This document shows, piece after piece, positions 1-64,000 of a stretch of 64,000 bases of DNA (its first letter is position 1; each line of letters begins with the position of its first letter). A program made the translations under genes and the position numbers. The notes beneath the pieces are model-generated. The model worked only from the letters and a program-made list of their open reading frames with translations, was not told the DNA's origin and ran no database searches. This DNA comes from Bacteroidales bacterium UBA5371 (GTDB taxonomy: Bacteria; Bacteroidota; Bacteroidia; Bacteroidales; P3), in contig DHPF01000017.1 of NCBI GenBank assembly GCA_002407855.1, forward strand, positions 74,383 to 138,382. Direction: 5' to 3'.

Positions 1-252
1 AAATCCAAGGATTGGGTTTAGATAGGCTTCAAAACGAACTCCTGCCGAAAAGTCTCCATTTGTGTAAAGAATATTTGTGAAAGCATTCATAAGAAGTTTC
101 TCTTTCACCTCTTCTGCTCCAATAATGGAATCTTTCTTTGAGGCTTGCAAGTCCATTTGAAAATTACCAGTAACCTTACCTCCAAATATCCCTTGTGCAA
201 AAGAATTGAAAGAAAGAGCAATTAAGAAAATAAGTAATAGTATCTTTTTCAT
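1..252 (-). CDS. hypothetical secreted/outer-membrane protein, N-terminal 84 codons only (gene runs off the window start)
   Basis: ATG on complement at 252-250. Reads MKKILLLIFLIALSFNSFAQ (signal peptide) and stays open to position 1. Absent from the ORF track because it is truncated. Confidence 0.55.
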   Translation of the reverse strand, partial: MKKILLLIFLIALSFNSFAQGIFGGKVTGNFQMDLQASKKDSIIGAEEVKEKLLMNAFTNILYTNGDFSAGVRFEAYLNPILGF

Positions 253-253
253 A

Positions 254-775
254 TTATTTTATTTCTTCTCCTTGTAATACTTGCTTGAATACTTTAATCA
301 AATTATCTTCATCACCAGGAGCGTATCCAACGTGTTGCCAAAGAATTTCTCCTTTTTCGCTAATCAGAAAAGTGTGAGGAGGGTTATTAACTCCTAAGGC
401 ACGTTTGAGTTCTGAGTTTTGGTCTAAGATAACTTCATAATCCCAATCAGAACCATTAACTAATGGTTTAACCTTTGGACAAGTACGAGCGTCATCTATT
501 GAAACAGCATAAATCTTAATTCCTGTTTCCTCTTGCCAACTATCATATAATTCTGCCATTGCATTAAGCTCCATTAGGCAAGGTTTACACCATGTTGCCC
601 AAAAACAAATCACAAATGGCTTACCTTCATTAGAAAACTCCGATGCTTTAATTGTTTTACCATCTAACGTCTTTACAGAAACATTAGGGAGAGTTGCTTT
701 TGAAGAACCTTCTTGTGCAGAAAGAATTCCAAAACTTAATAACAATGCCATAAAGGCAAGGATAATCTTTTTCAT
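254..775 (-). CDS. TlpA/ResA-like thioredoxin-fold thiol:disulfide oxidoreductase (secreted)
   Basis: 173-aa ORF with N-terminal signal peptide and thioredoxin CxxC site WATWCKPC. Confidence 0.85.
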   Translation of the reverse strand: MKKIILAFMALLLSFGILSAQEGSSKATLPNVSVKTLDGKTIKASEFSNEGKPFVICFWATWCKPCLMELNAMAELYDSWQEETGIKIYAVSIDDARTCPKVKPLVNGSDWDYEVILDQNSELKRALGVNNPPHTFLISEKGEILWQHVGYAPGDEDNLIKVFKQVLQGEEIK

Positions 776-840
776 ATTTAGATGTAATTAAATTAAATAA
801 TTAAATTTGTATTCTAATATCTTTTTGATACTCTTATTAT

Positions 841-1815
841 CTAATTAGTTCTTTTAGCCAAAGAATAAAGCAACTCTATCAAACTTGACTTGGTATCACT
901 TTGTGCAAACTGATCAAGCTGTATTTCTGCCAAACGACAAAAACTTAAAACCTTTTCTTCTGCCTTAACATAATATCCCCCTTCATTAATCCTATGTATT
1001 AAAGACAATATTTCTTTCTCTTTCTTACTATCTTGCCCAATAAAATTAAGAATTTTGTTCCTCTCTCTTTCATCCAAATCGTTTAGCATATATATCAAAG
1101 GTAGGGTTATCTTTTTTTCTAAAATATCATTGCCAAATGGTTTTCCGGTATCAAATTCTGGCGAAAGGTCTAATATATCATCTCTGACCTGAAAGGCTAA
1201 GCCCATATAAAAACCAAAAGTTTTCAAGTTATTTATAACTTCTATACTTGCACCTGTGCTACTAATTGCTCCAAGCTCTGCTGAAACCTCTAATAGAGCT
1301 GCTGTTTTCTTTGAAATAACTTTAAAGTACGTTTCTTCGCTATAATCTAACTTCTCGGAGACTTCTTTTTGTAGGAGCTCTCCCAAAGGAAGTTCTCTTC
1401 CAATTTTTGCAAAATATGGTAATAGTTTGAAATCACTTTCTGTTTCCATTATCTCTAAGCATTTCCCATAAAGATAATCTCCAAACAAAATAGCAGTATT
1501 ATTACCCCAAATACTATTTATAGTTGGTTCTCCCCTACGTTGCTGACCTTGGTCAATAACATCATCGTGAATAAGTGAAGCTGTGTGGAGCAGTTCTAAG
1601 ATTAAAGCACATCTAATAGTTTGACTTGTTATGCCACCCGCAAGTTTGGCTGAAAGTAAATTAACAATTGGTCTAATCCTTTTGCCATTCTTATTTAGCA
1701 CATGCTGAGTAATCTCATCAACAAAAAAACCCTCCATTGATATGCTCTCATAGAATCTATTATTGAAAAGATCTAAATACTCTCTTATAGGATATGTTAT
1801 ATTTTTTAAGTCCAT
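841..1815 (-). CDS. ispB: long-chain polyprenyl diphosphate synthase
   Basis: 324-aa ORF with both Asp-rich trans-prenyltransferase motifs (LIHDDVID, FQVRDDILD). Confidence 0.9.
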   Translation of the reverse strand: MDLKNITYPIREYLDLFNNRFYESISMEGFFVDEITQHVLNKNGKRIRPIVNLLSAKLAGGITSQTIRCALILELLHTASLIHDDVIDQGQQRRGEPTINSIWGNNTAILFGDYLYGKCLEIMETESDFKLLPYFAKIGRELPLGELLQKEVSEKLDYSEETYFKVISKKTAALLEVSAELGAISSTGASIEVINNLKTFGFYMGLAFQVRDDILDLSPEFDTGKPFGNDILEKKITLPLIYMLNDLDERERNKILNFIGQDSKKEKEILSLIHRINEGGYYVKAEEKVLSFCRLAEIQLDQFAQSDTKSSLIELLYSLAKRTN

Positions 1816-1834
1816 TTCTTTTTTAATAAACGCA

Positions 1835-1842
1835 CAAAATTA
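1835..1842 (-). promoter_or_regulatory. Bacteroidota -7 promoter box TAATTTTG (TAnnTTTG) upstream of ispB-like gene
   Basis: Plus strand reads CAAAATTA about 20 nt upstream of the start codon at 1815. Confidence 0.5.
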
Positions 1843-1976
1843 CAAGAAATTTTAGATTTACCAATCAAATACCCCTTTTAAATGAGTTTTTGTTGAATTT
1901 TATGGAGCGAATCTTTTGTTGTAATATAATATCTTTTTAATCTAATTTCCTAAGATTTGAGTTGAGTTAAATGAAA

Positions 1977-2030
1977 CTTGATTCTAATTTGCTGAAACTT
2001 GATTCTAAATTTTTAGAATTTAATTCCAAT
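1977..2030. repeat. family-A 21-bp-phased array (core CTTGATTCTAAT), 2 forward cores (1977, 1998) plus a partial inverted copy
   Basis: Direct reading; cores are exactly 21 bp apart, in the divergent intergenic region between ispB and the radical SAM gene. Confidence 0.85.
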
Positions 2031-2309
2031 TGAGCCATGATATACATTGGAATTCAGTTATAAAAGATATATTGGGGTGGTAATAATGTGTATGGGTGTG
2101 GATTTTGAACCCTTTGCCCTGAAAATTAGAAAAATTGGACTATTATTTGAGTTTTATTATCTTGGATTTTACCAATATATAAATTTATTGAGGGTTTCTT
2201 GATATATTGTCCAATTATATTTCTTGCATATTTTTAGGAGGTTAGAATAATTCTTGAAAAGAAATCTTTTTAGAAATAATATAATTTCCATTACTTTGTC
2301 ATCGTTTTT

Positions 2310-3107
2310 ATGGATATTTGCAAAAAATTACGCTATATGTTATTTGACGAAATTATATTTGGCCCCATACATAGCCGAAGGTTAGGCAATTCCTTAGGAA
2401 TTAACCTTTTGCCCTCTCATAAGAAGCTTTGTAATTTTGATTGTGTGTATTGCGAATGTGGTTGGAATAAAGACACAAAAGCTGTTAAAGACACCATTCC
2501 CAACAAAGAAGCAGTAAGAGAAGCACTTCAAAAAAGGCTTATAGAAGCTAAACAAAAGGCTATACAGATTGATTCTATAACTTTTTCAGGAAATGGAGAG
2601 CCTACCTTAAATCCTGAATTTAGTGAGATTATTGATATAGTTATTGAACTAAGAGACCTTTACGCCAAAGAGGCTAAGATTTCTGTTTTGTCTAATGCCA
2701 CTAATCTTTTGAAGGAAGATATATTTAATGCCTTGCATAAGGTTGATAATCCAATCTTAAAGATAGATGGTGGTAGCCAAAAGATGTTTTATGCCATTTC
2801 TAAGGCAAATCCAGAGCTTATAAGCTTTGAAAAGGTTAAGCAAAAACTAATTGAGTTTGGCAATAGGGCAATTATCCAAACTCTTTTGCTAAGAGGGAAA
2901 AACGAAGGTGTTGTTATTGACAACACAACCGAAGAAGAATTTGGCTTATGGCTTGAAATAGTTAAACAGATTAAGCCTCGTTCTGTTATGCTTTATGCAA
3001 TTGATAGGGTTACTCCTGAGAGTAATTTGGAGAAATTGAGCAAGGACGAATTGGAACTTTTTGCACAAAGAGTTAGAGCCTTAGGTATAGAAACTAAAAC
3101 TTATTAA
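2310..3107 (+). CDS. radical SAM protein (function unassigned)
   Basis: 265-aa ORF with CNFDCVYCEC (CxxxCxxC) cluster motif near the N-terminus. ATG at 2337 is an alternative start. Confidence 0.85.
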   Translation: MDICKKLRYMLFDEIIFGPIHSRRLGNSLGINLLPSHKKLCNFDCVYCECGWNKDTKAVKDTIPNKEAVREALQKRLIEAKQKAIQIDSITFSGNGEPTLNPEFSEIIDIVIELRDLYAKEAKISVLSNATNLLKEDIFNALHKVDNPILKIDGGSQKMFYAISKANPELISFEKVKQKLIEFGNRAIIQTLLLRGKNEGVVIDNTTEEEFGLWLEIVKQIKPRSVMLYAIDRVTPESNLEKLSKDELELFAQRVRALGIETKTY

Positions 3108-3114
3108 TTGGCAT

Positions 3115-4257
3115 ATGGTATCGGTTTCAACTACTCGGAAAATAGACTCTGTTTTAACACATAAGTTCTGGGGCTATGTGTTTTTAGCCTTTGTTATTTG
3201 GCTAATGTTTTACACCACATTTTATATTGGTGAATACCCAATGCAATGGATGCAAGCAGGCTTCGATTGGTTAAGTGAAGTTTCTCACAATAACCTTCCA
3301 AATGGATTAATCTCCGATTTAGTGTCTTATGGCATAATTCAAGGCGTTGGGGGTGTTGCAATATTTTTGCCAAACATCATTATACTCTTTTTCTTTATCT
3401 CTTTAATGGAAGCAACTAACTATATGTCAAGAGTGGCTTGGCTTATGGATAACTTAATGCACCGTATTGGATTGCACGGAAAGAGTTTTGTCCCAATGAT
3501 TATGGGATTTGGTTGTAATGTTCCAGCAATTTTGGCAACACGTTCAATTGAGAACAAAAAAGATAGGCTTTTGACAATGCTTATTATTCCTTTTATGTCC
3601 TGCTCTGCAAGATTGCCTGTTTACATTCTTTTGATTGGGACTTTCTTTCCTAAATATCCTGTGCTTGTGCTTTGTATTTTGTATTTGTTTGGTGTTTTGC
3701 TTGCGGTTGTGTTTGCAATTGTGTTCAAAAGAACCATAGCAAAAACTCTTAGTACTGACTATGAAATACTCCTTCCTCAATATAGAATTCCAACTTGGAG
3801 AAGTATTAAACCGGTTATCTGGTTCAACACAAAGGATTATTTAAAAAAGATAGCAGGAATTGTGCTTATTGCATCAATAATCATTTGGTTCTTGTTCAAT
3901 TTCCCTAATCCTCACGAGACAGGTGATAGTTTCATCTCCTATATCGGTAAATTTATCGAACCTATTCTTTTACCTTTGGGCTTTGATTGGAAAATGGGCA
4001 TAGGGCTTTTGGCAGGGGTAAGTGCAAAAGAACTTATTGTTAGCACTCTTAGTGTTTTAGAACCAACGTTTACCGTTGCTTCGGCTGCAAGTTTCTTAGC
4101 CTTTGTATTGGTTTACTTCCCTTGCATTGCCGTTTTTGCTGTGGTTTGGAAAGAAAGCGGAAAACTCCTTTGGGCAATATTCCTTGCTCTTTATACAACT
4201 ATTTTAGCATGGATTTTAGCCTTTATTGTCTATAATATTGCTTTATGGATAGTTTAA
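3115..4257 (+). CDS. FeoB-type ferrous iron permease, membrane domain only (no GTPase domain)
   Basis: 380-aa polytopic ORF colinear with the FeoB transmembrane part (KSFVPMIMGFGCNVPAI, PFMSCSARL, VYFPCIAV). It begins at the point where the FeoB TM region begins. There is no G1-G5 GTPase sequence upstream. Confidence 0.8.
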   Translation: MVSVSTTRKIDSVLTHKFWGYVFLAFVIWLMFYTTFYIGEYPMQWMQAGFDWLSEVSHNNLPNGLISDLVSYGIIQGVGGVAIFLPNIIILFFFISLMEATNYMSRVAWLMDNLMHRIGLHGKSFVPMIMGFGCNVPAILATRSIENKKDRLLTMLIIPFMSCSARLPVYILLIGTFFPKYPVLVLCILYLFGVLLAVVFAIVFKRTIAKTLSTDYEILLPQYRIPTWRSIKPVIWFNTKDYLKKIAGIVLIASIIIWFLFNFPNPHETGDSFISYIGKFIEPILLPLGFDWKMGIGLLAGVSAKELIVSTLSVLEPTFTVASAASFLAFVLVYFPCIAVFAVVWKESGKLLWAIFLALYTTILAWILAFIVYNIALWIV

Positions 4258-4787
4258 AAACTAAAAAAGCTGAGCTTAGAAAAACTATTAAAGCTCTAAA
4301 AACACAATATTCTTTGCAACAAAAGAAAGAAATGTCAAAACCAATCTTTAAGGAGATTGAAGAAAAAGGCTGGTTCAAAAGTTCAAAGATTATATTAATG
4401 TATTGGTCTATGAATGATGAGGTTTTTACTCACGATTTTGTAATGAAATGGTATAAGAAAAAAACCATATTACTTCCTTGCGTTGAAGGGGATATTCTAA
4501 AACTAAGAAGGTTTGAAGGTATGGAGTCAATGCAAAAGGGAGAGGCATTTTCTATTATGGAACCTATTGGAGAAGAATTTATGGACTATGAGGCAATTGA
4601 CTTAATGATAATCCCAGGTGTTGCTTTTGATAAAAAGAATAATCGTTTGGGACGAGGCAGAGGGTTTTACGATAAGCTTCTTTCTCAAACCAATACCTTA
4701 AAAGTTGGCATCTGCTTTGGATTTCAATTCTTTGACACTATCCCAGCAGAAGAGTTCGATATTAAAATGAATTACGTTATAAGATGA
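4245..4787 (+). CDS. 5-formyltetrahydrofolate cyclo-ligase
   Basis: 180-aa ORF with GRGRGFYD signature. Overlaps the neighbouring genes by 13 nt and 4 nt (operon-like). Confidence 0.85.
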   Translation: MDSLKTKKAELRKTIKALKTQYSLQQKKEMSKPIFKEIEEKGWFKSSKIILMYWSMNDEVFTHDFVMKWYKKKTILLPCVEGDILKLRRFEGMESMQKGEAFSIMEPIGEEFMDYEAIDLMIIPGVAFDKKNNRLGRGRGFYDKLLSQTNTLKVGICFGFQFFDTIPAEEFDIKMNYVIR

Positions 4788-6424
4788 AGAAATTACACCT
4801 TTTTTTAATTGCTTGCCTAACTGGAATTTTCTTAGCCTTAGCTTGGCCAACCTTTGGTTTTGCTCCCGTACTCTTTTTTGCCTTTGTACCACTTTTGTGG
4901 GTGGAGAACTATATTGCAGAGCATAAAGATAAATATCCTAAATTTATCGTTTTCAACTATGCTTTCGTTTCTTTCTTTATTTTTAATATAATTACTACAT
5001 ATTGGATTTCTTATGCTACTTTGTTTGGACTATTTGCTCCATTTTTTAATGCGTTTTTAGGTGCCTTTATTTTCCAAGTATATCATTATATAAAAAGAGT
5101 CTTATTTGATAATAAGAAAGGATTTATCTTCCTTCCAATGCTTTGGATTAGCGTTGAGTTTTTGCATCATCACTGGGAACTTACTTGGCCTTGGATGACC
5201 CTTGGTAATGGTTTTTCAACAATGCCTTCTCTTGTGCAATGGTACGAATATACTGGTGTTTTTGGAGGTTCCCTTTGGATTTGGATAAGTAATTATTTTG
5301 TTTATAAAGTTGTGAAGCAAATAAGAATTAATGACACCAAAGGTATACTTAATATAAAAAGCAATAAACTTTTAACAACTAATATATTTAGTTTAGGTTT
5401 AGTTGTTTTGCTTCCAATTATATTGTCTTTGATAATATGGAACAGCTATAAAGACGAACCAAATAAGCCTTTGGACATTGTTGTTGTACAACCAAATTTA
5501 GAGCCTTATGATGAAATGCTTCAGCTATATAATGACGAGATAGTTGATTTGATTATGAACTTAGCCCAACAAAAAACTGACAATAATACAAGCTTTATTC
5601 TGGTTCCCGAAGGTTCTTTGGAGGAAAGAATATGGGAAGATAAGACTAATGAGAACTATAACCTCAGACGCCTAAGCCAATTTGTTGGACAATACGATAA
5701 AGTTCAGCTTATCACAGGTTCATTTACTCGTAAGCTACAATCTGAGGAAGAAAAAGATGAAGCTTCAAGAGAAATTATCAATGCACCTAAGCCCTATTAT
5801 TCTGTTTATAATAGTGCTATTCATATCAAGAAAGAAAATCGTTTTGAGGTATATCACAAATCAAAACTTGTTCCTGGGGTTGAAAGGTTGCCATTTAAGA
5901 AATATATTGGTAAGATTTTGGACTTGGCAATCAAACTTGGCAATCTCCCTGTTGGGACATTGGCTACTGACAATAATCATCAATTATTTGTTTCTGATAG
6001 TTCCAAAGTGAAGATTACAACTCCAATCTGCTATGAATCGGTTTATGGAGAATTTATCGCAATAAGGGTTAGAGAAGGTGCAGGGTTAATTTTTATTATT
6101 ACCAATGACTCATGGTGGAAAGACACACAAGGCTACAAACAACACGCTTCCTATGCTTCTCTTAGAGCCATTGAAACACGCCGTTATATTGCCCGAAGTG
6201 CAAATACTGGGACTTCTTGTTTTATTAATCCAAGAGGAGAGGTAAGTCAAAAAACTAAATTCTGGACAAAGGATGTGATTAAAGCATCTCTTGTTCCACA
6301 AAGCAGAATAACCTTCTACGTAAAATACGGCGACTACATAGCACGCATTTGCCTATTCTCTTCAATAGTTATTCTTATTATAGGAATAGTTTATAAAATT
6401 AAGCTTAGAAATGATAAGAAGTAG
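4784..6424 (+). CDS. lnt: apolipoprotein N-acyltransferase
   Basis: 546 aa with a multi-TM N-terminal half and a CN-hydrolase domain; catalytic Cys in PICYES. Confidence 0.9.
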   Translation: MKKLHLFLIACLTGIFLALAWPTFGFAPVLFFAFVPLLWVENYIAEHKDKYPKFIVFNYAFVSFFIFNIITTYWISYATLFGLFAPFFNAFLGAFIFQVYHYIKRVLFDNKKGFIFLPMLWISVEFLHHHWELTWPWMTLGNGFSTMPSLVQWYEYTGVFGGSLWIWISNYFVYKVVKQIRINDTKGILNIKSNKLLTTNIFSLGLVVLLPIILSLIIWNSYKDEPNKPLDIVVVQPNLEPYDEMLQLYNDEIVDLIMNLAQQKTDNNTSFILVPEGSLEERIWEDKTNENYNLRRLSQFVGQYDKVQLITGSFTRKLQSEEEKDEASREIINAPKPYYSVYNSAIHIKKENRFEVYHKSKLVPGVERLPFKKYIGKILDLAIKLGNLPVGTLATDNNHQLFVSDSSKVKITTPICYESVYGEFIAIRVREGAGLIFIITNDSWWKDTQGYKQHASYASLRAIETRRYIARSANTGTSCFINPRGEVSQKTKFWTKDVIKASLVPQSRITFYVKYGDYIARICLFSSIVILIIGIVYKIKLRNDKK

Positions 6425-6445
6425 AGCGTAATAATCAATTCCCCT

Positions 6446-7030
6446 CTACTTTCCAAACTGATAATGTCCTATTATTTTAAATTCAAATAGGCAGTCTTCA
6501 AGCACTTGACCGTCTCCAATATTGTGGACTATCAGGTATCGCTTTTTATCTGAAGATTTTATCTTTGAAACAATACCAATATGCGTTATTCCTTTGCCTA
6601 AATCCCAACAAACTATATCCCCTGGCTCATAATCATTAGGGTTATATGTTATTTTCTTTACATCTCCATGCCTTGAAAAGAATTTCATAAGATTAGGAAC
6701 TCGTCTATGGTCAATATTCCTATCAGTAGATTTTAATCCCCAATTATTTGGATATTTATTGAAATTAGCTTTCATATCCTCATGAACTAATTTCTGTAAA
6801 TCTATTCCAAGTTTCCTATAAGCCCTAATCACAACATCAGTACAAACTCCCTTATCAGAAGGCACATCTCCATTTGGATATGCTATCACTCTATACGAAG
6901 GGTCGTAAACAACATTTTGCTTTGTAAGAACCAATGCAGAGTCAGCAAGCCTCTGATAAAAACTTATTTGACCTTTTGCGACTCCAAAGGTCAGTAATAA
7001 GATTAGTGTTAGAATGGGTCTCTTAATCAT
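6446..7030 (-). CDS. secreted DUF1287-like protein
   Basis: 194 aa with signal peptide; YDPSY and GVCTDVVIRAYR segments recalled from the DUF1287 family. Confidence 0.65.
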   Translation of the reverse strand: MIKRPILTLILLLTFGVAKGQISFYQRLADSALVLTKQNVVYDPSYRVIAYPNGDVPSDKGVCTDVVIRAYRKLGIDLQKLVHEDMKANFNKYPNNWGLKSTDRNIDHRRVPNLMKFFSRHGDVKKITYNPNDYEPGDIVCWDLGKGITHIGIVSKIKSSDKKRYLIVHNIGDGQVLEDCLFEFKIIGHYQFGK

Positions 7031-7135
7031 ATATTATTTTTTTTACACTTACAAAAATACTATTTTTATTTATTATTCATTCTTTGTAGTTACATATATT
7101 TCTTAATTGAAAAATGATATTCTACTTTATTATTG

Positions 7136-7143
7136 TATTTTTG
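7136..7143 (+). promoter_or_regulatory. -7 promoter box TATTTTTG upstream of YfcC-like transporter gene
   Basis: TAnnTTTG match 36 nt upstream of the ATG at 7179. Confidence 0.5.
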
Positions 7144-7178
7144 TGCGTTGTTTTATTTAAATTTAAATTTTAGAAGAT

Positions 7179-8777
7179 ATGTTTAAGAAAGTTCCTCACA
7201 CTTATGTTATTATTTTTGGCTTGATTGTTCTGGCCGCTATTGCAACTTGGTTTGTGCCTGCGGGAGAATTTTTAAGAGAACCTCAAACTACCGAAAGTGG
7301 AAAAGTAATTAACGGAGTGGTTAGTGGCTCTTATGAAAGGGTGGAGCAAGCTCCGCAAACTTGGCAAATAATGTCGGCTTTCTTTAAGGGGTTTCAAAAG
7401 GCTCCTGCTATAATTGCTTTCCTGCTTATTTTGGGTGGGGCGTTTTGGATTTTGAACGAAACAAAGGCCATTGATATGGGAGTACAATCCTTCTTAAATC
7501 GTAGCAATAAATTAGAAAGGTTTCGTTTCCTTAGATGGATTGGAGTAAATAATCTTATAATTATTCTGATTATGGTTATGTTCTCTGCCTTTGGAGCTAT
7601 ATTCGGAATGAGCGAAGAGACAATTGCTTTTGTGGTTATCTTTGTGCCTCTGGCTATAAGTATGGGTTACGATTCTATTGTGGGAGTTTGTATGTGTTTT
7701 TTAGCAGCAGGATTGGGTTTTGCTGGATGTGTATTGAACCCTTTCACGCTCGGAATTGCACAAGATATTGCAGGAATTAAGATGTTTAGCGGAATAGAGT
7801 ATAGGTTGGTGATGTGGGTTATTATAACAGGGATTGGAATTGCTTATGTTTTGTGGTATGCTAAAAGGGTTAGAAAAAACCCTTCTAAATCTATAATGTA
7901 TGAGGAAGATGAGCATTGGAGAAAAAACCAAAGCTCAGCCGAAAAACTTGTGGCTTCAAAGGCAAACAAAGGAACCTGGCTTTCGTATATTCTTAGCTCT
8001 ATAACTTTGATTGCATATACTATTTACATTGGAATTAATTCAGAAAGCTTCCGTGGAGGGCTTACAACATACATACTGCTTTTAGTTTTAACTCTTCTTT
8101 TTATTCTTGTGGGTTATAAGATGCTCAAAAAATCCATTCAGATGTTTTGTTTGGCAATTCTAATCTTTACTATTATCTATTTGGTTGTGGGAGTTATGGT
8201 TTTTGAATGGGATTTCGTTCATATTGCAGCCCTGTTCTTTGCTATGGCAATACTATCGGGAATAGCTTTGGGCAAAGATGCCTCGGAGATATCCAAACTC
8301 TTTATCGCCGGTGCTAAGGATATGCTTTCGGCTGCCTTGGTTGTGGGATTGGCAAGTGGGATTATAGTGATTTTGGAAGACGGAAAAATTATTGATACCT
8401 TCCTTAACTCTGTTGCAACTTCAATTGATGGCTCTGGAAAGGTTGGAGCTTTGAGTTTGATGTATGGATTCCAGTCTATTTTAAACGCAATCATAACTTC
8501 TGGAACGGCAAAGGCTGCAATGCTTATGCCTATGTTTCGAGAGATAGCAATAATGGTTGATATTCCTTTGCAATCGGCCGTTACGGCGTTTCATATTGGG
8601 GATGGTTTTACTAATTTAATTACTCCTACATCGGGGGTTTTGATTGCTGTTTTGGGCTTAGCCAAAATCCCTTATGCCAAGTGGGTGAAATGGTCTTGGA
8701 AGTTTATTCTGGCAATGGTTATCTTGGGCTGGGCTTTGCTCTTACCAACAGTTCTAATGGAACTCCCAGGGTTTTAG
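7179..8777 (+). CDS. YfcC/DcuC-type anaerobic C4-dicarboxylate/basic amino acid carrier family membrane protein
   Basis: 532-aa polytopic membrane ORF; overall resemblance to the YfcC family by eye. Confidence 0.75.
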   Translation: MFKKVPHTYVIIFGLIVLAAIATWFVPAGEFLREPQTTESGKVINGVVSGSYERVEQAPQTWQIMSAFFKGFQKAPAIIAFLLILGGAFWILNETKAIDMGVQSFLNRSNKLERFRFLRWIGVNNLIIILIMVMFSAFGAIFGMSEETIAFVVIFVPLAISMGYDSIVGVCMCFLAAGLGFAGCVLNPFTLGIAQDIAGIKMFSGIEYRLVMWVIITGIGIAYVLWYAKRVRKNPSKSIMYEEDEHWRKNQSSAEKLVASKANKGTWLSYILSSITLIAYTIYIGINSESFRGGLTTYILLLVLTLLFILVGYKMLKKSIQMFCLAILIFTIIYLVVGVMVFEWDFVHIAALFFAMAILSGIALGKDASEISKLFIAGAKDMLSAALVVGLASGIIVILEDGKIIDTFLNSVATSIDGSGKVGALSLMYGFQSILNAIITSGTAKAAMLMPMFREIAIMVDIPLQSAVTAFHIGDGFTNLITPTSGVLIAVLGLAKIPYAKWVKWSWKFILAMVILGWALLLPTVLMELPGF

Positions 8778-8899
8778 AATAGGATTTAGAGAAACTCAAA
8801 TCAAGTTCTAAAAAATTAAAGTCAAGTTTTAAAAATTTAGAATCAAGTTCCAAGAAATTAGAATCAAGTTCCAAGAAATTATAATCAAATACTAATTTA
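8774..8899. repeat. family-A array, 6 reverse-orientation units (TTAGAATCAAG-type) at 8774, 8795, 8816, 8837, 8858, 8879
   Basis: Exact 21-bp spacing. The first unit contains the TAG stop of the YfcC-like gene. Confidence 0.9.
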
Positions 8900-8950
8900 G
8901 CTTTAAAGTAAGTTTTAGACCTAAAACTTTGCATATCAAAATTTAAATTG

Positions 8951-8958
8951 TATATTTG
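8951..8958 (+). promoter_or_regulatory. -7 promoter box TATATTTG upstream of small lipoprotein gene
   Basis: TAnnTTTG match 29 nt upstream of the ATG at 8987. Confidence 0.5.
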
Positions 8959-8986
8959 CCGCATAATAACCTATAAAAAGAACATT

Positions 8987-9397
8987 ATGAAGAAAAAAGT
9001 TTTATTTGTATTGGTAGCCACAATAGGACTTACCGCAGCATTTGTTTCTTGTAAGGAAGATACAAATGATGGATTGACCAGCATAATAACAAATTACACC
9101 GAATGCTCAGACGCTCAAAAGAAAGTAGTTTTAGAGCCCTCTATGACCTATAATGTTATTGGGAATACATTATTTATTAATAGGGAAAACATATGGCGTA
9201 ATTGTTTTACCGATTCAATAACAATTAGTTCAAACATTCAAAACGGCGTTTTAAATATCCAAGAAATTGAACCTATTAATGTGTATAACTGCATTTGTCA
9301 AAGGAATCTGTCATATAATATTAGCAATATTCCACAAGGAAACTTCACCGTGATAATCCAGCCCGGGTTTGACACTTTATATATTCATATTCCATAA
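8987..9397 (+). CDS. small Cys-containing lipoprotein, hypothetical
   Basis: ATG at 8987 gives MKKKVLFVLVATIGLTAAFVSC (lipobox). The track start at 8948 is a TTG next to the promoter box. Confidence 0.6.
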   Translation: MKKKVLFVLVATIGLTAAFVSCKEDTNDGLTSIITNYTECSDAQKKVVLEPSMTYNVIGNTLFINRENIWRNCFTDSITISSNIQNGVLNIQEIEPINVYNCICQRNLSYNISNIPQGNFTVIIQPGFDTLYIHIP

Positions 9398-9468
9398 GTT
9401 CAAGATATTTCAAAGAGTATATTTCAATGCTTAATTTGATGGGGAAAAATTTTAAACCCTCAAAAAAA

Positions 9469-9665
9469 GTCCCAATGCCTATTGAAAAGAACCCCAATGC
9501 CTATTGAAATTTTTTCTAAGGCCGTTTAAAATATTTCTAACGGCGTTGAAGAGAGTTCCAATGCTCGTTGAAAAAAATCCAAACGCCTGTTGAAATAAAT
9601 TTCAATAGGCATTGAAAATAATTCTGATAGGCATTGGGATTATTTTCAATAGGCATTAGAATTTT
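9469..9665. repeat. family-B 22-bp-phased array (core CAATGCCTATTGAAA): about 6 forward then 3 reverse units
   Basis: Two near-perfect units at 9469 and 9491, decayed units to 9599, a palindromic junction TTGAAATAAATTTCAA, then TTTCAATAGGCATT copies at 9600, 9622, 9644. Confidence 0.85.
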
Positions 9666-9741
9666 TTTCTGGGGATTGCACATACTTAAAATTGGATAAA
9701 GGGATATAAAGTGTTAGAATTGAAGGGTTTTATCAAGCTTT

Positions 9742-12216
9742 CTAAAACTTTAATAGAAGATTCACTCTTATACCCCACTTCTCTCTTGATTCCAATCCTT
9801 CTGTATAGGTTATCCTACGCACATACTCCAATCCTATTACATTAAATAGATTTTGGAAACCAAATCCTGCTTCTACGTAAGGCATATTGGTGAATGTTTT
9901 AACGTTTTTGCCGTCTATCATAAAGAGGTTTTCTTCTCTTAAACCACCATAAGTCATCTTTAAATTTAGCTCTTCTCTTAGTTTGAGCTTTCTTATAAGT
10001 GGTATTCTGTTGAAGATAAGTCCGTTCAAATTATATATAGCAAACACTTGTACGTATTTGTCGGAGAAAAACTCCATTACACGCATTAGATTGAAAGCAC
10101 TCTGATGATAGAGTACGCTGTTATATGTTGTGCTTGTGAATAAATAGGGCGAAAGCATTTGTCCCCAGATATATCCTCCCTCTGCCCAAAACTGCATATA
10201 GCCAAGCATTGGTATATTTAGCTTTCTATACGCATTGGCTTTAAGCAGATGTGTTCCTTCAAAGCCATATTCGTAGTTGAGTCTTACTGATGTGGAATTG
10301 GCTCCAATGTTATATCTTCGTTTTTGGTTTTGTATCCACTTGCCATTAAGTACCATATTGATGTTTATTCCTACCCTATCGTAGCGGAAGCCTGTGATTT
10401 CTCTTCCATAAAGATTGGCAAAAGTCCAATCGCCATAGGCTTTAATTTCTTGGAACTTGATATAAGGATTAAAGCTTATGCCTTTGCGAGTTTCGTACAT
10501 CCATTGAAGCATTATTGATTTCTCAAAAGCCAATTTATAATCTACTATATCGGTTAGAGATATGGTTATGCGGTCGTAGTTGCTGTTGAAGATGGTTCTT
10601 CCTGGTATAAAGGTGTTGTAGGTATATTTTGCTCCTATGTAGTGAGCTGGGAAGGTGTAAGGGTTTTTGGCTGATTTATTAAAGCTATATTTAAGGTCTA
10701 AGTCGTATTTGAATTTCTTGTCTTTTGTTCCATATGCAAGCATCCAATCTAAGTACCAAGAGCGACTTAGTTTGTAGTTGGTTTTACCGCTAAAACGGAA
10801 CCTTCCTCCTTCTACCTTATTAAATGAAAACAAATTATCCATTGGCCCTATGTCTAATGGTCCTGCCAAAAGGTAGCCTCCATAGAAAATTTCTGAGAGG
10901 TATTTTGTTACTTTGAACCATGTAATTTTGTTAAGGCTATCAGGTAGAACGTATGCTTTTTGTTCTGCTTCTGTTAGTGGCGATAATCTATTTGAATCAT
11001 CTATTTCAATCTCCAAAAGTTCTTTTGACTTTTTCAATTGATATTGTTCAAAGTTTGGCTTTGAGTAGGTATTTATGCTATATCCGTAGGCTTTGATAAA
11101 GGTAAAAGTTCCTTTGGTGTAAACTGCGTCTTCGGTTATATATGTTATTTGTTTATTTTCTCCTTGTATATTAATGGTATCGGTTTTATACTTTTGGATA
11201 AACTCTATCTTGTCAATAAAGTTGAGATTTGCTCTTTCTGAAATGGAGAGCTTGGCACTAATTAGTTCGGCATTTGTATCGTTGGATATATATAGGTTTC
11301 CCATAAAACCAATATCGTAAAGGTTGCGAGGAATAAAAGCAAGCTGAATGCACTCTCTGTCTTCCATCATAAGGGTGTCTTCAATAAAGAACTTATAGAA
11401 CTGAGGGGAAAAACTATTAAATGGACTCATAAGTTGATGTCCTAATAGGTTGACGTATTTGTCGTATAGGTTTATTCTTTGAAAAATACTTGCCTTCATC
11501 TGTCTTACATCTTCCTCATTGACCATTTCGGTAAGGTTAATGTCTTTTATTGCCAAACGCTGCTCATCCAATTGTCCTGATTCCTTACAAAATATTTCTG
11601 ATAGTTCTTCAAAAAAGTAAATAGGTAAATAGTTTTCTGAGCCAAAATATGTGTGCTCTAATCCTGTCATAAGGTTAAGTACAGGTTTGAGCTTCATTCT
11701 TGCAAGTACAGTGTCATTAACGGGGTCTAAGGCAATAAGAGATTTGTTGTGTGAGCTATAATGTAAAGGACAATATTGCAAAATTGAGTTCTTGTCTCTA
11801 TTCTCAATTACTTTTCTTATTAAGTCTACTGCTGGATTATTTTTGTTTGAGTATTTCTCTTTCTTAGCTGTAATTACTACTTCCTTTAATTGTGCAGTAT
11901 GAGGTTCAAGAATAATTTTAATTGTTTTGGTTTTAATGAAGCGGATTGATTTCATCGCTGGCTTATAAGCTATATGAGAAATCTTTAAACTATCAATGCC
12001 ATCAGGGACTGTTATTGTGAAATATCCATTATCATCACTTGTTATCCCTTTTGCAAATCCATCAACAACATAACTAACTGTTGCACGAAAGACTCCTTGC
12101 TTGTTTGATGCGTCAATTATTTGTCCGTTAAAAGTTCTTGATTGGCTCAACCCCAATAAAGAAATAGTAGAAAACACTAAAAAGAAGATTATGCTATGTA
12201 TGTATGTCTTATTCAT
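9742..12216 (-). CDS. outer-membrane protein with N-terminal CarboxypepD_reg-like domain (DUF5686-like)
   Basis: 824 aa with signal peptide, an N-terminal beta-sandwich segment (FNGQIIDASNKQGVFRATV), and a long beta-rich C-terminal part ending in F. Confidence 0.7.
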   Translation of the reverse strand: MNKTYIHSIIFFLVFSTISLLGLSQSRTFNGQIIDASNKQGVFRATVSYVVDGFAKGITSDDNGYFTITVPDGIDSLKISHIAYKPAMKSIRFIKTKTIKIILEPHTAQLKEVVITAKKEKYSNKNNPAVDLIRKVIENRDKNSILQYCPLHYSSHNKSLIALDPVNDTVLARMKLKPVLNLMTGLEHTYFGSENYLPIYFFEELSEIFCKESGQLDEQRLAIKDINLTEMVNEEDVRQMKASIFQRINLYDKYVNLLGHQLMSPFNSFSPQFYKFFIEDTLMMEDRECIQLAFIPRNLYDIGFMGNLYISNDTNAELISAKLSISERANLNFIDKIEFIQKYKTDTINIQGENKQITYITEDAVYTKGTFTFIKAYGYSINTYSKPNFEQYQLKKSKELLEIEIDDSNRLSPLTEAEQKAYVLPDSLNKITWFKVTKYLSEIFYGGYLLAGPLDIGPMDNLFSFNKVEGGRFRFSGKTNYKLSRSWYLDWMLAYGTKDKKFKYDLDLKYSFNKSAKNPYTFPAHYIGAKYTYNTFIPGRTIFNSNYDRITISLTDIVDYKLAFEKSIMLQWMYETRKGISFNPYIKFQEIKAYGDWTFANLYGREITGFRYDRVGININMVLNGKWIQNQKRRYNIGANSTSVRLNYEYGFEGTHLLKANAYRKLNIPMLGYMQFWAEGGYIWGQMLSPYLFTSTTYNSVLYHQSAFNLMRVMEFFSDKYVQVFAIYNLNGLIFNRIPLIRKLKLREELNLKMTYGGLREENLFMIDGKNVKTFTNMPYVEAGFGFQNLFNVIGLEYVRRITYTEGLESREKWGIRVNLLLKF

Positions 12217-12321
12217 AAAATATCTATAAAGGTAATTTATAGCACGTAATCAAATATCATTCCAAACTATTATATTTTCTTATTTTTATTAATTACAACG
12301 TTTTTTTTGTAACATTATTTG

Positions 12322-12329
12322 TACTTTTG
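12322..12329 (+). promoter_or_regulatory. -7 promoter box TACTTTTG upstream of ansA
   Basis: TAnnTTTG match 29 nt upstream of the ATG at 12358. Confidence 0.55.
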
Positions 12330-12357
12330 TACTTTATTCTTTGAAAGAACATTTTTT

Positions 12358-13368
12358 ATGAAGAGAATTTTAGTAATCTACACCGGAGGAACAATCGGTA
12401 TGGTTAAAGATAAAGAAACAGGAGCCCTTCTACCTTTTGATATGTCAAAGATTTATGAAGCATTGCCTGTTTTGCGAGAATTTAATTGCGAATTGGATTC
12501 TTTTCGTTTAGACCCTATAATAGATTCTTCTAATATGAGTCCTGAGTATTGGATTAGATTGGTAGAAGTTATTGAGAAGAATTACCAAAGCTATGATAGT
12601 TTTATTGTTTTGCACGGAACCGATACTATGTCTTATACTGCTTCGGCTTTAAGTTTTATGTTGGAGAACTTAGCAAAGCCAATTATTCTTACGGGTTCTC
12701 AATTGCCTTTGGGAATGATTCGTACTGACGGAAGAGAAAACATAATTGGAGCTGTGGAGATTGCTTCAAACGATAGTGTTTGTATTCCTGAGGTTTGCAT
12801 TTTCTTTGAAGATAGATTGTATAGAGGAAATCGGACAACCAAAATCAATGCTGACTATTTTGAAGCGTTCTACTCAGGCAACTATCCTTCGCTTGCAAAG
12901 GTCGGGATTAATATTTCATATAAGCAACATCTTTTCTTGGATACTCCTTTGCAACCTTTCAAAACTTATAAGAAACTTGACAATAATATAGCATTAATTA
13001 AGTTATTCCCCGGAATAAAAGAAGATTATTTCAGAGCTATGCTTTCAATGAAAGGATTGCGAGCAGTAGTTTTGGAAACGTTTGGCTCAGGTAATGCTCC
13101 AACTGAAAAATGGTTTATTGATATTTTGAAACAATCTATTGATAGAGGGATAATTGTTTATAACGTTACTCAGTGTAAGGCAGGTTCAGTTGTTATGGGA
13201 CACTACGAGACTTCGGCTCATTTAGCAGAGGTTGGGGTTATAAGTGGTCATGATATAACAACTGAATCGGCAATTGCTAAACTTATGTTTTTGTTTGGTA
13301 ATTTTGAAGATAAGAAACTAATTATTGAAATGTTATCTTCTTCATTAAGAGGAGAGCTTTCAATTTAA
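12358..13368 (+). CDS. ansA: L-asparaginase, type I
   Basis: VIYTGGTIGM active-site motif and HGTDTM. ATG at 12358 is preferred over the TTG at 12319. Confidence 0.9.
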   Translation: MKRILVIYTGGTIGMVKDKETGALLPFDMSKIYEALPVLREFNCELDSFRLDPIIDSSNMSPEYWIRLVEVIEKNYQSYDSFIVLHGTDTMSYTASALSFMLENLAKPIILTGSQLPLGMIRTDGRENIIGAVEIASNDSVCIPEVCIFFEDRLYRGNRTTKINADYFEAFYSGNYPSLAKVGINISYKQHLFLDTPLQPFKTYKKLDNNIALIKLFPGIKEDYFRAMLSMKGLRAVVLETFGSGNAPTEKWFIDILKQSIDRGIIVYNVTQCKAGSVVMGHYETSAHLAEVGVISGHDITTESAIAKLMFLFGNFEDKKLIIEMLSSSLRGELSI

Positions 13369-13372
13369 TTTT

Positions 13373-14374
13373 ATGATAATGGAGTATAAAAAGATTTTTA
13401 ATCAGTTTAATGATTTGAATATCCTAATCATTGGGGATATAATGATAGATTCTTACATGTGGGGAAAGGTTGAAAGAATTTCACCCGAAGCACCTGTGCC
13501 TATTGCAACAATATCCAAAACAGAAGATAGGTTAGGAGGAGCTGCTAATGTGGCTTTAAATATTAGAGCAATGGGGGCTAATCCTATTTTATGCTCTGTT
13601 GTCGGCTCAGACCCTAAATCCAAGACATTAATTTCCTTAATGAAGAAACTAAATATGGTTAAGGAGGGAATTTTGTTTTCAAAAGAGAGAGAGACAACCG
13701 TTAAAACAAGAATCTTAGGCAACAAAATACAAATGCTAAGAGTTGATCAGGAGATAACTTCTCCTTTATCAGATAATGATGAAAAAGAATTTCTTAAATC
13801 CATCTTTACAATATTGGAAAAGAAGAAGATTGATGCAATTATATTTCAAGATTACGATAAAGGAGTGATAACTCCGAATGTTATTACAGAGGTTGTTAAA
13901 GTTGCAAAGAAAAAGAATATCCCAACAGCTGTTGATCCAAAGAAAAGAAACTTCTTAGCCTATAAACAAGTTACTTTATTTAAACCAAACCTTAAAGAAC
14001 TCAAAGAGGGATTGAAGATAGAATTTGACTTGCCTTCAATGGATAATTTAGTTGATGCTTCCAATCTTTTACAGCATAGACTGAAGGCTCAAATGATATT
14101 TATAACTTTGAGTGAGAATGGAGTATTTATTGCCGATTATAACTTAAAATATAAGAATATGGCAATTGTTCCTGCACATCATAGGGCTATTTCTGATGTT
14201 TCAGGGGCAGGAGACACAGTTATTAGTGTTGCTTCTTTGTGCTTGGCTTTAAAGCTTCCATTTAAAACAATTGCAGAAATATCAAATATTGCAGGAGGAT
14301 TAGTTTGTGAGCAGGTAGGAGTTGTTCCAATTAATAAAGCTCTACTTCTAAGTGAGGTTTGTAATAAATTATAA
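13373..14374 (+). CDS. rfaE: D-glycero-beta-D-manno-heptose-7-phosphate kinase (RfaE domain I, PfkB family)
   Basis: LIIGDIMIDSYMWGKVERISPEAPVP and GAGDT motifs; 333 aa, kinase domain only. Confidence 0.8.
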   Translation: MIMEYKKIFNQFNDLNILIIGDIMIDSYMWGKVERISPEAPVPIATISKTEDRLGGAANVALNIRAMGANPILCSVVGSDPKSKTLISLMKKLNMVKEGILFSKERETTVKTRILGNKIQMLRVDQEITSPLSDNDEKEFLKSIFTILEKKKIDAIIFQDYDKGVITPNVITEVVKVAKKKNIPTAVDPKKRNFLAYKQVTLFKPNLKELKEGLKIEFDLPSMDNLVDASNLLQHRLKAQMIFITLSENGVFIADYNLKYKNMAIVPAHHRAISDVSGAGDTVISVASLCLALKLPFKTIAEISNIAGGLVCEQVGVVPINKALLLSEVCNKL

Positions 14375-14407
14375 GAAATCTAATCAGAATAATTAAAAAG
14401 AAAGAAT

Positions 14408-15565
14408 ATGAACAATTTTGTGTTTTATAATCCTACTAAAATAGTTTTTGGGAAGGATACCATTAAGAAACTTAATAAGTTAATCCCTCAGGAGAGTAGT
14501 GTTTTGATAACATATGGAGGTGGAAGCATTAAAAGAAATGGAGTTTACGAACAAGTAAAGCAAGCCTTAGGTAGTAGAAAAGTTTTTGAGTTTGGCTCAA
14601 TTGAGCCTAATCCTCATTACGAAACTTGTATGAAATGTGTTGATTATATAAGGGAAAACAATATTGATTTTGTGCTTGCTGTTGGAGGAGGTAGTGTGAT
14701 TGATGCAACAAAATTTATTGTAGCAGCATATTACTATGAGACAGAAGATAAATGGGAGATTTTAGAGACTAATGGGCAATATATCAAAAAAGCATTGCCT
14801 TTTGGAACTGTTTTAACCCTTCCAGCAACGGCTTCTGAGATGAATAATGGAGCTGTGATTACAAAGAAAGCAACATTAGAAAAGAGAGCATTTCATAGCA
14901 ATTATGCTTTCCCTAAATTTTCCATTTTAGACCCTCAAACAACATTTACTTTACCTGAAAAACAGATTTCAAACGGAATAGCTGACACTTTTGTTCACGT
15001 AATGGAACAGTACTTAACCTATCCTGTAAGAAATCAAATTTCAGATAGATTTGCAGAAAGTATTATTATTACTTTGCTTGAAGAAGCTCCAAAGGTTTTT
15101 GCTAATACTATGGATTATGATGTTAGGGCAAACTTGATGTGGGCTGCAACAATGGGCTTAAATGGTTGGATTGCCTGTGGAGCTGTTCAAGATTGGGCAA
15201 CTCATATGATAGGACACGAGCTTACAGCTTTTCATAACATTGACCATGGAACAACTCTTTCAATTGTTCTTCCTGGTGTAATGAAAATTCAAAGAGAAGA
15301 AAAGGGAGAGAAAATAATTCAGTTTGGAGAGAGAGTTTTTGGGATTAAAGAGGGAGAAAAACAAGAGATAATAACTAAAACAATTGAAGAAGTAGAAAAG
15401 TTTTTTAAGTCTATACATATTCCTACACGTCTTTCTGAGGTTGGATTAGATGAGAAGTGCATTGAACCTATTGTTCAAAGAATTAAAGATAGAAACTGGT
15501 CATTGGGAGAGAACGGCACAATTAATTATGAAAAAGTTCGTTTAATCCTCTTAGACAGGTTATAG
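14408..15565 (+). CDS. iron-containing alcohol dehydrogenase (YqhD/butanol dehydrogenase-like)
   Basis: 385 aa with GGGSVIDATK and a His-rich metal site (HMIGHELTAFHNIDHG). Confidence 0.85.
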   Translation: MNNFVFYNPTKIVFGKDTIKKLNKLIPQESSVLITYGGGSIKRNGVYEQVKQALGSRKVFEFGSIEPNPHYETCMKCVDYIRENNIDFVLAVGGGSVIDATKFIVAAYYYETEDKWEILETNGQYIKKALPFGTVLTLPATASEMNNGAVITKKATLEKRAFHSNYAFPKFSILDPQTTFTLPEKQISNGIADTFVHVMEQYLTYPVRNQISDRFAESIIITLLEEAPKVFANTMDYDVRANLMWAATMGLNGWIACGAVQDWATHMIGHELTAFHNIDHGTTLSIVLPGVMKIQREEKGEKIIQFGERVFGIKEGEKQEIITKTIEEVEKFFKSIHIPTRLSEVGLDEKCIEPIVQRIKDRNWSLGENGTINYEKVRLILLDRL

Positions 15566-15574
15566 AACTAAAAA

Positions 15575-16282
15575 ATGAGAAGATTAATCTTATTATTACT
15601 TGTATTATTTACTTTTGCGTTTAGTGGGTTTGCTCAAAGAAGACCTCCTAATTTGCCTCAATACGATGAGACCTTAATTCACTTTGGGGCTTTAATAGGA
15701 TATAATCAATTCTCTTCGCTTCTAAAAGTCAAGGAGCCTGTTCCCGACCCTGATAAAGTTGTTGGAATGAATAATGAGTTCCAACATGGATTTCAGATTG
15801 GGGTAATAGGCGATTTGAAAGTTTTTGAATACTTACGCCTTAGACTTACTCCCACTCTTTCGTTTGGAGATAGAAAGTTTAATTATAATATAATTGATAA
15901 GCAAGGACAATACACAACCTTATCTACAAATATAGAAGCCATCTATTTAGAAACTCCTTTGGAGTTAAAGATACAATCTAAACGTTGGAGAGATTTCCGT
16001 CCATATGTAATTGCAGGTGGTAAGCATGCCTACGATTTAGCGTCTTTGAAAACCAAGAAAATTGCAGAAGAAGACTTACTTCTAAGGGTTAATAATCACG
16101 ATTGGATGTACACCTTTGGGGCTGGATTTGATTTTTATCTACCATATTTTAAGTTTGGTATAGAGTTGAAATCGTCTTTTAGCATTTACGATATGCATAT
16201 TTCCGAAGCACATAAGCCTTATTCCAATATCATAGACCAATACAGAACAAGGATATTCTATATTACCCTCACCTTTGAATAG
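15575..16282 (+). CDS. outer-membrane beta-barrel protein (PorT-like family)
   Basis: 235 aa with signal peptide and an alternating beta-strand pattern; size and composition typical of PorT-type barrels. Confidence 0.55.
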   Translation: MRRLILLLLVLFTFAFSGFAQRRPPNLPQYDETLIHFGALIGYNQFSSLLKVKEPVPDPDKVVGMNNEFQHGFQIGVIGDLKVFEYLRLRLTPTLSFGDRKFNYNIIDKQGQYTTLSTNIEAIYLETPLELKIQSKRWRDFRPYVIAGGKHAYDLASLKTKKIAEEDLLLRVNNHDWMYTFGAGFDFYLPYFKFGIELKSSFSIYDMHISEAHKPYSNIIDQYRTRIFYITLTFE

Positions 16283-16300
16283 GAATTAAAAATTACAAGT

Positions 16301-17872
16301 ATGATAAAAGAAATAGAACTAAATGTATTGCCTGAACAATTAGTTAATGAAGATATATTAAAAAGGACTATTGCAAAGAAAACAGGCATTACATTAGACT
16401 ATGTTTTAAGTGTTGAGCTCAAACGTAAGAGTATTGATGCAAGAAAACAGCCTGTTAGTTATAGAATAAAGGTTGAGCTAAACATAAAAACAAAAGATAA
16501 TCAGAATTTAGAGCCTATTAAAGAACTTAGCTCAGAAAGAAGATACAAAGACGTAAGCAAAGCAAAAAAAGTAATTGTTATTGGAGCTGGGCCTGCGGGA
16601 TTGTTTGCAAGTTTGAAGCTTATTGAAAAGGGGTTAAAGCCTATAATTCTTGAAAGAGGCAAACCTGTAAGCCAAAGAAAGAAAGATACAGCACAAATAA
16701 TTAAGTCAAAAGAGATAATTCCTGAATCAAATTGGTGTTTTGGAGAAGGAGGAGCTGGCACATTCTCCGATGGAAAACTCTATACTCGTTCCAATAAGAG
16801 AGGAGATATAAATGAGGTATTGGATATTTTTATTGAGCATGGAGCCGATAAAGATATAAAGACAGAAGCTCATGCACATATTGGAACCGATAGACTTTCA
16901 CCTATAATTAAGAATATCAGAAAAACAATAGAGCAGTTTGGAGGAGAATATCATTTTGACACAAAGGTGGTTGATTTTATTGTAAAAGACAACAAAATAA
17001 AAGGAGTTATAACTCAAAATGATGAAAAGATAGAGTCTGATTATGTAGTTTTGGCAACAGGGCATAGTGCAAGAGATATTTACTATCTATTTAACCGAAA
17101 GAATTGGCTTTTGGAAGCAAAACCTTTTGCAATGGGAGTTAGAATAGAGCACCCACAAGAATTGATAAATCAAATACAGTATCACTCACATAATTATTCT
17201 AAACTTCTACCACCAGCAACCTATTCCTTAGCTTATAATTATAAGGGAAGAGGAGTTTTTTCCTTTTGTATGTGTCCCGGAGGTATGATTGTTCCTTCGG
17301 CAACTAATCCCGATGAATTGGTTGTCAATGGAATGTCTAACACTTTGCGTAACTCCCCTTTTGCAAATTCAGGAATGATCGTAAGCATTAATAAAGAGGA
17401 TGTAAAAGATTATTCTGAATATGGAGAATTGGCTTTATTAAAGTTTCAAGAAGCCCTTGAACATAAAATGTTTAAAGCAGCACAAAACAGCATAGCCGCA
17501 CCCTCACAACGATTGACTGATTTCTTAAAAAACAAGCCCTCCTCTGCCCTTAGTCCTAATTCCTATTTATGTGGAACTATTCCAACGGATTTGAACAAAA
17601 TACTCCCTAAATTTATGACTGAAACTCTTAAAGAAGGCTTTAAAAATTTTGAAAGGAAGATGAAAGGGTTTATTTGCCAAGAAGCCAATCTCATAGGCTT
17701 GGAATCGAGAAGTTCGTCGCCAATAAGGATTCCAAGAGACAAAGACACACTTGAACATATTCAAATTGCAGGACTTTATCCTTGTGGTGAAGGCTCTGGT
17801 TATGCAGGAGGTATAACATCAAGTGCTATGGATGGCATTAATGTTGCTCAAAAAATTTCACAAACATTATAA
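16301..17872 (+). CDS. NAD(FAD)-dependent dehydrogenase/oxidoreductase (COG2509-like)
   Basis: 523 aa with Rossmann motif VIVIGAGPAGLFAS. Confidence 0.8.
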   Translation: MIKEIELNVLPEQLVNEDILKRTIAKKTGITLDYVLSVELKRKSIDARKQPVSYRIKVELNIKTKDNQNLEPIKELSSERRYKDVSKAKKVIVIGAGPAGLFASLKLIEKGLKPIILERGKPVSQRKKDTAQIIKSKEIIPESNWCFGEGGAGTFSDGKLYTRSNKRGDINEVLDIFIEHGADKDIKTEAHAHIGTDRLSPIIKNIRKTIEQFGGEYHFDTKVVDFIVKDNKIKGVITQNDEKIESDYVVLATGHSARDIYYLFNRKNWLLEAKPFAMGVRIEHPQELINQIQYHSHNYSKLLPPATYSLAYNYKGRGVFSFCMCPGGMIVPSATNPDELVVNGMSNTLRNSPFANSGMIVSINKEDVKDYSEYGELALLKFQEALEHKMFKAAQNSIAAPSQRLTDFLKNKPSSALSPNSYLCGTIPTDLNKILPKFMTETLKEGFKNFERKMKGFICQEANLIGLESRSSSPIRIPRDKDTLEHIQIAGLYPCGEGSGYAGGITSSAMDGINVAQKISQTL

Positions 17873-17930
17873 GTTATTTCGCAAAAGGCAAACTCCTAAA
17901 AATTAATTTCATAAATTATGATTATTGGAA

Positions 17931-18000
17931 CTTGATTCTAATTTTTTGTCTTTTGATTCTAATAAATTGTAATCAAGAGATAATTTTTTAGAATCAAGTT
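17931..18000. repeat. family-A array, 2 forward cores (17931, 17952) facing 2 reverse cores (17967, 17988)
   Basis: 21-bp spacing within each half; symmetric head-to-head arrangement. Confidence 0.85.
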
Positions 18001-18079
18001 TTAGAGTAAGGTCTGATTGTTTTAAATCACTAATCCGACATTAATCCATTTGGTTTGTAGGTTTTAAGGATTTTTATTG

Positions 18080-18087
18080 TAATTTTG
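18080..18087 (+). promoter_or_regulatory. -7 promoter box TAATTTTG upstream of deaD
   Basis: TAnnTTTG match 28 nt upstream of the ATG at 18115. The track start TTG at 18085 lies inside this box. Confidence 0.55.
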
Positions 18088-18114
18088 CAGATTAATATTA
18101 CTAATAAAATTTAT

Positions 18115-19893
18115 ATGACATTTAAAGAATTGGGCATTAGTCCAGAAATCCTCAAAGCCATTACTGAACTCGGTTTTGAAAATCCCATGCCCGTTCAAGC
18201 AGAAACTTTACCCGTACTCCTAAGTCAAGATGTGAATCTTGTAGCTTTGGCACAGACAGGTACGGGCAAAACAGCAGCCTTTGGGTTGCCTATGATCCAA
18301 AAAATGGATTACTACAACAAAAACACAGAAGTATTAGTTCTTTGTCCTACACGAGAACTTTGCATGCAGATTGCAAAAGATTGTAAGAATTATGCTAAAT
18401 ATATTGATGGTTGTTCTATTTTGCCTGTCTATGGTGGTGCAAGTATTGATGCTCAAATCCGTTCCTTGAAAAAGGGAGTTAAGATGATTGTTGCCACTCC
18501 TGGAAGAATGAACGACCTAATTAATAGAGGAAAGGTTGATATTTCCAAACTCAAATATGTTATCTTAGATGAGGCTGACGAAATGCTGGATATGGGCTTT
18601 AAGGATGATTTAGATAATATCCTTGCTCAAACCCCTGATGAGAAACACACGCTTTTGTTTTCTGCAACTATGCCTAAGGAAGTTGAAAATATAGCAAAAG
18701 ACTATATGACTGACCCTGTACGCATTCAAATTGGAACAAGAAATCAGGGAGCTGATAATGTGTCGCATTTCTTCTATTTGGTTCACGCTAAGGATAGGTA
18801 TTTGGCTCTCAAACGCATTGCAGACTATTATCCTAATATATATTCAATAATTTTTTGTCGCACAAAGATTGAAACGCAAGAAGTTGCAGATATGTTAATT
18901 CGTGATGGATATAATGCAGATAGTCTTCATGGTGATTTATCGCAAGCCCAAAGGGACCATGTTATGAATAGGTTTCGTTGTAAGAATATTCAGATGTTGG
19001 TGGCTACTGATGTTGCGGCAAGGGGTTTAGATGTTAATAACTTAACTCATGTTATTAATTATAATCTTCCTGATGAGCTGGAACAATATGTTCATCGTAG
19101 CGGACGAACAGGAAGAGCTGACAAAATGGGTATCTCTATTGCCATTATCAATTTGAGAGAGCAGCATAAGATAAGAGAGATAGAGCGTCAGATAAAGAAA
19201 GAATTTACTAAGGCAAACATACCTACGGGAAAGGAGGTGTGTGAGAAGCAACTTTTCAATATGATTGACAAGGTTGAAAACGTTGATGTGAATTACTCAG
19301 AGATTGAAACCTTTTTGCCTGATATTATGAAGAAATTGGAATGGATGGATAAGGAGGAACTTATTCGTAAATTTGTTTCTTTGGAATTTAATCGCTTCTT
19401 AGAGTATTATAGAGGTGCTCCCGATTTAAACGTTGATGAATCAAAGCAAAGCAAAAAAGAGGATTCTCGCAAGAAAGACAGAAAAGGCAGTAAGGGCGGA
19501 AGATTTACACGTTTGTTTATAAGCATTGGTCATAAGGATAAGATTGTACCTCAACGTTTGATTGGTATGATTAATGACTATACTCACGATAGACATATTG
19601 AGATTGGGAAAATAGATATTTTAGATAATTTCTCTTATGTTGAGATTGGAGAAGATAAGGCTCAAAGGGTTATTGAAGCTTTTGAAGATAAATTTATTAA
19701 GGGTCGCCCTATAACTGTTGAGCTTGCAGAGGCTAAGGGAAGTTCTTCAAGAGGCAGAAGAGACGATAGAAGAAATGGTTCAAAGGATAGAAGAAGAGAC
19801 GAAAGGAGAAGAAGTGATAGAACAACAGATAGGAAATCAAGCGATAGAAGAAGTGATTCTCGTAAGAGAGGAAGTGATAGGAAGAGATATTAA
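18115..19893 (+). CDS. deaD: DEAD-box ATP-dependent RNA helicase (DeaD/CsdA type) with DbpA-like domain and Arg/Asp/Ser-rich tail
   Basis: AQTGTGKT, DEAD, SAT and HRSGRTGR motifs. Confidence 0.9.
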   Translation: MTFKELGISPEILKAITELGFENPMPVQAETLPVLLSQDVNLVALAQTGTGKTAAFGLPMIQKMDYYNKNTEVLVLCPTRELCMQIAKDCKNYAKYIDGCSILPVYGGASIDAQIRSLKKGVKMIVATPGRMNDLINRGKVDISKLKYVILDEADEMLDMGFKDDLDNILAQTPDEKHTLLFSATMPKEVENIAKDYMTDPVRIQIGTRNQGADNVSHFFYLVHAKDRYLALKRIADYYPNIYSIIFCRTKIETQEVADMLIRDGYNADSLHGDLSQAQRDHVMNRFRCKNIQMLVATDVAARGLDVNNLTHVINYNLPDELEQYVHRSGRTGRADKMGISIAIINLREQHKIREIERQIKKEFTKANIPTGKEVCEKQLFNMIDKVENVDVNYSEIETFLPDIMKKLEWMDKEELIRKFVSLEFNRFLEYYRGAPDLNVDESKQSKKEDSRKKDRKGSKGGRFTRLFISIGHKDKIVPQRLIGMINDYTHDRHIEIGKIDILDNFSYVEIGEDKAQRVIEAFEDKFIKGRPITVELAEAKGSSSRGRRDDRRNGSKDRRRDERRRSDRTTDRKSSDRRSDSRKRGSDRKRY

Positions 19894-19937
19894 TAAGTAA
19901 GTATTAAGTATTTGATTGATTAAAAATAATTGAAGAT

Positions 19938-20579
19938 ATGATTTTAGCTCCATCTTTATTATCTGCCGATTTTGGCAATTTGAAAAAGGATATTGAATTA
20001 GTGAATGAAAGCAAGGCTGATTGGTTTCATATTGACGTTATGGACGGAGCATTTGTTCCTAACATAAGTTTTGGTCAGCCTGTTATAAAGTGCATCAAGA
20101 AGTATGCAACAAAACCTTTGGATGTTCACTTAATGATTGTTGATCCTGATAGATACTTTGAAGATTTTAAGAAGGTGGGAGCCGATATTCTTACTGTGCA
20201 TTACGAGGCTTGCCGTCATTTAGACAGAAGTATTGCTTCCATAAAACAATTGGGAATGAAAGCAGGAGTTGTTTTAAATCCTCATACTCCCATTTCTGTT
20301 TTGGAAGATATAATTCAAGAATGCGATATGGTGTTGCTTATGAGTGTTAATCCAGGGTTTGGTGGGCAAAGTTTTATTGAAAACACTTATAATAAGATTA
20401 TTCAATTGAAGGAATTGATTAAAAGAAAAAGTCCTAATTGTTTAATTGAAGTTGATGGAGGAGTAAGTTTGAGTAACTACAAAAAACTTATTGCTCTTGG
20501 GGCTGATGCTTTGGTTGCAGGCAATGCTATTTTTGGTTCTGAGAATCCTATTGAAACAATAAACTTATTTAAGAGTTAA
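19938..20579 (+). CDS. rpe: ribulose-phosphate 3-epimerase
   Basis: 213 aa with the typical RPE N-terminus (PSLLSADF, HIDVMDG) and C-terminal DGG. Confidence 0.9.
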   Translation: MILAPSLLSADFGNLKKDIELVNESKADWFHIDVMDGAFVPNISFGQPVIKCIKKYATKPLDVHLMIVDPDRYFEDFKKVGADILTVHYEACRHLDRSIASIKQLGMKAGVVLNPHTPISVLEDIIQECDMVLLMSVNPGFGGQSFIENTYNKIIQLKELIKRKSPNCLIEVDGGVSLSNYKKLIALGADALVAGNAIFGSENPIETINLFKS

Positions 20580-20585
20580 TACTTT

Positions 20586-21329
20586 ATGTTCAACTTTTTT
20601 AAAGCTAAATCAAAGGAATTAAATAAGGATATTGATTTATCGGTTCTGCAAACTGATATTCATTCTCATTTAATCCCAGGTGTTGATGATGGCTCTCAAA
20701 GTCTGGAAGAGTCTATCTCTCTTTTGAAACAATTTGAAGAGTTAGGATATAAGAAGGTTATAACTACGCCTCACATCTATTATAATAGCTTTGAAGAGGG
20801 TATTAATGTGTTGTATGAGAAGCTGGAAGAACTAAAACTTAGTGCAAAGGCAAGTGGGGTTAATATTGATATAGTACTCGGAGGTGAACATCTTTTGGAT
20901 GATGATATTAGTAAAAGAGTTCAGAAGAATGAGGCAATAAGCTTTGGTGATAATTACCTTTTGTTTGAATTTCCAATGCGAACAGAGCCTATGGGATTTG
21001 AAGCATGGTTATTTAATCTTCAATTGGCAGGATATAATCTTATTATTGCACATCCTGAACGCTATGCTTATCTTTTTGATAGTAGAAAATTATATACTCA
21101 GTTAAAGGATAGAGGAATTTTATTTCAAATGAATTTTGCTTCTCTTGCTGGATATTATGGCAAGGATACTCAAACCATTGCAGAGAATTTGATTAAAGAA
21201 AATATGATTGACTTGATTGGTTCTGATTGTCATGGACAACGACATATTGATGCACTAAGAAAAACCTTGCGTAACCCTTTTTTAAAAGAACTTATTGATT
21301 CAGGGAAATTGATAAATAACAAATTATAG
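20586..21329 (+). CDS. PHP-family protein-tyrosine phosphatase (CpsB/CapC-like)
   Basis: DIHSHLIPGVDDG metal-binding motif; 247 aa. Confidence 0.7.
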   Translation: MFNFFKAKSKELNKDIDLSVLQTDIHSHLIPGVDDGSQSLEESISLLKQFEELGYKKVITTPHIYYNSFEEGINVLYEKLEELKLSAKASGVNIDIVLGGEHLLDDDISKRVQKNEAISFGDNYLLFEFPMRTEPMGFEAWLFNLQLAGYNLIIAHPERYAYLFDSRKLYTQLKDRGILFQMNFASLAGYYGKDTQTIAENLIKENMIDLIGSDCHGQRHIDALRKTLRNPFLKELIDSGKLINNKL

Positions 21330-21333
21330 TATT

Positions 21334-22674
21334 ATGGATTCATTACTTGCTATTTCTCCCATTGACGGAAGATACAGAAAACAGGTTGAGCCTTTGGCTA
21401 ATTATTTTTCAGAAAAGGCTTTAATTAATTATAGAACAAAAGTAGAGATAGAGTATTTTATTGCTTTATGCGAGTTGGGTATAGAAGGATTGAAAGATTT
21501 TGATAAGGCAAAGTTTGAGACTTTAAGAGAGATTTATCGTAATTTCGCTGACCAAAATGCACAAGAGGTTAAAGATATTGAAAAGATAACTAATCATGAT
21601 GTTAAGGCAGTTGAGTATTTTATTAAAAAGAAATTTGACTCTCTTGGATTGCAAAAATGGAAAGAGTTTATTCATTTTGGCTTAACCTCACAAGACATTA
21701 ATAATACTTCTGTTCCTTTGAGCTTAAAAGAATGTCAAGAAGATGTTTACCTACCTTTAATTAATGAGGTTGTGGACTTGTTGGAAGAGAAGGCAACTGA
21801 ATGGGAAGGAGTTCCAATGCTTGCTCACACTCACGGACAACCAGCCTCACCAACTATGCTTTCTAAGGAAATAAGAGTATTTACATATCGCCTTAAACAA
21901 CAATTATCTTACTTTGCTTTTATTCCTTTTGGAGCAAAGTTTGGTGGAGCAACAGGAAATTTTAACGCACATCAAGTAACCTTCCCTGAACATAACTGGG
22001 TTTTGTTCGCAGATAACTTCTGCCAAACACTTGGCTTAGAACGTCAAACCTATACCACACAGATTGAGAACTACGATAATATGGCTGCCTATTTTGATGC
22101 CATTAAACGAATAAATGTTATCCTGATGGACTTATGCAAGGATATGTGGGCATATGTTTCAATGGAATATTTCAAGCAAAAGATTAAGGAAGGAGAAGTG
22201 GGTTCTTCGGCAATGCCTCATAAGGTTAATCCTATTGACTTCGAAAATGCAGAAGGCAATTTAGGATTAGCTAATGCAATATTTGAACACCTATCTTTGA
22301 AACTCCCTATTTCTCGTTTGCAAAGAGACTTGACCGATTCAACAGTTACAAGAAATATTGGTGTTCCAATAGCTCACACAATCATTGCCTTAAATTCAAT
22401 TATTAAAGGAGTTAATAAGCTACTTTTAAACCCTATTGCCTTAGAAAGGGATTTAAATAATAATTGGTCTGTTGTTGCAGAAGCGCTTCAATCAATACTT
22501 CGCTCAATTGGTTATCCTAATGCCTACGAGGTTTTGAAAGATTTAACAAGAACCAATACTGAGGTTAATGCAGAAACCATTGCCAAATTTGTTGATAGCT
22601 TAGAGGTAAGCCAAGACATAAAGCAAAGAATGAAAGCAATAACTCCTATGAATTACGTTGGAGTTTATAAATAA
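21334..22674 (+). CDS. purB: adenylosuccinate lyase
   Basis: Fumarate-lyase signature GSSAMPHKVNP; 446 aa. Confidence 0.9.
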   Translation: MDSLLAISPIDGRYRKQVEPLANYFSEKALINYRTKVEIEYFIALCELGIEGLKDFDKAKFETLREIYRNFADQNAQEVKDIEKITNHDVKAVEYFIKKKFDSLGLQKWKEFIHFGLTSQDINNTSVPLSLKECQEDVYLPLINEVVDLLEEKATEWEGVPMLAHTHGQPASPTMLSKEIRVFTYRLKQQLSYFAFIPFGAKFGGATGNFNAHQVTFPEHNWVLFADNFCQTLGLERQTYTTQIENYDNMAAYFDAIKRINVILMDLCKDMWAYVSMEYFKQKIKEGEVGSSAMPHKVNPIDFENAEGNLGLANAIFEHLSLKLPISRLQRDLTDSTVTRNIGVPIAHTIIALNSIIKGVNKLLLNPIALERDLNNNWSVVAEALQSILRSIGYPNAYEVLKDLTRTNTEVNAETIAKFVDSLEVSQDIKQRMKAITPMNYVGVYK

Positions 22675-22701
22675 AAAACAAAACAAGCAAGCAAAGAAAG
22701 T

Positions 22702-24501
22702 ATGAGGAAGAATTTTACTTGGATATCTGCAAAACCATATATTGTAAACGTTATTATTTACTTCCTCTTGGTGTGTCTTGCAACAATATTCTCAATTGCT
22801 TCAATTCTTTCTGCTTCTAACTTTCTTGGAGTGCTATTCTCTGATGGGCTAACTAATAATGTTGTTTCTAACCCTTCAATATTAGATAATGCCCTTTCAT
22901 CTTTCTACAACAGAATAATTGAATATGGAAGGGAGAACGCATTATTTATATTTGGAGGCTTAATCTTTGTAATATACTTATTTAAAGATATATTCACCTA
23001 CTTAGCTTCTTTTGTAATAGCATCGGTTAGAAATAGAATAATTAGAAATATCAGAAACAAGATATTTGAAAAATATATCTCCCTACCTCTTTCCTATATA
23101 AACAATCATAGAAAGGGCGACCTTATTTCAAGACTTAGTAATGACGTTATAGAATACGACGAAAATGTATTAAAATCCATCCTATCCCTCATAAGTGCAA
23201 TTATAACAGTATTACTATATTTCATTGTGCTTTTCTATATAGATTATGAGCTAACAATTACTGTATTAATTGTTTTCCCTTTGGTTGCAGGATTAGTTTC
23301 TTTAATCAGCAGAAGACTTAGAAGAGACTCAAAGCATCTTCAACAAAAGAATGCTAATCTATTATCAATAATTGAACAAACTATTTCGGGGCTAAGAATA
23401 ATCAAATCACACACAGCAATAGAACTGATGAACCATAGGTTTATTAGCTTTAACTCCTCCTACACCAGACTTCGCAACACAATATATAGGAAAGTAGATT
23501 TGGCTTCCCCTGTTAGCGAATTTTTTGGCAATTGTATGCTGATAGGACTTTTGCTCTTTGGTTCATCAAGAGTTATTTCTCCATCATCGGTGCTAACACC
23601 AGAACTATTTATTGTTTACTTAGTTTTATTCACATTAATAATAAAACCTTCCAAAGACATACCTACATCTTTTTTTAATATAAAGAAAGGGAAAGCCTCC
23701 ATAGATAGAATAGTGGAAATCTTCGAAATCAAAAATCCAATAGAAGAACCCCTACAACCAAAACCTTTTCCGCAACTCAATAGAGCAATAGAATACAGGA
23801 ATGTCTCTTTTTCCTACTCTGAAACCCCTGTTCTAAATGATATAAACCTTTGTTTTGAAGCCAAGAAAACTACTGCAATAGTTGGAGCCTCAGGCAGTGG
23901 GAAGAGTACATTAATAGATTTGATACCAAAGTTTTATCAACCCAATCAAGGGGAAATATACTTTGATGATATAAATATTAAAGAGCTCAACTCCAAAGAT
24001 ATAAGAGATAGGATTGCCATAGTTACCCAAGACACAATTCTTTTCAACGATACCATTTATAATAATATAACCTTTGGATTCTCACATTATACTATGGAGC
24101 AGGTAAAACAAGCTGCTAAAATAGCTTGTGCTGATACATTTATAGAAGCCTTGCCAGAAGGATATAACACAATAATTGGCGATAAAGGCTCAACGCTTTC
24201 AGGAGGAGAAAAGCAAAGAATTAGCATAGCAAGAGCGGTGTTGAAGAATGCCGATATCCTTATTCTTGACGAAGCAACCTCGGCCCTTGACACCGAAAAC
24301 GAAAGATTAGTTCAAGAGGCAATATCAAATATAACTAAGGACAAAACATCCATAATTATTGCACATCGCCTTTCTACCATAGTTAATGCCGACAAAATTA
24401 TTGTTTTAGATGCAGGACAAATTAAAGAACAAGGCACACATAAAGAGCTTCTTTTGCTCAATGGTATCTATACCAACCTTTGTAAGATGCAAGAGGTGTA
24501 A
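22702..24501 (+). CDS. ABC exporter, fused permease/ATPase (MsbA-like)
   Basis: N-terminal 6-TM domain; Walker A GASGSGKST, signature LSGGEKQR, Walker B ILILDEATS. Confidence 0.85.
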   Translation: MRKNFTWISAKPYIVNVIIYFLLVCLATIFSIASILSASNFLGVLFSDGLTNNVVSNPSILDNALSSFYNRIIEYGRENALFIFGGLIFVIYLFKDIFTYLASFVIASVRNRIIRNIRNKIFEKYISLPLSYINNHRKGDLISRLSNDVIEYDENVLKSILSLISAIITVLLYFIVLFYIDYELTITVLIVFPLVAGLVSLISRRLRRDSKHLQQKNANLLSIIEQTISGLRIIKSHTAIELMNHRFISFNSSYTRLRNTIYRKVDLASPVSEFFGNCMLIGLLLFGSSRVISPSSVLTPELFIVYLVLFTLIIKPSKDIPTSFFNIKKGKASIDRIVEIFEIKNPIEEPLQPKPFPQLNRAIEYRNVSFSYSETPVLNDINLCFEAKKTTAIVGASGSGKSTLIDLIPKFYQPNQGEIYFDDINIKELNSKDIRDRIAIVTQDTILFNDTIYNNITFGFSHYTMEQVKQAAKIACADTFIEALPEGYNTIIGDKGSTLSGGEKQRISIARAVLKNADILILDEATSALDTENERLVQEAISNITKDKTSIIIAHRLSTIVNADKIIVLDAGQIKEQGTHKELLLLNGIYTNLCKMQEV

Positions 24502-24544
24502 ATTATAACCCTGTCTTTGGCTAAAAAATAGACTGCATTTATCT

Positions 24545-24625
24545 CTTGATTCTAATTTTCTATCTTTTGATTCTAATTTATTAAAACTTGATTCTAATTT
24601 CCTGTCTTTTGATTCTATTTTTAGG
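24545..24625. repeat. family-A array, 4 forward units at 24545, 24566, 24587, 24608
   Basis: Exact 21-bp spacing of (C/T)TTGATTCTAAT cores. Confidence 0.9.
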
Positions 24626-24799
24626 TTTTTTGGAATAGAGATATTTCTCCTTTGGAGTTTTTTATTTTTAATTTATGTTGGGAATGTATAATCTTTTTTT
24701 TGTGCGAAATACTAATTATTATCTTGTTGTTAATCTGAATTTACGGATTTTGATTGGTCTTTATTTGGGTTTAAATTTGGATAACGATTATTTTTAATG

Positions 24800-24807
24800 T
24801 ACTTTTG
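24800..24807 (+). promoter_or_regulatory. -7 promoter box TACTTTTG upstream of carboxyltransferase gene
   Basis: TAnnTTTG match 43 nt upstream of the ATG at 24850. Confidence 0.55.
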
Positions 24808-24849
24808 CAAGCTACAAGTCAATTTAGTGTTTAATAAATAGTTGAAATT

Positions 24850-26397
24850 ATGTCAATTAACAGCAAGACACAAGAGCTTAAAGCCAGAATGCAAGCTATG
24901 CTTAAAGGGGGTGGCGATAAAGCAGTTGAAAAGCAAAAAGCCACAGGCAAGCTCACCGCAAGAGAAAGAATCTTAGAACTCTTAGACCAAGGAAGTTTTC
25001 ACGAATATGACCTTTTTATCCAGCACTCAGGAAAAGATTTTGATATGGATAAAAAAATCTTACCAGGGGATGGTGTTATTACAGGCACCGGAACAATTAA
25101 TGGTTATCCTATTTGTATTTATGCACAAGACTTTACTGTTGCAGGAGGTTCCTTGGGCTATATGCATGCAAAGAAGATTTGCAAAATTATGGACCATGCA
25201 ATGAAACTGAAAGTCCCTATTATAGGTATTAACGACTCTGGTGGAGCTCGTATTCAAGAAGGAGTTAATGCCTTGGCAGGTTATGGTGATATATTTTATA
25301 GAAATACCATGGCTTCGGGAGTTATTCCTCAAATATCAGTAATACTTGGGCCTTGTGCTGGTGGAGCAGTTTATTCTCCTGCCTTAACTGACTTTGTGTT
25401 TGTGGTAGATAAGATATCAAAAATGTTTATTACAGGTCCTGATGTTATAAAAACAGTTTTAGGGGAAGAGATTTCACAAGAAGACCTTGGGGGAGCAAGA
25501 GTGCATGCCGAGATTTCTGGTAATGCTCATTTCTTTGCTGAAAGTGAAATAGAATGTTTTGAACAAATAAAATCTTTATTTACCTACATTCCTTGGAACA
25601 ATACAAAGAAAGCTGAAAGTTTCGCTGCAAAAAAGCCAAAACTAAAAGATTATAAGCTAAGTCAAATATTCCCTACCGACCCTTCAAAACCTTATGATGT
25701 TAGGTTAATAATTAAAGCCATTGTAGATAACTCTGAATTTTTAGAAGTTCAAGAGTTGTTTGCTCCTAACATTGTTATTGGATTTGCACGTATTAATGGA
25801 GATACTGTTGGTTTTGTTGCCAATCAGCCTAATGTAATGGCTGGTGTTTTGGAATGTAATTCATCGGATAAGGCTGCTCGTTTTATTCGTTTTTGTGATG
25901 CTTTCCAGATACCTTTGGTTACTTTGGAAGACTTGCCAGGCTATTTGCCAGGAGTTGATCAAGAACATGCAGGGGTTATTCGTCATGGTGCAAAAATCCT
26001 ATATGCTTTTTCCGAAGCTACTGTTCCAAAGATGACAGTTATTTTGCGTAAGGCTTATGGCGGAGGATATATTGCTATGTGTTCAAGCCACTTGAAGTCA
26101 GACTTTGTTTTTGCGTGGCCAACCGCTGAAATTGCCGTTATGGGGCCAGAAGGAGCTGCTAACATTATTTTCAAAAGCGAAATAACATCAGCAGAAAATC
26201 CTGAGGAAATGAGAAAGATAAAAATTCAGGAATATAGAGAAAAATTTGCTAACCCTTATGTTGCTGCTTCTTATGGATATGTTGATGCAGTTATTCAGCC
26301 TTCCGAAACTCGTCAATACTTAATCCATGCTCTTGAAATGTCAAAACATAAGGTTGTTGAGAACCCTTGGAAAAAGCATGGAATACCTCCATTCTAA
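24850..26397 (+). CDS. acyl-CoA carboxyltransferase (methylmalonyl-CoA decarboxylase alpha / propionyl-CoA carboxylase beta type)
   Basis: 515 aa; full-length resemblance to the carboxyl transferase domain family. Confidence 0.88.
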   Translation: MSINSKTQELKARMQAMLKGGGDKAVEKQKATGKLTARERILELLDQGSFHEYDLFIQHSGKDFDMDKKILPGDGVITGTGTINGYPICIYAQDFTVAGGSLGYMHAKKICKIMDHAMKLKVPIIGINDSGGARIQEGVNALAGYGDIFYRNTMASGVIPQISVILGPCAGGAVYSPALTDFVFVVDKISKMFITGPDVIKTVLGEEISQEDLGGARVHAEISGNAHFFAESEIECFEQIKSLFTYIPWNNTKKAESFAAKKPKLKDYKLSQIFPTDPSKPYDVRLIIKAIVDNSEFLEVQELFAPNIVIGFARINGDTVGFVANQPNVMAGVLECNSSDKAARFIRFCDAFQIPLVTLEDLPGYLPGVDQEHAGVIRHGAKILYAFSEATVPKMTVILRKAYGGGYIAMCSSHLKSDFVFAWPTAEIAVMGPEGAANIIFKSEITSAENPEEMRKIKIQEYREKFANPYVAASYGYVDAVIQPSETRQYLIHALEMSKHKVVENPWKKHGIPPF

Positions 26398-26455
26398 AAT
26401 CCAATAAAGGATTAAGTCAAAAGCAAAAAGTATTTAATGAATAATAAATAAGATT

Positions 26456-26809
26456 ATGTCAGAAAATAAAGAAAACAGAACACATTATCGCCAATTATAT
26501 ATTAAGGTAGAACCTGGACAAATCTATGCTTTTATTCCAGGAACAATTATTGATATTTTTGTAAAGAAAGGGCAAAAAATAAAGAAGGGAACTCCTCTTT
26601 GCTCTCTTCACGCAATGAAAATGGATAATGAAATTTGTTCTCCTATGGATGGAATTGTTAAATCAATTAATATTAAGAAAGACCAAATCGTTAGTAAAAA
26701 TGATGTCCTTATATTAATTGAAAACGAATATTCTGCAAAACAAGACAAAGAACAGAAAGATACAAAGCAGCCTGTTCCAAAAAAGGACGAAACAAAAGAA
26801 AAGAAATAA
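26456..26809 (+). CDS. biotin carboxyl carrier protein (biotinyl domain)
   Basis: 117 aa with biotinyl-lysine motif AMKM and a Lys/Glu-rich tail. Confidence 0.8.
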   Translation: MSENKENRTHYRQLYIKVEPGQIYAFIPGTIIDIFVKKGQKIKKGTPLCSLHAMKMDNEICSPMDGIVKSINIKKDQIVSKNDVLILIENEYSAKQDKEQKDTKQPVPKKDETKEKK

Positions 26810-26815
26810 GAAATC

Positions 26816-28723
26816 CTATCTATTTAGAATTTCCTTAGCCTTTAATACTAAGCTATGCGAATCAATTTTGCATAGCTTTTGTAGTTCTTTAACAGAGCCA
26901 TGTTCAATAAAATTATCATCAATTCCCATTACGTAAATCTTATTCATATAGCCTTTTTCGCAAGCATACTCTACAACCGCACTTCCAAATCCTCCTATCT
27001 TAGTCCCATCTTCTATTGTAATAATATTGTCAAATTTAGCAAAAACCTCTTCTAAGATTGAAGTATCCATAGGTTTTAGGAAACGCATATTATAAACAGA
27101 AACCTCAATTCCTTCTTTTTCCAAATCCTTAGCAGCACTTATTGCATTATTTCCTATAGAACCCAAAGCTAAAATAGCAATATCTTTTCCCTCACAAATC
27201 TTTTCTGCCTTACCTATTTCAATTTGCTTAAACTCTTGTCTCCAATCAACAATAAAGCCTTTGCCTCTTGGATAACGAATAACCAAAGGATAATTAATCC
27301 CTTGCTGAGCAGTAAACATCATATTGCGAAGCTCAATCTCGTTAAGAGGAGCAAATATTGTTAAATTAGGTATTGGTCTTAAATAACTCAAATCAAACAC
27401 TCCATGATGCGTTGCACCATCATCTCCAACCAAACCTGCTCTATCCAAACACATAATAACAGGCAGTTTCTGAAGAGCTATATCGTGGATAATTTGATCA
27501 TAAGCCCTTTGCATAAATGAAGAATAAACATTACAGAAAGGAATAAGTCCACTTGCAGCCATACCTGCTGAGAAAGTCAAAGCGTGTTGCTCTGCAATCC
27601 CAACATCAAAGGTTCTTTCTGGAAAAGCCTTTATTAAACAATTCATAGAACAACCCGAAAGCATAGCAGGAGTAATTCCAACAATCTTATTATTAACCTT
27701 TGCAAGCTCAACCAAAGTTTCCCCAAATACATCTTGAAACTTAATAGGACAACCATTTGGATCGTTGCAACTTTCTCTTTGGCCTGTCTTAGCATCAAAA
27801 ACACCAGGAGCATGATAAGTAATAGGATTTTCCTCTGCCTCTTTCAAGCCCTTACCTTTCTTAGTAATGATATGAAGTATTCTTGGACCCTTAATCTTTT
27901 TCAAATCCTCCAAAGTTTTAACCAAAGTCAAAACATCATTCCCATCAATTGGACCAAAATATCTTATCTTCAAAGCCTCAAAGAAATTACTCTTACCCGA
28001 AAACATTGACTTAATGCCCGAAAGCGTCCTTCCAAAAACACTCTTATGCTTACTATACGATGGAGTATTCCCTCCAAGCATATTCCAAACCTTATTCTTC
28101 AATCTATTATAGGTTGCCGAAGTGGTTATTCTTGTGAAGTATTCGCCCAAAGCCCCAACCTTCTTATCAATAGAAATACCATTATCATTCAAAATAACAA
28201 GCATATTAGCATCAGTTGTTCCTGCATGATTCAGAGCTTCAAAAGCCATACCCCCAGTCATTGACCCATCGCCAATAACAGCAATATGATTATTCTTGTT
28301 GTTACCTTTGAGTCTATCGGAAATAGCCATACCCAAAGAAGCCGAAATAGAAGTGGAGGAATGTCCTGTTCCAAAACAATCATACTCACTTTCCTGTATT
28401 TTAGGGAAGCCACTTATACCCCCAAACTTACGAATAGAAGCAAAGGAATCCTTTCTTCCAGTAAGTACCTTATGGGAATAAGCTTGATGACCCACATCCC
28501 AAATCAAAGAATCCGTAGGCACATCAAATACATAATGAATAGCAACCGTCAGTTCCACAGTTCCCAAAGACGAAGCAAGATGTCCAGGATTTTCAGCCAA
28601 AACATTAATAATATACTCTCTTACTTCCTTGCAGAGCTGAGGTAATTCCTCCTTAGAGAGATTTTTTATATCTTGAGGCGAATTAACTTTCTTCAATAAT
28701 TCCCCTTGGTTATAGTTATTCAT
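26816..28723 (-). CDS. dxs: 1-deoxy-D-xylulose-5-phosphate synthase
   Basis: Thiamine-diphosphate motif IGDGSMTGGMAFEALNHAG and transketolase-like layout. ATG at 28723 is preferred, because the track TTG at 28747 lies inside the promoter box. Confidence 0.9.
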   Translation of the reverse strand: MNNYNQGELLKKVNSPQDIKNLSKEELPQLCKEVREYIINVLAENPGHLASSLGTVELTVAIHYVFDVPTDSLIWDVGHQAYSHKVLTGRKDSFASIRKFGGISGFPKIQESEYDCFGTGHSSTSISASLGMAISDRLKGNNKNNHIAVIGDGSMTGGMAFEALNHAGTTDANMLVILNDNGISIDKKVGALGEYFTRITTSATYNRLKNKVWNMLGGNTPSYSKHKSVFGRTLSGIKSMFSGKSNFFEALKIRYFGPIDGNDVLTLVKTLEDLKKIKGPRILHIITKKGKGLKEAEENPITYHAPGVFDAKTGQRESCNDPNGCPIKFQDVFGETLVELAKVNNKIVGITPAMLSGCSMNCLIKAFPERTFDVGIAEQHALTFSAGMAASGLIPFCNVYSSFMQRAYDQIIHDIALQKLPVIMCLDRAGLVGDDGATHHGVFDLSYLRPIPNLTIFAPLNEIELRNMMFTAQQGINYPLVIRYPRGKGFIVDWRQEFKQIEIGKAEKICEGKDIAILALGSIGNNAISAAKDLEKEGIEVSVYNMRFLKPMDTSILEEVFAKFDNIITIEDGTKIGGFGSAVVEYACEKGYMNKIYVMGIDDNFIEHGSVKELQKLCKIDSHSLVLKAKEILNR

Positions 28724-28744
28724 ATTTAATTCTAAATAAAGATG

Positions 28745-28752
28745 CAAATATA
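28745..28752 (-). promoter_or_regulatory. -7 promoter box TATATTTG upstream of dxs
   Basis: Plus strand reads CAAATATA about 22 nt upstream of the start at 28723. Confidence 0.5.
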
Positions 28753-28783
28753 CACAAAATAAGATATGAACGCAAAAAACTTC

Positions 28784-30661
28784 CTATCGGCTAATGTAGA
28801 TTATCAAAACAGATATGTCGGAAGGGGAAACTCCGCTTATGCGGGATGCTTGCCCAATAGTTTTTGGACGGATTTTAGTTAGCTTTTCTCTTGCTTCAAA
28901 GCTTAGGGATTTAAGGGCATGATAGTCGAAATCATCCTTAATGATTAAGTTCTCATGTTTGGATAGCTTATCGGCAATCTCTTGTTCCTTATCAATATAG
29001 CTCTGATACTTTATTATTATTTCTGCTCCTTCAATTATCTCTTCCTTTATATCTATTGGGATTGAAAGGATATTCTCATTGAGAGAAGAAATATTATTTG
29101 CCAAATCCTTAATCGTTATTTGCGGACGAAGCAAAAGCTGAGAAATCTTTGTTTTTTGATTGATTGAAGGGGTTTGTTTCTCTTCAAACAAAGGATTTAC
29201 TTCCTTAGGTTCGGCACTTGTTTTCTCAATAAAAGACACTAATTGACTGCAAGAAGCTTTTTTCCTCTCAACTCTTTCCATTCTTTCCTTTGAGGCTAAT
29301 CCAAGGTCAAAGGACTTTGGAGTTAGTCTTGTATCAGCATTATCTTGACGAAGGAGTATGCGATATTCGGCTCTGGAAGTAAACATTCGATACGGCTCAT
29401 CAACTCCTTTTGTGATAAGGTCGTCAATCAATACTCCTATATAGGCTTCGGAACGTTTGAGCACAAATGGTGGCTTTTGATTTATTTGCAAATGAGCGTT
29501 TATTCCTGCCATTAATCCTTGCGATGCTGCTTCTTCATAGCCGGTTGTTCCATTTATCTGTCCCGCAAAGTAAAGGCATTGTATTTGTTTTGTTTCTAAG
29601 GTGTCTTTGAGTTGAGTTGGTGGGAAGTAATCATATTCTATTGCATAGCCAGGCTTTTGTATTATGGCGTTTTCAAATCCTTCTATCTTTCTTAGGGCTT
29701 CATATTGAACACTAAGCGGCAGTGAAGAAGAGAAACCATTAATATAATATAGGCTTGAATAGTTACTTTCGGGTTCAATGAAGAGCTGGTGGCGGTCTTT
29801 TGAAGAAAAACGGTCTATTTTATCTTCAATGGAAGGGCAATAACGAGGTCCCCTACCCTGAATCCTGCCTTGGAAAAGAGGAGATTGAGAAAAGCCTTCT
29901 CTAAGTATGTCATGCACCTTTAAAGAAGTATAGGCCAAATAACAGCTTCTTTGTTGTAAAGGTTTAGTTCTAAGGTTTAGGAAAGAGAATTGCTTAGGAT
30001 TAGCGTCTCCCTTTTGTTCTTCTAATTTAGAAAAGTCAATACTTCTTGCATCCACCCTCATTGGTGTTCCTGTTTTTAAGGATTGCACTTCAAAACCGTA
30101 GTCTTTAAGGTTTTCAGACAAACCTTTGGATTGCTCCTCTCCTATTCTTCCTCCCTTAAAATTAGTTTCCCCAATATGTATATTGCCATTAAGGAAGGTT
30201 CCATTAGTTAGGATAACAGCTTTGCTTTTTATCTCTAAGTCCATTTTTGTTTTAACTCCACAGACTTTTTTGTTTTCTATTACTAAGCTAATAACCTCAT
30301 CTTGCCAAAGGTGAAGATTGGGAATATTCTCTAAGACCCTCCGCCACGAAATAGGGAACATAATGCTATCAACCTGAGCCCTTGGACTCCACATTGCGGG
30401 GCCTTTGGAGAGATTAAGCATTCGGAATTGGAGAGTGTTTTCGTCTGTAATTATTCCAGAGTATCCTCCTAAGGCATCTATTTCACGAACAATTTGCCCT
30501 TTTGCCACTCCTCCCATAGCAGGATTACACGAAAGCTGAGCAATTGCATTAAGATTTTGAGTTATCAATAATACAGACGAGCCCATATTTGCAGCAGCAC
30601 AAGCTGCCTCACAACCTGCATGACCTGCTCCAACAACAATTATATCATAGTTTTTAAACAT
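28784..30661 (-). CDS. mnmG: tRNA uridine 5-carboxymethylaminomethyl modification enzyme
   Basis: 625 aa with FAD motif VVGAGHAGCEAA; full-length GidA-like sequence. Confidence 0.95.
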   Translation of the reverse strand: MFKNYDIIVVGAGHAGCEAACAAANMGSSVLLITQNLNAIAQLSCNPAMGGVAKGQIVREIDALGGYSGIITDENTLQFRMLNLSKGPAMWSPRAQVDSIMFPISWRRVLENIPNLHLWQDEVISLVIENKKVCGVKTKMDLEIKSKAVILTNGTFLNGNIHIGETNFKGGRIGEEQSKGLSENLKDYGFEVQSLKTGTPMRVDARSIDFSKLEEQKGDANPKQFSFLNLRTKPLQQRSCYLAYTSLKVHDILREGFSQSPLFQGRIQGRGPRYCPSIEDKIDRFSSKDRHQLFIEPESNYSSLYYINGFSSSLPLSVQYEALRKIEGFENAIIQKPGYAIEYDYFPPTQLKDTLETKQIQCLYFAGQINGTTGYEEAASQGLMAGINAHLQINQKPPFVLKRSEAYIGVLIDDLITKGVDEPYRMFTSRAEYRILLRQDNADTRLTPKSFDLGLASKERMERVERKKASCSQLVSFIEKTSAEPKEVNPLFEEKQTPSINQKTKISQLLLRPQITIKDLANNISSLNENILSIPIDIKEEIIEGAEIIIKYQSYIDKEQEIADKLSKHENLIIKDDFDYHALKSLSFEAREKLTKIRPKTIGQASRISGVSPSDISVLIIYISR

Positions 30662-31056
30662 TCCTGCTCTGCTTTTCTCATTTGTTTTGCCTGATTTGGA
30701 GTCTTATCTTTTAATCCCAAAAGGTGCAAAACACCATGTATCATTACTCTATATAGCTCTAATTCAAACGTAGAGCCAAACTCTTTGGCATTATCCCTAA
30801 CCCTATCTATGCTAATATATAAATCTCCTGCCGCAATGTCTTTATGCGAATAGTCAAAGCTGATTATATCGGTGTAATAGTTGTGTTTGAGGTAGGTTTT
30901 ATTGATTTCCAAAAGATAATCATCCAAGCAAAAAATATAGGATATATCTCCTACTTTCATCCCTTTTTGTTCAACGACTTCTTTTATCCACGATTTAATC
31001 TTTCGTTTTTGAGTAAGAATATCTTTTGTTTCAATAAAATTGAAGCTAATAGCCAT
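30640..31056 (-). CDS. ybeY: rRNA maturation endoribonuclease YbeY
   Basis: HGVLHLLGLKD zinc-binding motif; 138 aa; overlaps the mnmG start by 22 nt. Confidence 0.85.
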   Translation of the reverse strand: MAISFNFIETKDILTQKRKIKSWIKEVVEQKGMKVGDISYIFCLDDYLLEINKTYLKHNYYTDIISFDYSHKDIAAGDLYISIDRVRDNAKEFGSTFELELYRVMIHGVLHLLGLKDKTPNQAKQMRKAEQECLKTMI

Positions 31057-31211
31057 TTGAATTTTCCTATTTAATTAAAATCCTTGCAAAATAACGCAAA
31101 AAAATTAACTTATTATATAGTTTTCTTTTGAAATCAGATTTTAATTTTATTGAATCAAGATGTTGTTTTACGGAATTAGAGTTAATTTTTGCTCTCTGCA
31201 AGTATAAATAC

Positions 31212-31252
31212 TGCAACTCCTAAGAATGCGGGCTACATCCTTAGGAGTTGCA
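31212..31252 (-). terminator. 13-bp perfect stem / 15-nt loop hairpin, possible terminator or small structured RNA
   Basis: TGCAACTCCTAAG (31212-31224) pairs with CTTAGGAGTTGCA (31240-31252). It lies downstream of the minus-strand lipoprotein gene and is flanked by family-A repeat pairs. Confidence 0.4.
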
Positions 31253-31261
31253 AAAATGAAA

Positions 31262-31330
31262 CTTGATTTCAGAAAAATGAAACTTGATTTTAATTTTTTA
31301 GAATCAAAGAAGAATTAATTAGAACTTAGT
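31262..31330. repeat. family-A array, 2 forward cores (31262, 31283) facing 2 reverse cores (31298, 31319)
   Basis: 21-bp spacing within each half; somewhat degenerate cores (CTTGATTTCAG, CTTGATTTTAAT, TTAGAATCAAAG, TTAGAACTTAG). Confidence 0.8.
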
Positions 31331-31366
31331 TTTAATAATGTGAAATTAAATTGGCTTGATTTCTCA

Positions 31367-31756
31367 TTAATTATTGCGCTGGTAAATAAGAACCTTGCTA
31401 TTGTAATCTATATTAAATTCTTGACAAATGCTTTCTCCAACAAAGCCTCCTCCGTTACATAAAACCTCACCCTTGCAAGAATGTAGAACATAAAGCATAT
31501 TTGGGCTATCGGAATCTAATTCTACAATAAAACCTATTTGATTGGTTTTATAGACACATCTATATATTTTGGGATTAGAAGCATCATATTCAGGAGAATT
31601 AAATTCGTTTACCTTGGCTTTTAGCCATGCTAAATCTGTTAAAGGATTTTCAAAAACGCATCCTGTTTGGCTTGAATTGTTGTTATTATCTTGCTCTTTA
31701 CAACCTAAAACAAAGAAACAACATAGAACAACTAATGATAAAACTGTTTTCTTCAT
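31367..31756 (-). CDS. small Cys-rich lipoprotein, hypothetical
   Basis: ATG at 31756 gives MKKTVLSLVVLCCFFVLGC (lipobox). The track start at 31795 is a TTG upstream of the promoter box. Confidence 0.6.
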   Translation of the reverse strand: MKKTVLSLVVLCCFFVLGCKEQDNNNNSSQTGCVFENPLTDLAWLKAKVNEFNSPEYDASNPKIYRCVYKTNQIGFIVELDSDSPNMLYVLHSCKGEVLCNGGGFVGESICQEFNIDYNSKVLIYQRNN

Positions 31757-31783
31757 AATATTCTTTTTTAAATTAATAATAGG

Positions 31784-31791
31784 CAAATTTA
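31784..31791 (-). promoter_or_regulatory. -7 promoter box TAAATTTG upstream of lipoprotein gene
   Basis: Plus strand reads CAAATTTA 28 nt upstream of the start at 31756. Confidence 0.5.
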
Positions 31792-31850
31792 GCAATTAAA
31801 TATTAATACCCAAAATTATAGTTATTGAATTTAACTAAAACAGAATTATA

Positions 31851-32327
31851 TTATAGTTCTGTTTTTTGGTGATCTTGCTTTATTTGGGCTGTTGTTGATT
31901 TTTGTTTGAAGAATACTTTGAACTTTTCTTGACGCGATTTGAGTTCCGATTCGTCAATTCCATTTACATAGAAAATAAGCTCTAAGGTCTTGCCGTCATC
32001 TAAAATATTGTATTCGTTGGTCAGCATTTGAATAAGCTCGGTTACCGTAGAAAAGACATGCTGGTTTGTTTTGAAATTAAAGCATACTCCATTGACGCAT
32101 TGTTCAAAGGTAAAGTCGGAGGCAAAATCGGAGTTTAGCTCTGGGTTTTCATATATCATATCCATAGCCTCATCAACCACAACAGAGAATATGCCAAAAT
32201 AGTTATGCAAATTAAACCTATCGCATATCTCTTCAACTAAGGCTTGTGCTTTTATTCTTTGTTTTTGGTCTGCATTTAATTTTACAGTATCGTAGTTTTG
32301 TTTCATACCAATTGTTTTATTGTTCAA
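31851..32327 (-). CDS. hypothetical acidic cytoplasmic protein, overlapping the end of the DUF4175-like gene (possible translational coupling)
   Basis: 158-aa ORF whose start overlaps the upstream stop by 11 nt; no motif recognised. Confidence 0.5.
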   Translation of the reverse strand: MNNKTIGMKQNYDTVKLNADQKQRIKAQALVEEICDRFNLHNYFGIFSVVVDEAMDMIYENPELNSDFASDFTFEQCVNGVCFNFKTNQHVFSTVTELIQMLTNEYNILDDGKTLELIFYVNGIDESELKSRQEKFKVFFKQKSTTAQIKQDHQKTEL

Positions 32328-35300
32328 CGTTCAAGTTAATAAAAAAATCATTTACCTTCTCTTTATAATACGGAGAAAATACTGGAGGAACTTGCTTGAA
32401 TAGCTCTAATTCTCTATTCTTAAGTTTATCAAACTCCAAGAATTGATTATTTGAATTTTCAATTAAGTCCTTTCCCTCAGTAGATTCTCTTCTTTGCTCT
32501 TGTTCTTGCTTTTGTTGAGCTTTCTCGTGTTGCAACATTCTTGTGAGAATATTGTTTTGACGATTGATGGTCTGCTGATTTATGATTTTGTTTACGATAT
32601 CCGTCTCAGTTTGTTCCATTTGTTTGATTAAATTATCAATTTCTCCTGCACTTTTTCCTTCTTCTGCCTTTAACTCATTGGAATACTGCTGCATCATTTT
32701 GCGAATTATTTCTTGTTGAGCTGCCATTCTTGCGAGCTCTTCATTAATTTTAGCATTCTCTCCTATTTTTGGCTTACCGGTTTCTCCTTTCTGCTTCTGG
32801 GCATCTAATTCCCTTTTCAGCCTTTCCATTTCTTTATTGAGGGCTTGTTGCAATTCTCGCATGGTTTTAGGGTTCTTCTTTCCCGACTTTGGACTATTGC
32901 ATTGGTTCTGTGGATTAGATTTGCAACTACTGCTCTTTTCAGACATTGACTTCATATTTTGCTGCATATTATCCAAACTCTCTGCCAGCAAAAGCGAAAG
33001 ATTATTCATTGAGGTCATAGTATATTGTTGTGGAGTTGTGGCTTGGGTGTTTTTGTATGAGCCATAAATCCCTTGATTGTATTGTAAAAGTTTCTCTATT
33101 GAAGAACCAATTTGATTGTCAATTGAGGTGAGTTCTTTATTTATTATATTACTTATTTGAGGCTGACGTTTACTCATAGCAAAAAGGCTATCCGAAATCA
33201 TCTTCATATCATTCTTTATCTTGTTTTGAGAATTGATAAGATTTTGATATAAAGGGTCTGTTACGGAAGTTTCTCTCACTTTAAGGATAAGGTCTTCCTG
33301 CATAAAGGATAGCTTAACCAAATTTTTAAGGATTTGTCTGACCTGTTCAATATCTTCGGCTAATTGTTCTTGCTCTTGCTGTTGTTGTTGCTGTTGTAAA
33401 TTATCAGCCATCTCTTGCATTTTCTCGGCTGCTTTATTTTGATTTTTAGAAGCGTCTTTATTCTTTCTGTTCTCCATCTTTTGTTGAGCCTGATTTTGCT
33501 CTTGAGTAATGCTATCTTCTTTGGCTTTGTCTCTTTTTATCTCCATCTTTTCTTCAAGCTCTAAGCCTTTTTGTTGAAGCTCTTTTAGGTCTTTCTTTAT
33601 TTCTTCAAAGGATTTATTTAACTCACTCTGCTTATCTTGGAGGGGTTTATTGTCTTTGGGATTTTGTTCTGTTTTTTTGGCTAACTCCTTTTGCTCTTGG
33701 GCTGTTTTGTTTAGCTTATCTATTGCTTCTTGCATTTTTTTATCAACCTCCAAACGCTTATACATTTCAAGGTTTCTGTCAAGCTGCTTTTCTATATCTT
33801 CACTATTTAACTTTATCTTCTCTAAGGCTTGCTTCAAGTCCTCTTTGTTAATATTCTCTTTCATTAATTTATTAAGCTCTTCAAACATATCCTTAGCCAC
33901 CTCTTGGTATAACCTTTCAAGCTCTTTTTGTTTGTTTATTATCTCTTCTGTTTGAGACTTATTATATCTTTGATCCAATTGATTATTCTCTTTTATCTTT
34001 TGGCTAATTTGCTCTAAGGCTTGTTTTATTTGGTCTTGCTTATGTTTTAATGCTTCTATCTGCTTTTTGTCTTGCCAATCCAATTCCTTCTTTTCAAGCA
34101 TCTTCTTATTCAGTTCACTTATCTCTTGCTGTATTTTTTTAAGCTGTTTCAACGATTCTTCGGTCTCTTTCTTTATCTCTGAACTTGTCTTTTCTTGCTT
34201 TTTGTCAATCTCTTGCATTGTTGGGATTTCAACCGCAAAAGCATTAGAACGAGTGCTCTTAGCTCCATCGATGCCATCGTTGTCCCAAACCTCAAAATAA
34301 TAAACCACCCTATCGCCAGGGTTAAGATTAAGTTGGGTTAAATCGTAAGCATAATAGTATTCTTGGGCTTTTTCTTTGGAATTAAGAGGAAGGGAATGCT
34401 TTGTTATTATTGCTTCGTTAGGGGCGTCTTGTTCGTATTTCTCAATAATGAACTCCAATTTGGAGAATCCATAATCGTCTTTTATCTGTCCTCTAAAATA
34501 GACCCTATCTATCAAAAGACTATCCTTTTGTTCAATAACCGCAATTTGAGGACTTAAATCTGCAATTGCCGAAATAAAGAATTGTAAAGAATCGCTAAAA
34601 GTTGTATAATCGTTCTTTGTATATATATTGTAGCTAAGGTCAGATAAAATTCGCTTTGAGAAAGACAGCCTTCCGTTTTTGTCAGGAGAGAAACTCTCTT
34701 GCTTATTATTGTAATTGAACAAAAAGGCTTTGGTGTCCCTTGTGGCTGCCTTCCAAGTAATTGTGCTTCCTTTTGGAACAGAGAAATTACTTACATTGGT
34801 GTAAGACTGCTGCTCTATTTGAGTGTAGGTAGGATAGGTAATAATAGCTTGAAGGTCTAAGAGAATTGGCTTAGGAAGAACTTCTATTTTATAGTCATTG
34901 CTTGTTATTTCAGAGGATTCAAAATGAAAGGAAGTGGTATTTTGTAGCTGCTTAATGGAATGAGAAAACACGTCTTTCTTTTCTTTTTTCATTTGAAACA
35001 CTTGCTTATTTATCACTATGTTTACATTATCAACAAGCATCTGTCCTTCAATCTTTACTCTTATATCAATATCCTCATGCTGCAAAACTTGAAGCTTATT
35101 GTTTAAAAGTTTGTAAGAGAACGGGGCAGGCTTTTGAAAATGCTTGGAATGGTTAATGTAGCGATAGGTTGGCTCACTTATGAAACTTGGAAAGAAGATT
35201 CCACAAACAAGAATTATAAGCACAGGGATTATAGTCCATTTAACATATCTCTTATTCTTAGAGATGTCTATTGCTTTCACAAAAGGAATTGGAGTAAGCT

Positions 35301-35703
35301 CTTTTGTGCGTTGAGAAATGCTTGCTTCCAAAAGTTCGGAGTCTTGCTCTGTGGCTTGTTCTTGAAGTTGTAGGAGGTTGAGTAGCTTGTCCGACACCTC
35401 AGGAAAATGCTTGCCAATTATGTTTGCAGCTTCCTTATGAGATATGGTTTTAGTTAGTCGGAATATTTTTAATAATGGTATGCAAATAAAGAAATAAAGA
35501 ATAAGGATTGCTATGATAAGAAATAAGTAGAAAAGAATTGAGCGTGTGAGAGTGGAATAATAACCAAAGTATTCAAGAGTATTGAGAATTAGAAAGAAGC
35601 TAAAAATAAGAAATATGCCATATAAAATGCCCTTAATTAGCCTATTCTTATAGTATTTCTTGATAAACTTATCTAACTTTGATATTATGATTTCATTAGT
35701 CAT
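32317..35703 (-). CDS. large membrane-anchored coiled-coil protein (DUF4175-like)
   Basis: 1128 aa: N-terminal TM helices, a beta-rich middle with YYFEVWDNDG, a K/E/Q-rich coiled coil of about 550 aa, and a conserved-looking C-terminus (VPPVFSPYYKEKVNDFF). Confidence 0.75.
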   Translation of the reverse strand: MTNEIIISKLDKFIKKYYKNRLIKGILYGIFLIFSFFLILNTLEYFGYYSTLTRSILFYLFLIIAILILYFFICIPLLKIFRLTKTISHKEAANIIGKHFPEVSDKLLNLLQLQEQATEQDSELLEASISQRTKELTPIPFVKAIDISKNKRYVKWTIIPVLIILVCGIFFPSFISEPTYRYINHSKHFQKPAPFSYKLLNNKLQVLQHEDIDIRVKIEGQMLVDNVNIVINKQVFQMKKEKKDVFSHSIKQLQNTTSFHFESSEITSNDYKIEVLPKPILLDLQAIITYPTYTQIEQQSYTNVSNFSVPKGSTITWKAATRDTKAFLFNYNNKQESFSPDKNGRLSFSKRILSDLSYNIYTKNDYTTFSDSLQFFISAIADLSPQIAVIEQKDSLLIDRVYFRGQIKDDYGFSKLEFIIEKYEQDAPNEAIITKHSLPLNSKEKAQEYYYAYDLTQLNLNPGDRVVYYFEVWDNDGIDGAKSTRSNAFAVEIPTMQEIDKKQEKTSSEIKKETEESLKQLKKIQQEISELNKKMLEKKELDWQDKKQIEALKHKQDQIKQALEQISQKIKENNQLDQRYNKSQTEEIINKQKELERLYQEVAKDMFEELNKLMKENINKEDLKQALEKIKLNSEDIEKQLDRNLEMYKRLEVDKKMQEAIDKLNKTAQEQKELAKKTEQNPKDNKPLQDKQSELNKSFEEIKKDLKELQQKGLELEEKMEIKRDKAKEDSITQEQNQAQQKMENRKNKDASKNQNKAAEKMQEMADNLQQQQQQQEQEQLAEDIEQVRQILKNLVKLSFMQEDLILKVRETSVTDPLYQNLINSQNKIKNDMKMISDSLFAMSKRQPQISNIINKELTSIDNQIGSSIEKLLQYNQGIYGSYKNTQATTPQQYTMTSMNNLSLLLAESLDNMQQNMKSMSEKSSSCKSNPQNQCNSPKSGKKNPKTMRELQQALNKEMERLKRELDAQKQKGETGKPKIGENAKINEELARMAAQQEIIRKMMQQYSNELKAEEGKSAGEIDNLIKQMEQTETDIVNKIINQQTINRQNNILTRMLQHEKAQQKQEQEQRRESTEGKDLIENSNNQFLEFDKLKNRELELFKQVPPVFSPYYKEKVNDFFINLNVEQ

Positions 35704-35742
35704 TTCATTAAATTCTCCATTGCTTATTTCGTTTTGGTAGCT

Positions 35743-35823
35743 TTTGATTTCGCTGAAATATCTCTTGATTCTAATTTATTATCTTTTGATTCTAATTTAT
35801 TGAAACTTGATTCTAATTTTGCT
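35743..35823. repeat. family-A array, 4 forward units at 35743, 35764, 35785, 35806
   Basis: Exact 21-bp spacing. 35785-35819 is identical to 39309-39343. Confidence 0.9.
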
Positions 35824-35848
35824 TTATTTAGTTCCTTGTTTTTCTATG

Positions 35849-36832
35849 CTATTTCAACCACTTTTCTTGCTTATACCATGCAATTGTTTTCTCAACCCCT
35901 TTTTCTAAGTCTATCTTTGGGTCGTAATATAGGTCTTTTCGCAAGTCTTCAATCCCACAATTCCAATTTCTTGCTTTAAGAATGTTGAACTTATCTTTAT
36001 TTAAGGTAAAACTCTTCCCTGCTATCTTTCCTGCAAACTCCATAAAAGAACTTATCCACTTTACTATAAACAATGGAAATTTGAGTTTTATTGTCCAAGT
36101 GTTTAATACTTTTTTGGTTATTTGGGCAAATTCTGTGTCTAAATAAAGCTTCCCATCACTCACAAAATAAGTTTTTTGGCTCACATCTGAGTTCATTGCC
36201 AGAATACTTAAATCAACCAAGTCATCAATATAAACGAAGGTTAGCCTTTGAGCCGTAAAGCCAAGATAAGGCTCTAAGTGATTGTTAATTGTTTGAAAAT
36301 AGACAAAATAATCAGTTTCTCTTGGTCCATAAACCCCTGTTGGGCGAAGGATAATGTATTTGCCTTTAAAATTCTCTCTTATATACTCTTCGGCTTGAAG
36401 CTTGGCTTTTCCATATTCGGTATTTGGCTCATTTAAGTCCTCTACCCTACACTCACAAAAGGTTTTCTCTTCGCCAGGACCATGAGCTGCAAAACTGCTA
36501 AAAAAGATTAGTTTGGTTTCTAAGCCACTCAGAGCATCTACCAAAGACTTCACATATCCGAAATTAATCTTATAAAAATCTTCTTTTCTCTTAGCCTTAG
36601 TTAGTCCTGCAAGATGAAAAATTGTATTGTAGTTTTCTTCTTTTAATATCTTTTCTAACTCTTTTGGATTATTGTAAGGGAGGTCTAAGAACTTTATTCT
36701 TGTGTCTTGTAAGTATTTTTTACTGCTTGACTTTCTTATCCCTGCGGTTACATCATAACCTTCTTTAATTAATTTCTCAACCAAAGTGCTTCCAATAAAG
36801 CCACTTGCTCCTGTAACTAAAACCTTTTGCAT
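35849..36832 (-). CDS. NAD-dependent epimerase/dehydratase-family (extended SDR) reductase
   Basis: 327 aa with VTGASGFIGS Rossmann motif; third gene of the SPT operon. Confidence 0.85.
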   Translation of the reverse strand: MQKVLVTGASGFIGSTLVEKLIKEGYDVTAGIRKSSSKKYLQDTRIKFLDLPYNNPKELEKILKEENYNTIFHLAGLTKAKRKEDFYKINFGYVKSLVDALSGLETKLIFFSSFAAHGPGEEKTFCECRVEDLNEPNTEYGKAKLQAEEYIRENFKGKYIILRPTGVYGPRETDYFVYFQTINNHLEPYLGFTAQRLTFVYIDDLVDLSILAMNSDVSQKTYFVSDGKLYLDTEFAQITKKVLNTWTIKLKFPLFIVKWISSFMEFAGKIAGKSFTLNKDKFNILKARNWNCGIEDLRKDLYYDPKIDLEKGVEKTIAWYKQEKWLK

Positions 36833-36840
36833 TTCTTTAT

Positions 36841-37968
36841 TTAGATTTCTTTAATGTAAGCCCTACGACGAATGGCTATCCTACTTTTATATTTTTCCCA
36901 AATTTGAGAAGCCTGATTCTCTTCAAGCTGAGGGTTTGCTATTGCCATCTTTGCGTTTAGCTCAATATAACGCCTGTTCATTTCAGCATAGTAAAGAGAA
37001 TGTACTCCCTTGTTTTGCCAATCGGGATCAACGCCATTCAAATATAAATCAATGTAATCGTAATTTTTTAAGGCTTTTAGTAAATAATACCATCCAAATG
37101 GGAATAACCTTCCTTTGCTTTTTCTGAGAGCATTTGTTAAAGAGGGCATAGAAACTCCAAAAGCCACAACATCATCCTTAGAATCAACAATAAAACAAAC
37201 TAATTTCGGGTCAATAAAAGCAAAGTATTGTTTTATGTATAGTTTAATCTGTCTTTCATTTAGGGGAACATAGCCAAACAAACACGAAAAAGAGCGGTTT
37301 ATAAGATTAAATATTTTCTCTCCATAGAGGTTTACTATTTGTTTCTTGGTAAGGTTTTCAACTATCTTTAAGTTGTATTTATCTTTTATCAACTCATTTA
37401 TCTTTGCAACCTTTTCTGGGATTGGTTGATTGGCGGGAATTTCGTATTGAATCCAATCTACTTCTTTCTTATAGCCTAATTGTTCTACTATTGGTGGATA
37501 GTAAGACGGGTTATAGTAACAAGCCATTGGGCAATTGGTATCAAAGCCTTCTATCATCATTCCTTCTTTGTCCATATCTGTAAAGCCCATTGGTCCTACA
37601 ATCTCTTGCATTCCTATCTCTTTTGCCCAATTTTCCACAGCCTTTAATAAAGCATCTGCCACTAAAACATCATCAATGCAATCAAACCAACCAAAACGCA
37701 TCCTCTTTTGCTTCCAAATTTCGTTTGACTTTGTGTTTAGTATCCCTACAATTCTTCCCACAACCTTATCTTTTCGATATGCTAAAAACATTTTTGTTTG
37801 GCAGAATTCAAAGGCAGGATTTTTCTTCTTATTAAACGTTGCTCTCTCATCAATAATTAAGGCTGGCACCCACATCTTATCATCCTTAAAAAGCTCATAA
37901 GGAAACTTCAAAAACTTATTAAAACCCTTCTTGTTCTTAATTTCCTCTATACGTATTGTATTATCCAT
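36841..37968 (-). CDS. large GNAT-like N-acyltransferase (putative)
   Basis: 375 aa. C-terminal segment PDWQNKGVHSLYY resembles GNAT motif A (Q/R-x-x-G-x-G/A). Tightly packed between the SPT and SDR genes. Confidence 0.55.
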   Translation of the reverse strand: MDNTIRIEEIKNKKGFNKFLKFPYELFKDDKMWVPALIIDERATFNKKKNPAFEFCQTKMFLAYRKDKVVGRIVGILNTKSNEIWKQKRMRFGWFDCIDDVLVADALLKAVENWAKEIGMQEIVGPMGFTDMDKEGMMIEGFDTNCPMACYYNPSYYPPIVEQLGYKKEVDWIQYEIPANQPIPEKVAKINELIKDKYNLKIVENLTKKQIVNLYGEKIFNLINRSFSCLFGYVPLNERQIKLYIKQYFAFIDPKLVCFIVDSKDDVVAFGVSMPSLTNALRKSKGRLFPFGWYYLLKALKNYDYIDLYLNGVDPDWQNKGVHSLYYAEMNRRYIELNAKMAIANPQLEENQASQIWEKYKSRIAIRRRAYIKEI

Positions 37969-37992
37969 TTATGCTTAGTATTGTGTATTAAT

Positions 37993-39180
37993 TTAATGAA
38001 TTACTTCATACTTCTTAAATACCTTTGTTAGTTTGTCTATGGCTATATCTACTTGCTGATGAGTGTGAGTTGCCATAAGAGAAAAGCGTATTAGGGTAGC
38101 ATCAGGCGAACAGGCAGGAGGAATAACAGGATTTACAAATATGCCTTCTTCGTAAATCTCTTTGGTTATCATAAATGTCTTTTCTGTATCTCTAATATAT
38201 AGAGGTATAATTGGAGAATTGGTTGGACCTATTTCGAATCCATTTGCCTTAAATGCAGCAAGCGAATAATTAGTTATCTGCCACAAATTATCTATTCTTT
38301 GAGGCTCTTGTTCCATTATATCTAATGCTGCAATAACACTTGCAGTTGCAGAAGGAGAAATAGAAGCCGAGAAAATATATGGACGTGAGGTGTGTTTTAA
38401 ATAATTAATTGTTTCTTTATCTGCGGCAATAAAACCACCTATTGCAGCTAAGCTCTTGCTGAAAGTTCCCATAATCACATCAACATCGTCAGTTAGTCCG
38501 AAATGATTGCAGATTCCTCTTCCTCCCTTGCCAAAAACACCTAAGCTATGAGCTTCATCAACATAAATATCTGCATTATATTTTTCTGCCAATTGCTTAA
38601 TTTGTGGCAAATTTGCAATATCTCCCTCCATTGAATAGACTCCATCAACGGCAATCAATTTCAACTCTTGCAAAGGTATTCTTTTAAGAACCTCTTCCAA
38701 AGAAGCCATATCGTTATGCTTAAACTTATAGTTTTTAGAGTAAGAAATCCTTCTTGCTTCAATAATTGAAGCGTGATCTAACTCATCTAAAATCAGATGA
38801 TCTCCCCTACCCAACATAGTTGGTATAGCTCCAATATTAGATTGAAAGCCCGTAGAAAAAACAATAGAGCTTTCCTTCCCTACAAACTTAGCTAACTTTT
38901 CCTCCAACTGAATATGAATATCCAATGTTCCATTCAAAAATGGAGAGCCTGCACAACCAGAACCATACTTTTTTAAAGCCTCTATTGCTGCTTCTATAAT
39001 CTTTGGATGATTGGTTAATCCCAAATAACTATTTGAACCAAACATTAAAACCTTTCTACCATTCATCAAAACTTCACAATCTTGGTCACTACAAATTGTT
39101 CTAAAATAAGGATAAATTCCCATTTCTTTAACTTTTTGTGGCTCTGTGTAGAGAGAAAATCTATTTTTTAATTGCTTCAT
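37993..39180 (-). CDS. spt: alpha-oxoamine synthase of the serine palmitoyltransferase type (PLP-dependent)
   Basis: PLP-lysine motif GTFSKSLAAIGGF matches the SPT-type GTFSKS rather than the BioF/KBL variants. ATG at 39180 is preferred, because the track TTG at 39222 lies inside the promoter box. Confidence 0.8.
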   Translation of the reverse strand: MKQLKNRFSLYTEPQKVKEMGIYPYFRTICSDQDCEVLMNGRKVLMFGSNSYLGLTNHPKIIEAAIEALKKYGSGCAGSPFLNGTLDIHIQLEEKLAKFVGKESSIVFSTGFQSNIGAIPTMLGRGDHLILDELDHASIIEARRISYSKNYKFKHNDMASLEEVLKRIPLQELKLIAVDGVYSMEGDIANLPQIKQLAEKYNADIYVDEAHSLGVFGKGGRGICNHFGLTDDVDVIMGTFSKSLAAIGGFIAADKETINYLKHTSRPYIFSASISPSATASVIAALDIMEQEPQRIDNLWQITNYSLAAFKANGFEIGPTNSPIIPLYIRDTEKTFMITKEIYEEGIFVNPVIPPACSPDATLIRFSLMATHTHQQVDIAIDKLTKVFKKYEVIH

Positions 39181-39219
39181 AATTAAATTATAAATTACAT
39201 CATCTTTTATTTTAGTCTG

Positions 39220-39227
39220 CAAATTTA
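39220..39227 (-). promoter_or_regulatory. -7 promoter box TAAATTTG upstream of SPT operon
   Basis: Plus strand reads CAAATTTA 40 nt upstream of the start at 39180. Confidence 0.55.
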
Positions 39228-39287
39228 CTACTTTATTTTAAAGCATAATGAATTATAGCTTAAAAAATAGCTCTGAGTATTCCAAGA

Positions 39288-39371
39288 TTTGATTCTGAAT
39301 TATTGGAATTTGATTCTAATTTATTGAAACTTGATTCTAATTTGTTGGGATTTGATTCTAATTTACTGAAA
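39288..39371. repeat. family-A array, 4 forward units at 39288, 39309, 39330, 39351
   Basis: Exact 21-bp spacing of TTGATTCT(A/G)AAT cores. Confidence 0.9.
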
Positions 39372-39468
39372 TTTTATCTTTATATAAAATAACTTAGATT
39401 TGGCTACTTGTATTATAATGAAAAGATAGTAAACACTATATCTGATAATTATTTTTTTGTTTTCCTTT

Positions 39469-40278
39469 TCATCTATTAAGAATAAAACTGACCAAATTAT
39501 CTTTCAATCTGCTCCCTCCTATTCTAAAATACTTAGAGTTTAACCTTTGACTTCCCCTAAAATGAGAGAATAATATGTGATATTCTATCGCCTGCTCAGC
39601 TGTTACAATACCTCCTGCGGCTTTAATAGATTTAAGAATTTTTGTTTGATTTTCATAATCTTCAATGGCTTTTAGCATTACTGCAAATGAGTAAATATCA
39701 GCTCCTTTGCTTGTTTTACCGGTTGAAGTTTTAATAAAATCGGCTCCTGCCTCTAAGTTGATAAGGCTTGCCTTGTATACATTTTCTAAGGAGTTTAGCT
39801 CTCCTGTTTCCAAAATAACCTTTAAGGTAATGTCTTTGCAGATTTGCTTTGCTAAGAATGTTTCTTGTGAAACTTCATCAAATTTCCCTTCTAAGAAAAG
39901 CCCTCTATTCATTACAATATCTACTTCCTCCGCACCATTATCAATAGCAAATTTGATTTCATTTAGTTTGAGCTCTATGGGATTTTGTCCTGAAGGAAAA
40001 TATCCTGCAACAACAACCTTTTTTATATCTTTATCCAGCGTATTATTAAGTAATGGCAGGAAATTTGGATAAACACAAAGTCCTGCAACCTTTATATTTT
40101 CTAACTCTTTAATGTGAGAATTTTCTATAAGCTTTCTAATTGAATTCGCATTATCTTCCGAATTTAGAGATGTGAGGTCTAAGCATCTTAAACAATTAAT
40201 TGCAGCATCTTTTCTATTTATAGTTTCTTTTCCCTCTTTAAGGATATTATCAATAATGTTTTTATCTATTTGAATCAT
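39469..40278 (-). CDS. deoC: deoxyribose-phosphate aldolase
   Basis: Schiff-base lysine motif FIKTSTGK. ATG at 40278 is preferred over the TTG at 40314. Overlaps the upstream gene by 17 nt. Confidence 0.85.
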   Translation of the reverse strand: MIQIDKNIIDNILKEGKETINRKDAAINCLRCLDLTSLNSEDNANSIRKLIENSHIKELENIKVAGLCVYPNFLPLLNNTLDKDIKKVVVAGYFPSGQNPIELKLNEIKFAIDNGAEEVDIVMNRGLFLEGKFDEVSQETFLAKQICKDITLKVILETGELNSLENVYKASLINLEAGADFIKTSTGKTSKGADIYSFAVMLKAIEDYENQTKILKSIKAAGGIVTAEQAIEYHILFSHFRGSQRLNSKYFRIGGSRLKDNLVSFILNR

Positions 40279-41425
40279 GCTGGATGTATTGTTGTGAGAA
40301 GTTGGTTTTGGCAAATTGAGGTATATGTCTTGAAGTATGAATATTCTTTTTCAGTATTAGTTTAAATAATAAGTCCTTTTTCCAAGCTGCTTTATTTAAT
40401 TTCTTTCTTTTGATTAAATGTTTTTTGATTAGTTTTATCTTATATCTATCCTTGAAGTCAATATTTTTAGTCTCAAAAATAATATTCCTATTGGCAATAA
40501 TCAAATCTGTTATTGGTATATTCATTGGGCAAATCTTATTGCAATTACCACAAAGAACACAATTAAAACATAAATGCTTGGCTCCATCTATTGTTTCTAA
40601 AAATGGCAATACAACATTAGCCATTGGTCCTGTAAATACATTATTATACGGAGCATCTCCTATCAAAGCATAGATAGGGCAAACCTTTTTGCATGCATCA
40701 CAATCAATACAAGTAAGAGCTTTTCTATGTTCTTTATAATCTAATAGATTACTCCTGCTATTATCTATTATAAATAGTTCAATATTATTTGCCGAATTCT
40801 TTTTAGGAGTTAAGATGGTTGATAAATTTAAAAGTGAAGTTTTGTTTTTATTTATTGAATATAGTGTTGAGAAGAGTTCAATGTCTTCAATATTTTTAAG
40901 GATATTATTAATTGGAAGTACAAATATTTTATACTCTGCTGAAAGAACTAATTCCATTTCTAAAGCAGAGTCAAATACTAAATACAAACTACCTGTTTGA
41001 GCAATTGCATATTTAGCTTCAAAAATAACGCATTCTTTTGATTGAGTATTTATTTGTATTTCGTCTTCTTTAAGGTTTTTATATAGGCCCAATTCTTCCA
41101 TGAATCTACTTTCAAATAAATTAACCTCTTTTATTTTTTTCTCTCTTAAAAACTTTAATAAATCTTCAAAGAACAAATCATAATCTATTTCCCAATTGAC
41201 CTCTGCTTCATTTTCAACAAATTTCTTATCAAATAATACTAATAATTCATCTATATGATTAATGTATTTTTGTCTTAGATTTGCTGCCCTTTTCTTAACA
41301 TAGTTATAGTTTTTAAAGGTTTTAAGCACAATATCATCAATATTGTAAGAAATATCAATATCTTTTGGTTTTTCTAAGGCTCGTTTACAATCGGAGATAA
41401 AGAATTTATACTCATTTGTATTCAT
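40262..41425 (-). CDS. LUD-domain / 4Fe-4S dicluster protein (LutB/YkgF-like)
   Basis: 387 aa with two ferredoxin-type motifs (CIDCDACKKVCP, CVLCGNCNKICP) after a LUD-like N-terminal half. Confidence 0.7.
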   Translation of the reverse strand: MNTNEYKFFISDCKRALEKPKDIDISYNIDDIVLKTFKNYNYVKKRAANLRQKYINHIDELLVLFDKKFVENEAEVNWEIDYDLFFEDLLKFLREKKIKEVNLFESRFMEELGLYKNLKEDEIQINTQSKECVIFEAKYAIAQTGSLYLVFDSALEMELVLSAEYKIFVLPINNILKNIEDIELFSTLYSINKNKTSLLNLSTILTPKKNSANNIELFIIDNSRSNLLDYKEHRKALTCIDCDACKKVCPIYALIGDAPYNNVFTGPMANVVLPFLETIDGAKHLCFNCVLCGNCNKICPMNIPITDLIIANRNIIFETKNIDFKDRYKIKLIKKHLIKRKKLNKAAWKKDLLFKLILKKNIHTSRHIPQFAKTNFSQQYIQHDSNR

Positions 41426-41458
41426 TACAAGAAAGTATTATTTTATAATAAAGTATAT

Positions 41459-41908
41459 TTATAATAGTATGGATATTTTTTCTACTCTTCTTTGATGTCT
41501 GCCACCTTCATAAAGAGTGTTTAGAAATGTTTCAGCTATTTTTAACCCTTCTTCTTCTGTTATAAACCTTGCTGGTAAAGCACAAATATTTGCATTATTA
41601 TGTTGGCGTGCTAATATTGCTATTTCTTCTTTCCAACATAAAGCAGCTCTAACTTTTGAATACTTATTAGCAGTCATTTGAACACCATTACCACTTCCAC
41701 ACATAATTAATCCAATTTCATAAACTCCTTCATTAATGTCTTTTGATAAAGGATGAATATAATCAGGATAATCACAACTATCTTTTGAAAATGTTCCATA
41801 ATCTTTAAATTTATATCCTTTTTTAGAGAGATTTTCTTTTAGGAATTCTTTTAAATCATATCCTGCGTGATCGGAAGCTATAGGAATAATTTTTGAATTA
41901 ATTGTCAT
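41459..41908 (-). CDS. rpiB: ribose-5-phosphate isomerase B
   Basis: 149 aa; RpiB/LacAB family layout (ASDHAGYDLK, CGSGNGV). Confidence 0.9.
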   Translation of the reverse strand: MTINSKIIPIASDHAGYDLKEFLKENLSKKGYKFKDYGTFSKDSCDYPDYIHPLSKDINEGVYEIGLIMCGSGNGVQMTANKYSKVRAALCWKEEIAILARQHNNANICALPARFITEEEGLKIAETFLNTLYEGGRHQRRVEKISILL

Positions 41909-41986
41909 ATTGTTTATAACTTTTAATTGGTTAATACTTCTATTATTTTATTTATTTATTTGATTTTAAAGCTTATTAAATAAAAG

Positions 41987-41994
41987 CAAAGATA
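41987..41994 (-). promoter_or_regulatory. -7 promoter box TATCTTTG upstream of rpiB
   Basis: Plus strand reads CAAAGATA about 80 nt upstream of the start at 41908. Confidence 0.4.
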
Positions 41995-42404
41995 GTATAT
42001 ATTTTACAACTATTTTAATTTCAAAGCTAAAAGTTTTAACATATAAATTGTTTATATCTATCTTTTTTTGTTGAAAATTTGTTTATCAAATTAATATCAT
42101 TTAATTTTGTTGAAAAATTATGAGATTATAAAGAAGTTATAAAGATGATTATTCACAGAAAAATAATAAATAATATAAATTAGTTTTCAACAAAATTACT
42201 TATTAGTATATTTGTTAGTAAGTATATAAATTAACTAATAATAAGTTTATTATAGTATAATATTTTATTAATAACTTCTTTATAAACTATATATTTTAAG
42301 AAAACAAAAAATAAGTTAGTTTAGTTTTTAACTCAATTAACAGGCTATTATTATAATCATATTTATATAAAAGTAATTATTAAATATATAAAGAAAAAAT
42401 AAAG

Positions 42405-43352
42405 ATGAATACAAAAGAGACAATTCAAAAGATATTAAAGCTTAAAAAGAAAAAGAATGCAATTATATTAGCACATTTTTACCAGATACCAGAAATACAA
42501 GATATAGCGGATTTTGTTGGTGATAGTTTGAATTTAGCACAAAAAGCAAAGGACACAGAATCTGACCTTATACTATTTTGTGGAGTGCATTTTATGGGAG
42601 AAACAGCAAAAATACTTAATCCTAAAAAGAAAGTTATTATACCAGATATGGATGCAGGTTGCTCCTTAGCAGACTCATGCCCAGAGGAAGACTTTAAAAA
42701 ATTCAAAGAACAATATCCAAATCACATAGTTATTTCATATATAAATTGTAGTGCAAAGATAAAAACATTATCTGATATGATATGTACGTCAGGAAATGCT
42801 TTACAATTAGTTAATTCATTACCAAAAGATCAGAAGATTATTTTTGCTCCTGACAAAAACTTAGGAGGTTACCTTAATAGAATAACTGGTAGAGATATGG
42901 TTCTTTGGGATGGAACCTGCGAGGTACACGAGTTATTAACAGCAGAATACACTCTCAAACAAAAAAAATCTCATCCTGATTATCTCTTAATTGCACATCC
43001 AGAATGTAATGATGCAGTGCTTCAAATTGCAGATTATGTTGGTTCAACAGCAGGAATGATTAACTTTGTAAAAGGTCATAATCATAAAAAGTTTTTAGTT
43101 GCAACCGAATCAGGAATTGTTTATAAATTAAAGAAGGATAATCCAGACAAAGATTTCATAGTAGTAACCCAAGATGAAACTTGCTCATGTAATGATTGCA
43201 GGTATATGAAATTAAATACTCTTGATAAGGTTTTAGCTTCATTGGAAGAAGAAAAATATGAAATTATACTTGACGATAAATTAATTGAAGAGGCTAAAAA
43301 ACCAATTATAAAAATGCTTGACCTTTCAAGAGAACTTGGAATAATAAAATAA
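42405..43352 (+). CDS. nadA: quinolinate synthase
   Basis: 315 aa; full-length NadA-like sequence (ILAHFYQ, GVHFMGETAKIL, three conserved Cys regions). Confidence 0.9.
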   Translation: MNTKETIQKILKLKKKKNAIILAHFYQIPEIQDIADFVGDSLNLAQKAKDTESDLILFCGVHFMGETAKILNPKKKVIIPDMDAGCSLADSCPEEDFKKFKEQYPNHIVISYINCSAKIKTLSDMICTSGNALQLVNSLPKDQKIIFAPDKNLGGYLNRITGRDMVLWDGTCEVHELLTAEYTLKQKKSHPDYLLIAHPECNDAVLQIADYVGSTAGMINFVKGHNHKKFLVATESGIVYKLKKDNPDKDFIVVTQDETCSCNDCRYMKLNTLDKVLASLEEEKYEIILDDKLIEEAKKPIIKMLDLSRELGIIK

Positions 43353-43643
43353 TGGATTATTAGTATTAAAATTTGAAATTACTCAAAAAGGATATAAAAA
43401 ATTAATATTAATATTTTAACATTTAAATTATAATAAACATCTTAATAATAGCTAAATAACTTTACTAAATTATAATTTAGAGAGTGTTTTTTAACATTCT
43501 GAGCAAAAAAAAATCATAAAGAAGACCAAGAATACTCATATAATAGTTAATAAATCTTAATTTTATATTGGTGTAATAAAATAGAATCAAATTCTATTTT
43601 TTAAATAGTCTAATATAAAAAGAAAATGAAGTTTTAAAATCTA

Positions 43644-44255
43644 ATGACTAAAAAAATTATTATAACAATAATTCTGATTTTCTTTTTCAAAATTTCCTTC
43701 TCTCAAAACTTTAAAGAGATTTTTCTTAATATGGATTGCAGAGATAAAGTATGGATAATTACAAGACCCTCAACAGCCATAAAGACAAAAAAGATTGCAA
43801 AACAAGTATCTAAATTATCAAGTAATTATCAAAAAGACAAATATTCTGAGTCCACTAGCTACGACCAAGAACAAGATATATTTAGGCATATTTTTTTAAT
43901 GTACAAACTCTCTTCTAAAATAGGGATTGATAAATCAAGAAGAATTGGAGATATATACGAGAGATATAATGAGAATATTTTTTATAAAAAATCTAATTCT
44001 GGATACGATAAGGCAGGAGAAATGATGGATAAATTCAATAACGAAATTGGATTATATCTATTTATGAAATTAGGAAAAGTACATGATGAAATAATAATAC
44101 AAGAAATTGGGAATCAGATAAAAGAAGGAAACGCAAGAAAAATAAAGAAAGATTCTAAAAACAGTAGTTTAACAATTGATAACAAGATAATTAAAGATAG
44201 TATTTGGAAGAAAAATTGGGAAAATGAGAGAGTTTTAATCCAATCTAACAAATAA
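43644..44255 (+). CDS. hypothetical secreted protein
   Basis: 203 aa with signal peptide. The DIFRHIFLMY segment is reminiscent of D-x-FRH motifs in DUF6973-type proteins (weak). Confidence 0.5.
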   Translation: MTKKIIITIILIFFFKISFSQNFKEIFLNMDCRDKVWIITRPSTAIKTKKIAKQVSKLSSNYQKDKYSESTSYDQEQDIFRHIFLMYKLSSKIGIDKSRRIGDIYERYNENIFYKKSNSGYDKAGEMMDKFNNEIGLYLFMKLGKVHDEIIIQEIGNQIKEGNARKIKKDSKNSSLTIDNKIIKDSIWKKNWENERVLIQSNK

Positions 44256-44280
44256 AAACACTAAAATAATACATAAAACA

Positions 44281-45552
44281 ATGAAACCAAGATTATTAAT
44301 ACTGATAATTCTATTCTCAAACATATTAAATGCTCAATCTTATAAATATGCACACTATTGTTTGGACTCTTTAATTTCAAAGGACTTTAAAGGCAGAGGC
44401 TATCAAGAAGATGGAGACAGAAAGGCAGCTAATTTTATTGAAAGTGAACTTAAAAACAACGGGGTTAAAGCTTTGGTAAACAATGTTTATCAACAAAAAT
44501 TAAAGATAAATATTAATAATATTGAATCTTCAAAACTAAAACTTCATTCAATTGATAGTTCGTTTATGAAGTTAGGAGAAGAGTTTTTAGTTTATGGATC
44601 TTCACCGAGTATAGAGCTTAAAATCAAAAATATAAAGCTAATAAAAGTAGATTTTTCAAAAGCAAAGTATATAGAAAATTTAGAAAAATACAAGGATAAA
44701 GTTCTTTTATTTGATGTGAAAGAGGTTGATTATATGAAGGTTCATAGCTTTATAAGACTATTAAATGAAAAGAAAATTTCACCTCAAATTTTTATTATTC
44801 AGAATTGTGGGAAGATGCAATTCTTCTCTGGACGAGTAAAGTATAAGTTTCCTGTTCTTATGCTTAAAGATAAAGAGTTTAGTAGGAAGATTGACTATTT
44901 AGAATTATCAATTAAATCTAAATGGGTAGAAGGTTATGAAACTCAAAATGTTTGGGCAATGGTCGAAGGGACAACACATAAGGATAGTTTTTTTGTTTTT
45001 ACGGCCCATTACGATCATTTAGGAAAGATAGGAGATGATTGTTATTTTCCAGGGGCAAATGATAATGCCTCAGGCGTTGCAGTACTTATGGATATGGCAA
45101 AACATTATGCCCAAAATCCATCAGAGTATTCCATCGTTTTTGTTTTTACAACCGCAGAGGAATTAGGACTTGTGGGAGCGGAGTATGCTGCTGAAAATCC
45201 GTTAATTGATTTAAGTAAAGTGAAATTTTTGTTTAATTTGGATATGTGTGGAACGGGCTCAGGAGGAATAGCCTTAATTAATGGTGAAAAAGAGAAGGAA
45301 GCCTCTAAGCTTATGGTAGATATAAATAAAGATAAGATATATTTTAATGAAATCAGAATAGGAGGGGAGTCTTGTAATTCAGACCATTGTCCATTTGTAA
45401 TGAGGGGAGTTCCAGCTTTATTTCTTTTCACTTTTGGCTGCGAATACAATGAATATCACACTGTTTACGATAACGGAGAGGGGCTCTCCTTTACCAAACA
45501 CCTTGATTTCTGCAATATTCTTAAAGATTTTATCGCCTCATATAAGAGATAA
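44281..45552 (+). CDS. M28-family zinc aminopeptidase
   Basis: FTAHYDHLG, GANDNASGVAVL and TTAEELGLVGAEY metal-ligand motifs. Confidence 0.8.
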   Translation: MKPRLLILIILFSNILNAQSYKYAHYCLDSLISKDFKGRGYQEDGDRKAANFIESELKNNGVKALVNNVYQQKLKININNIESSKLKLHSIDSSFMKLGEEFLVYGSSPSIELKIKNIKLIKVDFSKAKYIENLEKYKDKVLLFDVKEVDYMKVHSFIRLLNEKKISPQIFIIQNCGKMQFFSGRVKYKFPVLMLKDKEFSRKIDYLELSIKSKWVEGYETQNVWAMVEGTTHKDSFFVFTAHYDHLGKIGDDCYFPGANDNASGVAVLMDMAKHYAQNPSEYSIVFVFTTAEELGLVGAEYAAENPLIDLSKVKFLFNLDMCGTGSGGIALINGEKEKEASKLMVDINKDKIYFNEIRIGGESCNSDHCPFVMRGVPALFLFTFGCEYNEYHTVYDNGEGLSFTKHLDFCNILKDFIASYKR

Positions 45553-45586
45553 CAAAAAGATAATTGCAATTAACCAATAAAAACTT

Positions 45587-45970
45587 TTATTTAGAAATAC
45601 TAACTATTTCAAATTCAGCATATATTCCATAGGCTGGTCTAGGGAAATCATATCTTAAATCATGTTGATGCCCTTTAATATTAACCTTTATTGGAGAATC
45701 ATTTTGGTTATATCCAATATCTTTTATCTTTTCCGGGTTACAAACAAAATATGTCTCAGGCCAACCCTTATCACTTGGAGTAACATTAGTTAATGCGTAA
45801 TATCCTTGGTACACACCCTCAGACACATAGCCTAAAATATATGTTCCACTTATTTGATTTGGATTGATAATCTCTGTAGAGCAATTACATTCATCATCAT
45901 CACAAGAAACTATGCTTGTGAAAAATATTGCAGATAATACAATAATTGAAAATAACTTTACTTTTTTCAT
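45587..45970 (-). CDS. small lipoprotein, hypothetical
   Basis: 127 aa; signal peptide ending in the IVSC lipobox. Confidence 0.55.
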   Translation of the reverse strand: MKKVKLFSIIVLSAIFFTSIVSCDDDECNCSTEIINPNQISGTYILGYVSEGVYQGYYALTNVTPSDKGWPETYFVCNPEKIKDIGYNQNDSPIKVNIKGHQHDLRYDFPRPAYGIYAEFEIVSISK

Positions 45971-46279
45971 AATATAAAATATTTATTAATTAGAAATCAA
46001 TGATTTAAAGTATAAAACATCTAATATTTAGATTATATTTTTATAAATCTTTCTTATCCCAATACTTCTAAAAGCCTTATTTTCCACTTGTGTTTATTAG
46101 GTTCATTTTCTATTTATTTTGCAGAAAAAGAGTACTTTATAAGTATAACGAGGCAAAGATAGACTTTGTTTCAGTTTGAACCAAATATTTTTGTAAATAA
46201 TTTTAGATAAAGGTTTTCAGGGATTTAAAAATTTGTATTTGAAAATAGTGAATTAGAATAAAGATATAGGAAATTATCT

Positions 46280-46342
46280 TTTGATTCTAAGAAATTAAAT
46301 CTTGATTCTAATTTTTTCTCTTTTGATTCTAATTTTTCAGTT
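46280..46342. repeat. family-A array, 3 forward units at 46280, 46301, 46322
   Basis: Exact 21-bp spacing. Confidence 0.9.
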
Positions 46343-46354
46343 TACTTTTTAATA

Positions 46355-46374
46355 ATGGAATTTAAAAATTCCAT
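46355..46374. promoter_or_regulatory. 20-bp palindrome ATGGAATTT-AA-AAATTCCAT, candidate operator upstream of hutU promoter
   Basis: 9-bp perfect arms, 36 nt upstream of the -7 box. Confidence 0.35.
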
Positions 46375-46409
46375 ATTCCTAAAACTTTGGACAGATGAGA
46401 TATTTTATG

Positions 46410-46417
46410 TATTTTTG
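46410..46417 (+). promoter_or_regulatory. -7 promoter box TATTTTTG upstream of hutU
   Basis: TAnnTTTG match 64 nt upstream of the ATG at 46481. Confidence 0.55.
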
Positions 46418-46432
46418 TAGCTTGATTTTAAG

Positions 46433-46454
46433 TATTTCTTTTGATAAAGAAATA
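46433..46454 (+). promoter_or_regulatory. hairpin/inverted repeat TATTTCTTT-TGAT-AAAGAAATA in hutU leader
   Basis: 9-bp perfect stem and 4-nt loop between the -7 box and the ATG. Confidence 0.3.
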
Positions 46455-46480
46455 GTATGAATTTTAATTAATAGAAAATT

Positions 46481-48475
46481 ATGGATTTTAAGCAAGCTAT
46501 TTTAGAGGGTATTCCAGATTATCTTCCTGCAAAAAAAGAGTATGACACAACTGTTAATCATGCCCCTAAGAGAAAAGATATTCTCACAAACAAAGAGAAG
46601 AAATTGGCATTGAAAAATGCTTTGAGATATTTTGATGTGAAGTTTCACAAGGATTTAGCTAAGGAATTTGCTGATGAATTGGAAACTTATGGTAGGATTT
46701 ATATGTATAGGTTTCGTCCTGATTATAAGATGTATGCAAGAGACATTGAGGAATATCCTGCAAAAACAAAGCAGGCTGCTGCCGTTATGCTTATGATTCA
46801 AAATAATCTTGATTACGCTGTTGCTCAACATCCTTGGGAACTTATAACTTATGGAGGCAATGGAGCAGTTTTTCAAAATTGGGCTCAATATCGCCTAACT
46901 ATGAAGTACTTAGCTGAAATGACCGAAGAGCAAACTCTTGTCATGTACTCAGGACACCCAATGGGCTTATACCCAAGCCATAAGGATGCTCCGAGAGTTG
47001 TTGTTACAAACGGAATGGTTATTCCTAATTATTCAAAGCCAGATGATTGGGAGAGGTTTAATGCTCTTGGTGTTTCGCAATATGGACAGATGACAGCAGG
47101 AAGTTATATGTATATTGGGCCACAAGGAATTGTTCATGGAACAACTATAACTGTCTTGAATGCAGGAAGAAAGATTGGAACTGATGGGCTTGCTGGTAAA
47201 TTATTTATTACAGCTGGTTTGGGAGGAATGAGTGGTGCTCAGCCTAAGGCTGCAAATATTGCTGGTTGTGTTTCAATTACTGCCGAGATTAATCCAAAGG
47301 CAACCCATACAAGACACTCTCAACACTGGGTTGATGAGGTTTATGACAATTTAGAAGAGCTTTGGAAAAGAGTAAATAAAGCAAGAGAGAATAAAGAAGT
47401 TGTTTCCTTTGCTTATAAAGGTAATGTGGTTGATTTATGGGAGTATGCTGCCAACAATAATATTAAGGTAGAATTAGGGTCTGACCAAACCTCTCTTCAC
47501 AATCCTTGGGCAGGAGGTTATTATCCTGTTGGAGTAAGTTTTGAAGAGGCAAACAGAATGATGGCAGAGGAACCTGATAGGTTCAAAGAAAAAGTTCAGG
47601 AAAGTTTAAAAAGACATGTTGCTGCAATTAATAAATTAACCGCAAATGGAATGTATTTCTTTGATTATGGAAATGCGTTTTTGTTGGAGAGTTCAAGGGC
47701 AGGAGCTGATGTAATGAAGGAAGATGGAACTTTCCGCTACCCTTCTTATGTCCAAGATATAATGGGACCAATGTGTTTTGATTATGGTTTTGGTCCTTTC
47801 CGTTGGGTCTGCACCTCTGGTAAGAGTGAGGATTTGGATACTTCTGACCATATTGCTATGGAAGTGTTGGAGCAAATTGCAAAGACTTCTCCTAAGGAGA
47901 TTCAGCAACAAATGAGAGATAATATTCAATGGATTAAGGGGGCGAAAGAGAATAATTTGGTTGTAGGTTCACAGGCAAGAATTCTTTATGCTGATTGTGA
48001 AGGTAGAACTAAAATAGCTGAAGCTTTTAATAAAGCTATAAAGGAAGGCAAGATTAGTGCACCTATTGTTTTAGGAAGAGACCATCACGATGTTTCAGGA
48101 ACGGATAGCCCATTTAGAGAAACCTCTAATATTTATGATGGTTCCTCTTTCACATCTGATATGGCTGTTCAAAATTGTATTGGAGATAGCTTCCGGGGTG
48201 CAACATGGGTTTCATTGCATAATGGAGGAGGAGTAGGCTGGGGAGAAGTTATTAATGGAGGTTTTGGAATGGTTATTGACGGTTCTGATGATGCTGATAG
48301 AAGACTTAAAAATATGCTATTTTGGGACGTTAATAATGGAATATCACGAAGAAGTTGGGCAAGAAACGAAGGAGCTGTTTTTGCAATTAAAAGAGCTATG
48401 GAAGTAGAACCACGACTAAAAGTAACACTTCCTAATATTGCTGACGAGAATTTAATAGATAGCATTTTTAAATAA
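46481..48475 (+). CDS. hutU: urocanate hydratase
   Basis: 664 aa; full-length urocanase-like sequence (GGMSGAQP NAD-binding region). Confidence 0.93.
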   Translation: MDFKQAILEGIPDYLPAKKEYDTTVNHAPKRKDILTNKEKKLALKNALRYFDVKFHKDLAKEFADELETYGRIYMYRFRPDYKMYARDIEEYPAKTKQAAAVMLMIQNNLDYAVAQHPWELITYGGNGAVFQNWAQYRLTMKYLAEMTEEQTLVMYSGHPMGLYPSHKDAPRVVVTNGMVIPNYSKPDDWERFNALGVSQYGQMTAGSYMYIGPQGIVHGTTITVLNAGRKIGTDGLAGKLFITAGLGGMSGAQPKAANIAGCVSITAEINPKATHTRHSQHWVDEVYDNLEELWKRVNKARENKEVVSFAYKGNVVDLWEYAANNNIKVELGSDQTSLHNPWAGGYYPVGVSFEEANRMMAEEPDRFKEKVQESLKRHVAAINKLTANGMYFFDYGNAFLLESSRAGADVMKEDGTFRYPSYVQDIMGPMCFDYGFGPFRWVCTSGKSEDLDTSDHIAMEVLEQIAKTSPKEIQQQMRDNIQWIKGAKENNLVVGSQARILYADCEGRTKIAEAFNKAIKEGKISAPIVLGRDHHDVSGTDSPFRETSNIYDGSSFTSDMAVQNCIGDSFRGATWVSLHNGGGVGWGEVINGGFGMVIDGSDDADRRLKNMLFWDVNNGISRRSWARNEGAVFAIKRAMEVEPRLKVTLPNIADENLIDSIFK

Positions 48476-48551
48476 AACTATTTACTATTAATAGTTTACA
48501 TAACTTGTTTCATATGAAACTCTAAGTAAGTGGTAGTAGAATTATAGATAT

Positions 48552-49067
48552 ATGAAAAGATGGTTTGCTCTTTATGTTCAGTCAAGAAAAGAAAAGGTTG
48601 TTGAAAGAGAGCTATTGAAAGATGGTTACGAAGTTTATCTACCAATAAAGAAAGAGCTAAGACAATGGAAAGATAGGAAGAAAGTGGTAGAGATGCCATT
48701 GATTTCTTCATATATATTCACATATATTGAAGAAAATGATATGTGGGATATTGTTAGAAAGAGCGGTTGCATTAAGTTTATTTGGTTTAATGGTAAGCCT
48801 TGTCCCATTCCTGATAATCAAATAGAATCTATAAAACTACTATTAGCAAAAGATATTGATATAGAATTTGACAATCAAATCCAACTCACCAAAGGCAATA
48901 AAGTTAGAATAGTTGAGGGAGCATTTGCAGGGTTAGTTGGGATAATTAAACATAAAGAAGGTAAGAGTAATTTTGCAGTAAGAATAGATGCCTTAGCAAT
49001 AGACTTAACCATAACATTAGATAAATCAAACCTTCATTTAGTTGAAGCTATATCGGAAGAAAATTAA
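48552..49067 (+). CDS. UpxY-family (NusG-like) transcription antiterminator
   Basis: 171 aa with NGN-type N-terminus WFALYVQSRKEK and KOW motif GNKVRIVEGAFAGLVGII. Confidence 0.78.
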   Translation: MKRWFALYVQSRKEKVVERELLKDGYEVYLPIKKELRQWKDRKKVVEMPLISSYIFTYIEENDMWDIVRKSGCIKFIWFNGKPCPIPDNQIESIKLLLAKDIDIEFDNQIQLTKGNKVRIVEGAFAGLVGIIKHKEGKSNFAVRIDALAIDLTITLDKSNLHLVEAISEEN

Positions 49068-49108
49068 AGATACAATAATATTAAAATAAAATTAAACCTA
49101 AAATTATC

Positions 49109-50881
49109 ATGAAACAATTTTTTAAATTTATGTTCGCTTCTTGCTTAGGAGTGTTCTTATCCACAGTATTAGTAATAATACTCCTTTTTGCTATAGGAAC
49201 TTCAATTATAAGCTCCTCAACCAAGAGTGTTCCTAAAATAGAAGAAAACTCAGTCTTAGTTATAAAATTAGACAAACCTATTTACGACAGGGAAGTGTCT
49301 GATTTCTCTGCTTTGTTTACCCAAAGCCAAGAAGATATTGATATTAGTGCATCAATAGGGCTAACAGAGTTTATTTCAGTAATAAATAAGGCTAAAACAG
49401 ACCCAAAAATCAAAGCTATAATGTTAGATTTATCTTATCTTCAAGCTAAAGGTTGGGCAACTGTTCAAGAAATGAGAGATGCCTTAGTTGATTTTAAAAC
49501 ATCTAAGAAAAAGATATATGCTTTTTCCGATAGCTATTCTCAAAACGCATATTATCTTGCAACCGTAGCAGATCAAATCTCTCTTAATCCAGTTGGAAAT
49601 TTACAATTAACAGGGCTTGGAGGGCAGGTTATGTTCGTAAAAGACCTTTTGAATAAGTTTGAAATAGATGTTGAACTCATACGTCCTGCCAATAACGATT
49701 ACAAAAGTGCAGGCGAAATGTTTGTAAACAGCAAGATGAGTGAAGCCAATAGAACACAAGTTAAGGCATATATCGGTTCCATTTGGGAATATATTGCAAA
49801 TGATATGTCTCAATCAAGAAAGATAGATATTGCAACTTTCAATAATAATGTATCTAATCTTGAAACCTTTATTGCAGCAGATGCTTTAAAGAACAAATAT
49901 GTTGATAACCTAACTTTTAGAACTGATTTGCAAGATAAAATCAAGAAAGATTTGAAATTGGAAAAAGTTAATTGGGTTCAATATAAGAAGTATAGAAGTT
50001 CAATAGTTGATATAATGCCAAAGGGTAAAGACCAAATAGCAGTAATTTATGCTTTTGGCGATGTTGGACAAGGTAAAGGTGGAGATTTGTCTATTGGGAG
50101 TGAAACAATAGTAAGAGAACTAAAAAGAGCGACAGATAATAGTAGGGTTAAAGCCATTGTCCTTAGAATTAATTCTGGTGGAGGCGATGCAATAGCTTCT
50201 GAACAAATGACAAATGAAGTAATAAAAGCTAATAAAATAAAGCCTGTTATTGTTTCAATGGGTGATGTTGCAGCCTCAGCAGGCTATGAAATGGCTTGCG
50301 GAGCAACAAAGATTGTTGCTAATCCAACAACCATTACAGGTTCAATAGGAGTCTTTGGAGTGGTTCCAAACTTTGGCAAAGCATTGAAAAAAAGCATAGG
50401 AATAGGATTTGACACTATTCAAACAAACAAAAATTCAATCTTCCTATCAGCCGTATCACCTATGTCCTCAGACACAAGAATAGTTATGCAAAGGAGTATA
50501 GATGAGTTCTATAAGAACTTTGTTAATAGGGTTGCAACAGGAAGAAACAAAACAGAGCAGTATATAGATAGCGTTGCAAAAGGTAGGGTTTGGTCAGGCA
50601 AAGACGCAAAGGCATTAGGTTTGATTGATGAATTTGGAGGCTTGAACAAAGCAATAGAAATTGCAGCTAAGGAGGCTAAAATCAAGGACTATGGAATAAT
50701 TCCTCTTCCACGAACAAAAGATATAACAGAGCAAATATTTAGTGCAATGGGACAGGAAGCTGAGTTAAAGCTTTTTGCTAAAAACTTAGGTAAACCATAT
50801 TCTTTCTTCTTAGAACTTAAAAGCATTTCCGACATGAAAGGTGTTCAAGCGAGAATACCTTATATAATTAGTTTTGAATAA
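49109..50881 (+). CDS. sppA: signal peptide peptidase SppA, 67K type
   Basis: 590 aa with N-terminal TM and two S49 peptidase repeats. Confidence 0.88.
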   Translation: MKQFFKFMFASCLGVFLSTVLVIILLFAIGTSIISSSTKSVPKIEENSVLVIKLDKPIYDREVSDFSALFTQSQEDIDISASIGLTEFISVINKAKTDPKIKAIMLDLSYLQAKGWATVQEMRDALVDFKTSKKKIYAFSDSYSQNAYYLATVADQISLNPVGNLQLTGLGGQVMFVKDLLNKFEIDVELIRPANNDYKSAGEMFVNSKMSEANRTQVKAYIGSIWEYIANDMSQSRKIDIATFNNNVSNLETFIAADALKNKYVDNLTFRTDLQDKIKKDLKLEKVNWVQYKKYRSSIVDIMPKGKDQIAVIYAFGDVGQGKGGDLSIGSETIVRELKRATDNSRVKAIVLRINSGGGDAIASEQMTNEVIKANKIKPVIVSMGDVAASAGYEMACGATKIVANPTTITGSIGVFGVVPNFGKALKKSIGIGFDTIQTNKNSIFLSAVSPMSSDTRIVMQRSIDEFYKNFVNRVATGRNKTEQYIDSVAKGRVWSGKDAKALGLIDEFGGLNKAIEIAAKEAKIKDYGIIPLPRTKDITEQIFSAMGQEAELKLFAKNLGKPYSFFLELKSISDMKGVQARIPYIISFE

Positions 50882-50999
50882 GAAATAAACAACTTATTTC
50901 AAGCTTTACCCAAAAGGATAGCTTGGTGTTATTTTTTATATTGTGTATTTTAGAAAAACACATTAAATAATTGTGGCGTAGAGTTTAAATAAAAATAAA

Positions 51000-51082
51000 T
51001 TAGAACTTAGTTTTACGGATTTAGAACTTGATTCCAATTAGACAGAACTAAGTTCTAATTTTACCAAACTAAGTTCTATTCA
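51000..51082. repeat. family-A variant array (core CTAAGTTCTAAT / TTAGAACTTAG): 2 reverse (51000, 51021) facing 2 forward (51048, 51069)
   Basis: 21-bp spacing within each half; located between convergent sppA and queG. Confidence 0.8.
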
Positions 51083-51112
51083 TCACTCTAACTATTCTCA
51101 ATAATTTTAATC

Positions 51113-52036
51113 TTAAATTTTACGAGCCTTTTCTATATTAGAGATAAATTTTTCGTATTTTATTCTTTGGATAGGGGAGTTTTTCTTTGCTTTTTTAAAT
51201 AGGAGTTTATCCATTTCATCTTTGTTCATTGCCATAAGCAAGTCTTGCATATCAGGATTAAGTCCAAGTATTTTAGAGTCCTTAATTGCTGTTTTTTGAT
51301 TCCATGGACAAGTGCTTAAACACACATCGCAACCAAAGACATAGCCATTTAATTCTATATTATTTGGAATACTATCCTTGTTTTCAATGGTTTGATACGA
51401 TGAACAAAGATTTGCATTGATTATATTGTCATTAAGAATTGCTTTATTGGGGCAAGACCCAATGCAATTTACACAATCTTTGCATAAATCCTCTTCTAAA
51501 TAAGTGTTATAATCAGTTGAGTAATTTGTTATAATTTCTCCGATAAGTATCTTGCTTCCAAATGTTTTATTTATTAAAAGAGAATTTTTTCCAATCCAAC
51601 CTAAGCCCGATTCTTTTGCTATTAATTTTTCAAATAACGGGGCAGAATCAATGCAAACTTTGGCTTGGAAATCAGGATATATATCTTGTATGCAGTTGAT
51701 TAAGTTGTAAAGGGCTTGTTTTATTGATTTATGATAGTCATTATAGAGACTATATGAGGCAAACTTTAAGGGGTTATTATTCTTGTTATCAGTTGTTTCA
51801 ATATTATATGATGTTATAAAACTAATGATGGATTTTGAATTTTCAAGTAGGAGAGAGGGCTTTCTTCTTATTTCAAGATAATTCTCTAAGTACTGCATTT
51901 CAGCGTTATACCCTTTGTTTAACCAGTTAGAAAAGCTAAAAGTATCAAATTCTTTTACCTTAATTGCTCCACAGTCCTGAAAACCAATTTTTAAGGCTAA
52001 GGATTTTATGATTTGAAAGTCAATAAACTTATCCAT
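51113..52036 (-). CDS. queG: epoxyqueuosine reductase
   Basis: 307 aa with ferredoxin-type motifs (CKDCVNCIGSCP; a second Cys cluster CDVCLSTCP). Confidence 0.82.
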   Translation of the reverse strand: MDKFIDFQIIKSLALKIGFQDCGAIKVKEFDTFSFSNWLNKGYNAEMQYLENYLEIRRKPSLLLENSKSIISFITSYNIETTDNKNNNPLKFASYSLYNDYHKSIKQALYNLINCIQDIYPDFQAKVCIDSAPLFEKLIAKESGLGWIGKNSLLINKTFGSKILIGEIITNYSTDYNTYLEEDLCKDCVNCIGSCPNKAILNDNIINANLCSSYQTIENKDSIPNNIELNGYVFGCDVCLSTCPWNQKTAIKDSKILGLNPDMQDLLMAMNKDEMDKLLFKKAKKNSPIQRIKYEKFISNIEKARKI

Positions 52037-52041
52037 TATAA

Positions 52042-55000
52042 TTAGAAATTCCTTTTCTCTACTTCGTAGGAATAAATAGTTTTATTCTCCAACATTCCTT
52101 TTATTGCTTCTAAGAATTTCTTTATTGAAACAGAATGTTTTCTTGCTTTTAGTGTTACTTCAATATCTTCAAAGCCATCTTTTACAAAGAATGTTAGATT
52201 TGCTTTCCCTTTTGATTTTTTGGCAATATTAGTTATTTCTGTAACGAAATTCTCTGTTATGTTCTCCAAAGGTATTATTAATTTAATCCCTTTTCCATAA
52301 TTGTCAAGCAGTTCGTCTAATGGTTCAATTTCCTGTATTTTAAATTCTAATGTGTCTTTGGATATATCATCTCCCCATCCTTTTTTCTTTACGGTGGCTT
52401 TTATTATAACAAACAAGCCTTCAATCACATATTTATTGAAATTAATATAGTCTTTTCCAAAAAGAGCAATCTCTCTACTTGCTGTTTCGTCCTCAAAGAC
52501 AAACTTACCAAAGGCTTTACCTGTTTTGGTTGTCTTTTGTTCGCAATTAGTCATTGTCCCAGTAATATAAAGAGTCTTATCTTCAAAAGAGCTTAAATCT
52601 TCTGTCAATTCTTCAAGAGTGGTGTTTTCAAAGAGCTTCTTTTCAAGAGCAAACTTATCCAAAGGATGCCCAGATAAATAGAAACCTATTGATTCTTTTT
52701 CGTATTTGAGGAGTTCATTATTTGTCCAATGCTCACATTGAGGGATTTCAGGCTCATATAAAACATTATCTTCCAAATCTCCAAACAAAGAAACTTGAGA
52801 AGAATTTTCATCTTCCTTAAATTTATTTCCATATTTTATTAATCGTTCAATAAGGGATTCTTCTCCATTATTAGAGGTCTTAATCATTTGAAAATATTGT
52901 GCTCTATGAACATTCTCAAAGCTATCAAAAGCTCCTGCACTTATTAAGGCTTCAATGCATCTTTTATTTATAGTTTTAAGACTAACCCTTTTAATGAAAT
53001 CAAAAGGACTTGTGTAGATTCCATTCAATTCTCTTTCTTTTATTATCTCTTCTCCTGCATTTGCTCCAACGCTCTTAATGGCAGCCAATCCAAAACGTAT
53101 TTCTCCCTTTTTATTAACAGTAAAATCAAGGTCAGATTCATTAATATCGGGACCAAGAACAGGGATTTTCTGTCGTTGTGTTTCTTCAATATAATAGGTT
53201 ATCTTCTTAATGTCATTAAGGTTATGAGTAAGAACAGAAGCCATATATTCAGCAGGATAATGAGCTTTTAGCCATGCAGTTTGGTAGGCAATATAAGCAT
53301 AACAGGTAGAGTGTGATTTGTTGAAAGCGTATTCAGCAAATTTTTCCCAATCATGCCATATCTTCTCAACCAAAGTAGCGTCTAATCCATTTTCTTTACT
53401 TCCTTTAATAAACTTCTCTTTAAGCTCGTCCATTTCAGCTCTCTTTTTCTTTCCCATAGCCTTACGAAGTTTATCAGCTTCTCCTTTTGTGAAACCTGCA
53501 ATGGCTTGTGAAAGTTGCATAACTTGCTCTTGATAAACAGTAATCCCATAAGTCTCGTCCAAATATTTTTCCATTATTTCAGGAAACTCGTAATGGACTT
53601 TCTCTATCTTGTGTTTTCTTGCAATATAGTTAGGAATATACTGCATTGGACCAGGACGATAAAGAGCATTCAAAGCAATTAAATCTTCAAACCTATCGGG
53701 TTTAAGATATTGCATATGTTGTCGCATACCATCACTTTCAAATTGGAAAGTCCCAATAGAGTCTCCTCTTTGGAAGAGTTCATAGGTTGCCTCATCGTTT
53801 AATGGAATCTCTCTTGGATTTATATGTATTTGATGAGTTTTCTGAATATTAACACAAGCATCCTTAATTATTGAAAGCGTCTTTAAACCTAAGAAGTCCA
53901 TCTTTATCATTCCAACATCCTCCACAAACTTTCCCTCAAATTGAGTAATCATTGTCTCAGAATCTTTTGCAGAAGCCAGAGGTATATATTTAGATAACTC
54001 ATCAGGGCCAATAATAACTCCGCAAGCATGCGTACCAATATTCCTAATAGAACCTTCAAGCTCTTTGGCAAACTTCAATGTCTTTTTAACTAAATCAGAA
54101 CCATTCTCCAAGGCAACCTTAAGTTCAGGGACTTCATTATAAGCTTGTTCAAGAGTTGTGCCAGGCTTCTCAGGAACAAGTTTAGATAATCTATTGGCTT
54201 CGTCTAAGGGCAATTCCAACACTCTTGCTACATCCTTAATAGAACTTTTGGCTGCCATTGAACCAAAGGTTATAATTTGAGCAACTTGGTCAGTACCATA
54301 TTTCTCTTGAACATATTCCAAGACCCTTGCTCTTCCGTCATCATCAAAATCAACATCAACATCAGGCAAAGAGATTCTATCAGGATTTAAAAACCTTTCA
54401 AATAAAAGTCCATACTTAATAGGGTCAATAGCAGTAATTCCTAAACAATACGCAACGACACTTCCTGCGGCAGAACCTCTTCCTGGTCCAACAATAACAT
54501 CTAATTTGTCCTGTGCATAGTTAATAAAATCCTGTACAATTAAGAAATAACCAGGAAAACCCATGTTTTCTATTGTGGCAAGTTCAAAATCAATTCTCTC
54601 ATTCAACTCATCAGATATTTCTTCTCCATAGCGTTTAGTTGCACCTATTGAAGTTAAATGTCGTAAATAAGCATTCTCAAATTTAGTTCTAATAATTCTA
54701 TCATAGCCTCCCTTTTTCTCAATAATTTCTTGTGAGAACTCTGATTCAATTATCTCCTTAGGATATTTCGTATAAAACTCATCAATTGAGCCAAAGCTCT
54801 CAGGAATATCAAACATAGGAAGAATAGGGTCTCGATTTAATTCATACTTCTCAACCTTATCAACAATCTCCTGAGTATTAGCAATTACCTCAGGAATATC
54901 CTTAAACAATTCTTCCATCTGCTCTTGGCTTCTTAAATACTCATTACCTGTATAAAGTAATTTAGTATCTTCACTTAGCTTTTTGCCAGTATTAAGACAG

Positions 55001-55662
55001 ATTAAAATTCTATGAGCATCAAAGTCAGAAGCATTAATATAGTGAACATCATTTGTAGCAATAACTTTCACTCCATACTTATTGGCAATTTCAATTAATA
55101 TAGCATTAACCTCTTTCTGCTCCTTTAAGCCATGGTTCTGAATCTCTAAATAGTAGTCATCACCAAAAACTTTCTTGTATTGCTCTACGGTGTTTTCAGC
55201 ATCCTTAATATTGTTTGAAAGAATAAATTGAGGAACAATACCTCCCAAACAAGCAGAAGTACAAATTAAACCCTCACTATATTCAAAAAGTAATTCTTTA
55301 TCAATTCTTGAAGTACGATAGAAAGCCTTTGGGTCAAAAGAAAAAGAATTTAGCTTCATTAGATTATGATATCCCTTCAAGTTTTTTGCAATAAGAATTA
55401 AATGATCTCCACTCATATTCTTTCCGTCTTTTGCAAACCGACTTCCCCTTGCAACATAAACCTCACAACCAATTAAAGGCTTAATCCCTGCTTTCTTTGC
55501 CTCATTGTGAAACTCCAAAACACCATACATATTTCCATGATCAGTAATTGCCAAAGCTTCCATAGAAAACTCCTTTGCCTTATTAATCAAACCGGAAATG
55601 CTCGCAGCACCATCTAAGATAGAATATTGAGAGTGAACGTGAAGATGTGTAAACTTAGCCAT
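52042..55662 (-). CDS. dnaE: DNA polymerase III alpha subunit
   Basis: 1206 aa with PHP domain start FTHLHVHSQYS; full-length DnaE layout. Confidence 0.95.
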   Translation of the reverse strand: MAKFTHLHVHSQYSILDGAASISGLINKAKEFSMEALAITDHGNMYGVLEFHNEAKKAGIKPLIGCEVYVARGSRFAKDGKNMSGDHLILIAKNLKGYHNLMKLNSFSFDPKAFYRTSRIDKELLFEYSEGLICTSACLGGIVPQFILSNNIKDAENTVEQYKKVFGDDYYLEIQNHGLKEQKEVNAILIEIANKYGVKVIATNDVHYINASDFDAHRILICLNTGKKLSEDTKLLYTGNEYLRSQEQMEELFKDIPEVIANTQEIVDKVEKYELNRDPILPMFDIPESFGSIDEFYTKYPKEIIESEFSQEIIEKKGGYDRIIRTKFENAYLRHLTSIGATKRYGEEISDELNERIDFELATIENMGFPGYFLIVQDFINYAQDKLDVIVGPGRGSAAGSVVAYCLGITAIDPIKYGLLFERFLNPDRISLPDVDVDFDDDGRARVLEYVQEKYGTDQVAQIITFGSMAAKSSIKDVARVLELPLDEANRLSKLVPEKPGTTLEQAYNEVPELKVALENGSDLVKKTLKFAKELEGSIRNIGTHACGVIIGPDELSKYIPLASAKDSETMITQFEGKFVEDVGMIKMDFLGLKTLSIIKDACVNIQKTHQIHINPREIPLNDEATYELFQRGDSIGTFQFESDGMRQHMQYLKPDRFEDLIALNALYRPGPMQYIPNYIARKHKIEKVHYEFPEIMEKYLDETYGITVYQEQVMQLSQAIAGFTKGEADKLRKAMGKKKRAEMDELKEKFIKGSKENGLDATLVEKIWHDWEKFAEYAFNKSHSTCYAYIAYQTAWLKAHYPAEYMASVLTHNLNDIKKITYYIEETQRQKIPVLGPDINESDLDFTVNKKGEIRFGLAAIKSVGANAGEEIIKERELNGIYTSPFDFIKRVSLKTINKRCIEALISAGAFDSFENVHRAQYFQMIKTSNNGEESLIERLIKYGNKFKEDENSSQVSLFGDLEDNVLYEPEIPQCEHWTNNELLKYEKESIGFYLSGHPLDKFALEKKLFENTTLEELTEDLSSFEDKTLYITGTMTNCEQKTTKTGKAFGKFVFEDETASREIALFGKDYINFNKYVIEGLFVIIKATVKKKGWGDDISKDTLEFKIQEIEPLDELLDNYGKGIKLIIPLENITENFVTEITNIAKKSKGKANLTFFVKDGFEDIEVTLKARKHSVSIKKFLEAIKGMLENKTIYSYEVEKRNF

Positions 55663-55697
55663 AAAAATTAGAATTTATTATAATAAAGAATCATCTG

Positions 55698-55705
55698 CAA
55701 AGATA
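55698..55705 (-). promoter_or_regulatory. -7 promoter box TATCTTTG upstream of dnaE
   Basis: Plus strand reads CAAAGATA 36 nt upstream of the start at 55662. Confidence 0.5.
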
Positions 55706-55844
55706 ATGAAGTTCCTACGCCAAAAGAAAAGAAAAAAGCGAAAAAGTTATTAACAATCCTCAAAAATAACCAAAATATAGCCATTTAAATCCTCCTTTTG
55801 ACACTCTTTTTAATCTTCCGAATAATATATCTTCAAAGAAATTG

Positions 55845-55852
55845 TATTTTTG
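55845..55852 (+). promoter_or_regulatory. -7 promoter box TATTTTTG immediately upstream of mnmA
   Basis: TAnnTTTG match ending 4 nt before the ATG at 55857, which implies a leaderless or near-leaderless mRNA. Confidence 0.5.
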
Positions 55853-55856
55853 CAAA

Positions 55857-56921
55857 ATGAAAATTGCGGCATTGGTTTCGGGAGGTGTGGATAGTTCGGT
55901 TGTGGTTCATCAGCTAAAAGAAATGGGCTACGACCCTACAATATTCTACATTAAAATAGGAATGGAAGACAAGGATGGTTATATTGACTGCCCTTCGGAA
56001 GAAGATATTGAGATAACTTCCTATATTGCCAAGAAATATGCTTGCAAATTTGAGATTGTTTCGCTTCAAGAGGATTATTGGAAGGAGGTTGTCTCCTACA
56101 CAATTGAGGCTGTTCGCAGGGGACTTACACCCAATCCAGATATGATGTGCAATAAGCTGATTAAGTTTGGAGCCTTTGAGAGAAAATGGGGAAAGGAGTT
56201 CGATAAGATTGCAACAGGACACTATTGCACAACGACTAAGATAGGGGAGAAGGTATTTCTCTCCACGGCAAAGGACAAACAAAAAGACCAAACTTATTTC
56301 TTGGGTCAGATAAACTATATGCAGGTTTCAAGATTAATGTTTCCTATTGGTAATCTCCTAAAATCTGAGGTTAGGAGTATTGCAAAGGATAATCATCTCC
56401 CAAGTGCCTACCGCAAGGATAGCCAAGGGATTTGTTTTTTAGGAAAGATAAACTATAATGATTTTATTCGCAGGTATTTGGGCGAAAGAAAAGGGGATAT
56501 TATTGAACTTGAAACGGGGAAAAAGATAGGCTCGCATAATGGATACTGGTTCCACACCATAGGACAACGCAAAGGACTGGGTTTGAGCGGAGGCCCTTGG
56601 TTTGTAGTTAGGAAAGATATAGAAGAAAATATACTCTACGTCTCACAAGGATACGACCCTCAAACTCAATACGGAAGGATAGTGAACCTAAGTGGTTTTG
56701 AGTTTATTACAGAAGATGTCTGGGGGAATTTTAATGACGAAAAACAAATAATGTTCAAAATCCGACATAGCCCAGAGTTCATTAAAGGAAAAGTAAGAAA
56801 AATTAAAGAGATATATACCATAGAATCAGAAGAAAAAATTCAAGGAATTGCCTCAGGTCAGTTTGGTGTGATATACGATAATGAAGGAAAACTATGCTTG
56901 GGTTCAGGCGTAATTATTTAG
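55857..56921 (+). CDS. mnmA: tRNA 2-thiouridine(34) synthase
   Basis: PP-loop motif [14 protein letters not shown] at 55857 is preferred over the TTG at 55842. Confidence 0.9.
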
Positions 56922-57531
56922 AATTCAACCTCTCTGCTCTGCGAAGAAGCCTGAGAATAGCCCTCTCTTCTTTGGCAATTTTCAACTCCTTAGTAACCCG
57001 ACGATTAATCTTTTGCAATTGCGTTAAATCGCTAATTCCCAATAGTTCAAGCTCTCTTAAAAACAATAAAGCACAAGCATAAGCATCCGAATCAGCATTA
57101 TGATGCTCCAACTCAATGTTTTCCTGCTTGCAAAGGAAATCTAAGGAAGCTTTCTTTGAGTCCTTCCAAACAATCCTTGCAGTACGATAAGAACAGAAGT
57201 AACGAAATTTTGGCTCCTCCAACTTATATTGCCCCAGGGTCTTACGCAAAACCCTTATATCAAAATCCGCATTATGAGCAACCAAGGTTTGATTCTCAAT
57301 AAAGGGCTTAATCTGGTGCCAGAGTTCATCAAACTCTGGTTCAAATTCAACATCCTCTTTGTGAATTCCATGAATCTTTTGTGCATAGAAGTGAAAATAA
57401 GGATAACAGGAAGGCTTAATCAGCCAATGTTTAACCTCCACAACCTTAGAGTTCCTCACAAGAGCAAGACCCAAAGAACAAGGATGAAAACTATCAGCAG
57501 TCTCAAAATCAATGGCAACAAAATCTATCAT
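56914..57531 (-). CDS. DnaQ-like 3'-5' exonuclease (DEDD family)
   Basis: ExoI motif [10 protein letters not shown]; later HNADFD and HNADSDA motifs; 205 aa. Confidence 0.8.
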
Positions 57532-57597
57532 AAACCGAATTAAAGTATTAGAAATTAACCTCTAAGGCCGCCCCTATGGAAGCCAAATACAATTGTG

Positions 57598-57605
57598 CAA
57601 AGGTA
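57598..57605 (-). promoter_or_regulatory. -7 promoter box TACCTTTG upstream of exonuclease gene
   Basis: Plus strand reads CAAAGGTA 67 nt upstream of the start at 57531. Confidence 0.4.
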
Positions 57606-57690
57606 GGAAGTTTTTTAATACTAATATAAATTTTTAACCCCAAGTTCCAAATTGCGATTATTGAATTAACACGTAGGGGATTGGAATTAA

Positions 57691-57765
57691 TTGGGCGAAC
57701 ACATTGATTTATTGGGCGAACACATTGATTTATTGGGCGAACACATTGATTTATTGGGCGAACAC
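57691..57765. repeat. family-C array: TTGGGCGAACACATTGATTTA, 3 perfect plus 1 partial unit, 21-bp period
   Basis: Direct reading; units start at 57691, 57712, 57733, 57754. Confidence 0.95.
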
Positions 57766-57824
57766 ATAGGTTCGCCCCTACAAACATTGAATTAACACGT
57801 AGGGGCGAACCTATGTGTTCGCCC
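57756..57824. repeat. perfect compound inverted repeat: 26-nt arms, 17-nt spacer, each arm itself an 8-bp GC-rich hairpin
   Basis: 57756-57781 GGGCGAACACATAGGTTCGCCCCTAC is the exact reverse complement of 57799-57824. Confidence 0.95.
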
Positions 57825-58000
57825 TAAATATCATATATTTGCCCAAAATATTTATATGTTCGCACCTAATATCCATATCCCAAAACAAAATATCCGTAAT
57901 AATCCAGAAAATATCCATCCTCCAAAACAAAACAACCGCCTCTGCCCAAAAAACAACCATAAAAAACCAAAAAATAACCTCCCCACAAAAAACAAGTCCC
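57812..58000. repeat. decaying reverse-orientation family-C units that keep a 21-bp phase
   Basis: TATGTGTTCGCCC, then AA(T/C)A(T/A)CC-type remnants at 57827, 57847, 57868, 57889, 57910, 57931, 57952, 57973. Confidence 0.7.
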
Positions 58001-58036
58001 ATTAAAAAACATTTAAGTGGAGTTTAAATTTGCTCA

Positions 58037-58330
58037 GGTTCCGTTAAAAAACGCTCCATGTTCCGTTTAAAGCACTTTTTTACCTCAAAAACGCCCCTTT
58101 CTTCCCTTTGCTTATACCCTAATTCCATATTTAAATCACTAAATTCCAGCCTGTTGCCATTAAAGAAAATCCCTATTATTTTTAACGGAACCCAAGCAAA
58201 TTTTAACGGAACCTGAGCGAAATTAGGTTCCGTTAAAAAACGCTCAGGTTCCATTAAAAAACGCTCAGGTTCCGTTAAAATTCGCTCAGGTTCCATTAAA
58301 AAACGCTTAGGTTCCGTTTAAGTTCAATCG
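58037..58330. repeat. family-D array (core GGTTCCGTTAAAAAACGCTCA): 2 forward, a degenerate stretch, 2 reverse, then 5 forward units
   Basis: Forward cores at 58037 and 58059, reverse AACGGAACC at 58184 and 58205, forward cores at 58226, 58247, 58268, 58289, 58310 (exact 21-bp steps). A 14-bp perfect inverted repeat sits at the junction (58201-58238). Confidence 0.9.
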
Positions 58331-58351
58331 GGTTAAGTTTCCTTTTATTTT

Positions 58352-58435
58352 ATCTCCATTAAATAATGCGGAAACGAAACTATTTGATAGAAAATCTCCA
58401 TTAAATAATACGGAAATGAGATTATAGGATAGAAA
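58352..58435. repeat. 42-bp (2x21) imperfect direct duplication ATCTCCATTAAATAAT(G/A)CGGAAA...
   Basis: Copies start at 58352 and 58394. Confidence 0.8.
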
Positions 58436-58506
58436 AAATCCACGAAACAAATTTTTTATTCCTTTTGGAAATTTTCAAACCTAAGGGTAAGTGCCTGAAT
58501 ATAAAT

Positions 58507-60534
58507 CTATTTATTGTAGGAAGCTAAGCCCTTTTCTAAAAATGAAACAAAATTATCAACACTCCTATCATAACCTTTTGGAGTGTTAAGCAAATTCCCT
58601 TCGGCATCCATCAAAACATAAAGAGGCTGAGCATTAGCATTATAGGTCTCTATCTGATAGTTGTGATTCTTCTTGCCAAGTGTCTTTACTACACTCCCGT
58701 CTTTAAGGGTTACCCACTCGTTCTCAGGAAGTTTAATCCAATTGGCATCTGCATATAGGGCTACCATAACATAATCTTGTGTGAGTATGGTTTTAACTCG
58801 TTTGTCCTCCCAAACATAGTATTCCATCTCGCGACAATTGGCACAGGTCTTGCCCGTAAAGTCCACAAAGATAGGCTTGTTTACTTTCTTGGCATAGGCC
58901 TTAGCTTCTTCAAGGTCGAAAAAGCCTTCAAAGCCAGTAGGGAAATGAAGCAAATCGGCATATTTCCTATTGGCTGGAAGGGAATTAGGATTGGTTTCTT
59001 GGGTATAGGATTTGTTCGCATTTTCAAGGATTGAACGCTCTATATTAAAGTCTTGTGTTGTCATAGGGGGAACGTAGCCCGAAATCGCTTTTAGGGGTGC
59101 TCCCCAAAGTCCTGGCAACATGTAAAGAGAGAACGAAAAGGATATTATGGCAAGGAATAATCTGCCTACTCCAATTTGTTGGAGCTCACTATCTCCCTTG
59201 AATTTCAGCTTGCCAAGTAGGTATAGTCCCAAAAGTGTGAAGACAACTATCCACAAAACTAAGTAGGTTTCTCTGTCCAAAAGTCCCCAGTTGGCACTAA
59301 GGTCTGCCATTGAGAGAAATTTTAGTCCAAGGGCTATTTCTAAAAATCCAAATACAATCTTAGTTGTGTTTAGCCACGAGCCAGACTTCATCTTTGTAAG
59401 CATATGAGGGAACAAAGCCAAAAGGGTAAATGGTAGGGCAAATCCAAGGGCAAATCCTATCATGGAAAAGAAGAATACTAAGCTATTGGTTGAGCTGGAT
59501 GCAACGCCCATTAGGGCGGCTCCTAAGATTGGGCCTGTGCAGGAGAAGGAAACTAATACGGTTGTTAGTGCAATAAAGAATGCTCCTATATATCCTCCTT
59601 TGTCGGCTCCTTTGTCTGATTTGTTTATCCAAGAAGAAGGTAGGGTTATTTCGAACATCCCAAAGAACGAGAAGGCAAAAAGCATAAAGATAATAAAGAA
59701 AAGTATGTTTGGAACCCAGTGGGTTGATATTATATACATTGCGTCTTTGCCTAAGAGTAAGGTAAGGGCTAAGCCAAGTACTGCAAAGATAAATATGATG
59801 GAGCCTCCAAAGAAGAAGGCTTCTTTTAGTCCTTGTTTTCTGCTTTTCTTTCCTTTCATAAAGAAACTTATGGTCATGGGAACCATAGGGAATACGCATG
59901 GGGTTACAAGGGTTAAAAGTCCTGCTCCAAGGGAGATAAGGAATATCATAAGCATAGAATCGGTTTTTTCTTTTTCTTTCGTGGTAGGTTCAATTATGGA
60001 ACTCTCCGAAAGAACTAAGGTCTGACTCTGGGTGATTGACTCTGATATGGTTGGAGTGGTATCTTCTTCCGTTTTAGATGCTTTTGGGTTGCCTTTAACT
60101 TCAAAACTAAATGCTACATCGTCAGGAGGAATGCAAAGTCCTTTCTCGCAGAGCTGGAAATTAACGTTACCTTTTATTTTGAAGTCCTTTTCGCTTCTGA
60201 TTTTTATCTTTTGACGAAAAATAACGGAGCCATCAAAATGGCGTGTGGTGTCTTTTGCGTATATGTCGTAGGTAGAAATTGCTTTGGGTTCTAAAACATT
60301 TCCTATTCTTTGGTAATCTTGGCTTTTTTCGAAGGTAAATTCTATTGGGAGTTCGGTTCCTTTTGTGTGTTGGGAATAAATATGCCATCCATCTTTTAAT
60401 TTCACCCTCAGCTCTAACTCTGCAATTGAGTCGTTAATCTTATTGGTCTTGAAAGTCCAAGAGGCTTGCGAAAAAGCGTTCAAACTCCAAAGAGAAAGAA
60501 GGCTAATTGCTAATATAAGTTTTATTTGTTTCAT
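58507..60534 (-). CDS. dsbD: DsbD-like thiol:disulfide interchange membrane protein with C-terminal thioredoxin domain
   Basis: 675 aa: signal peptide, TM Cys motifs (TPCVFPMVP, FSCTGPILG), C-terminal CxxC (TCANC). Confidence 0.85.
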   Translation of the reverse strand: MKQIKLILAISLLSLWSLNAFSQASWTFKTNKINDSIAELELRVKLKDGWHIYSQHTKGTELPIEFTFEKSQDYQRIGNVLEPKAISTYDIYAKDTTRHFDGSVIFRQKIKIRSEKDFKIKGNVNFQLCEKGLCIPPDDVAFSFEVKGNPKASKTEEDTTPTISESITQSQTLVLSESSIIEPTTKEKEKTDSMLMIFLISLGAGLLTLVTPCVFPMVPMTISFFMKGKKSRKQGLKEAFFFGGSIIFIFAVLGLALTLLLGKDAMYIISTHWVPNILFFIIFMLFAFSFFGMFEITLPSSWINKSDKGADKGGYIGAFFIALTTVLVSFSCTGPILGAALMGVASSSTNSLVFFFSMIGFALGFALPFTLLALFPHMLTKMKSGSWLNTTKIVFGFLEIALGLKFLSMADLSANWGLLDRETYLVLWIVVFTLLGLYLLGKLKFKGDSELQQIGVGRLFLAIISFSFSLYMLPGLWGAPLKAISGYVPPMTTQDFNIERSILENANKSYTQETNPNSLPANRKYADLLHFPTGFEGFFDLEEAKAYAKKVNKPIFVDFTGKTCANCREMEYYVWEDKRVKTILTQDYVMVALYADANWIKLPENEWVTLKDGSVVKTLGKKNHNYQIETYNANAQPLYVLMDAEGNLLNTPKGYDRSVDNFVSFLEKGLASYNK

Positions 60535-60576
60535 TTTCTATGTGTTATTTAATGCTTTTTATTTGTTAAATTATTT

Positions 60577-61872
60577 CTATCTTATCCATAAGGAAGGGTT
60601 TAGTATGGTGTTTCCTTTCCAGATTTGGAAGTTAAACTCCGAAACGTTATCGTTGTTTGTGTAAACTTTCCCTAAGGTTTGTTTTGTTGCGACCTTTGTT
60701 CCCAAAGAAACATTAACTCCAGAAATATTGGTATAAACGCTTAGATAGTCTCCATGACGGAGGATTATAACGCTTTGCCCGTTTGGTCCCTTGAATATCT
60801 TTGAGACCACTCCTTCAAAAACAGCTCTGATTTCGGCTCCTTTTGGGGTGCGGATATCTATTCCGTTGTTGTCAATGGTGATTCCTTTTATGTCAGGGTG
60901 AGGATGTTTCCCGAAATTGCTTGTAACAACTCCTTGCTGGGTTGGCCAGGGGAGTTTCCCTTTATTTGCCGAGAAAGTATTAGAAAGCTTTACTTCCTCA
61001 GGGGTAGCACTCATCACGTATTTTGTTGCCTCTGACGTTTTATCCGCACTCTTGGTCTTGCTGCTCTTGGAGCTTTCTTCCTTAGCTTTCTTAGCTTTTG
61101 CTGCAATTGCTGCTTGTTTTCTGACCTCTTGTGCAATTGCTGCATTGATTTCGTTTTGGAGTTTTTTCCTTCTGGCTTGTTTTTCTTTGATTTGCTTGGT
61201 GAGTTGTTTTTCTTTTTTGCTAAGCTGGTTAATATTCTTTTGCTTAACTTTTTCTTCTTGGGTCAAGCTCTGTTTGTTCTTCTCTTCTTGTTGTAGCAGG
61301 CTTTCTTGGTTCTTTTTCTTTATTGAAAGCTCGTTGGTCTTCTTCTCCAATTCGTCTGACTTACTTTGAATATTTTGTATCATATTCTTTTGCCTGTTGC
61401 CATACTGACGAAAGAAAACATATCTCTGGTAGGCTTGACGATAGTTCTTTGAAGAGAAGATAAATAGGATTTTATCGGTAGAGGTTTTATTCTTTTGGGC
61501 ATAGCGAAGCATTTTGGCGTAGTCTTGCTTCAATACTTTTATCTCTTGATTGATTTCAACGATAGATTTCTGAGTGCTGCGGATTTCTCCGTTAAGCATA
61601 CTCATCTGTTGTGAAATATTATTGATAAGTTTTTGACGAGAGGCAATTTTTTTCTTTAAGATAGAGAGTTCTGATGCCGATAATCTCTTGGTGTTCTTAG
61701 TTTCTTTAAGGATTGCGTTAATTGCATTGATTTCTCTTTCTATTTTAGCTTTTTCGTTTTCTAATTTCTGCCTATCCTGAGCATTGGAATAAAAACAAAA
61801 TACAAGTAAAAGACAGGTTAGAGTAAATGTCTTTAAATTAAATGGTTTAATATGATATTTTGAGTTGAACAT
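60577..61872 (-). CDS. M23-family murein peptidase with N-terminal coiled coil (EnvC-like)
   Basis: 431 aa: signal peptide, long K/Q/E coiled coil, C-terminal LytM/M23 domain (GIDI, HGDYLSVYTN). Confidence 0.82.
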   Translation of the reverse strand: MFNSKYHIKPFNLKTFTLTCLLLVFCFYSNAQDRQKLENEKAKIEREINAINAILKETKNTKRLSASELSILKKKIASRQKLINNISQQMSMLNGEIRSTQKSIVEINQEIKVLKQDYAKMLRYAQKNKTSTDKILFIFSSKNYRQAYQRYVFFRQYGNRQKNMIQNIQSKSDELEKKTNELSIKKKNQESLLQQEEKNKQSLTQEEKVKQKNINQLSKKEKQLTKQIKEKQARRKKLQNEINAAIAQEVRKQAAIAAKAKKAKEESSKSSKTKSADKTSEATKYVMSATPEEVKLSNTFSANKGKLPWPTQQGVVTSNFGKHPHPDIKGITIDNNGIDIRTPKGAEIRAVFEGVVSKIFKGPNGQSVIILRHGDYLSVYTNISGVNVSLGTKVATKQTLGKVYTNNDNVSEFNFQIWKGNTILNPSLWIR

Positions 61873-61894
61873 GCTTTGTCGGAAAATTAATTGC

Positions 61895-61902
61895 CAAAAT
61901 TA
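61895..61902 (-). promoter_or_regulatory. -7 promoter box TAATTTTG upstream of M23 peptidase-dsbD operon
   Basis: Plus strand reads CAAAATTA 23 nt upstream of the start at 61872. Confidence 0.5.
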
Positions 61903-62154
61903 CAAATAATATATTAAATGGAGTAAATTAGCTTAATTTTATTGTTAATCAATAAGCGGAACTTAACTAAAAAAGACCTGTCCTTTAAACAGAAAGTCCT
62001 GATAATTTGTGTTTAATATTATTTCTTTTTGAAGAATTACTATGTTTTTTCCTCACAACATCAAATAAAGTACTTTCCTAATTAAAAAGTAGTTCCCAAC
62101 AAAATATTTATTAAAAAATATTCATTTATGTTTATTTTTAAGAATAAATATATA

Positions 62155-62162
62155 TATCTTTG
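62155..62162 (+). promoter_or_regulatory. -7 promoter box TATCTTTG upstream of DksA/TraR-like gene
   Basis: TAnnTTTG match 45 nt upstream of the ATG at 62207. Confidence 0.55.
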
Positions 62163-62206
62163 CAGCATTAAATTATACATATATTTTACATCTAATATTA
62201 TTTGTT

Positions 62207-62617
62207 ATGAGTGAAGCTAAGAAAGTAGTGAAAAGATATTCTGACGAAGAGTTGAATGAGTTTAAAGCTATTATTGATGAGAAATTGGTTAAAGCCAGGG
62301 AAAATCTTGCTATGTTATTAGAGGCTGCTTCAAATGATGCTAATGATTTAGGAGACACTTCTCCAACATTCAAAGTATTGGAAGAGGCTAGTAGCGTTCA
62401 GTCAAAAGAAGAGAACGCTAATATGGCAGCCAGACAACAAAAGTTTATTAAGGATTTGGAGGCTGCATTAATCAGGATTGAAAACAAAACTTATGGCATT
62501 TGTCGTATTACAGGAGAATTAATTCCTAAGGAACGTTTACGTTTAGTCCCTCATGCAACCCTAACAGTGGAAGCAAAGAACATGCAAGGACAAAACAAGC
62601 CAATTAAACGGAAATAA
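62207..62617 (+). CDS. DksA/TraR-family protein
   Basis: 136 aa with a coiled-coil N-terminal part and a C-terminal YGICRITGELIPKERL segment, typical of Bacteroidota DksA-like proteins. Confidence 0.75.
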   Translation: MSEAKKVVKRYSDEELNEFKAIIDEKLVKARENLAMLLEAASNDANDLGDTSPTFKVLEEASSVQSKEENANMAARQQKFIKDLEAALIRIENKTYGICRITGELIPKERLRLVPHATLTVEAKNMQGQNKPIKRK

Positions 62618-62622
62618 GCTAA

Positions 62623-63279
62623 ATGAAAAAGCCTTTTATCCTAATCTTTATAGTTCTGATTATTGATCAGGTCTTAAAGATATGGATTAAACTTAACATG
62701 ACCATTGGACAGGAGATTTCTCTTATTGGTTCTTGGTGTAAGATTCATTTTATTGAGAACGAAGGGATGGCTTTTGGAATGAGTTTTGGAGGAGATTGGG
62801 GCAAATTGCTGCTAACTCTTTTCCGTATTATTGCCTCTGTGCTTATTTTCATGTATCTAAGGAAGCTTATCAAAAGAAAAGAATCTAAGTTAATAATATA
62901 TAGTATGGCTCTGATTTTTGCAGGAGCTGTGGGGAATATTATTGATTCTATGTTTTATGGGTTAGTGTTTTCAGAGAGTACTTTCTTTCAACAAGCAGTA
63001 ATGTTTCAAGGGGGCTACTCATCCTTTCTTTATGGTAAGGTTGTAGATATGTTTTATTTTCCTTTAATAGATACAACTTTTCCTCTATGGATGCCTTTTG
63101 TTGCGGGAGAGCCTTTCCGTTTTTTTAATGCAATTTTTAATATAGCTGATATTTCTATTACTATTGGTGTTTGTTTATTGATTATTTCTTTATTATTTGT
63201 GCCCAAGGGTAAAAGAGAAATATCAGCAAGCATAGAAAAAGAAGAAAAAGAAGAAGGAATAGAAAATAATAATATTTAG
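62623..63279 (+). CDS. lspA: lipoprotein signal peptidase (signal peptidase II)
   Basis: 218 aa, 4 TM; conserved NxGxAFG-like (ENEGMAFG), GNIIDS and FNIAD motifs. Confidence 0.9.
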   Translation: MKKPFILIFIVLIIDQVLKIWIKLNMTIGQEISLIGSWCKIHFIENEGMAFGMSFGGDWGKLLLTLFRIIASVLIFMYLRKLIKRKESKLIIYSMALIFAGAVGNIIDSMFYGLVFSESTFFQQAVMFQGGYSSFLYGKVVDMFYFPLIDTTFPLWMPFVAGEPFRFFNAIFNIADISITIGVCLLIISLLFVPKGKREISASIEKEEKEEGIENNNI

Positions 63280-63286
63280 TATAATT

Positions 63287-64000
63287 GTGGAGATTCTAAT
63301 AATTCTTGTTTTAATTTTGATTAATGGTGTATTCTCAATGTCGGAGATTGCTGTTGTTTCTTCTCGTCGTTCCAAATTAGAATCTCTGACGAAGAAGGGT
63401 GACCAAAATGCCAGAAAGATATTAAAAACGGCTGAACATCCTGAGTATTTTCTTTCAACGGTTCAAATTGCCATAACTGCAATTGGGCTTATAACAGGAT
63501 TGTATTCGGGCAAAAGCCTTTCTGTTCCTCTGAGTAATTTTCTTTTAAAATTAGGTTTGGGAGCTTCTTCCATTTGGGTAGCTCATGTGTTGGTTGTTAT
63601 AGTAATTACTTATCTTACCTTGGTCATTGGGGAATTACTTCCCAAAAAAATAGGCTTGAATAACCCTGAAAAGATTGCAAGCAGGATAATTTCTCCTATG
63701 AACCTTCTTACCAAACTAACATATCCTTTTGTTGTGTTATTATCGTGGAGTACTAATTTATTAATAAAGATTTTTGGGATAAAGAAGAATACTAATTCTG
63801 TTATAACAGAAGATGAAATCAAACAAATAATAAACGAAAGTACAGAGGTTGGAGAAATACAAGAAGTAGAGCAAGATATTGTTGAAAGAGTTTTTAGTTT
63901 GGGTGATAGAGATATCTCGTCATTAATGACTCACAGAAACGATTTTGAATGGTTTGATGTTAATGATAGTTTTAGTCAGATAAAGGAAAAATTATCTCAA
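63287..64000 (+). CDS. CNNM/DUF21 transmembrane domain + CBS-pair hemolysin-family (CorC/TlyC-like) protein, 5' part only
   Basis: Own translation from GTG at 63287: VEILIILVLILINGVFSMSEIAVVSSRRSKLE...GELLPKKIG. Open to the window end (238 codons). Not in the ORF track because it is truncated. Confidence 0.8.
   Translation, partial: MEILIILVLILINGVFSMSEIAVVSSRRSKLESLTKKGDQNARKILKTAEHPEYFLSTVQIAITAIGLITGLYSGKSLSVPLSNFLLKLGLGASSIWVAHVLVVIVITYLTLVIGELLPKKIGLNNPEKIASRIISPMNLLTKLTYPFVVLLSWSTNLLIKIFGIKKNTNSVITEDEIKQIINESTEVGEIQEVEQDIVERVFSLGDRDISSLMTHRNDFEWFDVNDSFSQIKEKLSQ

What the first reader, a model, noticed from the sequence alone, without database searches (positions are those of the whole stretch)
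1977..51082. Dispersed intergenic repeat family (core TTGATTCTAAT, 21-bp period) marking nine operon boundaries in 64 kb
Arrays of 2-6 units occur at 1977-2030, 8774-8899, 17931-18000, 24545-24625, 31262-31330, 35743-35823, 39288-39371, 46280-46342, and as a variant core CTAAGTTCTAAT at 51000-51082. Within an array the cores are spaced exactly 21 bp apart: about 12 nt are conserved and about 9 nt vary. All loci are intergenic and none lies inside a credible gene. Most sit 40-260 bp upstream of a TAnnTTTG promoter box, but orientation relative to the flanking genes is not constant, and one locus lies between convergent genes. Every core contains GATTC (a GANTC site) plus in-phase TGA and TAA triplets. 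I do not recognise this as a named repeat family (REP/BIME, ERIC, BOX, Correia, MIRU).
Basis: seen in the sequence. Interest (0 to 1): 0.65.

Follow-up and report, generated by a model that had tools for sequence, protein, structure and literature searches.

The report
Two-turn phased intergenic repeat arrays
An uncultured Bacteroidales bacterium carries roughly a hundred or more short arrays of a 21-bp repeat between its genes; the 11-14 bp core is identical in distant relatives, which suggests that an unidentified DNA-binding protein lines up on one face of the helix at most gene-cluster boundaries.

Summary
The core TTGATTCTAAT occurs 15 times exactly (0.21 expected) and 28 times with at most one mismatch (6 expected). 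Of those 28 hits, 25 lie in nine intergenic arrays, and same-strand neighbours are exactly 21 bp apart. The unit is Y-R-N3-Y-TTGATTCTAAT-TT-N2.

- **Host and abundance:** the window is ordinary Bacteroidales chromosome from digester and fermentation metagenomes. K-mer depth puts one two-unit junction at about 85-110 copies per genome, so the family is genome-wide.
- **Conservation:** the same core at the same 21-bp phase sits in intergenic arrays of ten other Bacteroidales MAG species with local GC from 23% to 56%. Spacers are lineage-specific and the core is invariant, which implies selection by a trans-acting factor.
- **What it is not:** the arrays have no leader, tail, terminal inverted repeats or target-site duplications, no RNA structure, no credible ORF and no neighbouring transposase.
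- **Dynamics:** copy number varies between strains and species. Syntenic sister species lack the family and carry other 21-23-bp arrays with different cores at the same sites.

Best reading (0.45): helically phased binding-site arrays for an unknown dsDNA-binding protein that evolve like minisatellites. Main rival: REP- or MITE-like selfish repeats. It is a new variant of bacterial interspersed repeats, and the function is untested.

The parts
1930..2040 (+). Array 1. Two good units (cores at 1978 and 1999) with decayed units at 1936 and 2020. Lies in the divergent gap between the polyprenyl synthetase gene (-) and the radical SAM gene (+).
8784..8900 (-). Array 2. Five units on the minus strand (cores at 8878, 8857, 8836, 8815, 8794). 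Starts at the stop codon of the DcuC-like gene and lies upstream of the small gene at 8948/8987.
17926..18003 (.). Array 3. Two direct units (17932, 17953) followed by two inverted units (17966, 17987). Forms a perfect 2+2 inverted duplication (RNA fold -32 kcal/mol, z = -8.3). Lies between the FAD-dependent protein gene and the DEAD-box helicase gene.
24540..24625 (+). Array 4. Four units (24546, 24567, 24588, 24609), 39 bp after the ABC transporter stop and 175 bp upstream of the conserved promoter box of the carboxyltransferase gene. The orthologous site is empty in sister locus L046 and holds an unrelated repeat in L045.
31257..31335 (.). Array 5. Two direct units (a decayed one at 31263 and one at 31284), one inverted unit (31297) and one inverted variant unit (31318). 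Lies between the stop of the gene at 31367-31795 (-) and a 19-bp-stem hairpin at 31211-31253.
35738..35823 (+). Array 6. Three perfect units (35765, 35786, 35807) plus a decayed unit at 35744. It fills most of a 145-bp gap between two minus-strand genes. Its unit order and spacers nearly match array 4.
39283..39371 (+). Array 7. Four units (39289, 39310, 39331, 39352) between two minus-strand genes (aminotransferase and DeoC-like aldolase).
46247..46342 (.). Array 8. One inverted decayed unit (46252) plus three direct units (46281, 46302, 46323). Lies in a divergent gap, 68 bp upstream of a TAnnTTTG box for the urocanase gene.
50995..51085 (.). Array 9. A mixed array of the variant core CTAAGTTCTAAT (50999-, 51048+, 51069+) and one TTGATTCCAAT unit (51028+). 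Lies between the convergent SppA and QueG genes.
43574..43596 (-). Solo unit TAGAAT-TTGATTCTATT in the 291-bp gap between the NadA gene and the DUF6973 gene. This is the only intergenic unit found outside an array.

Best explanation
**What it is.** This is a high-copy, lineage-restricted family of intergenic arrays. Each array is 2-6 tandem copies of a 21-bp unit, Y-R-N3-Y-TTGATTCTAAT-TT-N2. Twenty-one bp is two turns of B-DNA, so every core in an array faces the same side of the helix.

**Shown here.**
- The core is invariant while the 7-10 spacer bases differ between neighbouring units.
- The core is also invariant between genomes whose local GC ranges from 23% to 56%. In the GC-rich genomes the spacers have become GC-rich and the core has stayed AT-rich.
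- Arrays are confined to non-coding gaps of every type, in either orientation.
- They lack single-strand structure, ORFs, transposon ends and partner genes.
- They gain and lose whole units between strains and species, and they have decayed units at their edges.

**Inferred.**
- The core is held constant by a trans-acting, sequence-specific double-stranded-DNA-binding protein.
- That protein binds side by side on one face of the helix and forms a cooperative nucleoprotein complex at most boundaries between transcription units.
- The arrays themselves evolve like minisatellites, by slippage or unequal exchange plus exchange between arrays.

The identity of the protein and the consequence of binding (nucleoid organisation, insulation, transcription roadblock or modulation of neighbouring promoters) are not known.
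For: **Enrichment and phasing.** Strong enrichment and exact 21-bp phasing.

**Selection on the core.** The position-wise profile shows core positions at 73-100% identity (most at 87% or above) and spacers at 30-70%, in the window, in low-GC MAGs and in high-GC MAGs alike. Ten other Bacteroidales MAG species carry intergenic arrays with the same core and phase.

**Abundance.** The summed k-mer depth of a two-unit junction is 17,000-19,600 against 212-218 single copy in run X1, and 1,300-1,560 against 10.8-14.2 in X5. That is about 85-110 copies per genome. It matches the 2 per 64 kb seen in the window, if the genome is about 3 Mb, which is an assumption.

**Orientation-free, as expected for duplex recognition.** Contexts are 9 divergent, 7 convergent and 18 tandem; of the tandem ones, 12 are antisense and 6 sense to the genes. 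Inverted units stay in the 21-bp register, because TAGAAT-TTG-ATTCTA is a 6-3-6 palindrome with an asymmetric centre.

**No single-strand structure.** Unidirectional arrays are mostly unstructured as single strands: eight of nine strand-folds give z of -1.1 to +0.8, and one (array 7, + strand) gives z = -2.8.

**Persistence with unit turnover.** Arrays persist at orthologous sites across 84-96% nucleotide identity with changed unit number (L025 has 4 units and L035 has 5). Between strains at 99.2% identity the count is 2 against 3 units.

**Occupancy.** Eleven of the 16 gaps of at least 140 bp hold a 21-22-bp array, nine of them from this family. Arrays make up 9.9% of the intergenic bases.

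**Background knowledge (not tested here).** Two-turn spacing of direct repeats with a conserved core and a variable spacer is the layout of plasmid iterons and of tandem ARG boxes, where proteins bind cooperatively on one face.
Against: - No binding protein was identified, and no candidate gene recurs next to arrays.
- The three closest syntenic relatives (77-82% nucleotide identity) have no such array in 51 kb (Poisson p about 0.0008). Instead they carry other 21-23-bp arrays at the same intergenic sites. This patchy, fast turnover is more typical of selfish repeats than of a housekeeping regulator.
- Spacers are not free to vary. A few unit subtypes recur in many arrays, and arrays 4 and 6 share unit order. 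That indicates copying between loci, which a pure binding-site model does not explain.
- A sister species keeps the downstream promoter without any array, so the array is dispensable for that promoter.
Confidence: 0.45

Rival explanations
1. Selfish non-autonomous repeats, comparable to REP/RAYT elements or to MITEs. The conserved core would be the binding site of a transposase or recombinase encoded elsewhere in the genome. Arrays would spread to new intergenic sites in trans and then expand locally.
For: - Copy number is high and placement is strictly intergenic.
- Arrays are mildly depleted from divergent, promoter-bearing gaps: 2 of 7 against 9 of 10 gaps that hold a gene 3' end, for any 21-22-bp family (p = 0.035). 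From background knowledge, REPs show the same bias.
- Distribution among close relatives is patchy, with different families in sister species.
- Unit subtypes and whole-array patterns are shared between loci.
- In some lineages the unit contains a short palindrome, TAGAAT-TTG-ATTCTA, sometimes preceded by G so that it reads GTAG.
- A different array family in sister locus L049 does share a conserved leader.
Against: - There are no terminal inverted repeats, no target-site duplication and no conserved leader or tail.
- Array edges are decayed rather than sharp.
- Most units in the window cannot form a hairpin, and the arrays are unstructured.
- No transposase lies in 84 kb of this genome or next to 33 arrays in other genomes.
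- The core is identical across genomes of very different GC content while the spacers have diverged. This argues for long-term vertical constraint rather than recent spread.
Confidence: 0.25
2. Structural or neutral minisatellites. Any sequence repeated every two helical turns, with in-phase A/T tracts, gives intrinsically curved DNA. The arrays would then be tolerated or mildly useful curved spacers, copied between loci by recombination, with no dedicated binding protein.
For: - Several unrelated cores in the same genome and in sister genomes share the 21-23-bp period.
- Arrays with a 20-23-bp period number 14.1 per 100 kb here, 6.7 in close relatives and 0.6 in other Bacteroidales.
- Copy number varies between strains.
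- Each unit carries AATTT, and often a second A-tract about 10 bp away. Curvature is an inference and was not computed.
Against: A purely structural role does not explain why 11-14 specific bases are invariant across ten other species and a 23-56% GC range while the spacers drift. It also does not explain why neighbouring units keep the core but differ in the spacer.
Confidence: 0.12
3. An RNA-level element in untranslated regions, such as a protein-binding or stabilising motif in 3' or 5' UTRs.
For: - Several arrays lie 0-120 nt after a stop codon, and array 5 lies between a stop codon and a strong hairpin.
- Metatranscriptome contigs contain array sequence.
Against: - Units lie in either orientation relative to the flanking genes (12 antisense, 6 sense; p = 0.24), and some lie in divergent gaps.
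- There is no predicted structure and no Rfam match.
- Periods of 21-23 bp fit DNA geometry.
Confidence: 0.05
4. Coding repeats. The complement of the unit reads K-L-E-S-x-x-x, a heptad, so the arrays could encode small repeat peptides or be relics of coiled-coil genes.
For: - The same 11-mer at 21-bp spacing is truly coding in Firmicutes proteins, in two viral contigs and in the RmuC coiled coil of three Bacteroidales MAGs.
- The K-L-E-S frame is stop-free in 39 of 41 intergenic arrays.
Against: - The median stop-to-stop length is only 45 aa, and an in-frame ATG lies upstream in 6 of 41 arrays.
- The stop-free frame follows automatically from the conserved Y and R at unit positions 0 and 1.
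- Conservation is at the nucleotide level, with no synonymous change even in 55% GC genomes.
- Periods of 22 and 23 bp in sister families are not multiples of three.
Confidence: 0.02

Closest known systems
BrickBuilt MITE/minisatellite of Porphyromonas gingivalis (Klein et al. 2015, PMC4596501)
   Same: Found in the same bacterial order. It is a tandem repeat of about two helical turns (23 nt) with conserved and variable positions. It is always intergenic, dispersed, varies in copy number, and its locations are partly conserved between related species.
   Different: [quoted passage not shown] It has only 19 copies per genome and is restricted to P. gingivalis and P. gulae. The arrays here have no leader, tail, TIR or TSD, about 100 or more copies, and a core shared by ten other MAG species of very different GC content.
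REP/BIME elements and their RAYT transposases (E. coli, Pseudomonas, Stenotrophomonas)
   Same: High copy number, strictly extragenic, clustered, preference for gaps that follow gene 3' ends, species-specific families, and several families per genome. The REP properties are from background knowledge; the properties of the arrays here are.
   Different: REPs are 20-40-nt imperfect palindromes that act as single-strand hairpins, and in BIMEs they usually alternate in orientation. Here the units are head to tail, mostly non-palindromic and unstructured. A RAYT gene could not be looked for.
Plasmid iterons (R6K, P1, pPS10, RK2) and tandem ARG boxes of ArgR
   Same: Three to seven direct repeats spaced about 21-23 bp apart, a conserved core with a variable spacer, and an occasional inverted copy. 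Proteins bind cooperatively on one face of the helix. The iteron and ARG-box properties are from background knowledge; the layout here is. The GAAT..ATTC arms of the TAGAAT-TTG-ATTCTA variant resemble the TGAAT-N4-ATTCA arms of an ARG box.
   Different: Iterons sit at one origin next to a rep gene, and ARG boxes sit at a handful of arginine promoters. Here there are about a hundred or more chromosomal loci next to unrelated housekeeping genes. No rep gene is present, and no match was found in 72,556 plasmids or 50,697 phages.
MIRU-VNTR loci of mycobacteria, BOX elements of pneumococci and STRR heptamer repeats of cyanobacteria
   Same: Dispersed intergenic tandem repeats with variable unit number between strains. 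The properties of the named families are from background knowledge; the copy-number variation here is.
   Different: MIRU units are 40-100 bp, co-oriented with operons, and carry overlapping small ORFs. BOX elements are modular (A-Bn-C) and fold as RNA. STRR units are 7 bp. None of them has a 21-bp unit made of a fixed core plus a free spacer.

Membership tests
MITE (including BrickBuilt) | Terminal inverted repeats at the two ends of the element | tested here: not met
   BLAST of 200-bp flanks of all nine arrays against each other finds only 10-15-nt chance matches with no positional consistency, plus one 20-nt match at 90% identity. No shared flanks appear among 33 arrays in other genomes.
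MITE (including BrickBuilt) | Target-site duplication flanking the element | tested here: not met
   There is no consistent direct repeat between the last 15 nt of the left flank and the first 15 nt of the right flank (0-6 nt, different each time). Array edges are decayed units rather than sharp ends.
MITE (including BrickBuilt) | Conserved non-repetitive leader and tail around the tandem repeat | tested here: not met
.
REP/BIME | The unit is an imperfect palindrome able to form a stable hairpin | tested here: not met
   Eight of nine strand-folds of unidirectional or mixed arrays give z of -1.1 to +0.8, and array 7 (+ strand) gives z = -2.8. A 6-3-6 palindrome exists only in the unit subtypes that start with TAGAAT or TAGAGT.
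REP/BIME | A cognate RAYT (Y1 transposase) gene in the genome, flanked by the repeats | not testable with these tools
   Only 84 kb of this genome and 8-kb windows of the others could be read, and none contains a transposase.
REP/BIME | High copy number, extragenic, clustered | tested here: met
Plasmid or phage iterons | Direct repeats about 21-23 bp apart with a conserved core | tested here: met
Plasmid or phage iterons | Located at a replication origin next to a rep or initiator gene | tested here: not met
   The flanking genes are housekeeping genes. There are no plasmid, phage or viral-contig matches other than coding heptads. No DnaA-box cluster is present.
MIRU-type VNTR | A 40-100-bp unit, co-oriented with the operon, with a small ORF overlapping the flanking stop and start codons | tested here: not met
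   The unit is 21 bp. It lies in either orientation. The open frame is not in phase with the upstream gene at array 2, as read from the sequence and the frames.
Coding heptad (coiled-coil) repeat | Lies inside a long ORF with a start codon and shows synonymous variation | tested here: not met
   This feature is met only for the unrelated hits L002, L003, L009, L013, L037, L125 and L126.
Known RNA family (Rfam) | A match to a covariance model at the gathering score | tested here: not met
   There were 0 matches in the whole window.

The most novel reading that the evidence does not exclude
The TTGATTCTAAT family may be one member of a clade-wide system. In this Bacteroidales lineage, nearly every transcription-unit boundary would carry a two-turn-phased array whose core differs between species and sometimes between loci. 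Each core would be read by a matching, fast-evolving or exchangeable DNA-binding protein. The bound arrays would act as boundary elements (roadblock terminators or insulators) in genomes where canonical hairpin-plus-T terminators are no more frequent than in shuffled sequence. This would be a bacterial counterpart of the tandem TTF-I/Reb1 terminator boxes of eukaryotic rDNA.
Probability: 0.12. Interest if true: 0.8.

Novelty: new variant of a known kind. Interest (0 to 1): 0.55.

Why it matters
If a protein does read these arrays, it would be a major and so far unknown organiser of the chromosome or the transcriptome in a widespread group of uncultured anaerobic Bacteroidales from digesters, rumen, termite gut and groundwater. 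Its recognition site is already defined to the base, and there are likely hundreds of natural binding platforms per genome. Both facts make the idea directly testable by pull-down or DAP-seq.

There are also practical consequences:
- The arrays break short-read assemblies. Contigs end at them, and the NCBI MAG has N gaps exactly there.
- They could serve as VNTR strain markers.
- Sister species carry different cores at the same sites, which offers a natural system for studying how repeat families and their readers turn over.

Tried and rejected
- **Literature by sequence.** A full-text search for the 11-mer gave 13 irrelevant papers, mostly primers and the like. A keyword search for phased intergenic repeats in Bacteroidetes gave nothing relevant.
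- **Plasmid, phage and viral origin.** The only hits are coding heptads and short chance matches.
- **Cross-phylum hits from the genome scan.** Sporosarcina and Thermobrachium are coding K-L-E-S-R-I-D repeats. The Methanovirga-labelled contig, Polaribacter, Mucilaginibacter, Winogradskyella and Anaerotignum hits are unrelated simple repeats, hairpins or two-unit matches. All were set aside as coincidences.
- **Partner gene.** All-against-all BLASTP of ORFs in 36 Bacteroidales loci found no protein family recurring next to arrays, apart from orthologous loci. Pfam scans of neighbouring genes found only housekeeping enzymes.
- **Metatranscriptome and strain contigs.** Logan unitigs break at the arrays, so transcript ends and empty sites could not be read. 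Only depth was usable.
- **GANTC methylation idea.** GANTC is not depleted.
- **Origin of replication at 57.5-58.5 kb.** There is no DnaA-box cluster.
- **Replichore-type polarity.** Orientation is 9:2 over 84 kb (p = 0.065), and other genomes have both orientations on one contig. Not supported.
- **Bacteroidetes promoter inside the unit.** TAATTTG is one base short of TAnnTTTG and the spacing to TTG does not fit. This was rejected on inspection of the sequence.
- **IHF, FNR and sigma-54 consensus matches.** Rejected on inspection of the sequence.

Full report
**1.
The 11-mer TTGATTCTAAT occurs 15 times exactly in the 64-kb window, against 0.21 +/- 0.43 in dinucleotide-preserving shuffles. With at most one mismatch it occurs 28 times against 5.98 +/- 2.46. 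Tandem Repeats Finder independently reports period-21 arrays at six of the loci. The variant core CTAAGTTCTAAT is at 50999(-), 51048(+) and 51069(+), and also at 31318(-).

In 21-bp register the unit is longer than the stated core. It reads Y-R-N3-Y-TTGATTCTAAT-TT-N2.

**2. Setting.**
The window is ordinary chromosome of a Bacteroidota organism with 33% GC. It contains DnaE, MnmG, Dxs, a DEAD-box helicase, urocanase, NadA, LspA and similar genes. It contains no transposase, integrase or replication-initiator gene, no tRNA and no Rfam hit.

Near-identical DNA (99.2-99.9%) is found in NCBI MAG GCA_002424135.1 and in ENA and JGI assemblies. It also occurs in fermentation, sludge, fertilizer, soil and landfill metagenome runs.

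All nine arrays lie between ORFs that have Pfam support. Two are in divergent gaps, one in a convergent gap and six between co-directional genes. Eleven of the 16 gaps of at least 140 bp contain a 21-22-bp array, nine of them from this family. The family alone accounts for 9.9% of intergenic bases. Two more arrays lie in the 10-kb flanks on either side of the window.

**3. Genome-wide abundance.**
Short-read unitigs break at the arrays. Their summed depth over the junction 35787-35814 is 17,000-19,600 against 212-218 for flanking single-copy DNA in run X1. In X5 it is 1,300-1,560 against 10.8-14.2. That gives about 85-110 copies per genome of this one two-unit junction. The window holds two copies in 64 kb. 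For a genome of about 3 Mb, which is an assumption, that extrapolates to about 90. The density seen here is therefore probably genome-wide.

**4. The family in other genomes.**
A scan of 185,579 species genomes for two exact cores 21 bp apart returned 44 loci.
- Eight of them are coincidences. Two are Firmicutes coding heptads that read K-L-E-S-R-I-D. The other six are unrelated simple repeats, hairpins or two-unit matches in a contig labelled Methanovirga and in Polaribacter, Mucilaginibacter (two loci), Winogradskyella and Anaerotignum.
- Three Bacteroidales hits lie in the coiled coil of an RmuC gene.
- The remaining 33 loci come from ten Bacteroidales MAG species. All are intergenic arrays with the same core and the same 21-bp phase. 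One further array of the family was found in a metagenome contig, L048.

The local GC of these loci runs from 23% to 56%. In the GC-rich genomes the unit is (C/T)AG(C/A)GT-TTGATTCTAAT-TTGC. The spacer has taken on the GC content of the genome and the core has not.

Within arrays, adjacent units share the core but often differ in spacer. This differential conservation, within arrays and across distant genomes, is the main evidence that the core is recognised by a trans-acting factor.

**5. What it is not.**
- **Not a MITE of the BrickBuilt type.** BrickBuilt is defined by a leader, a tail and IS5-like terminal inverted repeats around a 23-nt minisatellite. Here the flanks share nothing beyond short chance matches, mostly 10-15 nt, there is no consistent target-site duplication, and the edges are decayed units.
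- **Not a hairpin element.** Eight of nine strand-folds of unidirectional or mixed arrays are no better than shuffles (z of -1.1 to +0.8). The exception is the + strand of array 7 (z = -2.8). Array 3, a 2+2 inverted duplication, folds strongly (z = -8.3).
- **Not a gene.** The complement reads K-L-E-S-x-x-x and is stop-free in 39 of 41 arrays. That follows automatically from the conserved Y and R at unit positions 0 and 1. Stop-to-stop frames have a median of 45 aa, and only 6 of 41 have an upstream in-frame ATG.
- **Not an iteron set of a plasmid or phage**.
- **Not tied to one RNA strand.** Units are sense to the flanking genes in 6 co-directional contexts and antisense in 12. They also occur in 9 divergent and 7 convergent gaps.
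- **No recurring neighbour.** No partner gene recurs next to arrays.

**6. Dynamics.**
- Arrays persist at orthologous sites between MAG species whose flanks are 84-96% identical, with gain or loss of whole units. L025 has four units and L035 has five.
- Between strains at 99.2% identity, one array has two units in one strain and three in the other.
- Some arrays are runs of identical 21-mers (L007, L030, L042), which indicates local tandem duplication.
- A small vocabulary of unit subtypes (TGAAAC, TATCTY, TAGAAT, TGTAAT and others) recurs across loci. Arrays 4 and 6 share both unit order and spacers. So there is also copying or exchange between loci.

The three syntenic sister loci (L045, L046 and L049) show 77-82% nucleotide identity over the aligned part of window 18-29 kb. 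They have no TTGATTCTAAT array in 51 kb, where about seven would be expected (p about 0.0008).

At the site of array 4, L046 has a short gap with no array. L045 has an unrelated repeat containing CCGAC. L047 and L049 have an extra gene. The 150 bp that carry the carboxyltransferase promoter are conserved in all of them.

At the site of array 3, the sister loci carry three-unit arrays with 22-23-bp periods and other cores (AAAGATGTACATCTTT and CAGATGGGCATCTTAGC).

**7. A wider pattern.**
The window itself holds other arrays with a 21-22-bp period and different cores. They are at 9466-9669, 57686-57880, 58030-58320 and 58352-58436, and all are single-locus.

Non-heptameric arrays with a 20-23-bp period occur at 14.1 per 100 kb in the window, 6.7 in the ten closest relatives and 0.6 in 70 more distant Bacteroidales loci. 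These loci were chosen through a gene, not through a repeat.

Periods of 21, 22 and 23 bp fit two helical turns. They do not fit codon periodicity.

**8. Relation to promoters and terminators.**
A strict TAnnTTTG box lies between the array and a downstream start codon for 4 of 9 arrays in the scan. Counting the box at about 8951, upstream of the ATG at 8987, makes it 5 of 9. Because arrays also sit in convergent and intra-operon gaps, and because a promoter survives without its array, the arrays are not promoter components.

Canonical hairpin-plus-T terminators are no more frequent than in shuffles (16 against 12.0, 12 against 13.7, and 7 against 10.4).

Arrays of any 21-22-bp family occupy 9 of 10 gaps of at least 100 bp that contain a gene 3' end, but only 2 of 7 divergent gaps (Fisher p = 0.035). 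Two readings fit this bias: avoidance of promoter regions by a selfish element, or a boundary function.

**9. Interpretation.**
Shown:
- a high-copy, helically phased, orientation-free, duplex-type repeat with a core under long-term constraint;
- minisatellite-like unit turnover;
- a patchy distribution among close relatives.

Inferred: a sequence-specific double-stranded-DNA-binding protein that binds cooperatively on one face of the helix. The closest mechanistic analogues, from background knowledge, are iterons and tandem ARG boxes.

The evidence does not say whether that protein is a host nucleoid or regulatory factor or the enzyme of a mobile element. I put 0.45 on the host-factor platform reading and 0.25 on the selfish REP- or MITE-like reading. 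The structural, RNA and coding readings get smaller weights.

**10. Novelty.**
Dispersed intergenic repeats are a known kind of feature. This architecture is not any named family that I could test against. It has a 21-bp unit made of an invariant 11-14-bp core plus a free spacer, arranged head to tail, with no hairpin, no transposon ends, roughly a hundred or more loci per genome, and a core shared across GC-divergent genomes. No paper in the searched library describes it.

Noticed in passing
window 9466-9669: A separate array with a 22-bp period. It has six direct and then three inverted units with the core CCAATGCCTATTGAAA (near-palindrome CAAT-N4-ATTG). It lies between convergent genes. The layout matches the main family but the core is different, and it occurs at a single locus in the window.
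   Followed up: partly
window 57532-58506: A 975-bp non-coding gap packed with four different arrays. (1) 4 x ATTTATTGGGCGAACACATTG plus inverted copies. (2) An 11-bp CCAAAAAACAA-type periodic stretch. (3) GGTTCCGTTAAAAAACGCTCA, five direct units plus inverted copies. (4) A 42-bp repeat present twice. The first array has 4 units here and 3 in strain ERZ724022. There is no DnaA-box cluster, so this is probably not oriC.
   Followed up: partly
whole window: GATC occurs only 23 times and CTAG only 3 times in 64 kb. The GATC count is about a tenth of the rough base-composition expectation (about 195, my own estimate). This suggests a GATC-directed restriction system or some other selection. GANTC is not depleted.
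   Followed up: no
window 31211-31253 (-): The only convincing intrinsic-terminator-like hairpin in 60 kb (19-bp stem). It lies immediately downstream of array 5. Terminator-like sites overall are no more frequent than in shuffled sequence.
   Followed up: partly
L129 1832-1961 and L131 5008-5122 (NCBI GCA_002424135.1, contig DIPV01000049.1): The public MAG has runs of N exactly at array 2 and at the GGGCGAACAC array, and short-read unitigs end at every array. These repeats fragment assemblies of this organism.
   Followed up: yes
L049 2480-2625 and 14050-14210: In a sister species, two arrays of a different family (core GATG[TG][AG]CATCTTAGC, 22-bp period) share a conserved upstream leader (CCTAAAACGCCGTATTAAA ... 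CATTTT). That family may be MITE-like even though the TTGATTCTAAT family is not.
   Followed up: no
L009 3600-3694, L013 4875-4969, L037 2008-2102: The same 11-mer at 21-bp spacing lies inside the N-terminal coiled coil of an RmuC gene (ELESNYRKLESRYSE) in three Bacteroidales MAGs. It was treated as a coincidence of AT-rich codon use for K-L-E-S heptads. An origin by in-frame capture of an array was not excluded.
   Followed up: partly
unit positions 0, 1 (all arrays): The two semi-conserved spacer positions (Y then R at the start of each unit) are exactly the positions that make one frame of the complementary strand unable to contain a stop codon. This frame reads K-L-E-S-x-x-x. It is not known whether this is chance, a DNA-flexibility signal (a YR step) or selection for an open frame.
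   Followed up: partly
L006 3702-3852; L016 3519-3632 and 3940-4017; L026 867-1089, 1354-1431, 1671-1739 and 2538-2630; L036 1814-1882: In the GC-rich MAGs, the gaps that hold arrays also hold other dispersed repeats. One is a promoter-like GCGAAATACCAAATTTATTTGAGTATTTC block. Another is a REP-like palindrome, GTGACGGGT...ACCCGTCAC. Their positions relative to the arrays are not fixed.
   Followed up: no
window 40001-44000: A local GC minimum (25% against 33% elsewhere) around the 497-bp divergent gap at 41909-42404, which holds AT-rich simple repeats but no array.
   Followed up: no
window 48552-49067: A stand-alone NusG-family paralogue of 171 aa that matches only the NusG N-terminal domain. 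It lies between the urocanase and SppA genes and may be a specialised antiterminator of the UpxY type.
   Followed up: no

Follow-up and report, generated by a model that had tools for sequence, protein, structure and literature searches.

The largest gap without genes in the DNA analysed here, a 64-kb stretch that we call the window, is probably a compound of two kinds of selfish-type, non-coding repeats that have piled up in a permissive site 3′ of dsbD, and not a dedicated iteron, centromere or origin. The left part of the block (57660-57830) is a GTAG-tagged, REPIN-like REP hairpin doublet, and the array (i) at its flank consists of tandemly amplified copies of one REP arm and loop. The right part (about 57830-58440), which comprises arrays (ii)-(iv), represents a single copy of a non-coding, array-rich and dispersed element. 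Below we describe how these repeats are built and dispersed, how their copy number varies, and how periods of 21-23 bp are confined to the lineage.

The gap 3′ of dsbD

The original prediction proposed a gene-free block of about 0.9 kb at this place. Indeed, positions 57532-58506 form a 975-bp gap without a credible ORF, the largest among the 48 gaps of the window. Gap length has a median of 38.5 bp and, in line with the claim that most gaps are under 150 bp, 34 of the 48 do not exceed that length. The same block is present in three independent assemblies, L001 (NCBI MAG GCA_002424135.1), L002 (JGI) and L003 (ENA), and its sequence is the same base for base except in array (i), the sole variable part. 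This array has one unit fewer in L002 and L003 and is interrupted by an N-gap in L001.

The block is surrounded by the exonuclease gene, mnmA, dnaE, dsbD, an M23 peptidase gene, dksA and lspA, and the window includes both dnaE and mnmG (gidA). The 48 long ORFs scanned in the window are ordinary cellular genes, mostly housekeeping or metabolic, or have no Pfam match. None of them is a rep, par, recombinase, transposase or RAYT gene, which agrees with the absence of adjacent rep, par and recombinase genes noted originally. No tRNA or tmRNA was found. Two ORFs were considered and rejected as coding. The 90-aa ORF placed by gene callers at 58024-58296 on the minus strand consists of translated repeats (MEPERILTEPERFL...) and has in-frame stops in L128 and L162, and the plus-strand 52-aa ORF of the module described below is truncated in L128.

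A search with TRF and a repeat search recovered all four predicted repeat structures at the coordinates given, built from unrelated cores. Their 21-bp phase is far above chance, as whole-block autocorrelation at lag 21 is 0.52 compared to 0.28 +/- 0.015 in shuffles. The features of the block and its borders are as follows:

56914-57531, minus strand: RNase T/DnaQ-like exonuclease gene, left neighbour of the block
57598-57605, minus strand: TACCTTTG, likely the -7 box of a promoter for the exonuclease gene (TAnnTTTG motif scan), left boundary of the repeat block
57660-57679, plus strand: copy 1 of ATTGAATTAACACGTAGGGG, a direct repeat of 20 bp (spacer of the doublet and GTAGGGG); truncated REP tail on the left side of array (i)
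57686-57755, plus strand: array (i), three perfect 21-bp units TTGGGCGAACACATTGATTTA (TRF, repeat search)
57756-57781, minus strand: left REP copy, GGGCGAAC-ACATAG-GTTCGCCC followed by CTAC (minus-strand GTAG)
57782-57798, no strand: REP doublet spacer, 17 nt
57799-57824, plus strand: right REP copy GTAGGGGCGAACCTATGTGTTCGCCC, that is GTAG-GGGCGAAC-CTATGT-GTTCGCCC, the reverse complement of the left copy
57815-58000, plus strand: array (ii), decayed, with 21/42-bp phase (autocorrelation, repeat search)
57922-58335, plus strand: core module of the dispersed element; identity to its copies elsewhere 90-99%
57995-58075, plus strand: 80-nt segment identical in all copies of subfamily 1 (alignment)
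58072-58178, no strand: non-repetitive central spacer, about 110 nt (alignment between subfamilies)
58179-58219, minus strand: two reverse units TTTTAACGGAACC..., forming an inverted junction with the forward array
58224-58330, plus strand: array (iii), five forward 21-bp units AGGTTCCGTTAAAAAACGCTC (TRF period 21, 4.5 copies, 87% matches)
58352-58436, plus strand: array (iv), two 42-bp units with core CTCCATTAAA (TRF period 42, 86% matches)
58507-60534, minus strand: dsbD, right neighbour of the block

The box at 57598-57605 is likely the promoter of the exonuclease gene, to judge from its motif; TAAATTTG occupies the equivalent position upstream of the orthologous exonuclease gene in relatives. 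On the other side, the gap 3′ of dsbD measures only 20-60 bp in L011, L014, L015 and L026. Elsewhere among the relatives it extends over 240-650 bp and is occupied by different arrays, and the closest relatives, L036 and L005, lack the arrays of the block. The slot downstream of dsbD appears to undergo turnover among relatives.

A REP hairpin doublet and its half-site array

The REP hairpin (GTAGGGGC-type) has an 8-bp stem, a 6-nt loop and a GTAG tag. It is present as an inverted pair with the GTAG ends pointing inward, an arrangement termed tail-to-tail homodimer for REP dimers (PMC3733652). As single-stranded DNA, the doublet folds into one long hairpin (-41.2 kcal/mol, z = -7.8). We therefore have a GTAG-ended, imperfect, GC-rich palindrome arranged as an inverted, short-spaced and foldable pair. 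It also belongs to a family with compensatory variation, since the stem variants GAAC/GTTC, AGAC/GTCT, GGAC/GTCC, AAAC/GTTT and AATC/GATT occur in 20+ contigs. The identical 26-mer is found in several IMG/VR prophage contigs of 35-58% GC and in the Calditerrivibrio plasmid NC_014749.1, and near-identical variants extend to contigs of up to 70% GC. When the block was compared with plasmids and phages by BLAST, the REP alone was matched, in one plasmid. The prophage copies are intergenic and reside in Mu-like and P2-like prophages; no RAYT (Y1 HUH transposase) gene lies beside them in the prophage contigs examined. Within the window the REP has a single locus, and about 1 Mb of loci from relatives and metagenomes did not contain it; a literal literature search for its sequence or its translations returned no match.

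Array (i) was predicted to consist of three perfect copies and a partial one. The perfect 21-mers start at 57691, 57712 and 57733, and the fourth unit, which enters the hairpin, turns out to be the intact REP hairpin itself (TRF: 57686-57767, period 21, 3.9 copies, 98% matches). Every unit is composed of the REP 5′ arm, part of the loop and a 9-nt linker. The repeat ATTGAATTAACACGTAGGGG to the left of the array has a 100% identical second copy at 57786 (repeat search). Amplification of half a REP is also seen in L096, where four perfect 20-bp copies of linker, arm and loop (406-485) end in a full REP; we regard this array as an independent occurrence of the same event. Moreover, L114 has decaying 23-bp copies of the REP 3′ half.

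These features are close to those of GTAG-tagged REPs, REPINs and BIME-type clusters (Di Nocera et al. 2013, PMC3733652; Bertels and Rainey 2011). They have in common a GC-rich stem-loop, about 26 nt long and with GTAG at its end, an inverted doublet whose short spacer lets it make one hairpin, compensatory stem changes within the family, and clusters in which REPs are tandemly reiterated along with flanking DNA. However, classical REPINs are vertically inherited and lineage-specific, whereas this REP has one locus in the genome sample, no RAYT was found for it, and its identical sequence spans phyla and prophages. In addition, the tandem units of array (i) are half-REPs and not whole ones.

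Anatomy and dispersal of the array-rich element

Array (ii) had been described as about eight decayed reverse copies of array (i). Its phase holds: autocorrelation over 57815-58000 reaches 0.53 at lag 21 and 0.55 at lag 42, compared to 0.32 +/- 0.034 in shuffles, so the 21-bp phase is real, even if the TRF call is limited to 57816-57878 (period 21, 67% matches). The proposed descent holds for the first two to three units, which resemble the REP 3′ arm, but not for the A/C-rich remainder of the AAAAYAWCCRT type. This A/C-rich 21/42-bp part is found elsewhere without the REP, and homologues of array (ii) with a different number of units lie to the left of the module in L125, L158 and L128.

The core GGTTCCGTTAAAA occurs forward at 58037 and 58059, reverse at 58180-58192 and 58201-58213, and forward again at 58226, 58247, 58268, 58289 and 58310, exactly 21 bp apart, which is the predicted order of two forward, two reverse and five forward copies. 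The block holds nine of the 11 matches to this core in the window (2.2 expected by chance), while two lone matches in viral contigs fall within coding sequence and were judged to be chance. The 42-bp duplication of array (iv) was likewise recovered as predicted, and in L125, L128 and L158 arrays of its core CTCCATTAAA with a 21-bp period flank the module on the right. The 80-nt segment, which includes a -7-like box TAAATTTG at 58025-58032 (motif scan) and the forward units at 58037 and 58059, is unchanged in copies that otherwise differ by about 10%; the spacer has kept its length between subfamilies but not its sequence. The dispersed element measures 0.4-0.8 kb and runs from a variable A/C-rich 21/42-bp array through the 80-nt conserved segment, the spacer of about 110 nt, and the two reverse and five forward GGTTCCGTTAAAA units to a variable CTCCATTAAA array.

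At least four further genomic contexts contain the core of about 400 bp, with 90-99% identity. Identity to the window copy is 99% in L138, 98% in L173, 97% in L125, 91% in L128 and L149, and 90% in L158, and none of these copies has a flank in common with the window. Their flanks are of seven kinds (NqrA, HU-HIG/SdhB, RluA, and ORFs of 444, 589, 287 and 213 aa), which together with dsbD and the exonuclease gene makes nine and hence at least five loci; this count is a minimum estimate and not a map, because L125, L128, L158 and L173 partly share a flank and are possible metagenome assembly chimeras across the repeat. In L125, L128 and L149 the module has, at a distance of about 0.5 kb, a gene for an HU-HIG DNA-binding protein. 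A second subfamily, which aligns gap-free, is present in three more contexts (L124, L141, L162), and L124 and L138 are on one 110-kb contig. L138, L158 and L162 also bear the TTGATTCTAA arrays of the window genome, suggesting that they come from the same or a sister species.

For the dispersed element, neither terminal inverted repeats, including those of IS5 type, nor target-site duplications could be delimited. The alignable region ends at about 57922 and 58335; these ends are not inverted copies of each other, and homology fades there into fast-evolving arrays, beyond which the real ends may lie. With ends of this kind, transposition is only a possible route for the element. We also considered the multi-site ends of a Tn7-like or Mu-like transposon, and found them unsupported because the unrelated cores per genome are too many and a transposase gene is absent. 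The original prediction had named alignment to a known MITE or IS in relatives as evidence against itself, and this is essentially what was found, although the element had not been named previously.

The closest analogue in the literature is BrickBuilt of Porphyromonas gingivalis, whose 23-nt minisatellite units lie within a MITE, along with the 22-nt and PgRS 41-nt repeats of that species (Klein et al. 2015, PMC4596501). The likeness is one of description, not of sequence alignment. Both are strictly intergenic, species-specific elements of Bacteroidales hosts that reach about 1 kb and give rise to spurious ORFs in gene calling. Both have head-to-tail 21-23-nt units with a conserved and a variable part, and in both the arrays are accompanied at many loci by recurring non-repetitive segments. 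In our case the intergenic 21-23-nt arrays are spacerless, and the 80-nt segment and the spacer of about 110 nt recur at five or more loci in addition to the three of the second subfamily. On the other hand, the block element has a unit of 21 and not 23 nt, no IS5-type terminal inverted repeats were found, and it combines several unrelated cores, forward and reverse units around an inverted junction, and an attached REP doublet.

Quantised repeat periods and their possible causes

The locus had been called exceptional. It is so in size but not in kind, as most large gaps of the window hold 21-bp arrays with other cores (1978, 8799, 9460-9670, 17932, 24540, 35759, 39287, 46270 and 51032). One such core, TTGATTCTAATTT, forms 21-bp arrays in at least eight other gaps, and the order of unit subtypes is the same in the arrays at 24540 and 35759. 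Of the 39 intergenic tandem arrays in this Bacteroidales clade, 33 repeat every 21-23 bp, compared to one of 26 arrays in the outgroup. Cores unrelated to each other show the same sharp preference for 21 bp.

In some arrays, cores and linkers differ strongly in conservation. TTGATTCTAA, confined to the nearest relatives among those examined, is constant in >18 units at six loci while the flanking positions vary, and across four units the cores of L008 (15/15 positions) and L006 (14/14) are unchanged next to near-random linkers of 7-8 nt. Constant cores with randomised linkers in L006 and L008 go beyond plain slippage and neutral decay and point to selection on the cores. In contrast, in the orthologous arrays of L012 and L022, core differences are as many as linker differences. 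Palindromic cores are common (e.g., AGATGTACATCT, GAGATGGGCATCTC and TATGGTACGACCATA). A CRISPR-like nature of core and variable-linker arrays was rejected, because the linkers are only 7-8 nt long, a cas gene is absent and the linkers of young arrays are identical. Across all clade arrays, inverted copies lie beside 20 of 44, the same as for shuffled control words (20 of 44); this test is uninformative, and we therefore claim a foldback architecture solely for the cases read directly.

How the units are duplicated we can only infer. Array (i) would represent tandem duplicates of the 5′ arm and loop of one hairpin, and the start of array (ii) older, decaying duplicates that follow the 3′ arm of the other. 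Hairpins and inverted junctions may stall or misalign replication, after which a hairpin-adjacent segment of about two helical turns would be copied again, so that units are born at the hairpin and older ones decay outward. Whole elements might reach other intergenic sites by mobilisation in trans or by recombination. Possible effects on expression include 3′ structure of the dsbD mRNA, insulation from the exonuclease promoter, and an outward promoter. Several findings speak against our explanation: the REP is single-locus in the window and absent from the 1 Mb of other loci, no RAYT was found beside the REPs examined, the ends of the dispersed element fade into arrays, some of its flank combinations may be chimeras, the cores of L006 and L008 are constant beside randomised linkers, and the 21-bp preference extends over unrelated cores.

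The arrays could instead be functional protein-binding sites of operator, iteron or nucleoid-organising type, in which each conserved core of 13-15 bp would bind a protein and the distance of two helical turns would set these proteins on one DNA face, for cooperative binding or bending. We consider this unlikely as the main explanation, but compatible with the elements being mobile as well. The sharp core/linker contrast of TTGATTCTAA, L008 and L006, the frequent palindromic cores, the limitation of periods to 21-23 bp, the invariant 80-nt segment and the nearby HU-HIG gene are all consistent with it. In relatives, palindromic cores of 14-17 bp, three to four per array at a period of 22-23 bp, alternate with variable spacers of 6-8 bp, an arrangement that may be comparable to the lambdoid operators (OR1-3, OL1-3); however, neither a repressor gene nor phage context is present at these loci. 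Species- or locus-specific cores would moreover require many cognate proteins, the window encodes no candidate binder, the L012 and L022 arrays vary in their cores as in their linkers, and recent amplification of a master copy could also leave constant cores across loci. What finds no support in the original prediction is the locus-specific iteron- or centromere-like role, given that the module has several other contexts, 21-bp arrays with other cores occupy most large gaps of the window, core (i) is an arm of a cross-phyla REP and a DnaA-box cluster is missing; binding of proteins to its cores may nevertheless occur. Direct repeats of about 20 bp, a phase of two helical turns and occasional inverted copies are common to the block and to plasmid iterons and parC/parS-type centromeres, but the block has no adjacent rep or par, is multi-copy instead of unique per replicon, sets unrelated cores side by side and lacks an AT-rich unwinding element and DnaA boxes. 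A chromosomal origin, terminus or centromere-like partition site is highly improbable, despite directly phased repeats in a large gap and dnaE and mnmG in the window. Sites within one mismatch of TTATCCACA number 32 in the window (about 20 by chance) and zero in 57532-58506, and the proposed GC-skew check gives no signal at the block, since skew tracks gene strand without a switch there. Finally, the closest relatives do without the arrays, and L014, L015 and L026 are nearly gapless here.

It is also improbable that the module is an ncRNA gene or gene family, transcribed through the arrays from the TAAATTTG box at 58025-58032, with its motifs and hairpin acting as RNA. That box, a conceivable promoter, does lie in a perfectly conserved segment, the RNA predicted for the 58179-58219 region is strongly folded (z = -5.45), both subfamilies have the same length and architecture, and BrickBuilt segments have promoter activity in both directions (PMC4596501). 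Nevertheless, the fold arises from units pairing with their own inverted copies and thus provides no independent covariation signal, and TAnnTTTG is expected by chance about twice per kb in this genome. Rfam yielded nothing in the whole window at the gathering threshold and, for the block at a relaxed E-value, only generic hairpin matches to eukaryotic miRNA models. Sigma-70 promoters and intrinsic terminators did not exceed shuffle expectation, and a terminator-like site is absent. Neutral replication slippage alone, with neither mobile element nor function, would account for the one-unit difference of array (i) between assemblies and for the stronger decay of array (ii) farther from the hairpin. 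It seems a quite improbable sole cause, being contradicted by the recurrence of the module with different flanks, unless all extra copies are assembly chimeras. Slippage is also at odds with the unit-subtype order common to the arrays at 24540 and 35759, with sharply quantised, lineage-restricted periods and with constant cores beside change-saturated linkers.

A compound of selfish-type repeats thus remains our preferred reading, and it leaves room for a further idea, which we offer tentatively and hold to be unlikely. Quantisation at 21-23 bp may mark an undescribed DNA-processing or DNA-binding system common to Bacteroidales. A candidate would be an enzyme or nucleoid protein that gauges a length of two helical turns, makes such arrays and also uses them; the block would then be its largest local product. 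The signs are unrelated cores, constant cores with randomised linkers, arrays arising from hairpins or inverted junctions, and clade restriction. The quantised unit length has an echo in P. gingivalis, which in addition to its 23-nt repeats has 22-nt repeats and the 41-nt PgRS repeats (PMC4596501).

For this uncultured Bacteroidales group, the large "empty" gaps represent repeat elements and not missed genes, and ORF calls within them are spurious. Array (i) is a potential VNTR marker and, at the same time, a breakpoint for short-read assemblies. A single REP hairpin sequence is common to distant phyla and prophages, and seeds half-site arrays in at least two unrelated genomes. The BrickBuilt type of minisatellite, described so far in Porphyromonas, is here lineage-wide and sharply length-quantised. 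If the unit length has a dedicated molecular cause, this would be new to the chromosome biology of Bacteroidales.

Repeat arrays between the exonuclease gene and dsbD

At ~33% GC, the window encodes ordinary cellular functions, chiefly housekeeping or metabolism. Exact matches to its proteins are present in JGI and ENA metagenomes and in GCA_002424135.1, the MAG of an uncultured Bacteroidales bacterium. The biggest of its 48 gaps (median 38.5 bp) measures 975 bp and is bounded by two minus-strand genes, one for an RNase T/DnaQ-like exonuclease, which starts at 57531, and dsbD, which stops at 58507. The original prediction placed four repeat structures here, and Tandem Repeats Finder, a repeat finder and pattern searches located all four in their predicted places. 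The parts of the block are:

57686-57755, array (i), amplified half-site
57756-57781, REP hairpin GTAGGGGCGAACCTATGTGTTCGCCC (GTAG tag, 8-bp stem, 6-nt loop)
57799-57824, second such REP hairpin, inverted relative to the first
57815-58000, array (ii)
57922-58335, module, the core of a dispersed element
58224-58330 plus flanking units, array (iii)
58352-58436, array (iv)

The predicted 21-bp phase is also real: across the whole block, the autocorrelation at lag 21 reaches 0.52 (0.28 +/- 0.015 in shuffles), and within the "decayed" stretch 57815-58000 the values are 0.53 for lag 21 and 0.55 for lag 42 (shuffles, 0.32 +/- 0.034). Three independent assemblies have the same block sequence except for array (i), which has one unit fewer in two of them and an N-gap in one. 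Given these confirmations and the identity across assemblies, the block is not an artefact. Variable copy number, as looked for in a VNTR, was seen between assemblies for array (i) but not for the rest of the block at such divergence.

A dispersed element and a REP doublet

A metagenome scan with the unit core of array (iii) revealed that window 57922-58335 recurs elsewhere at 90-99% identity with wholly different flanking genes, including NqrA, HU-HIG/SdhB, RluA and several ORFs without Pfam assignment. These copies contribute seven distinct flanks, or nine with the window's dsbD and exonuclease, which implies at least five loci for the module; however, some flank combinations have one flank in common and may represent assembly chimeras across the repeat. 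An 80-nt segment (57995-58075), which includes a Bacteroidetes-type -7 box, is identical throughout the copies close to that of the window (subfamily 1). A second, more divergent subfamily (loci L124, L141 and L162) aligns to the first without gaps over ~330 nt, and a central spacer of ~110 nt has kept its length between the subfamilies while diverging in sequence. One 110-kb contig carries both L124 and another copy, L138. The TTGATTCTAA arrays of this genome are also present in L138, L158 and L162, which assigns these copies to this species or a sister species.

In every copy, an A/C-rich 21/42-bp array with a variable number of units lies left of the module (the window has two units more than L158), and in most copies an array of CTCCATTAAA units (period 42 bp here and 21 bp elsewhere) lies to its right. 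Since the left and right arrays accompany the module copies, arrays (ii), (iii) and (iv) are parts of one element. No terminal inverted repeats were seen in the element, whose ends fade into variable arrays. ORFs placed on it by gene callers were rejected, as they translate repeats and contain stops in other copies. About 0.5 kb from a module copy, beside sdhB, lies a gene for a 145-aa HU-HIG (PF18291) DNA-binding protein (L125 895-1332; L128 3559-3996; L149 3230-3667). This neighbor may be a coincidence or a candidate binding protein.

The nearest published analog of the element is BrickBuilt of P. gingivalis, which consists of 23-nt units with one half conserved and the other variable, has leader and tail segments, occurs in 19 intergenic copies, shows promoter activity, and is accompanied in that species by 41-nt and 22-nt repeats (PMC4596501). 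In contrast to BrickBuilt, the element described here lacks recognizable IS5-type inverted ends, has more than one core and units in both orientations, and is joined to a REP doublet.

The two REP copies of this doublet are separated by 17 nt and fold into one hairpin (z = -7.8). Several prophage contigs in IMG/VR, with 35-58% GC, share an identical REP 26-29-mer, as does plasmid NC_014749.1 of Calditerrivibrio nitroreducens, and near-identical variants reach contigs of 70% GC; the sequence is not organism-specific. Elsewhere, too, the inverted pair is the usual form, and stem changes in variants are compensatory. The tag, stem-loop, inverted pairing and compensatory variants agree with the GTAG-tagged REP superfamily, for which dimers of both types, head-to-head and tail-to-tail, and clusters of tandem reiterations have been published (PMC3733652). 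A gene for RAYT, the cognate transposase, was detected neither in the window nor next to any examined REP, and within the sequence at hand for the lineage the REP occupies a single locus. Membership in the RAYT-mobilized class is therefore structural, not proven. Of the other REP-bearing loci, L122 (2306-3077) has seven 110-bp tandem units with two inverted REPs each, which occupy the usual place of the tape-measure gene in a P2-like tail module, flanked by gpU and the gene for the tail assembly chaperone. In NC_014749.1, an IS200/IS605 tnpA-tnpB pair and the REP doublet share a region that is flanked by inverted blocks of 7-8-bp repeats (GTTCTAAC/GTTCAAC type; 3840-3930 and 7090-7160).

Array (i) derives from the same hairpin: its unit, comprising the 5' arm of the left REP, part of the loop and a 9-nt linker, is repeated three times perfectly, and the array ends in the intact REP. 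Half of a REP was amplified independently in L096 (four perfect 20-bp copies of GCGAC-GGGCGAACACACAGG with a full REP at the end), and in L114 decaying 23-bp copies follow the 3' half of a REP and parallel the first units of array (ii). New units may thus arise beside the hairpin, with older ones decaying outward.

Unit length across the window and the lineage

Nearly all window gaps longer than 150 bp have a 21-bp array. Eight loci belong to one family with core TTGATTCTAATTT, of which TTGATTCTAA(TTT) is invariant, and a further locus has another core:

1978-2011, TTGATTCTAATTT array
8799-8895, TTGATTCTAATTT array, reverse
9460-9670, CCAATGCCTATTGAAA array; ~six forward units (21-22-bp spacing), inverted junction, three reverse units
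17932-17976, TTGATTCTAATTT array
24540-24632, TTGATTCTAATTT array
35759-35819, TTGATTCTAATTT array
39287-39374, TTGATTCTAATTT array
46270-46335, TTGATTCTAATTT array
51028-51078, TTGATTCTAATTT array

Beyond this species, the TTGATTCTAA(TTT) core occurs only in the nearest relatives. Its linkers fall into two subtypes (TATCTY and TGAAAC), and its orientation is plus at 7/8 loci irrespective of gene strand. The order of unit subtypes is common to the arrays at 24540 and 35759, pointing to whole-array copying. The CCAATGCCTATTGAAA array shares its forward/reverse layout with array (iii), with an unrelated core. The window also has a 31-bp tandem repeat within an M23 peptidase gene (61087-61152; 2.1 copies, 83% matches) and a stretch with long gaps and 24-30% GC, compared with ~34% elsewhere (39000-46000; rpiB, nadA, DUF6973 and M28 peptidase genes).

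Across 262 kb of the clade, 33/39 intergenic arrays of period >=9 have periods of 21-23 bp (exactly 21 in 24), versus 1/26 arrays in 580 kb of the outgroup Marinifilaceae and Prolixibacteraceae. The favored periods of the outgroup (L037-L083) are 27 bp, with 7 arrays, and 42 bp, with 4, and similar preferences may exist in other Bacteroidales lineages, each for a unit length of its own.

The gap downstream of dsbD turns over among relatives. It is 20-60 bp in four of them (L011, L014, L015 and L026) and 240-650 bp in others, where it is occupied by arrays of different cores, often bounded by long inverted repeats:

L004, GGTGGCAGGATGT
L013, TATGGTCGTACC
L006 and L009, GA(G/C)ATGGGTATGTC
L008, L012 and L022 (4 copies each) and L023 (1 copy), AAGATGTACATC

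Arrays (i) to (iv) are absent from the closest relatives (L036 and L005), so the content of the block is recent. After dsbD, relatives carry one to four copies of palindromic cores (GAGATGGGTATGTC, GCTAAGATGTACATC), spaced 22-23 bp apart (L006 8190-8370; L008 8224-8312; L007 6276-6320; L023 8220-8250); they are perfectly conserved, with randomized 7-8-nt linkers. The L006 array is enclosed by a ~35-bp perfect inverted repeat. In the L006 and L008 arrays, 14-15 core positions are invariant, compared with 7-8 randomized linker positions.

Repeat elements and putative protein-binding sites

The original prediction likened the 21-bp spacing to that of iteron- or centromere-like arrays, while correctly observing that no rep, par or recombinase gene is adjacent; there is no DnaA-box signal in the block either. 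These absences speak against a locus-specific iteron, centromere or origin, as do the multiple copies of the module, the occurrence of the REP across phyla, the arrays throughout the genome and the turnover in this gap. The interpretation with the best support sees the block as stacked non-coding repeat elements, whose arrays would arise where segments about two helical turns long are duplicated beside hairpins. Such a mechanism is ordinary in kind. Taken alone, however, it leaves unaccounted for both the sharp 21-23-bp quantization across unrelated cores and the invariance of the L006 and L008 cores beside randomized linkers, and these two observations keep alive the main rival, that the cores are putative protein-binding sites. 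The quantized unit length, a trait at the level of the lineage, has apparently not been described so far. Coupled with the core invariance, this quantization motivates a more novel idea, namely that the lineage would have a system for measuring two helical turns.
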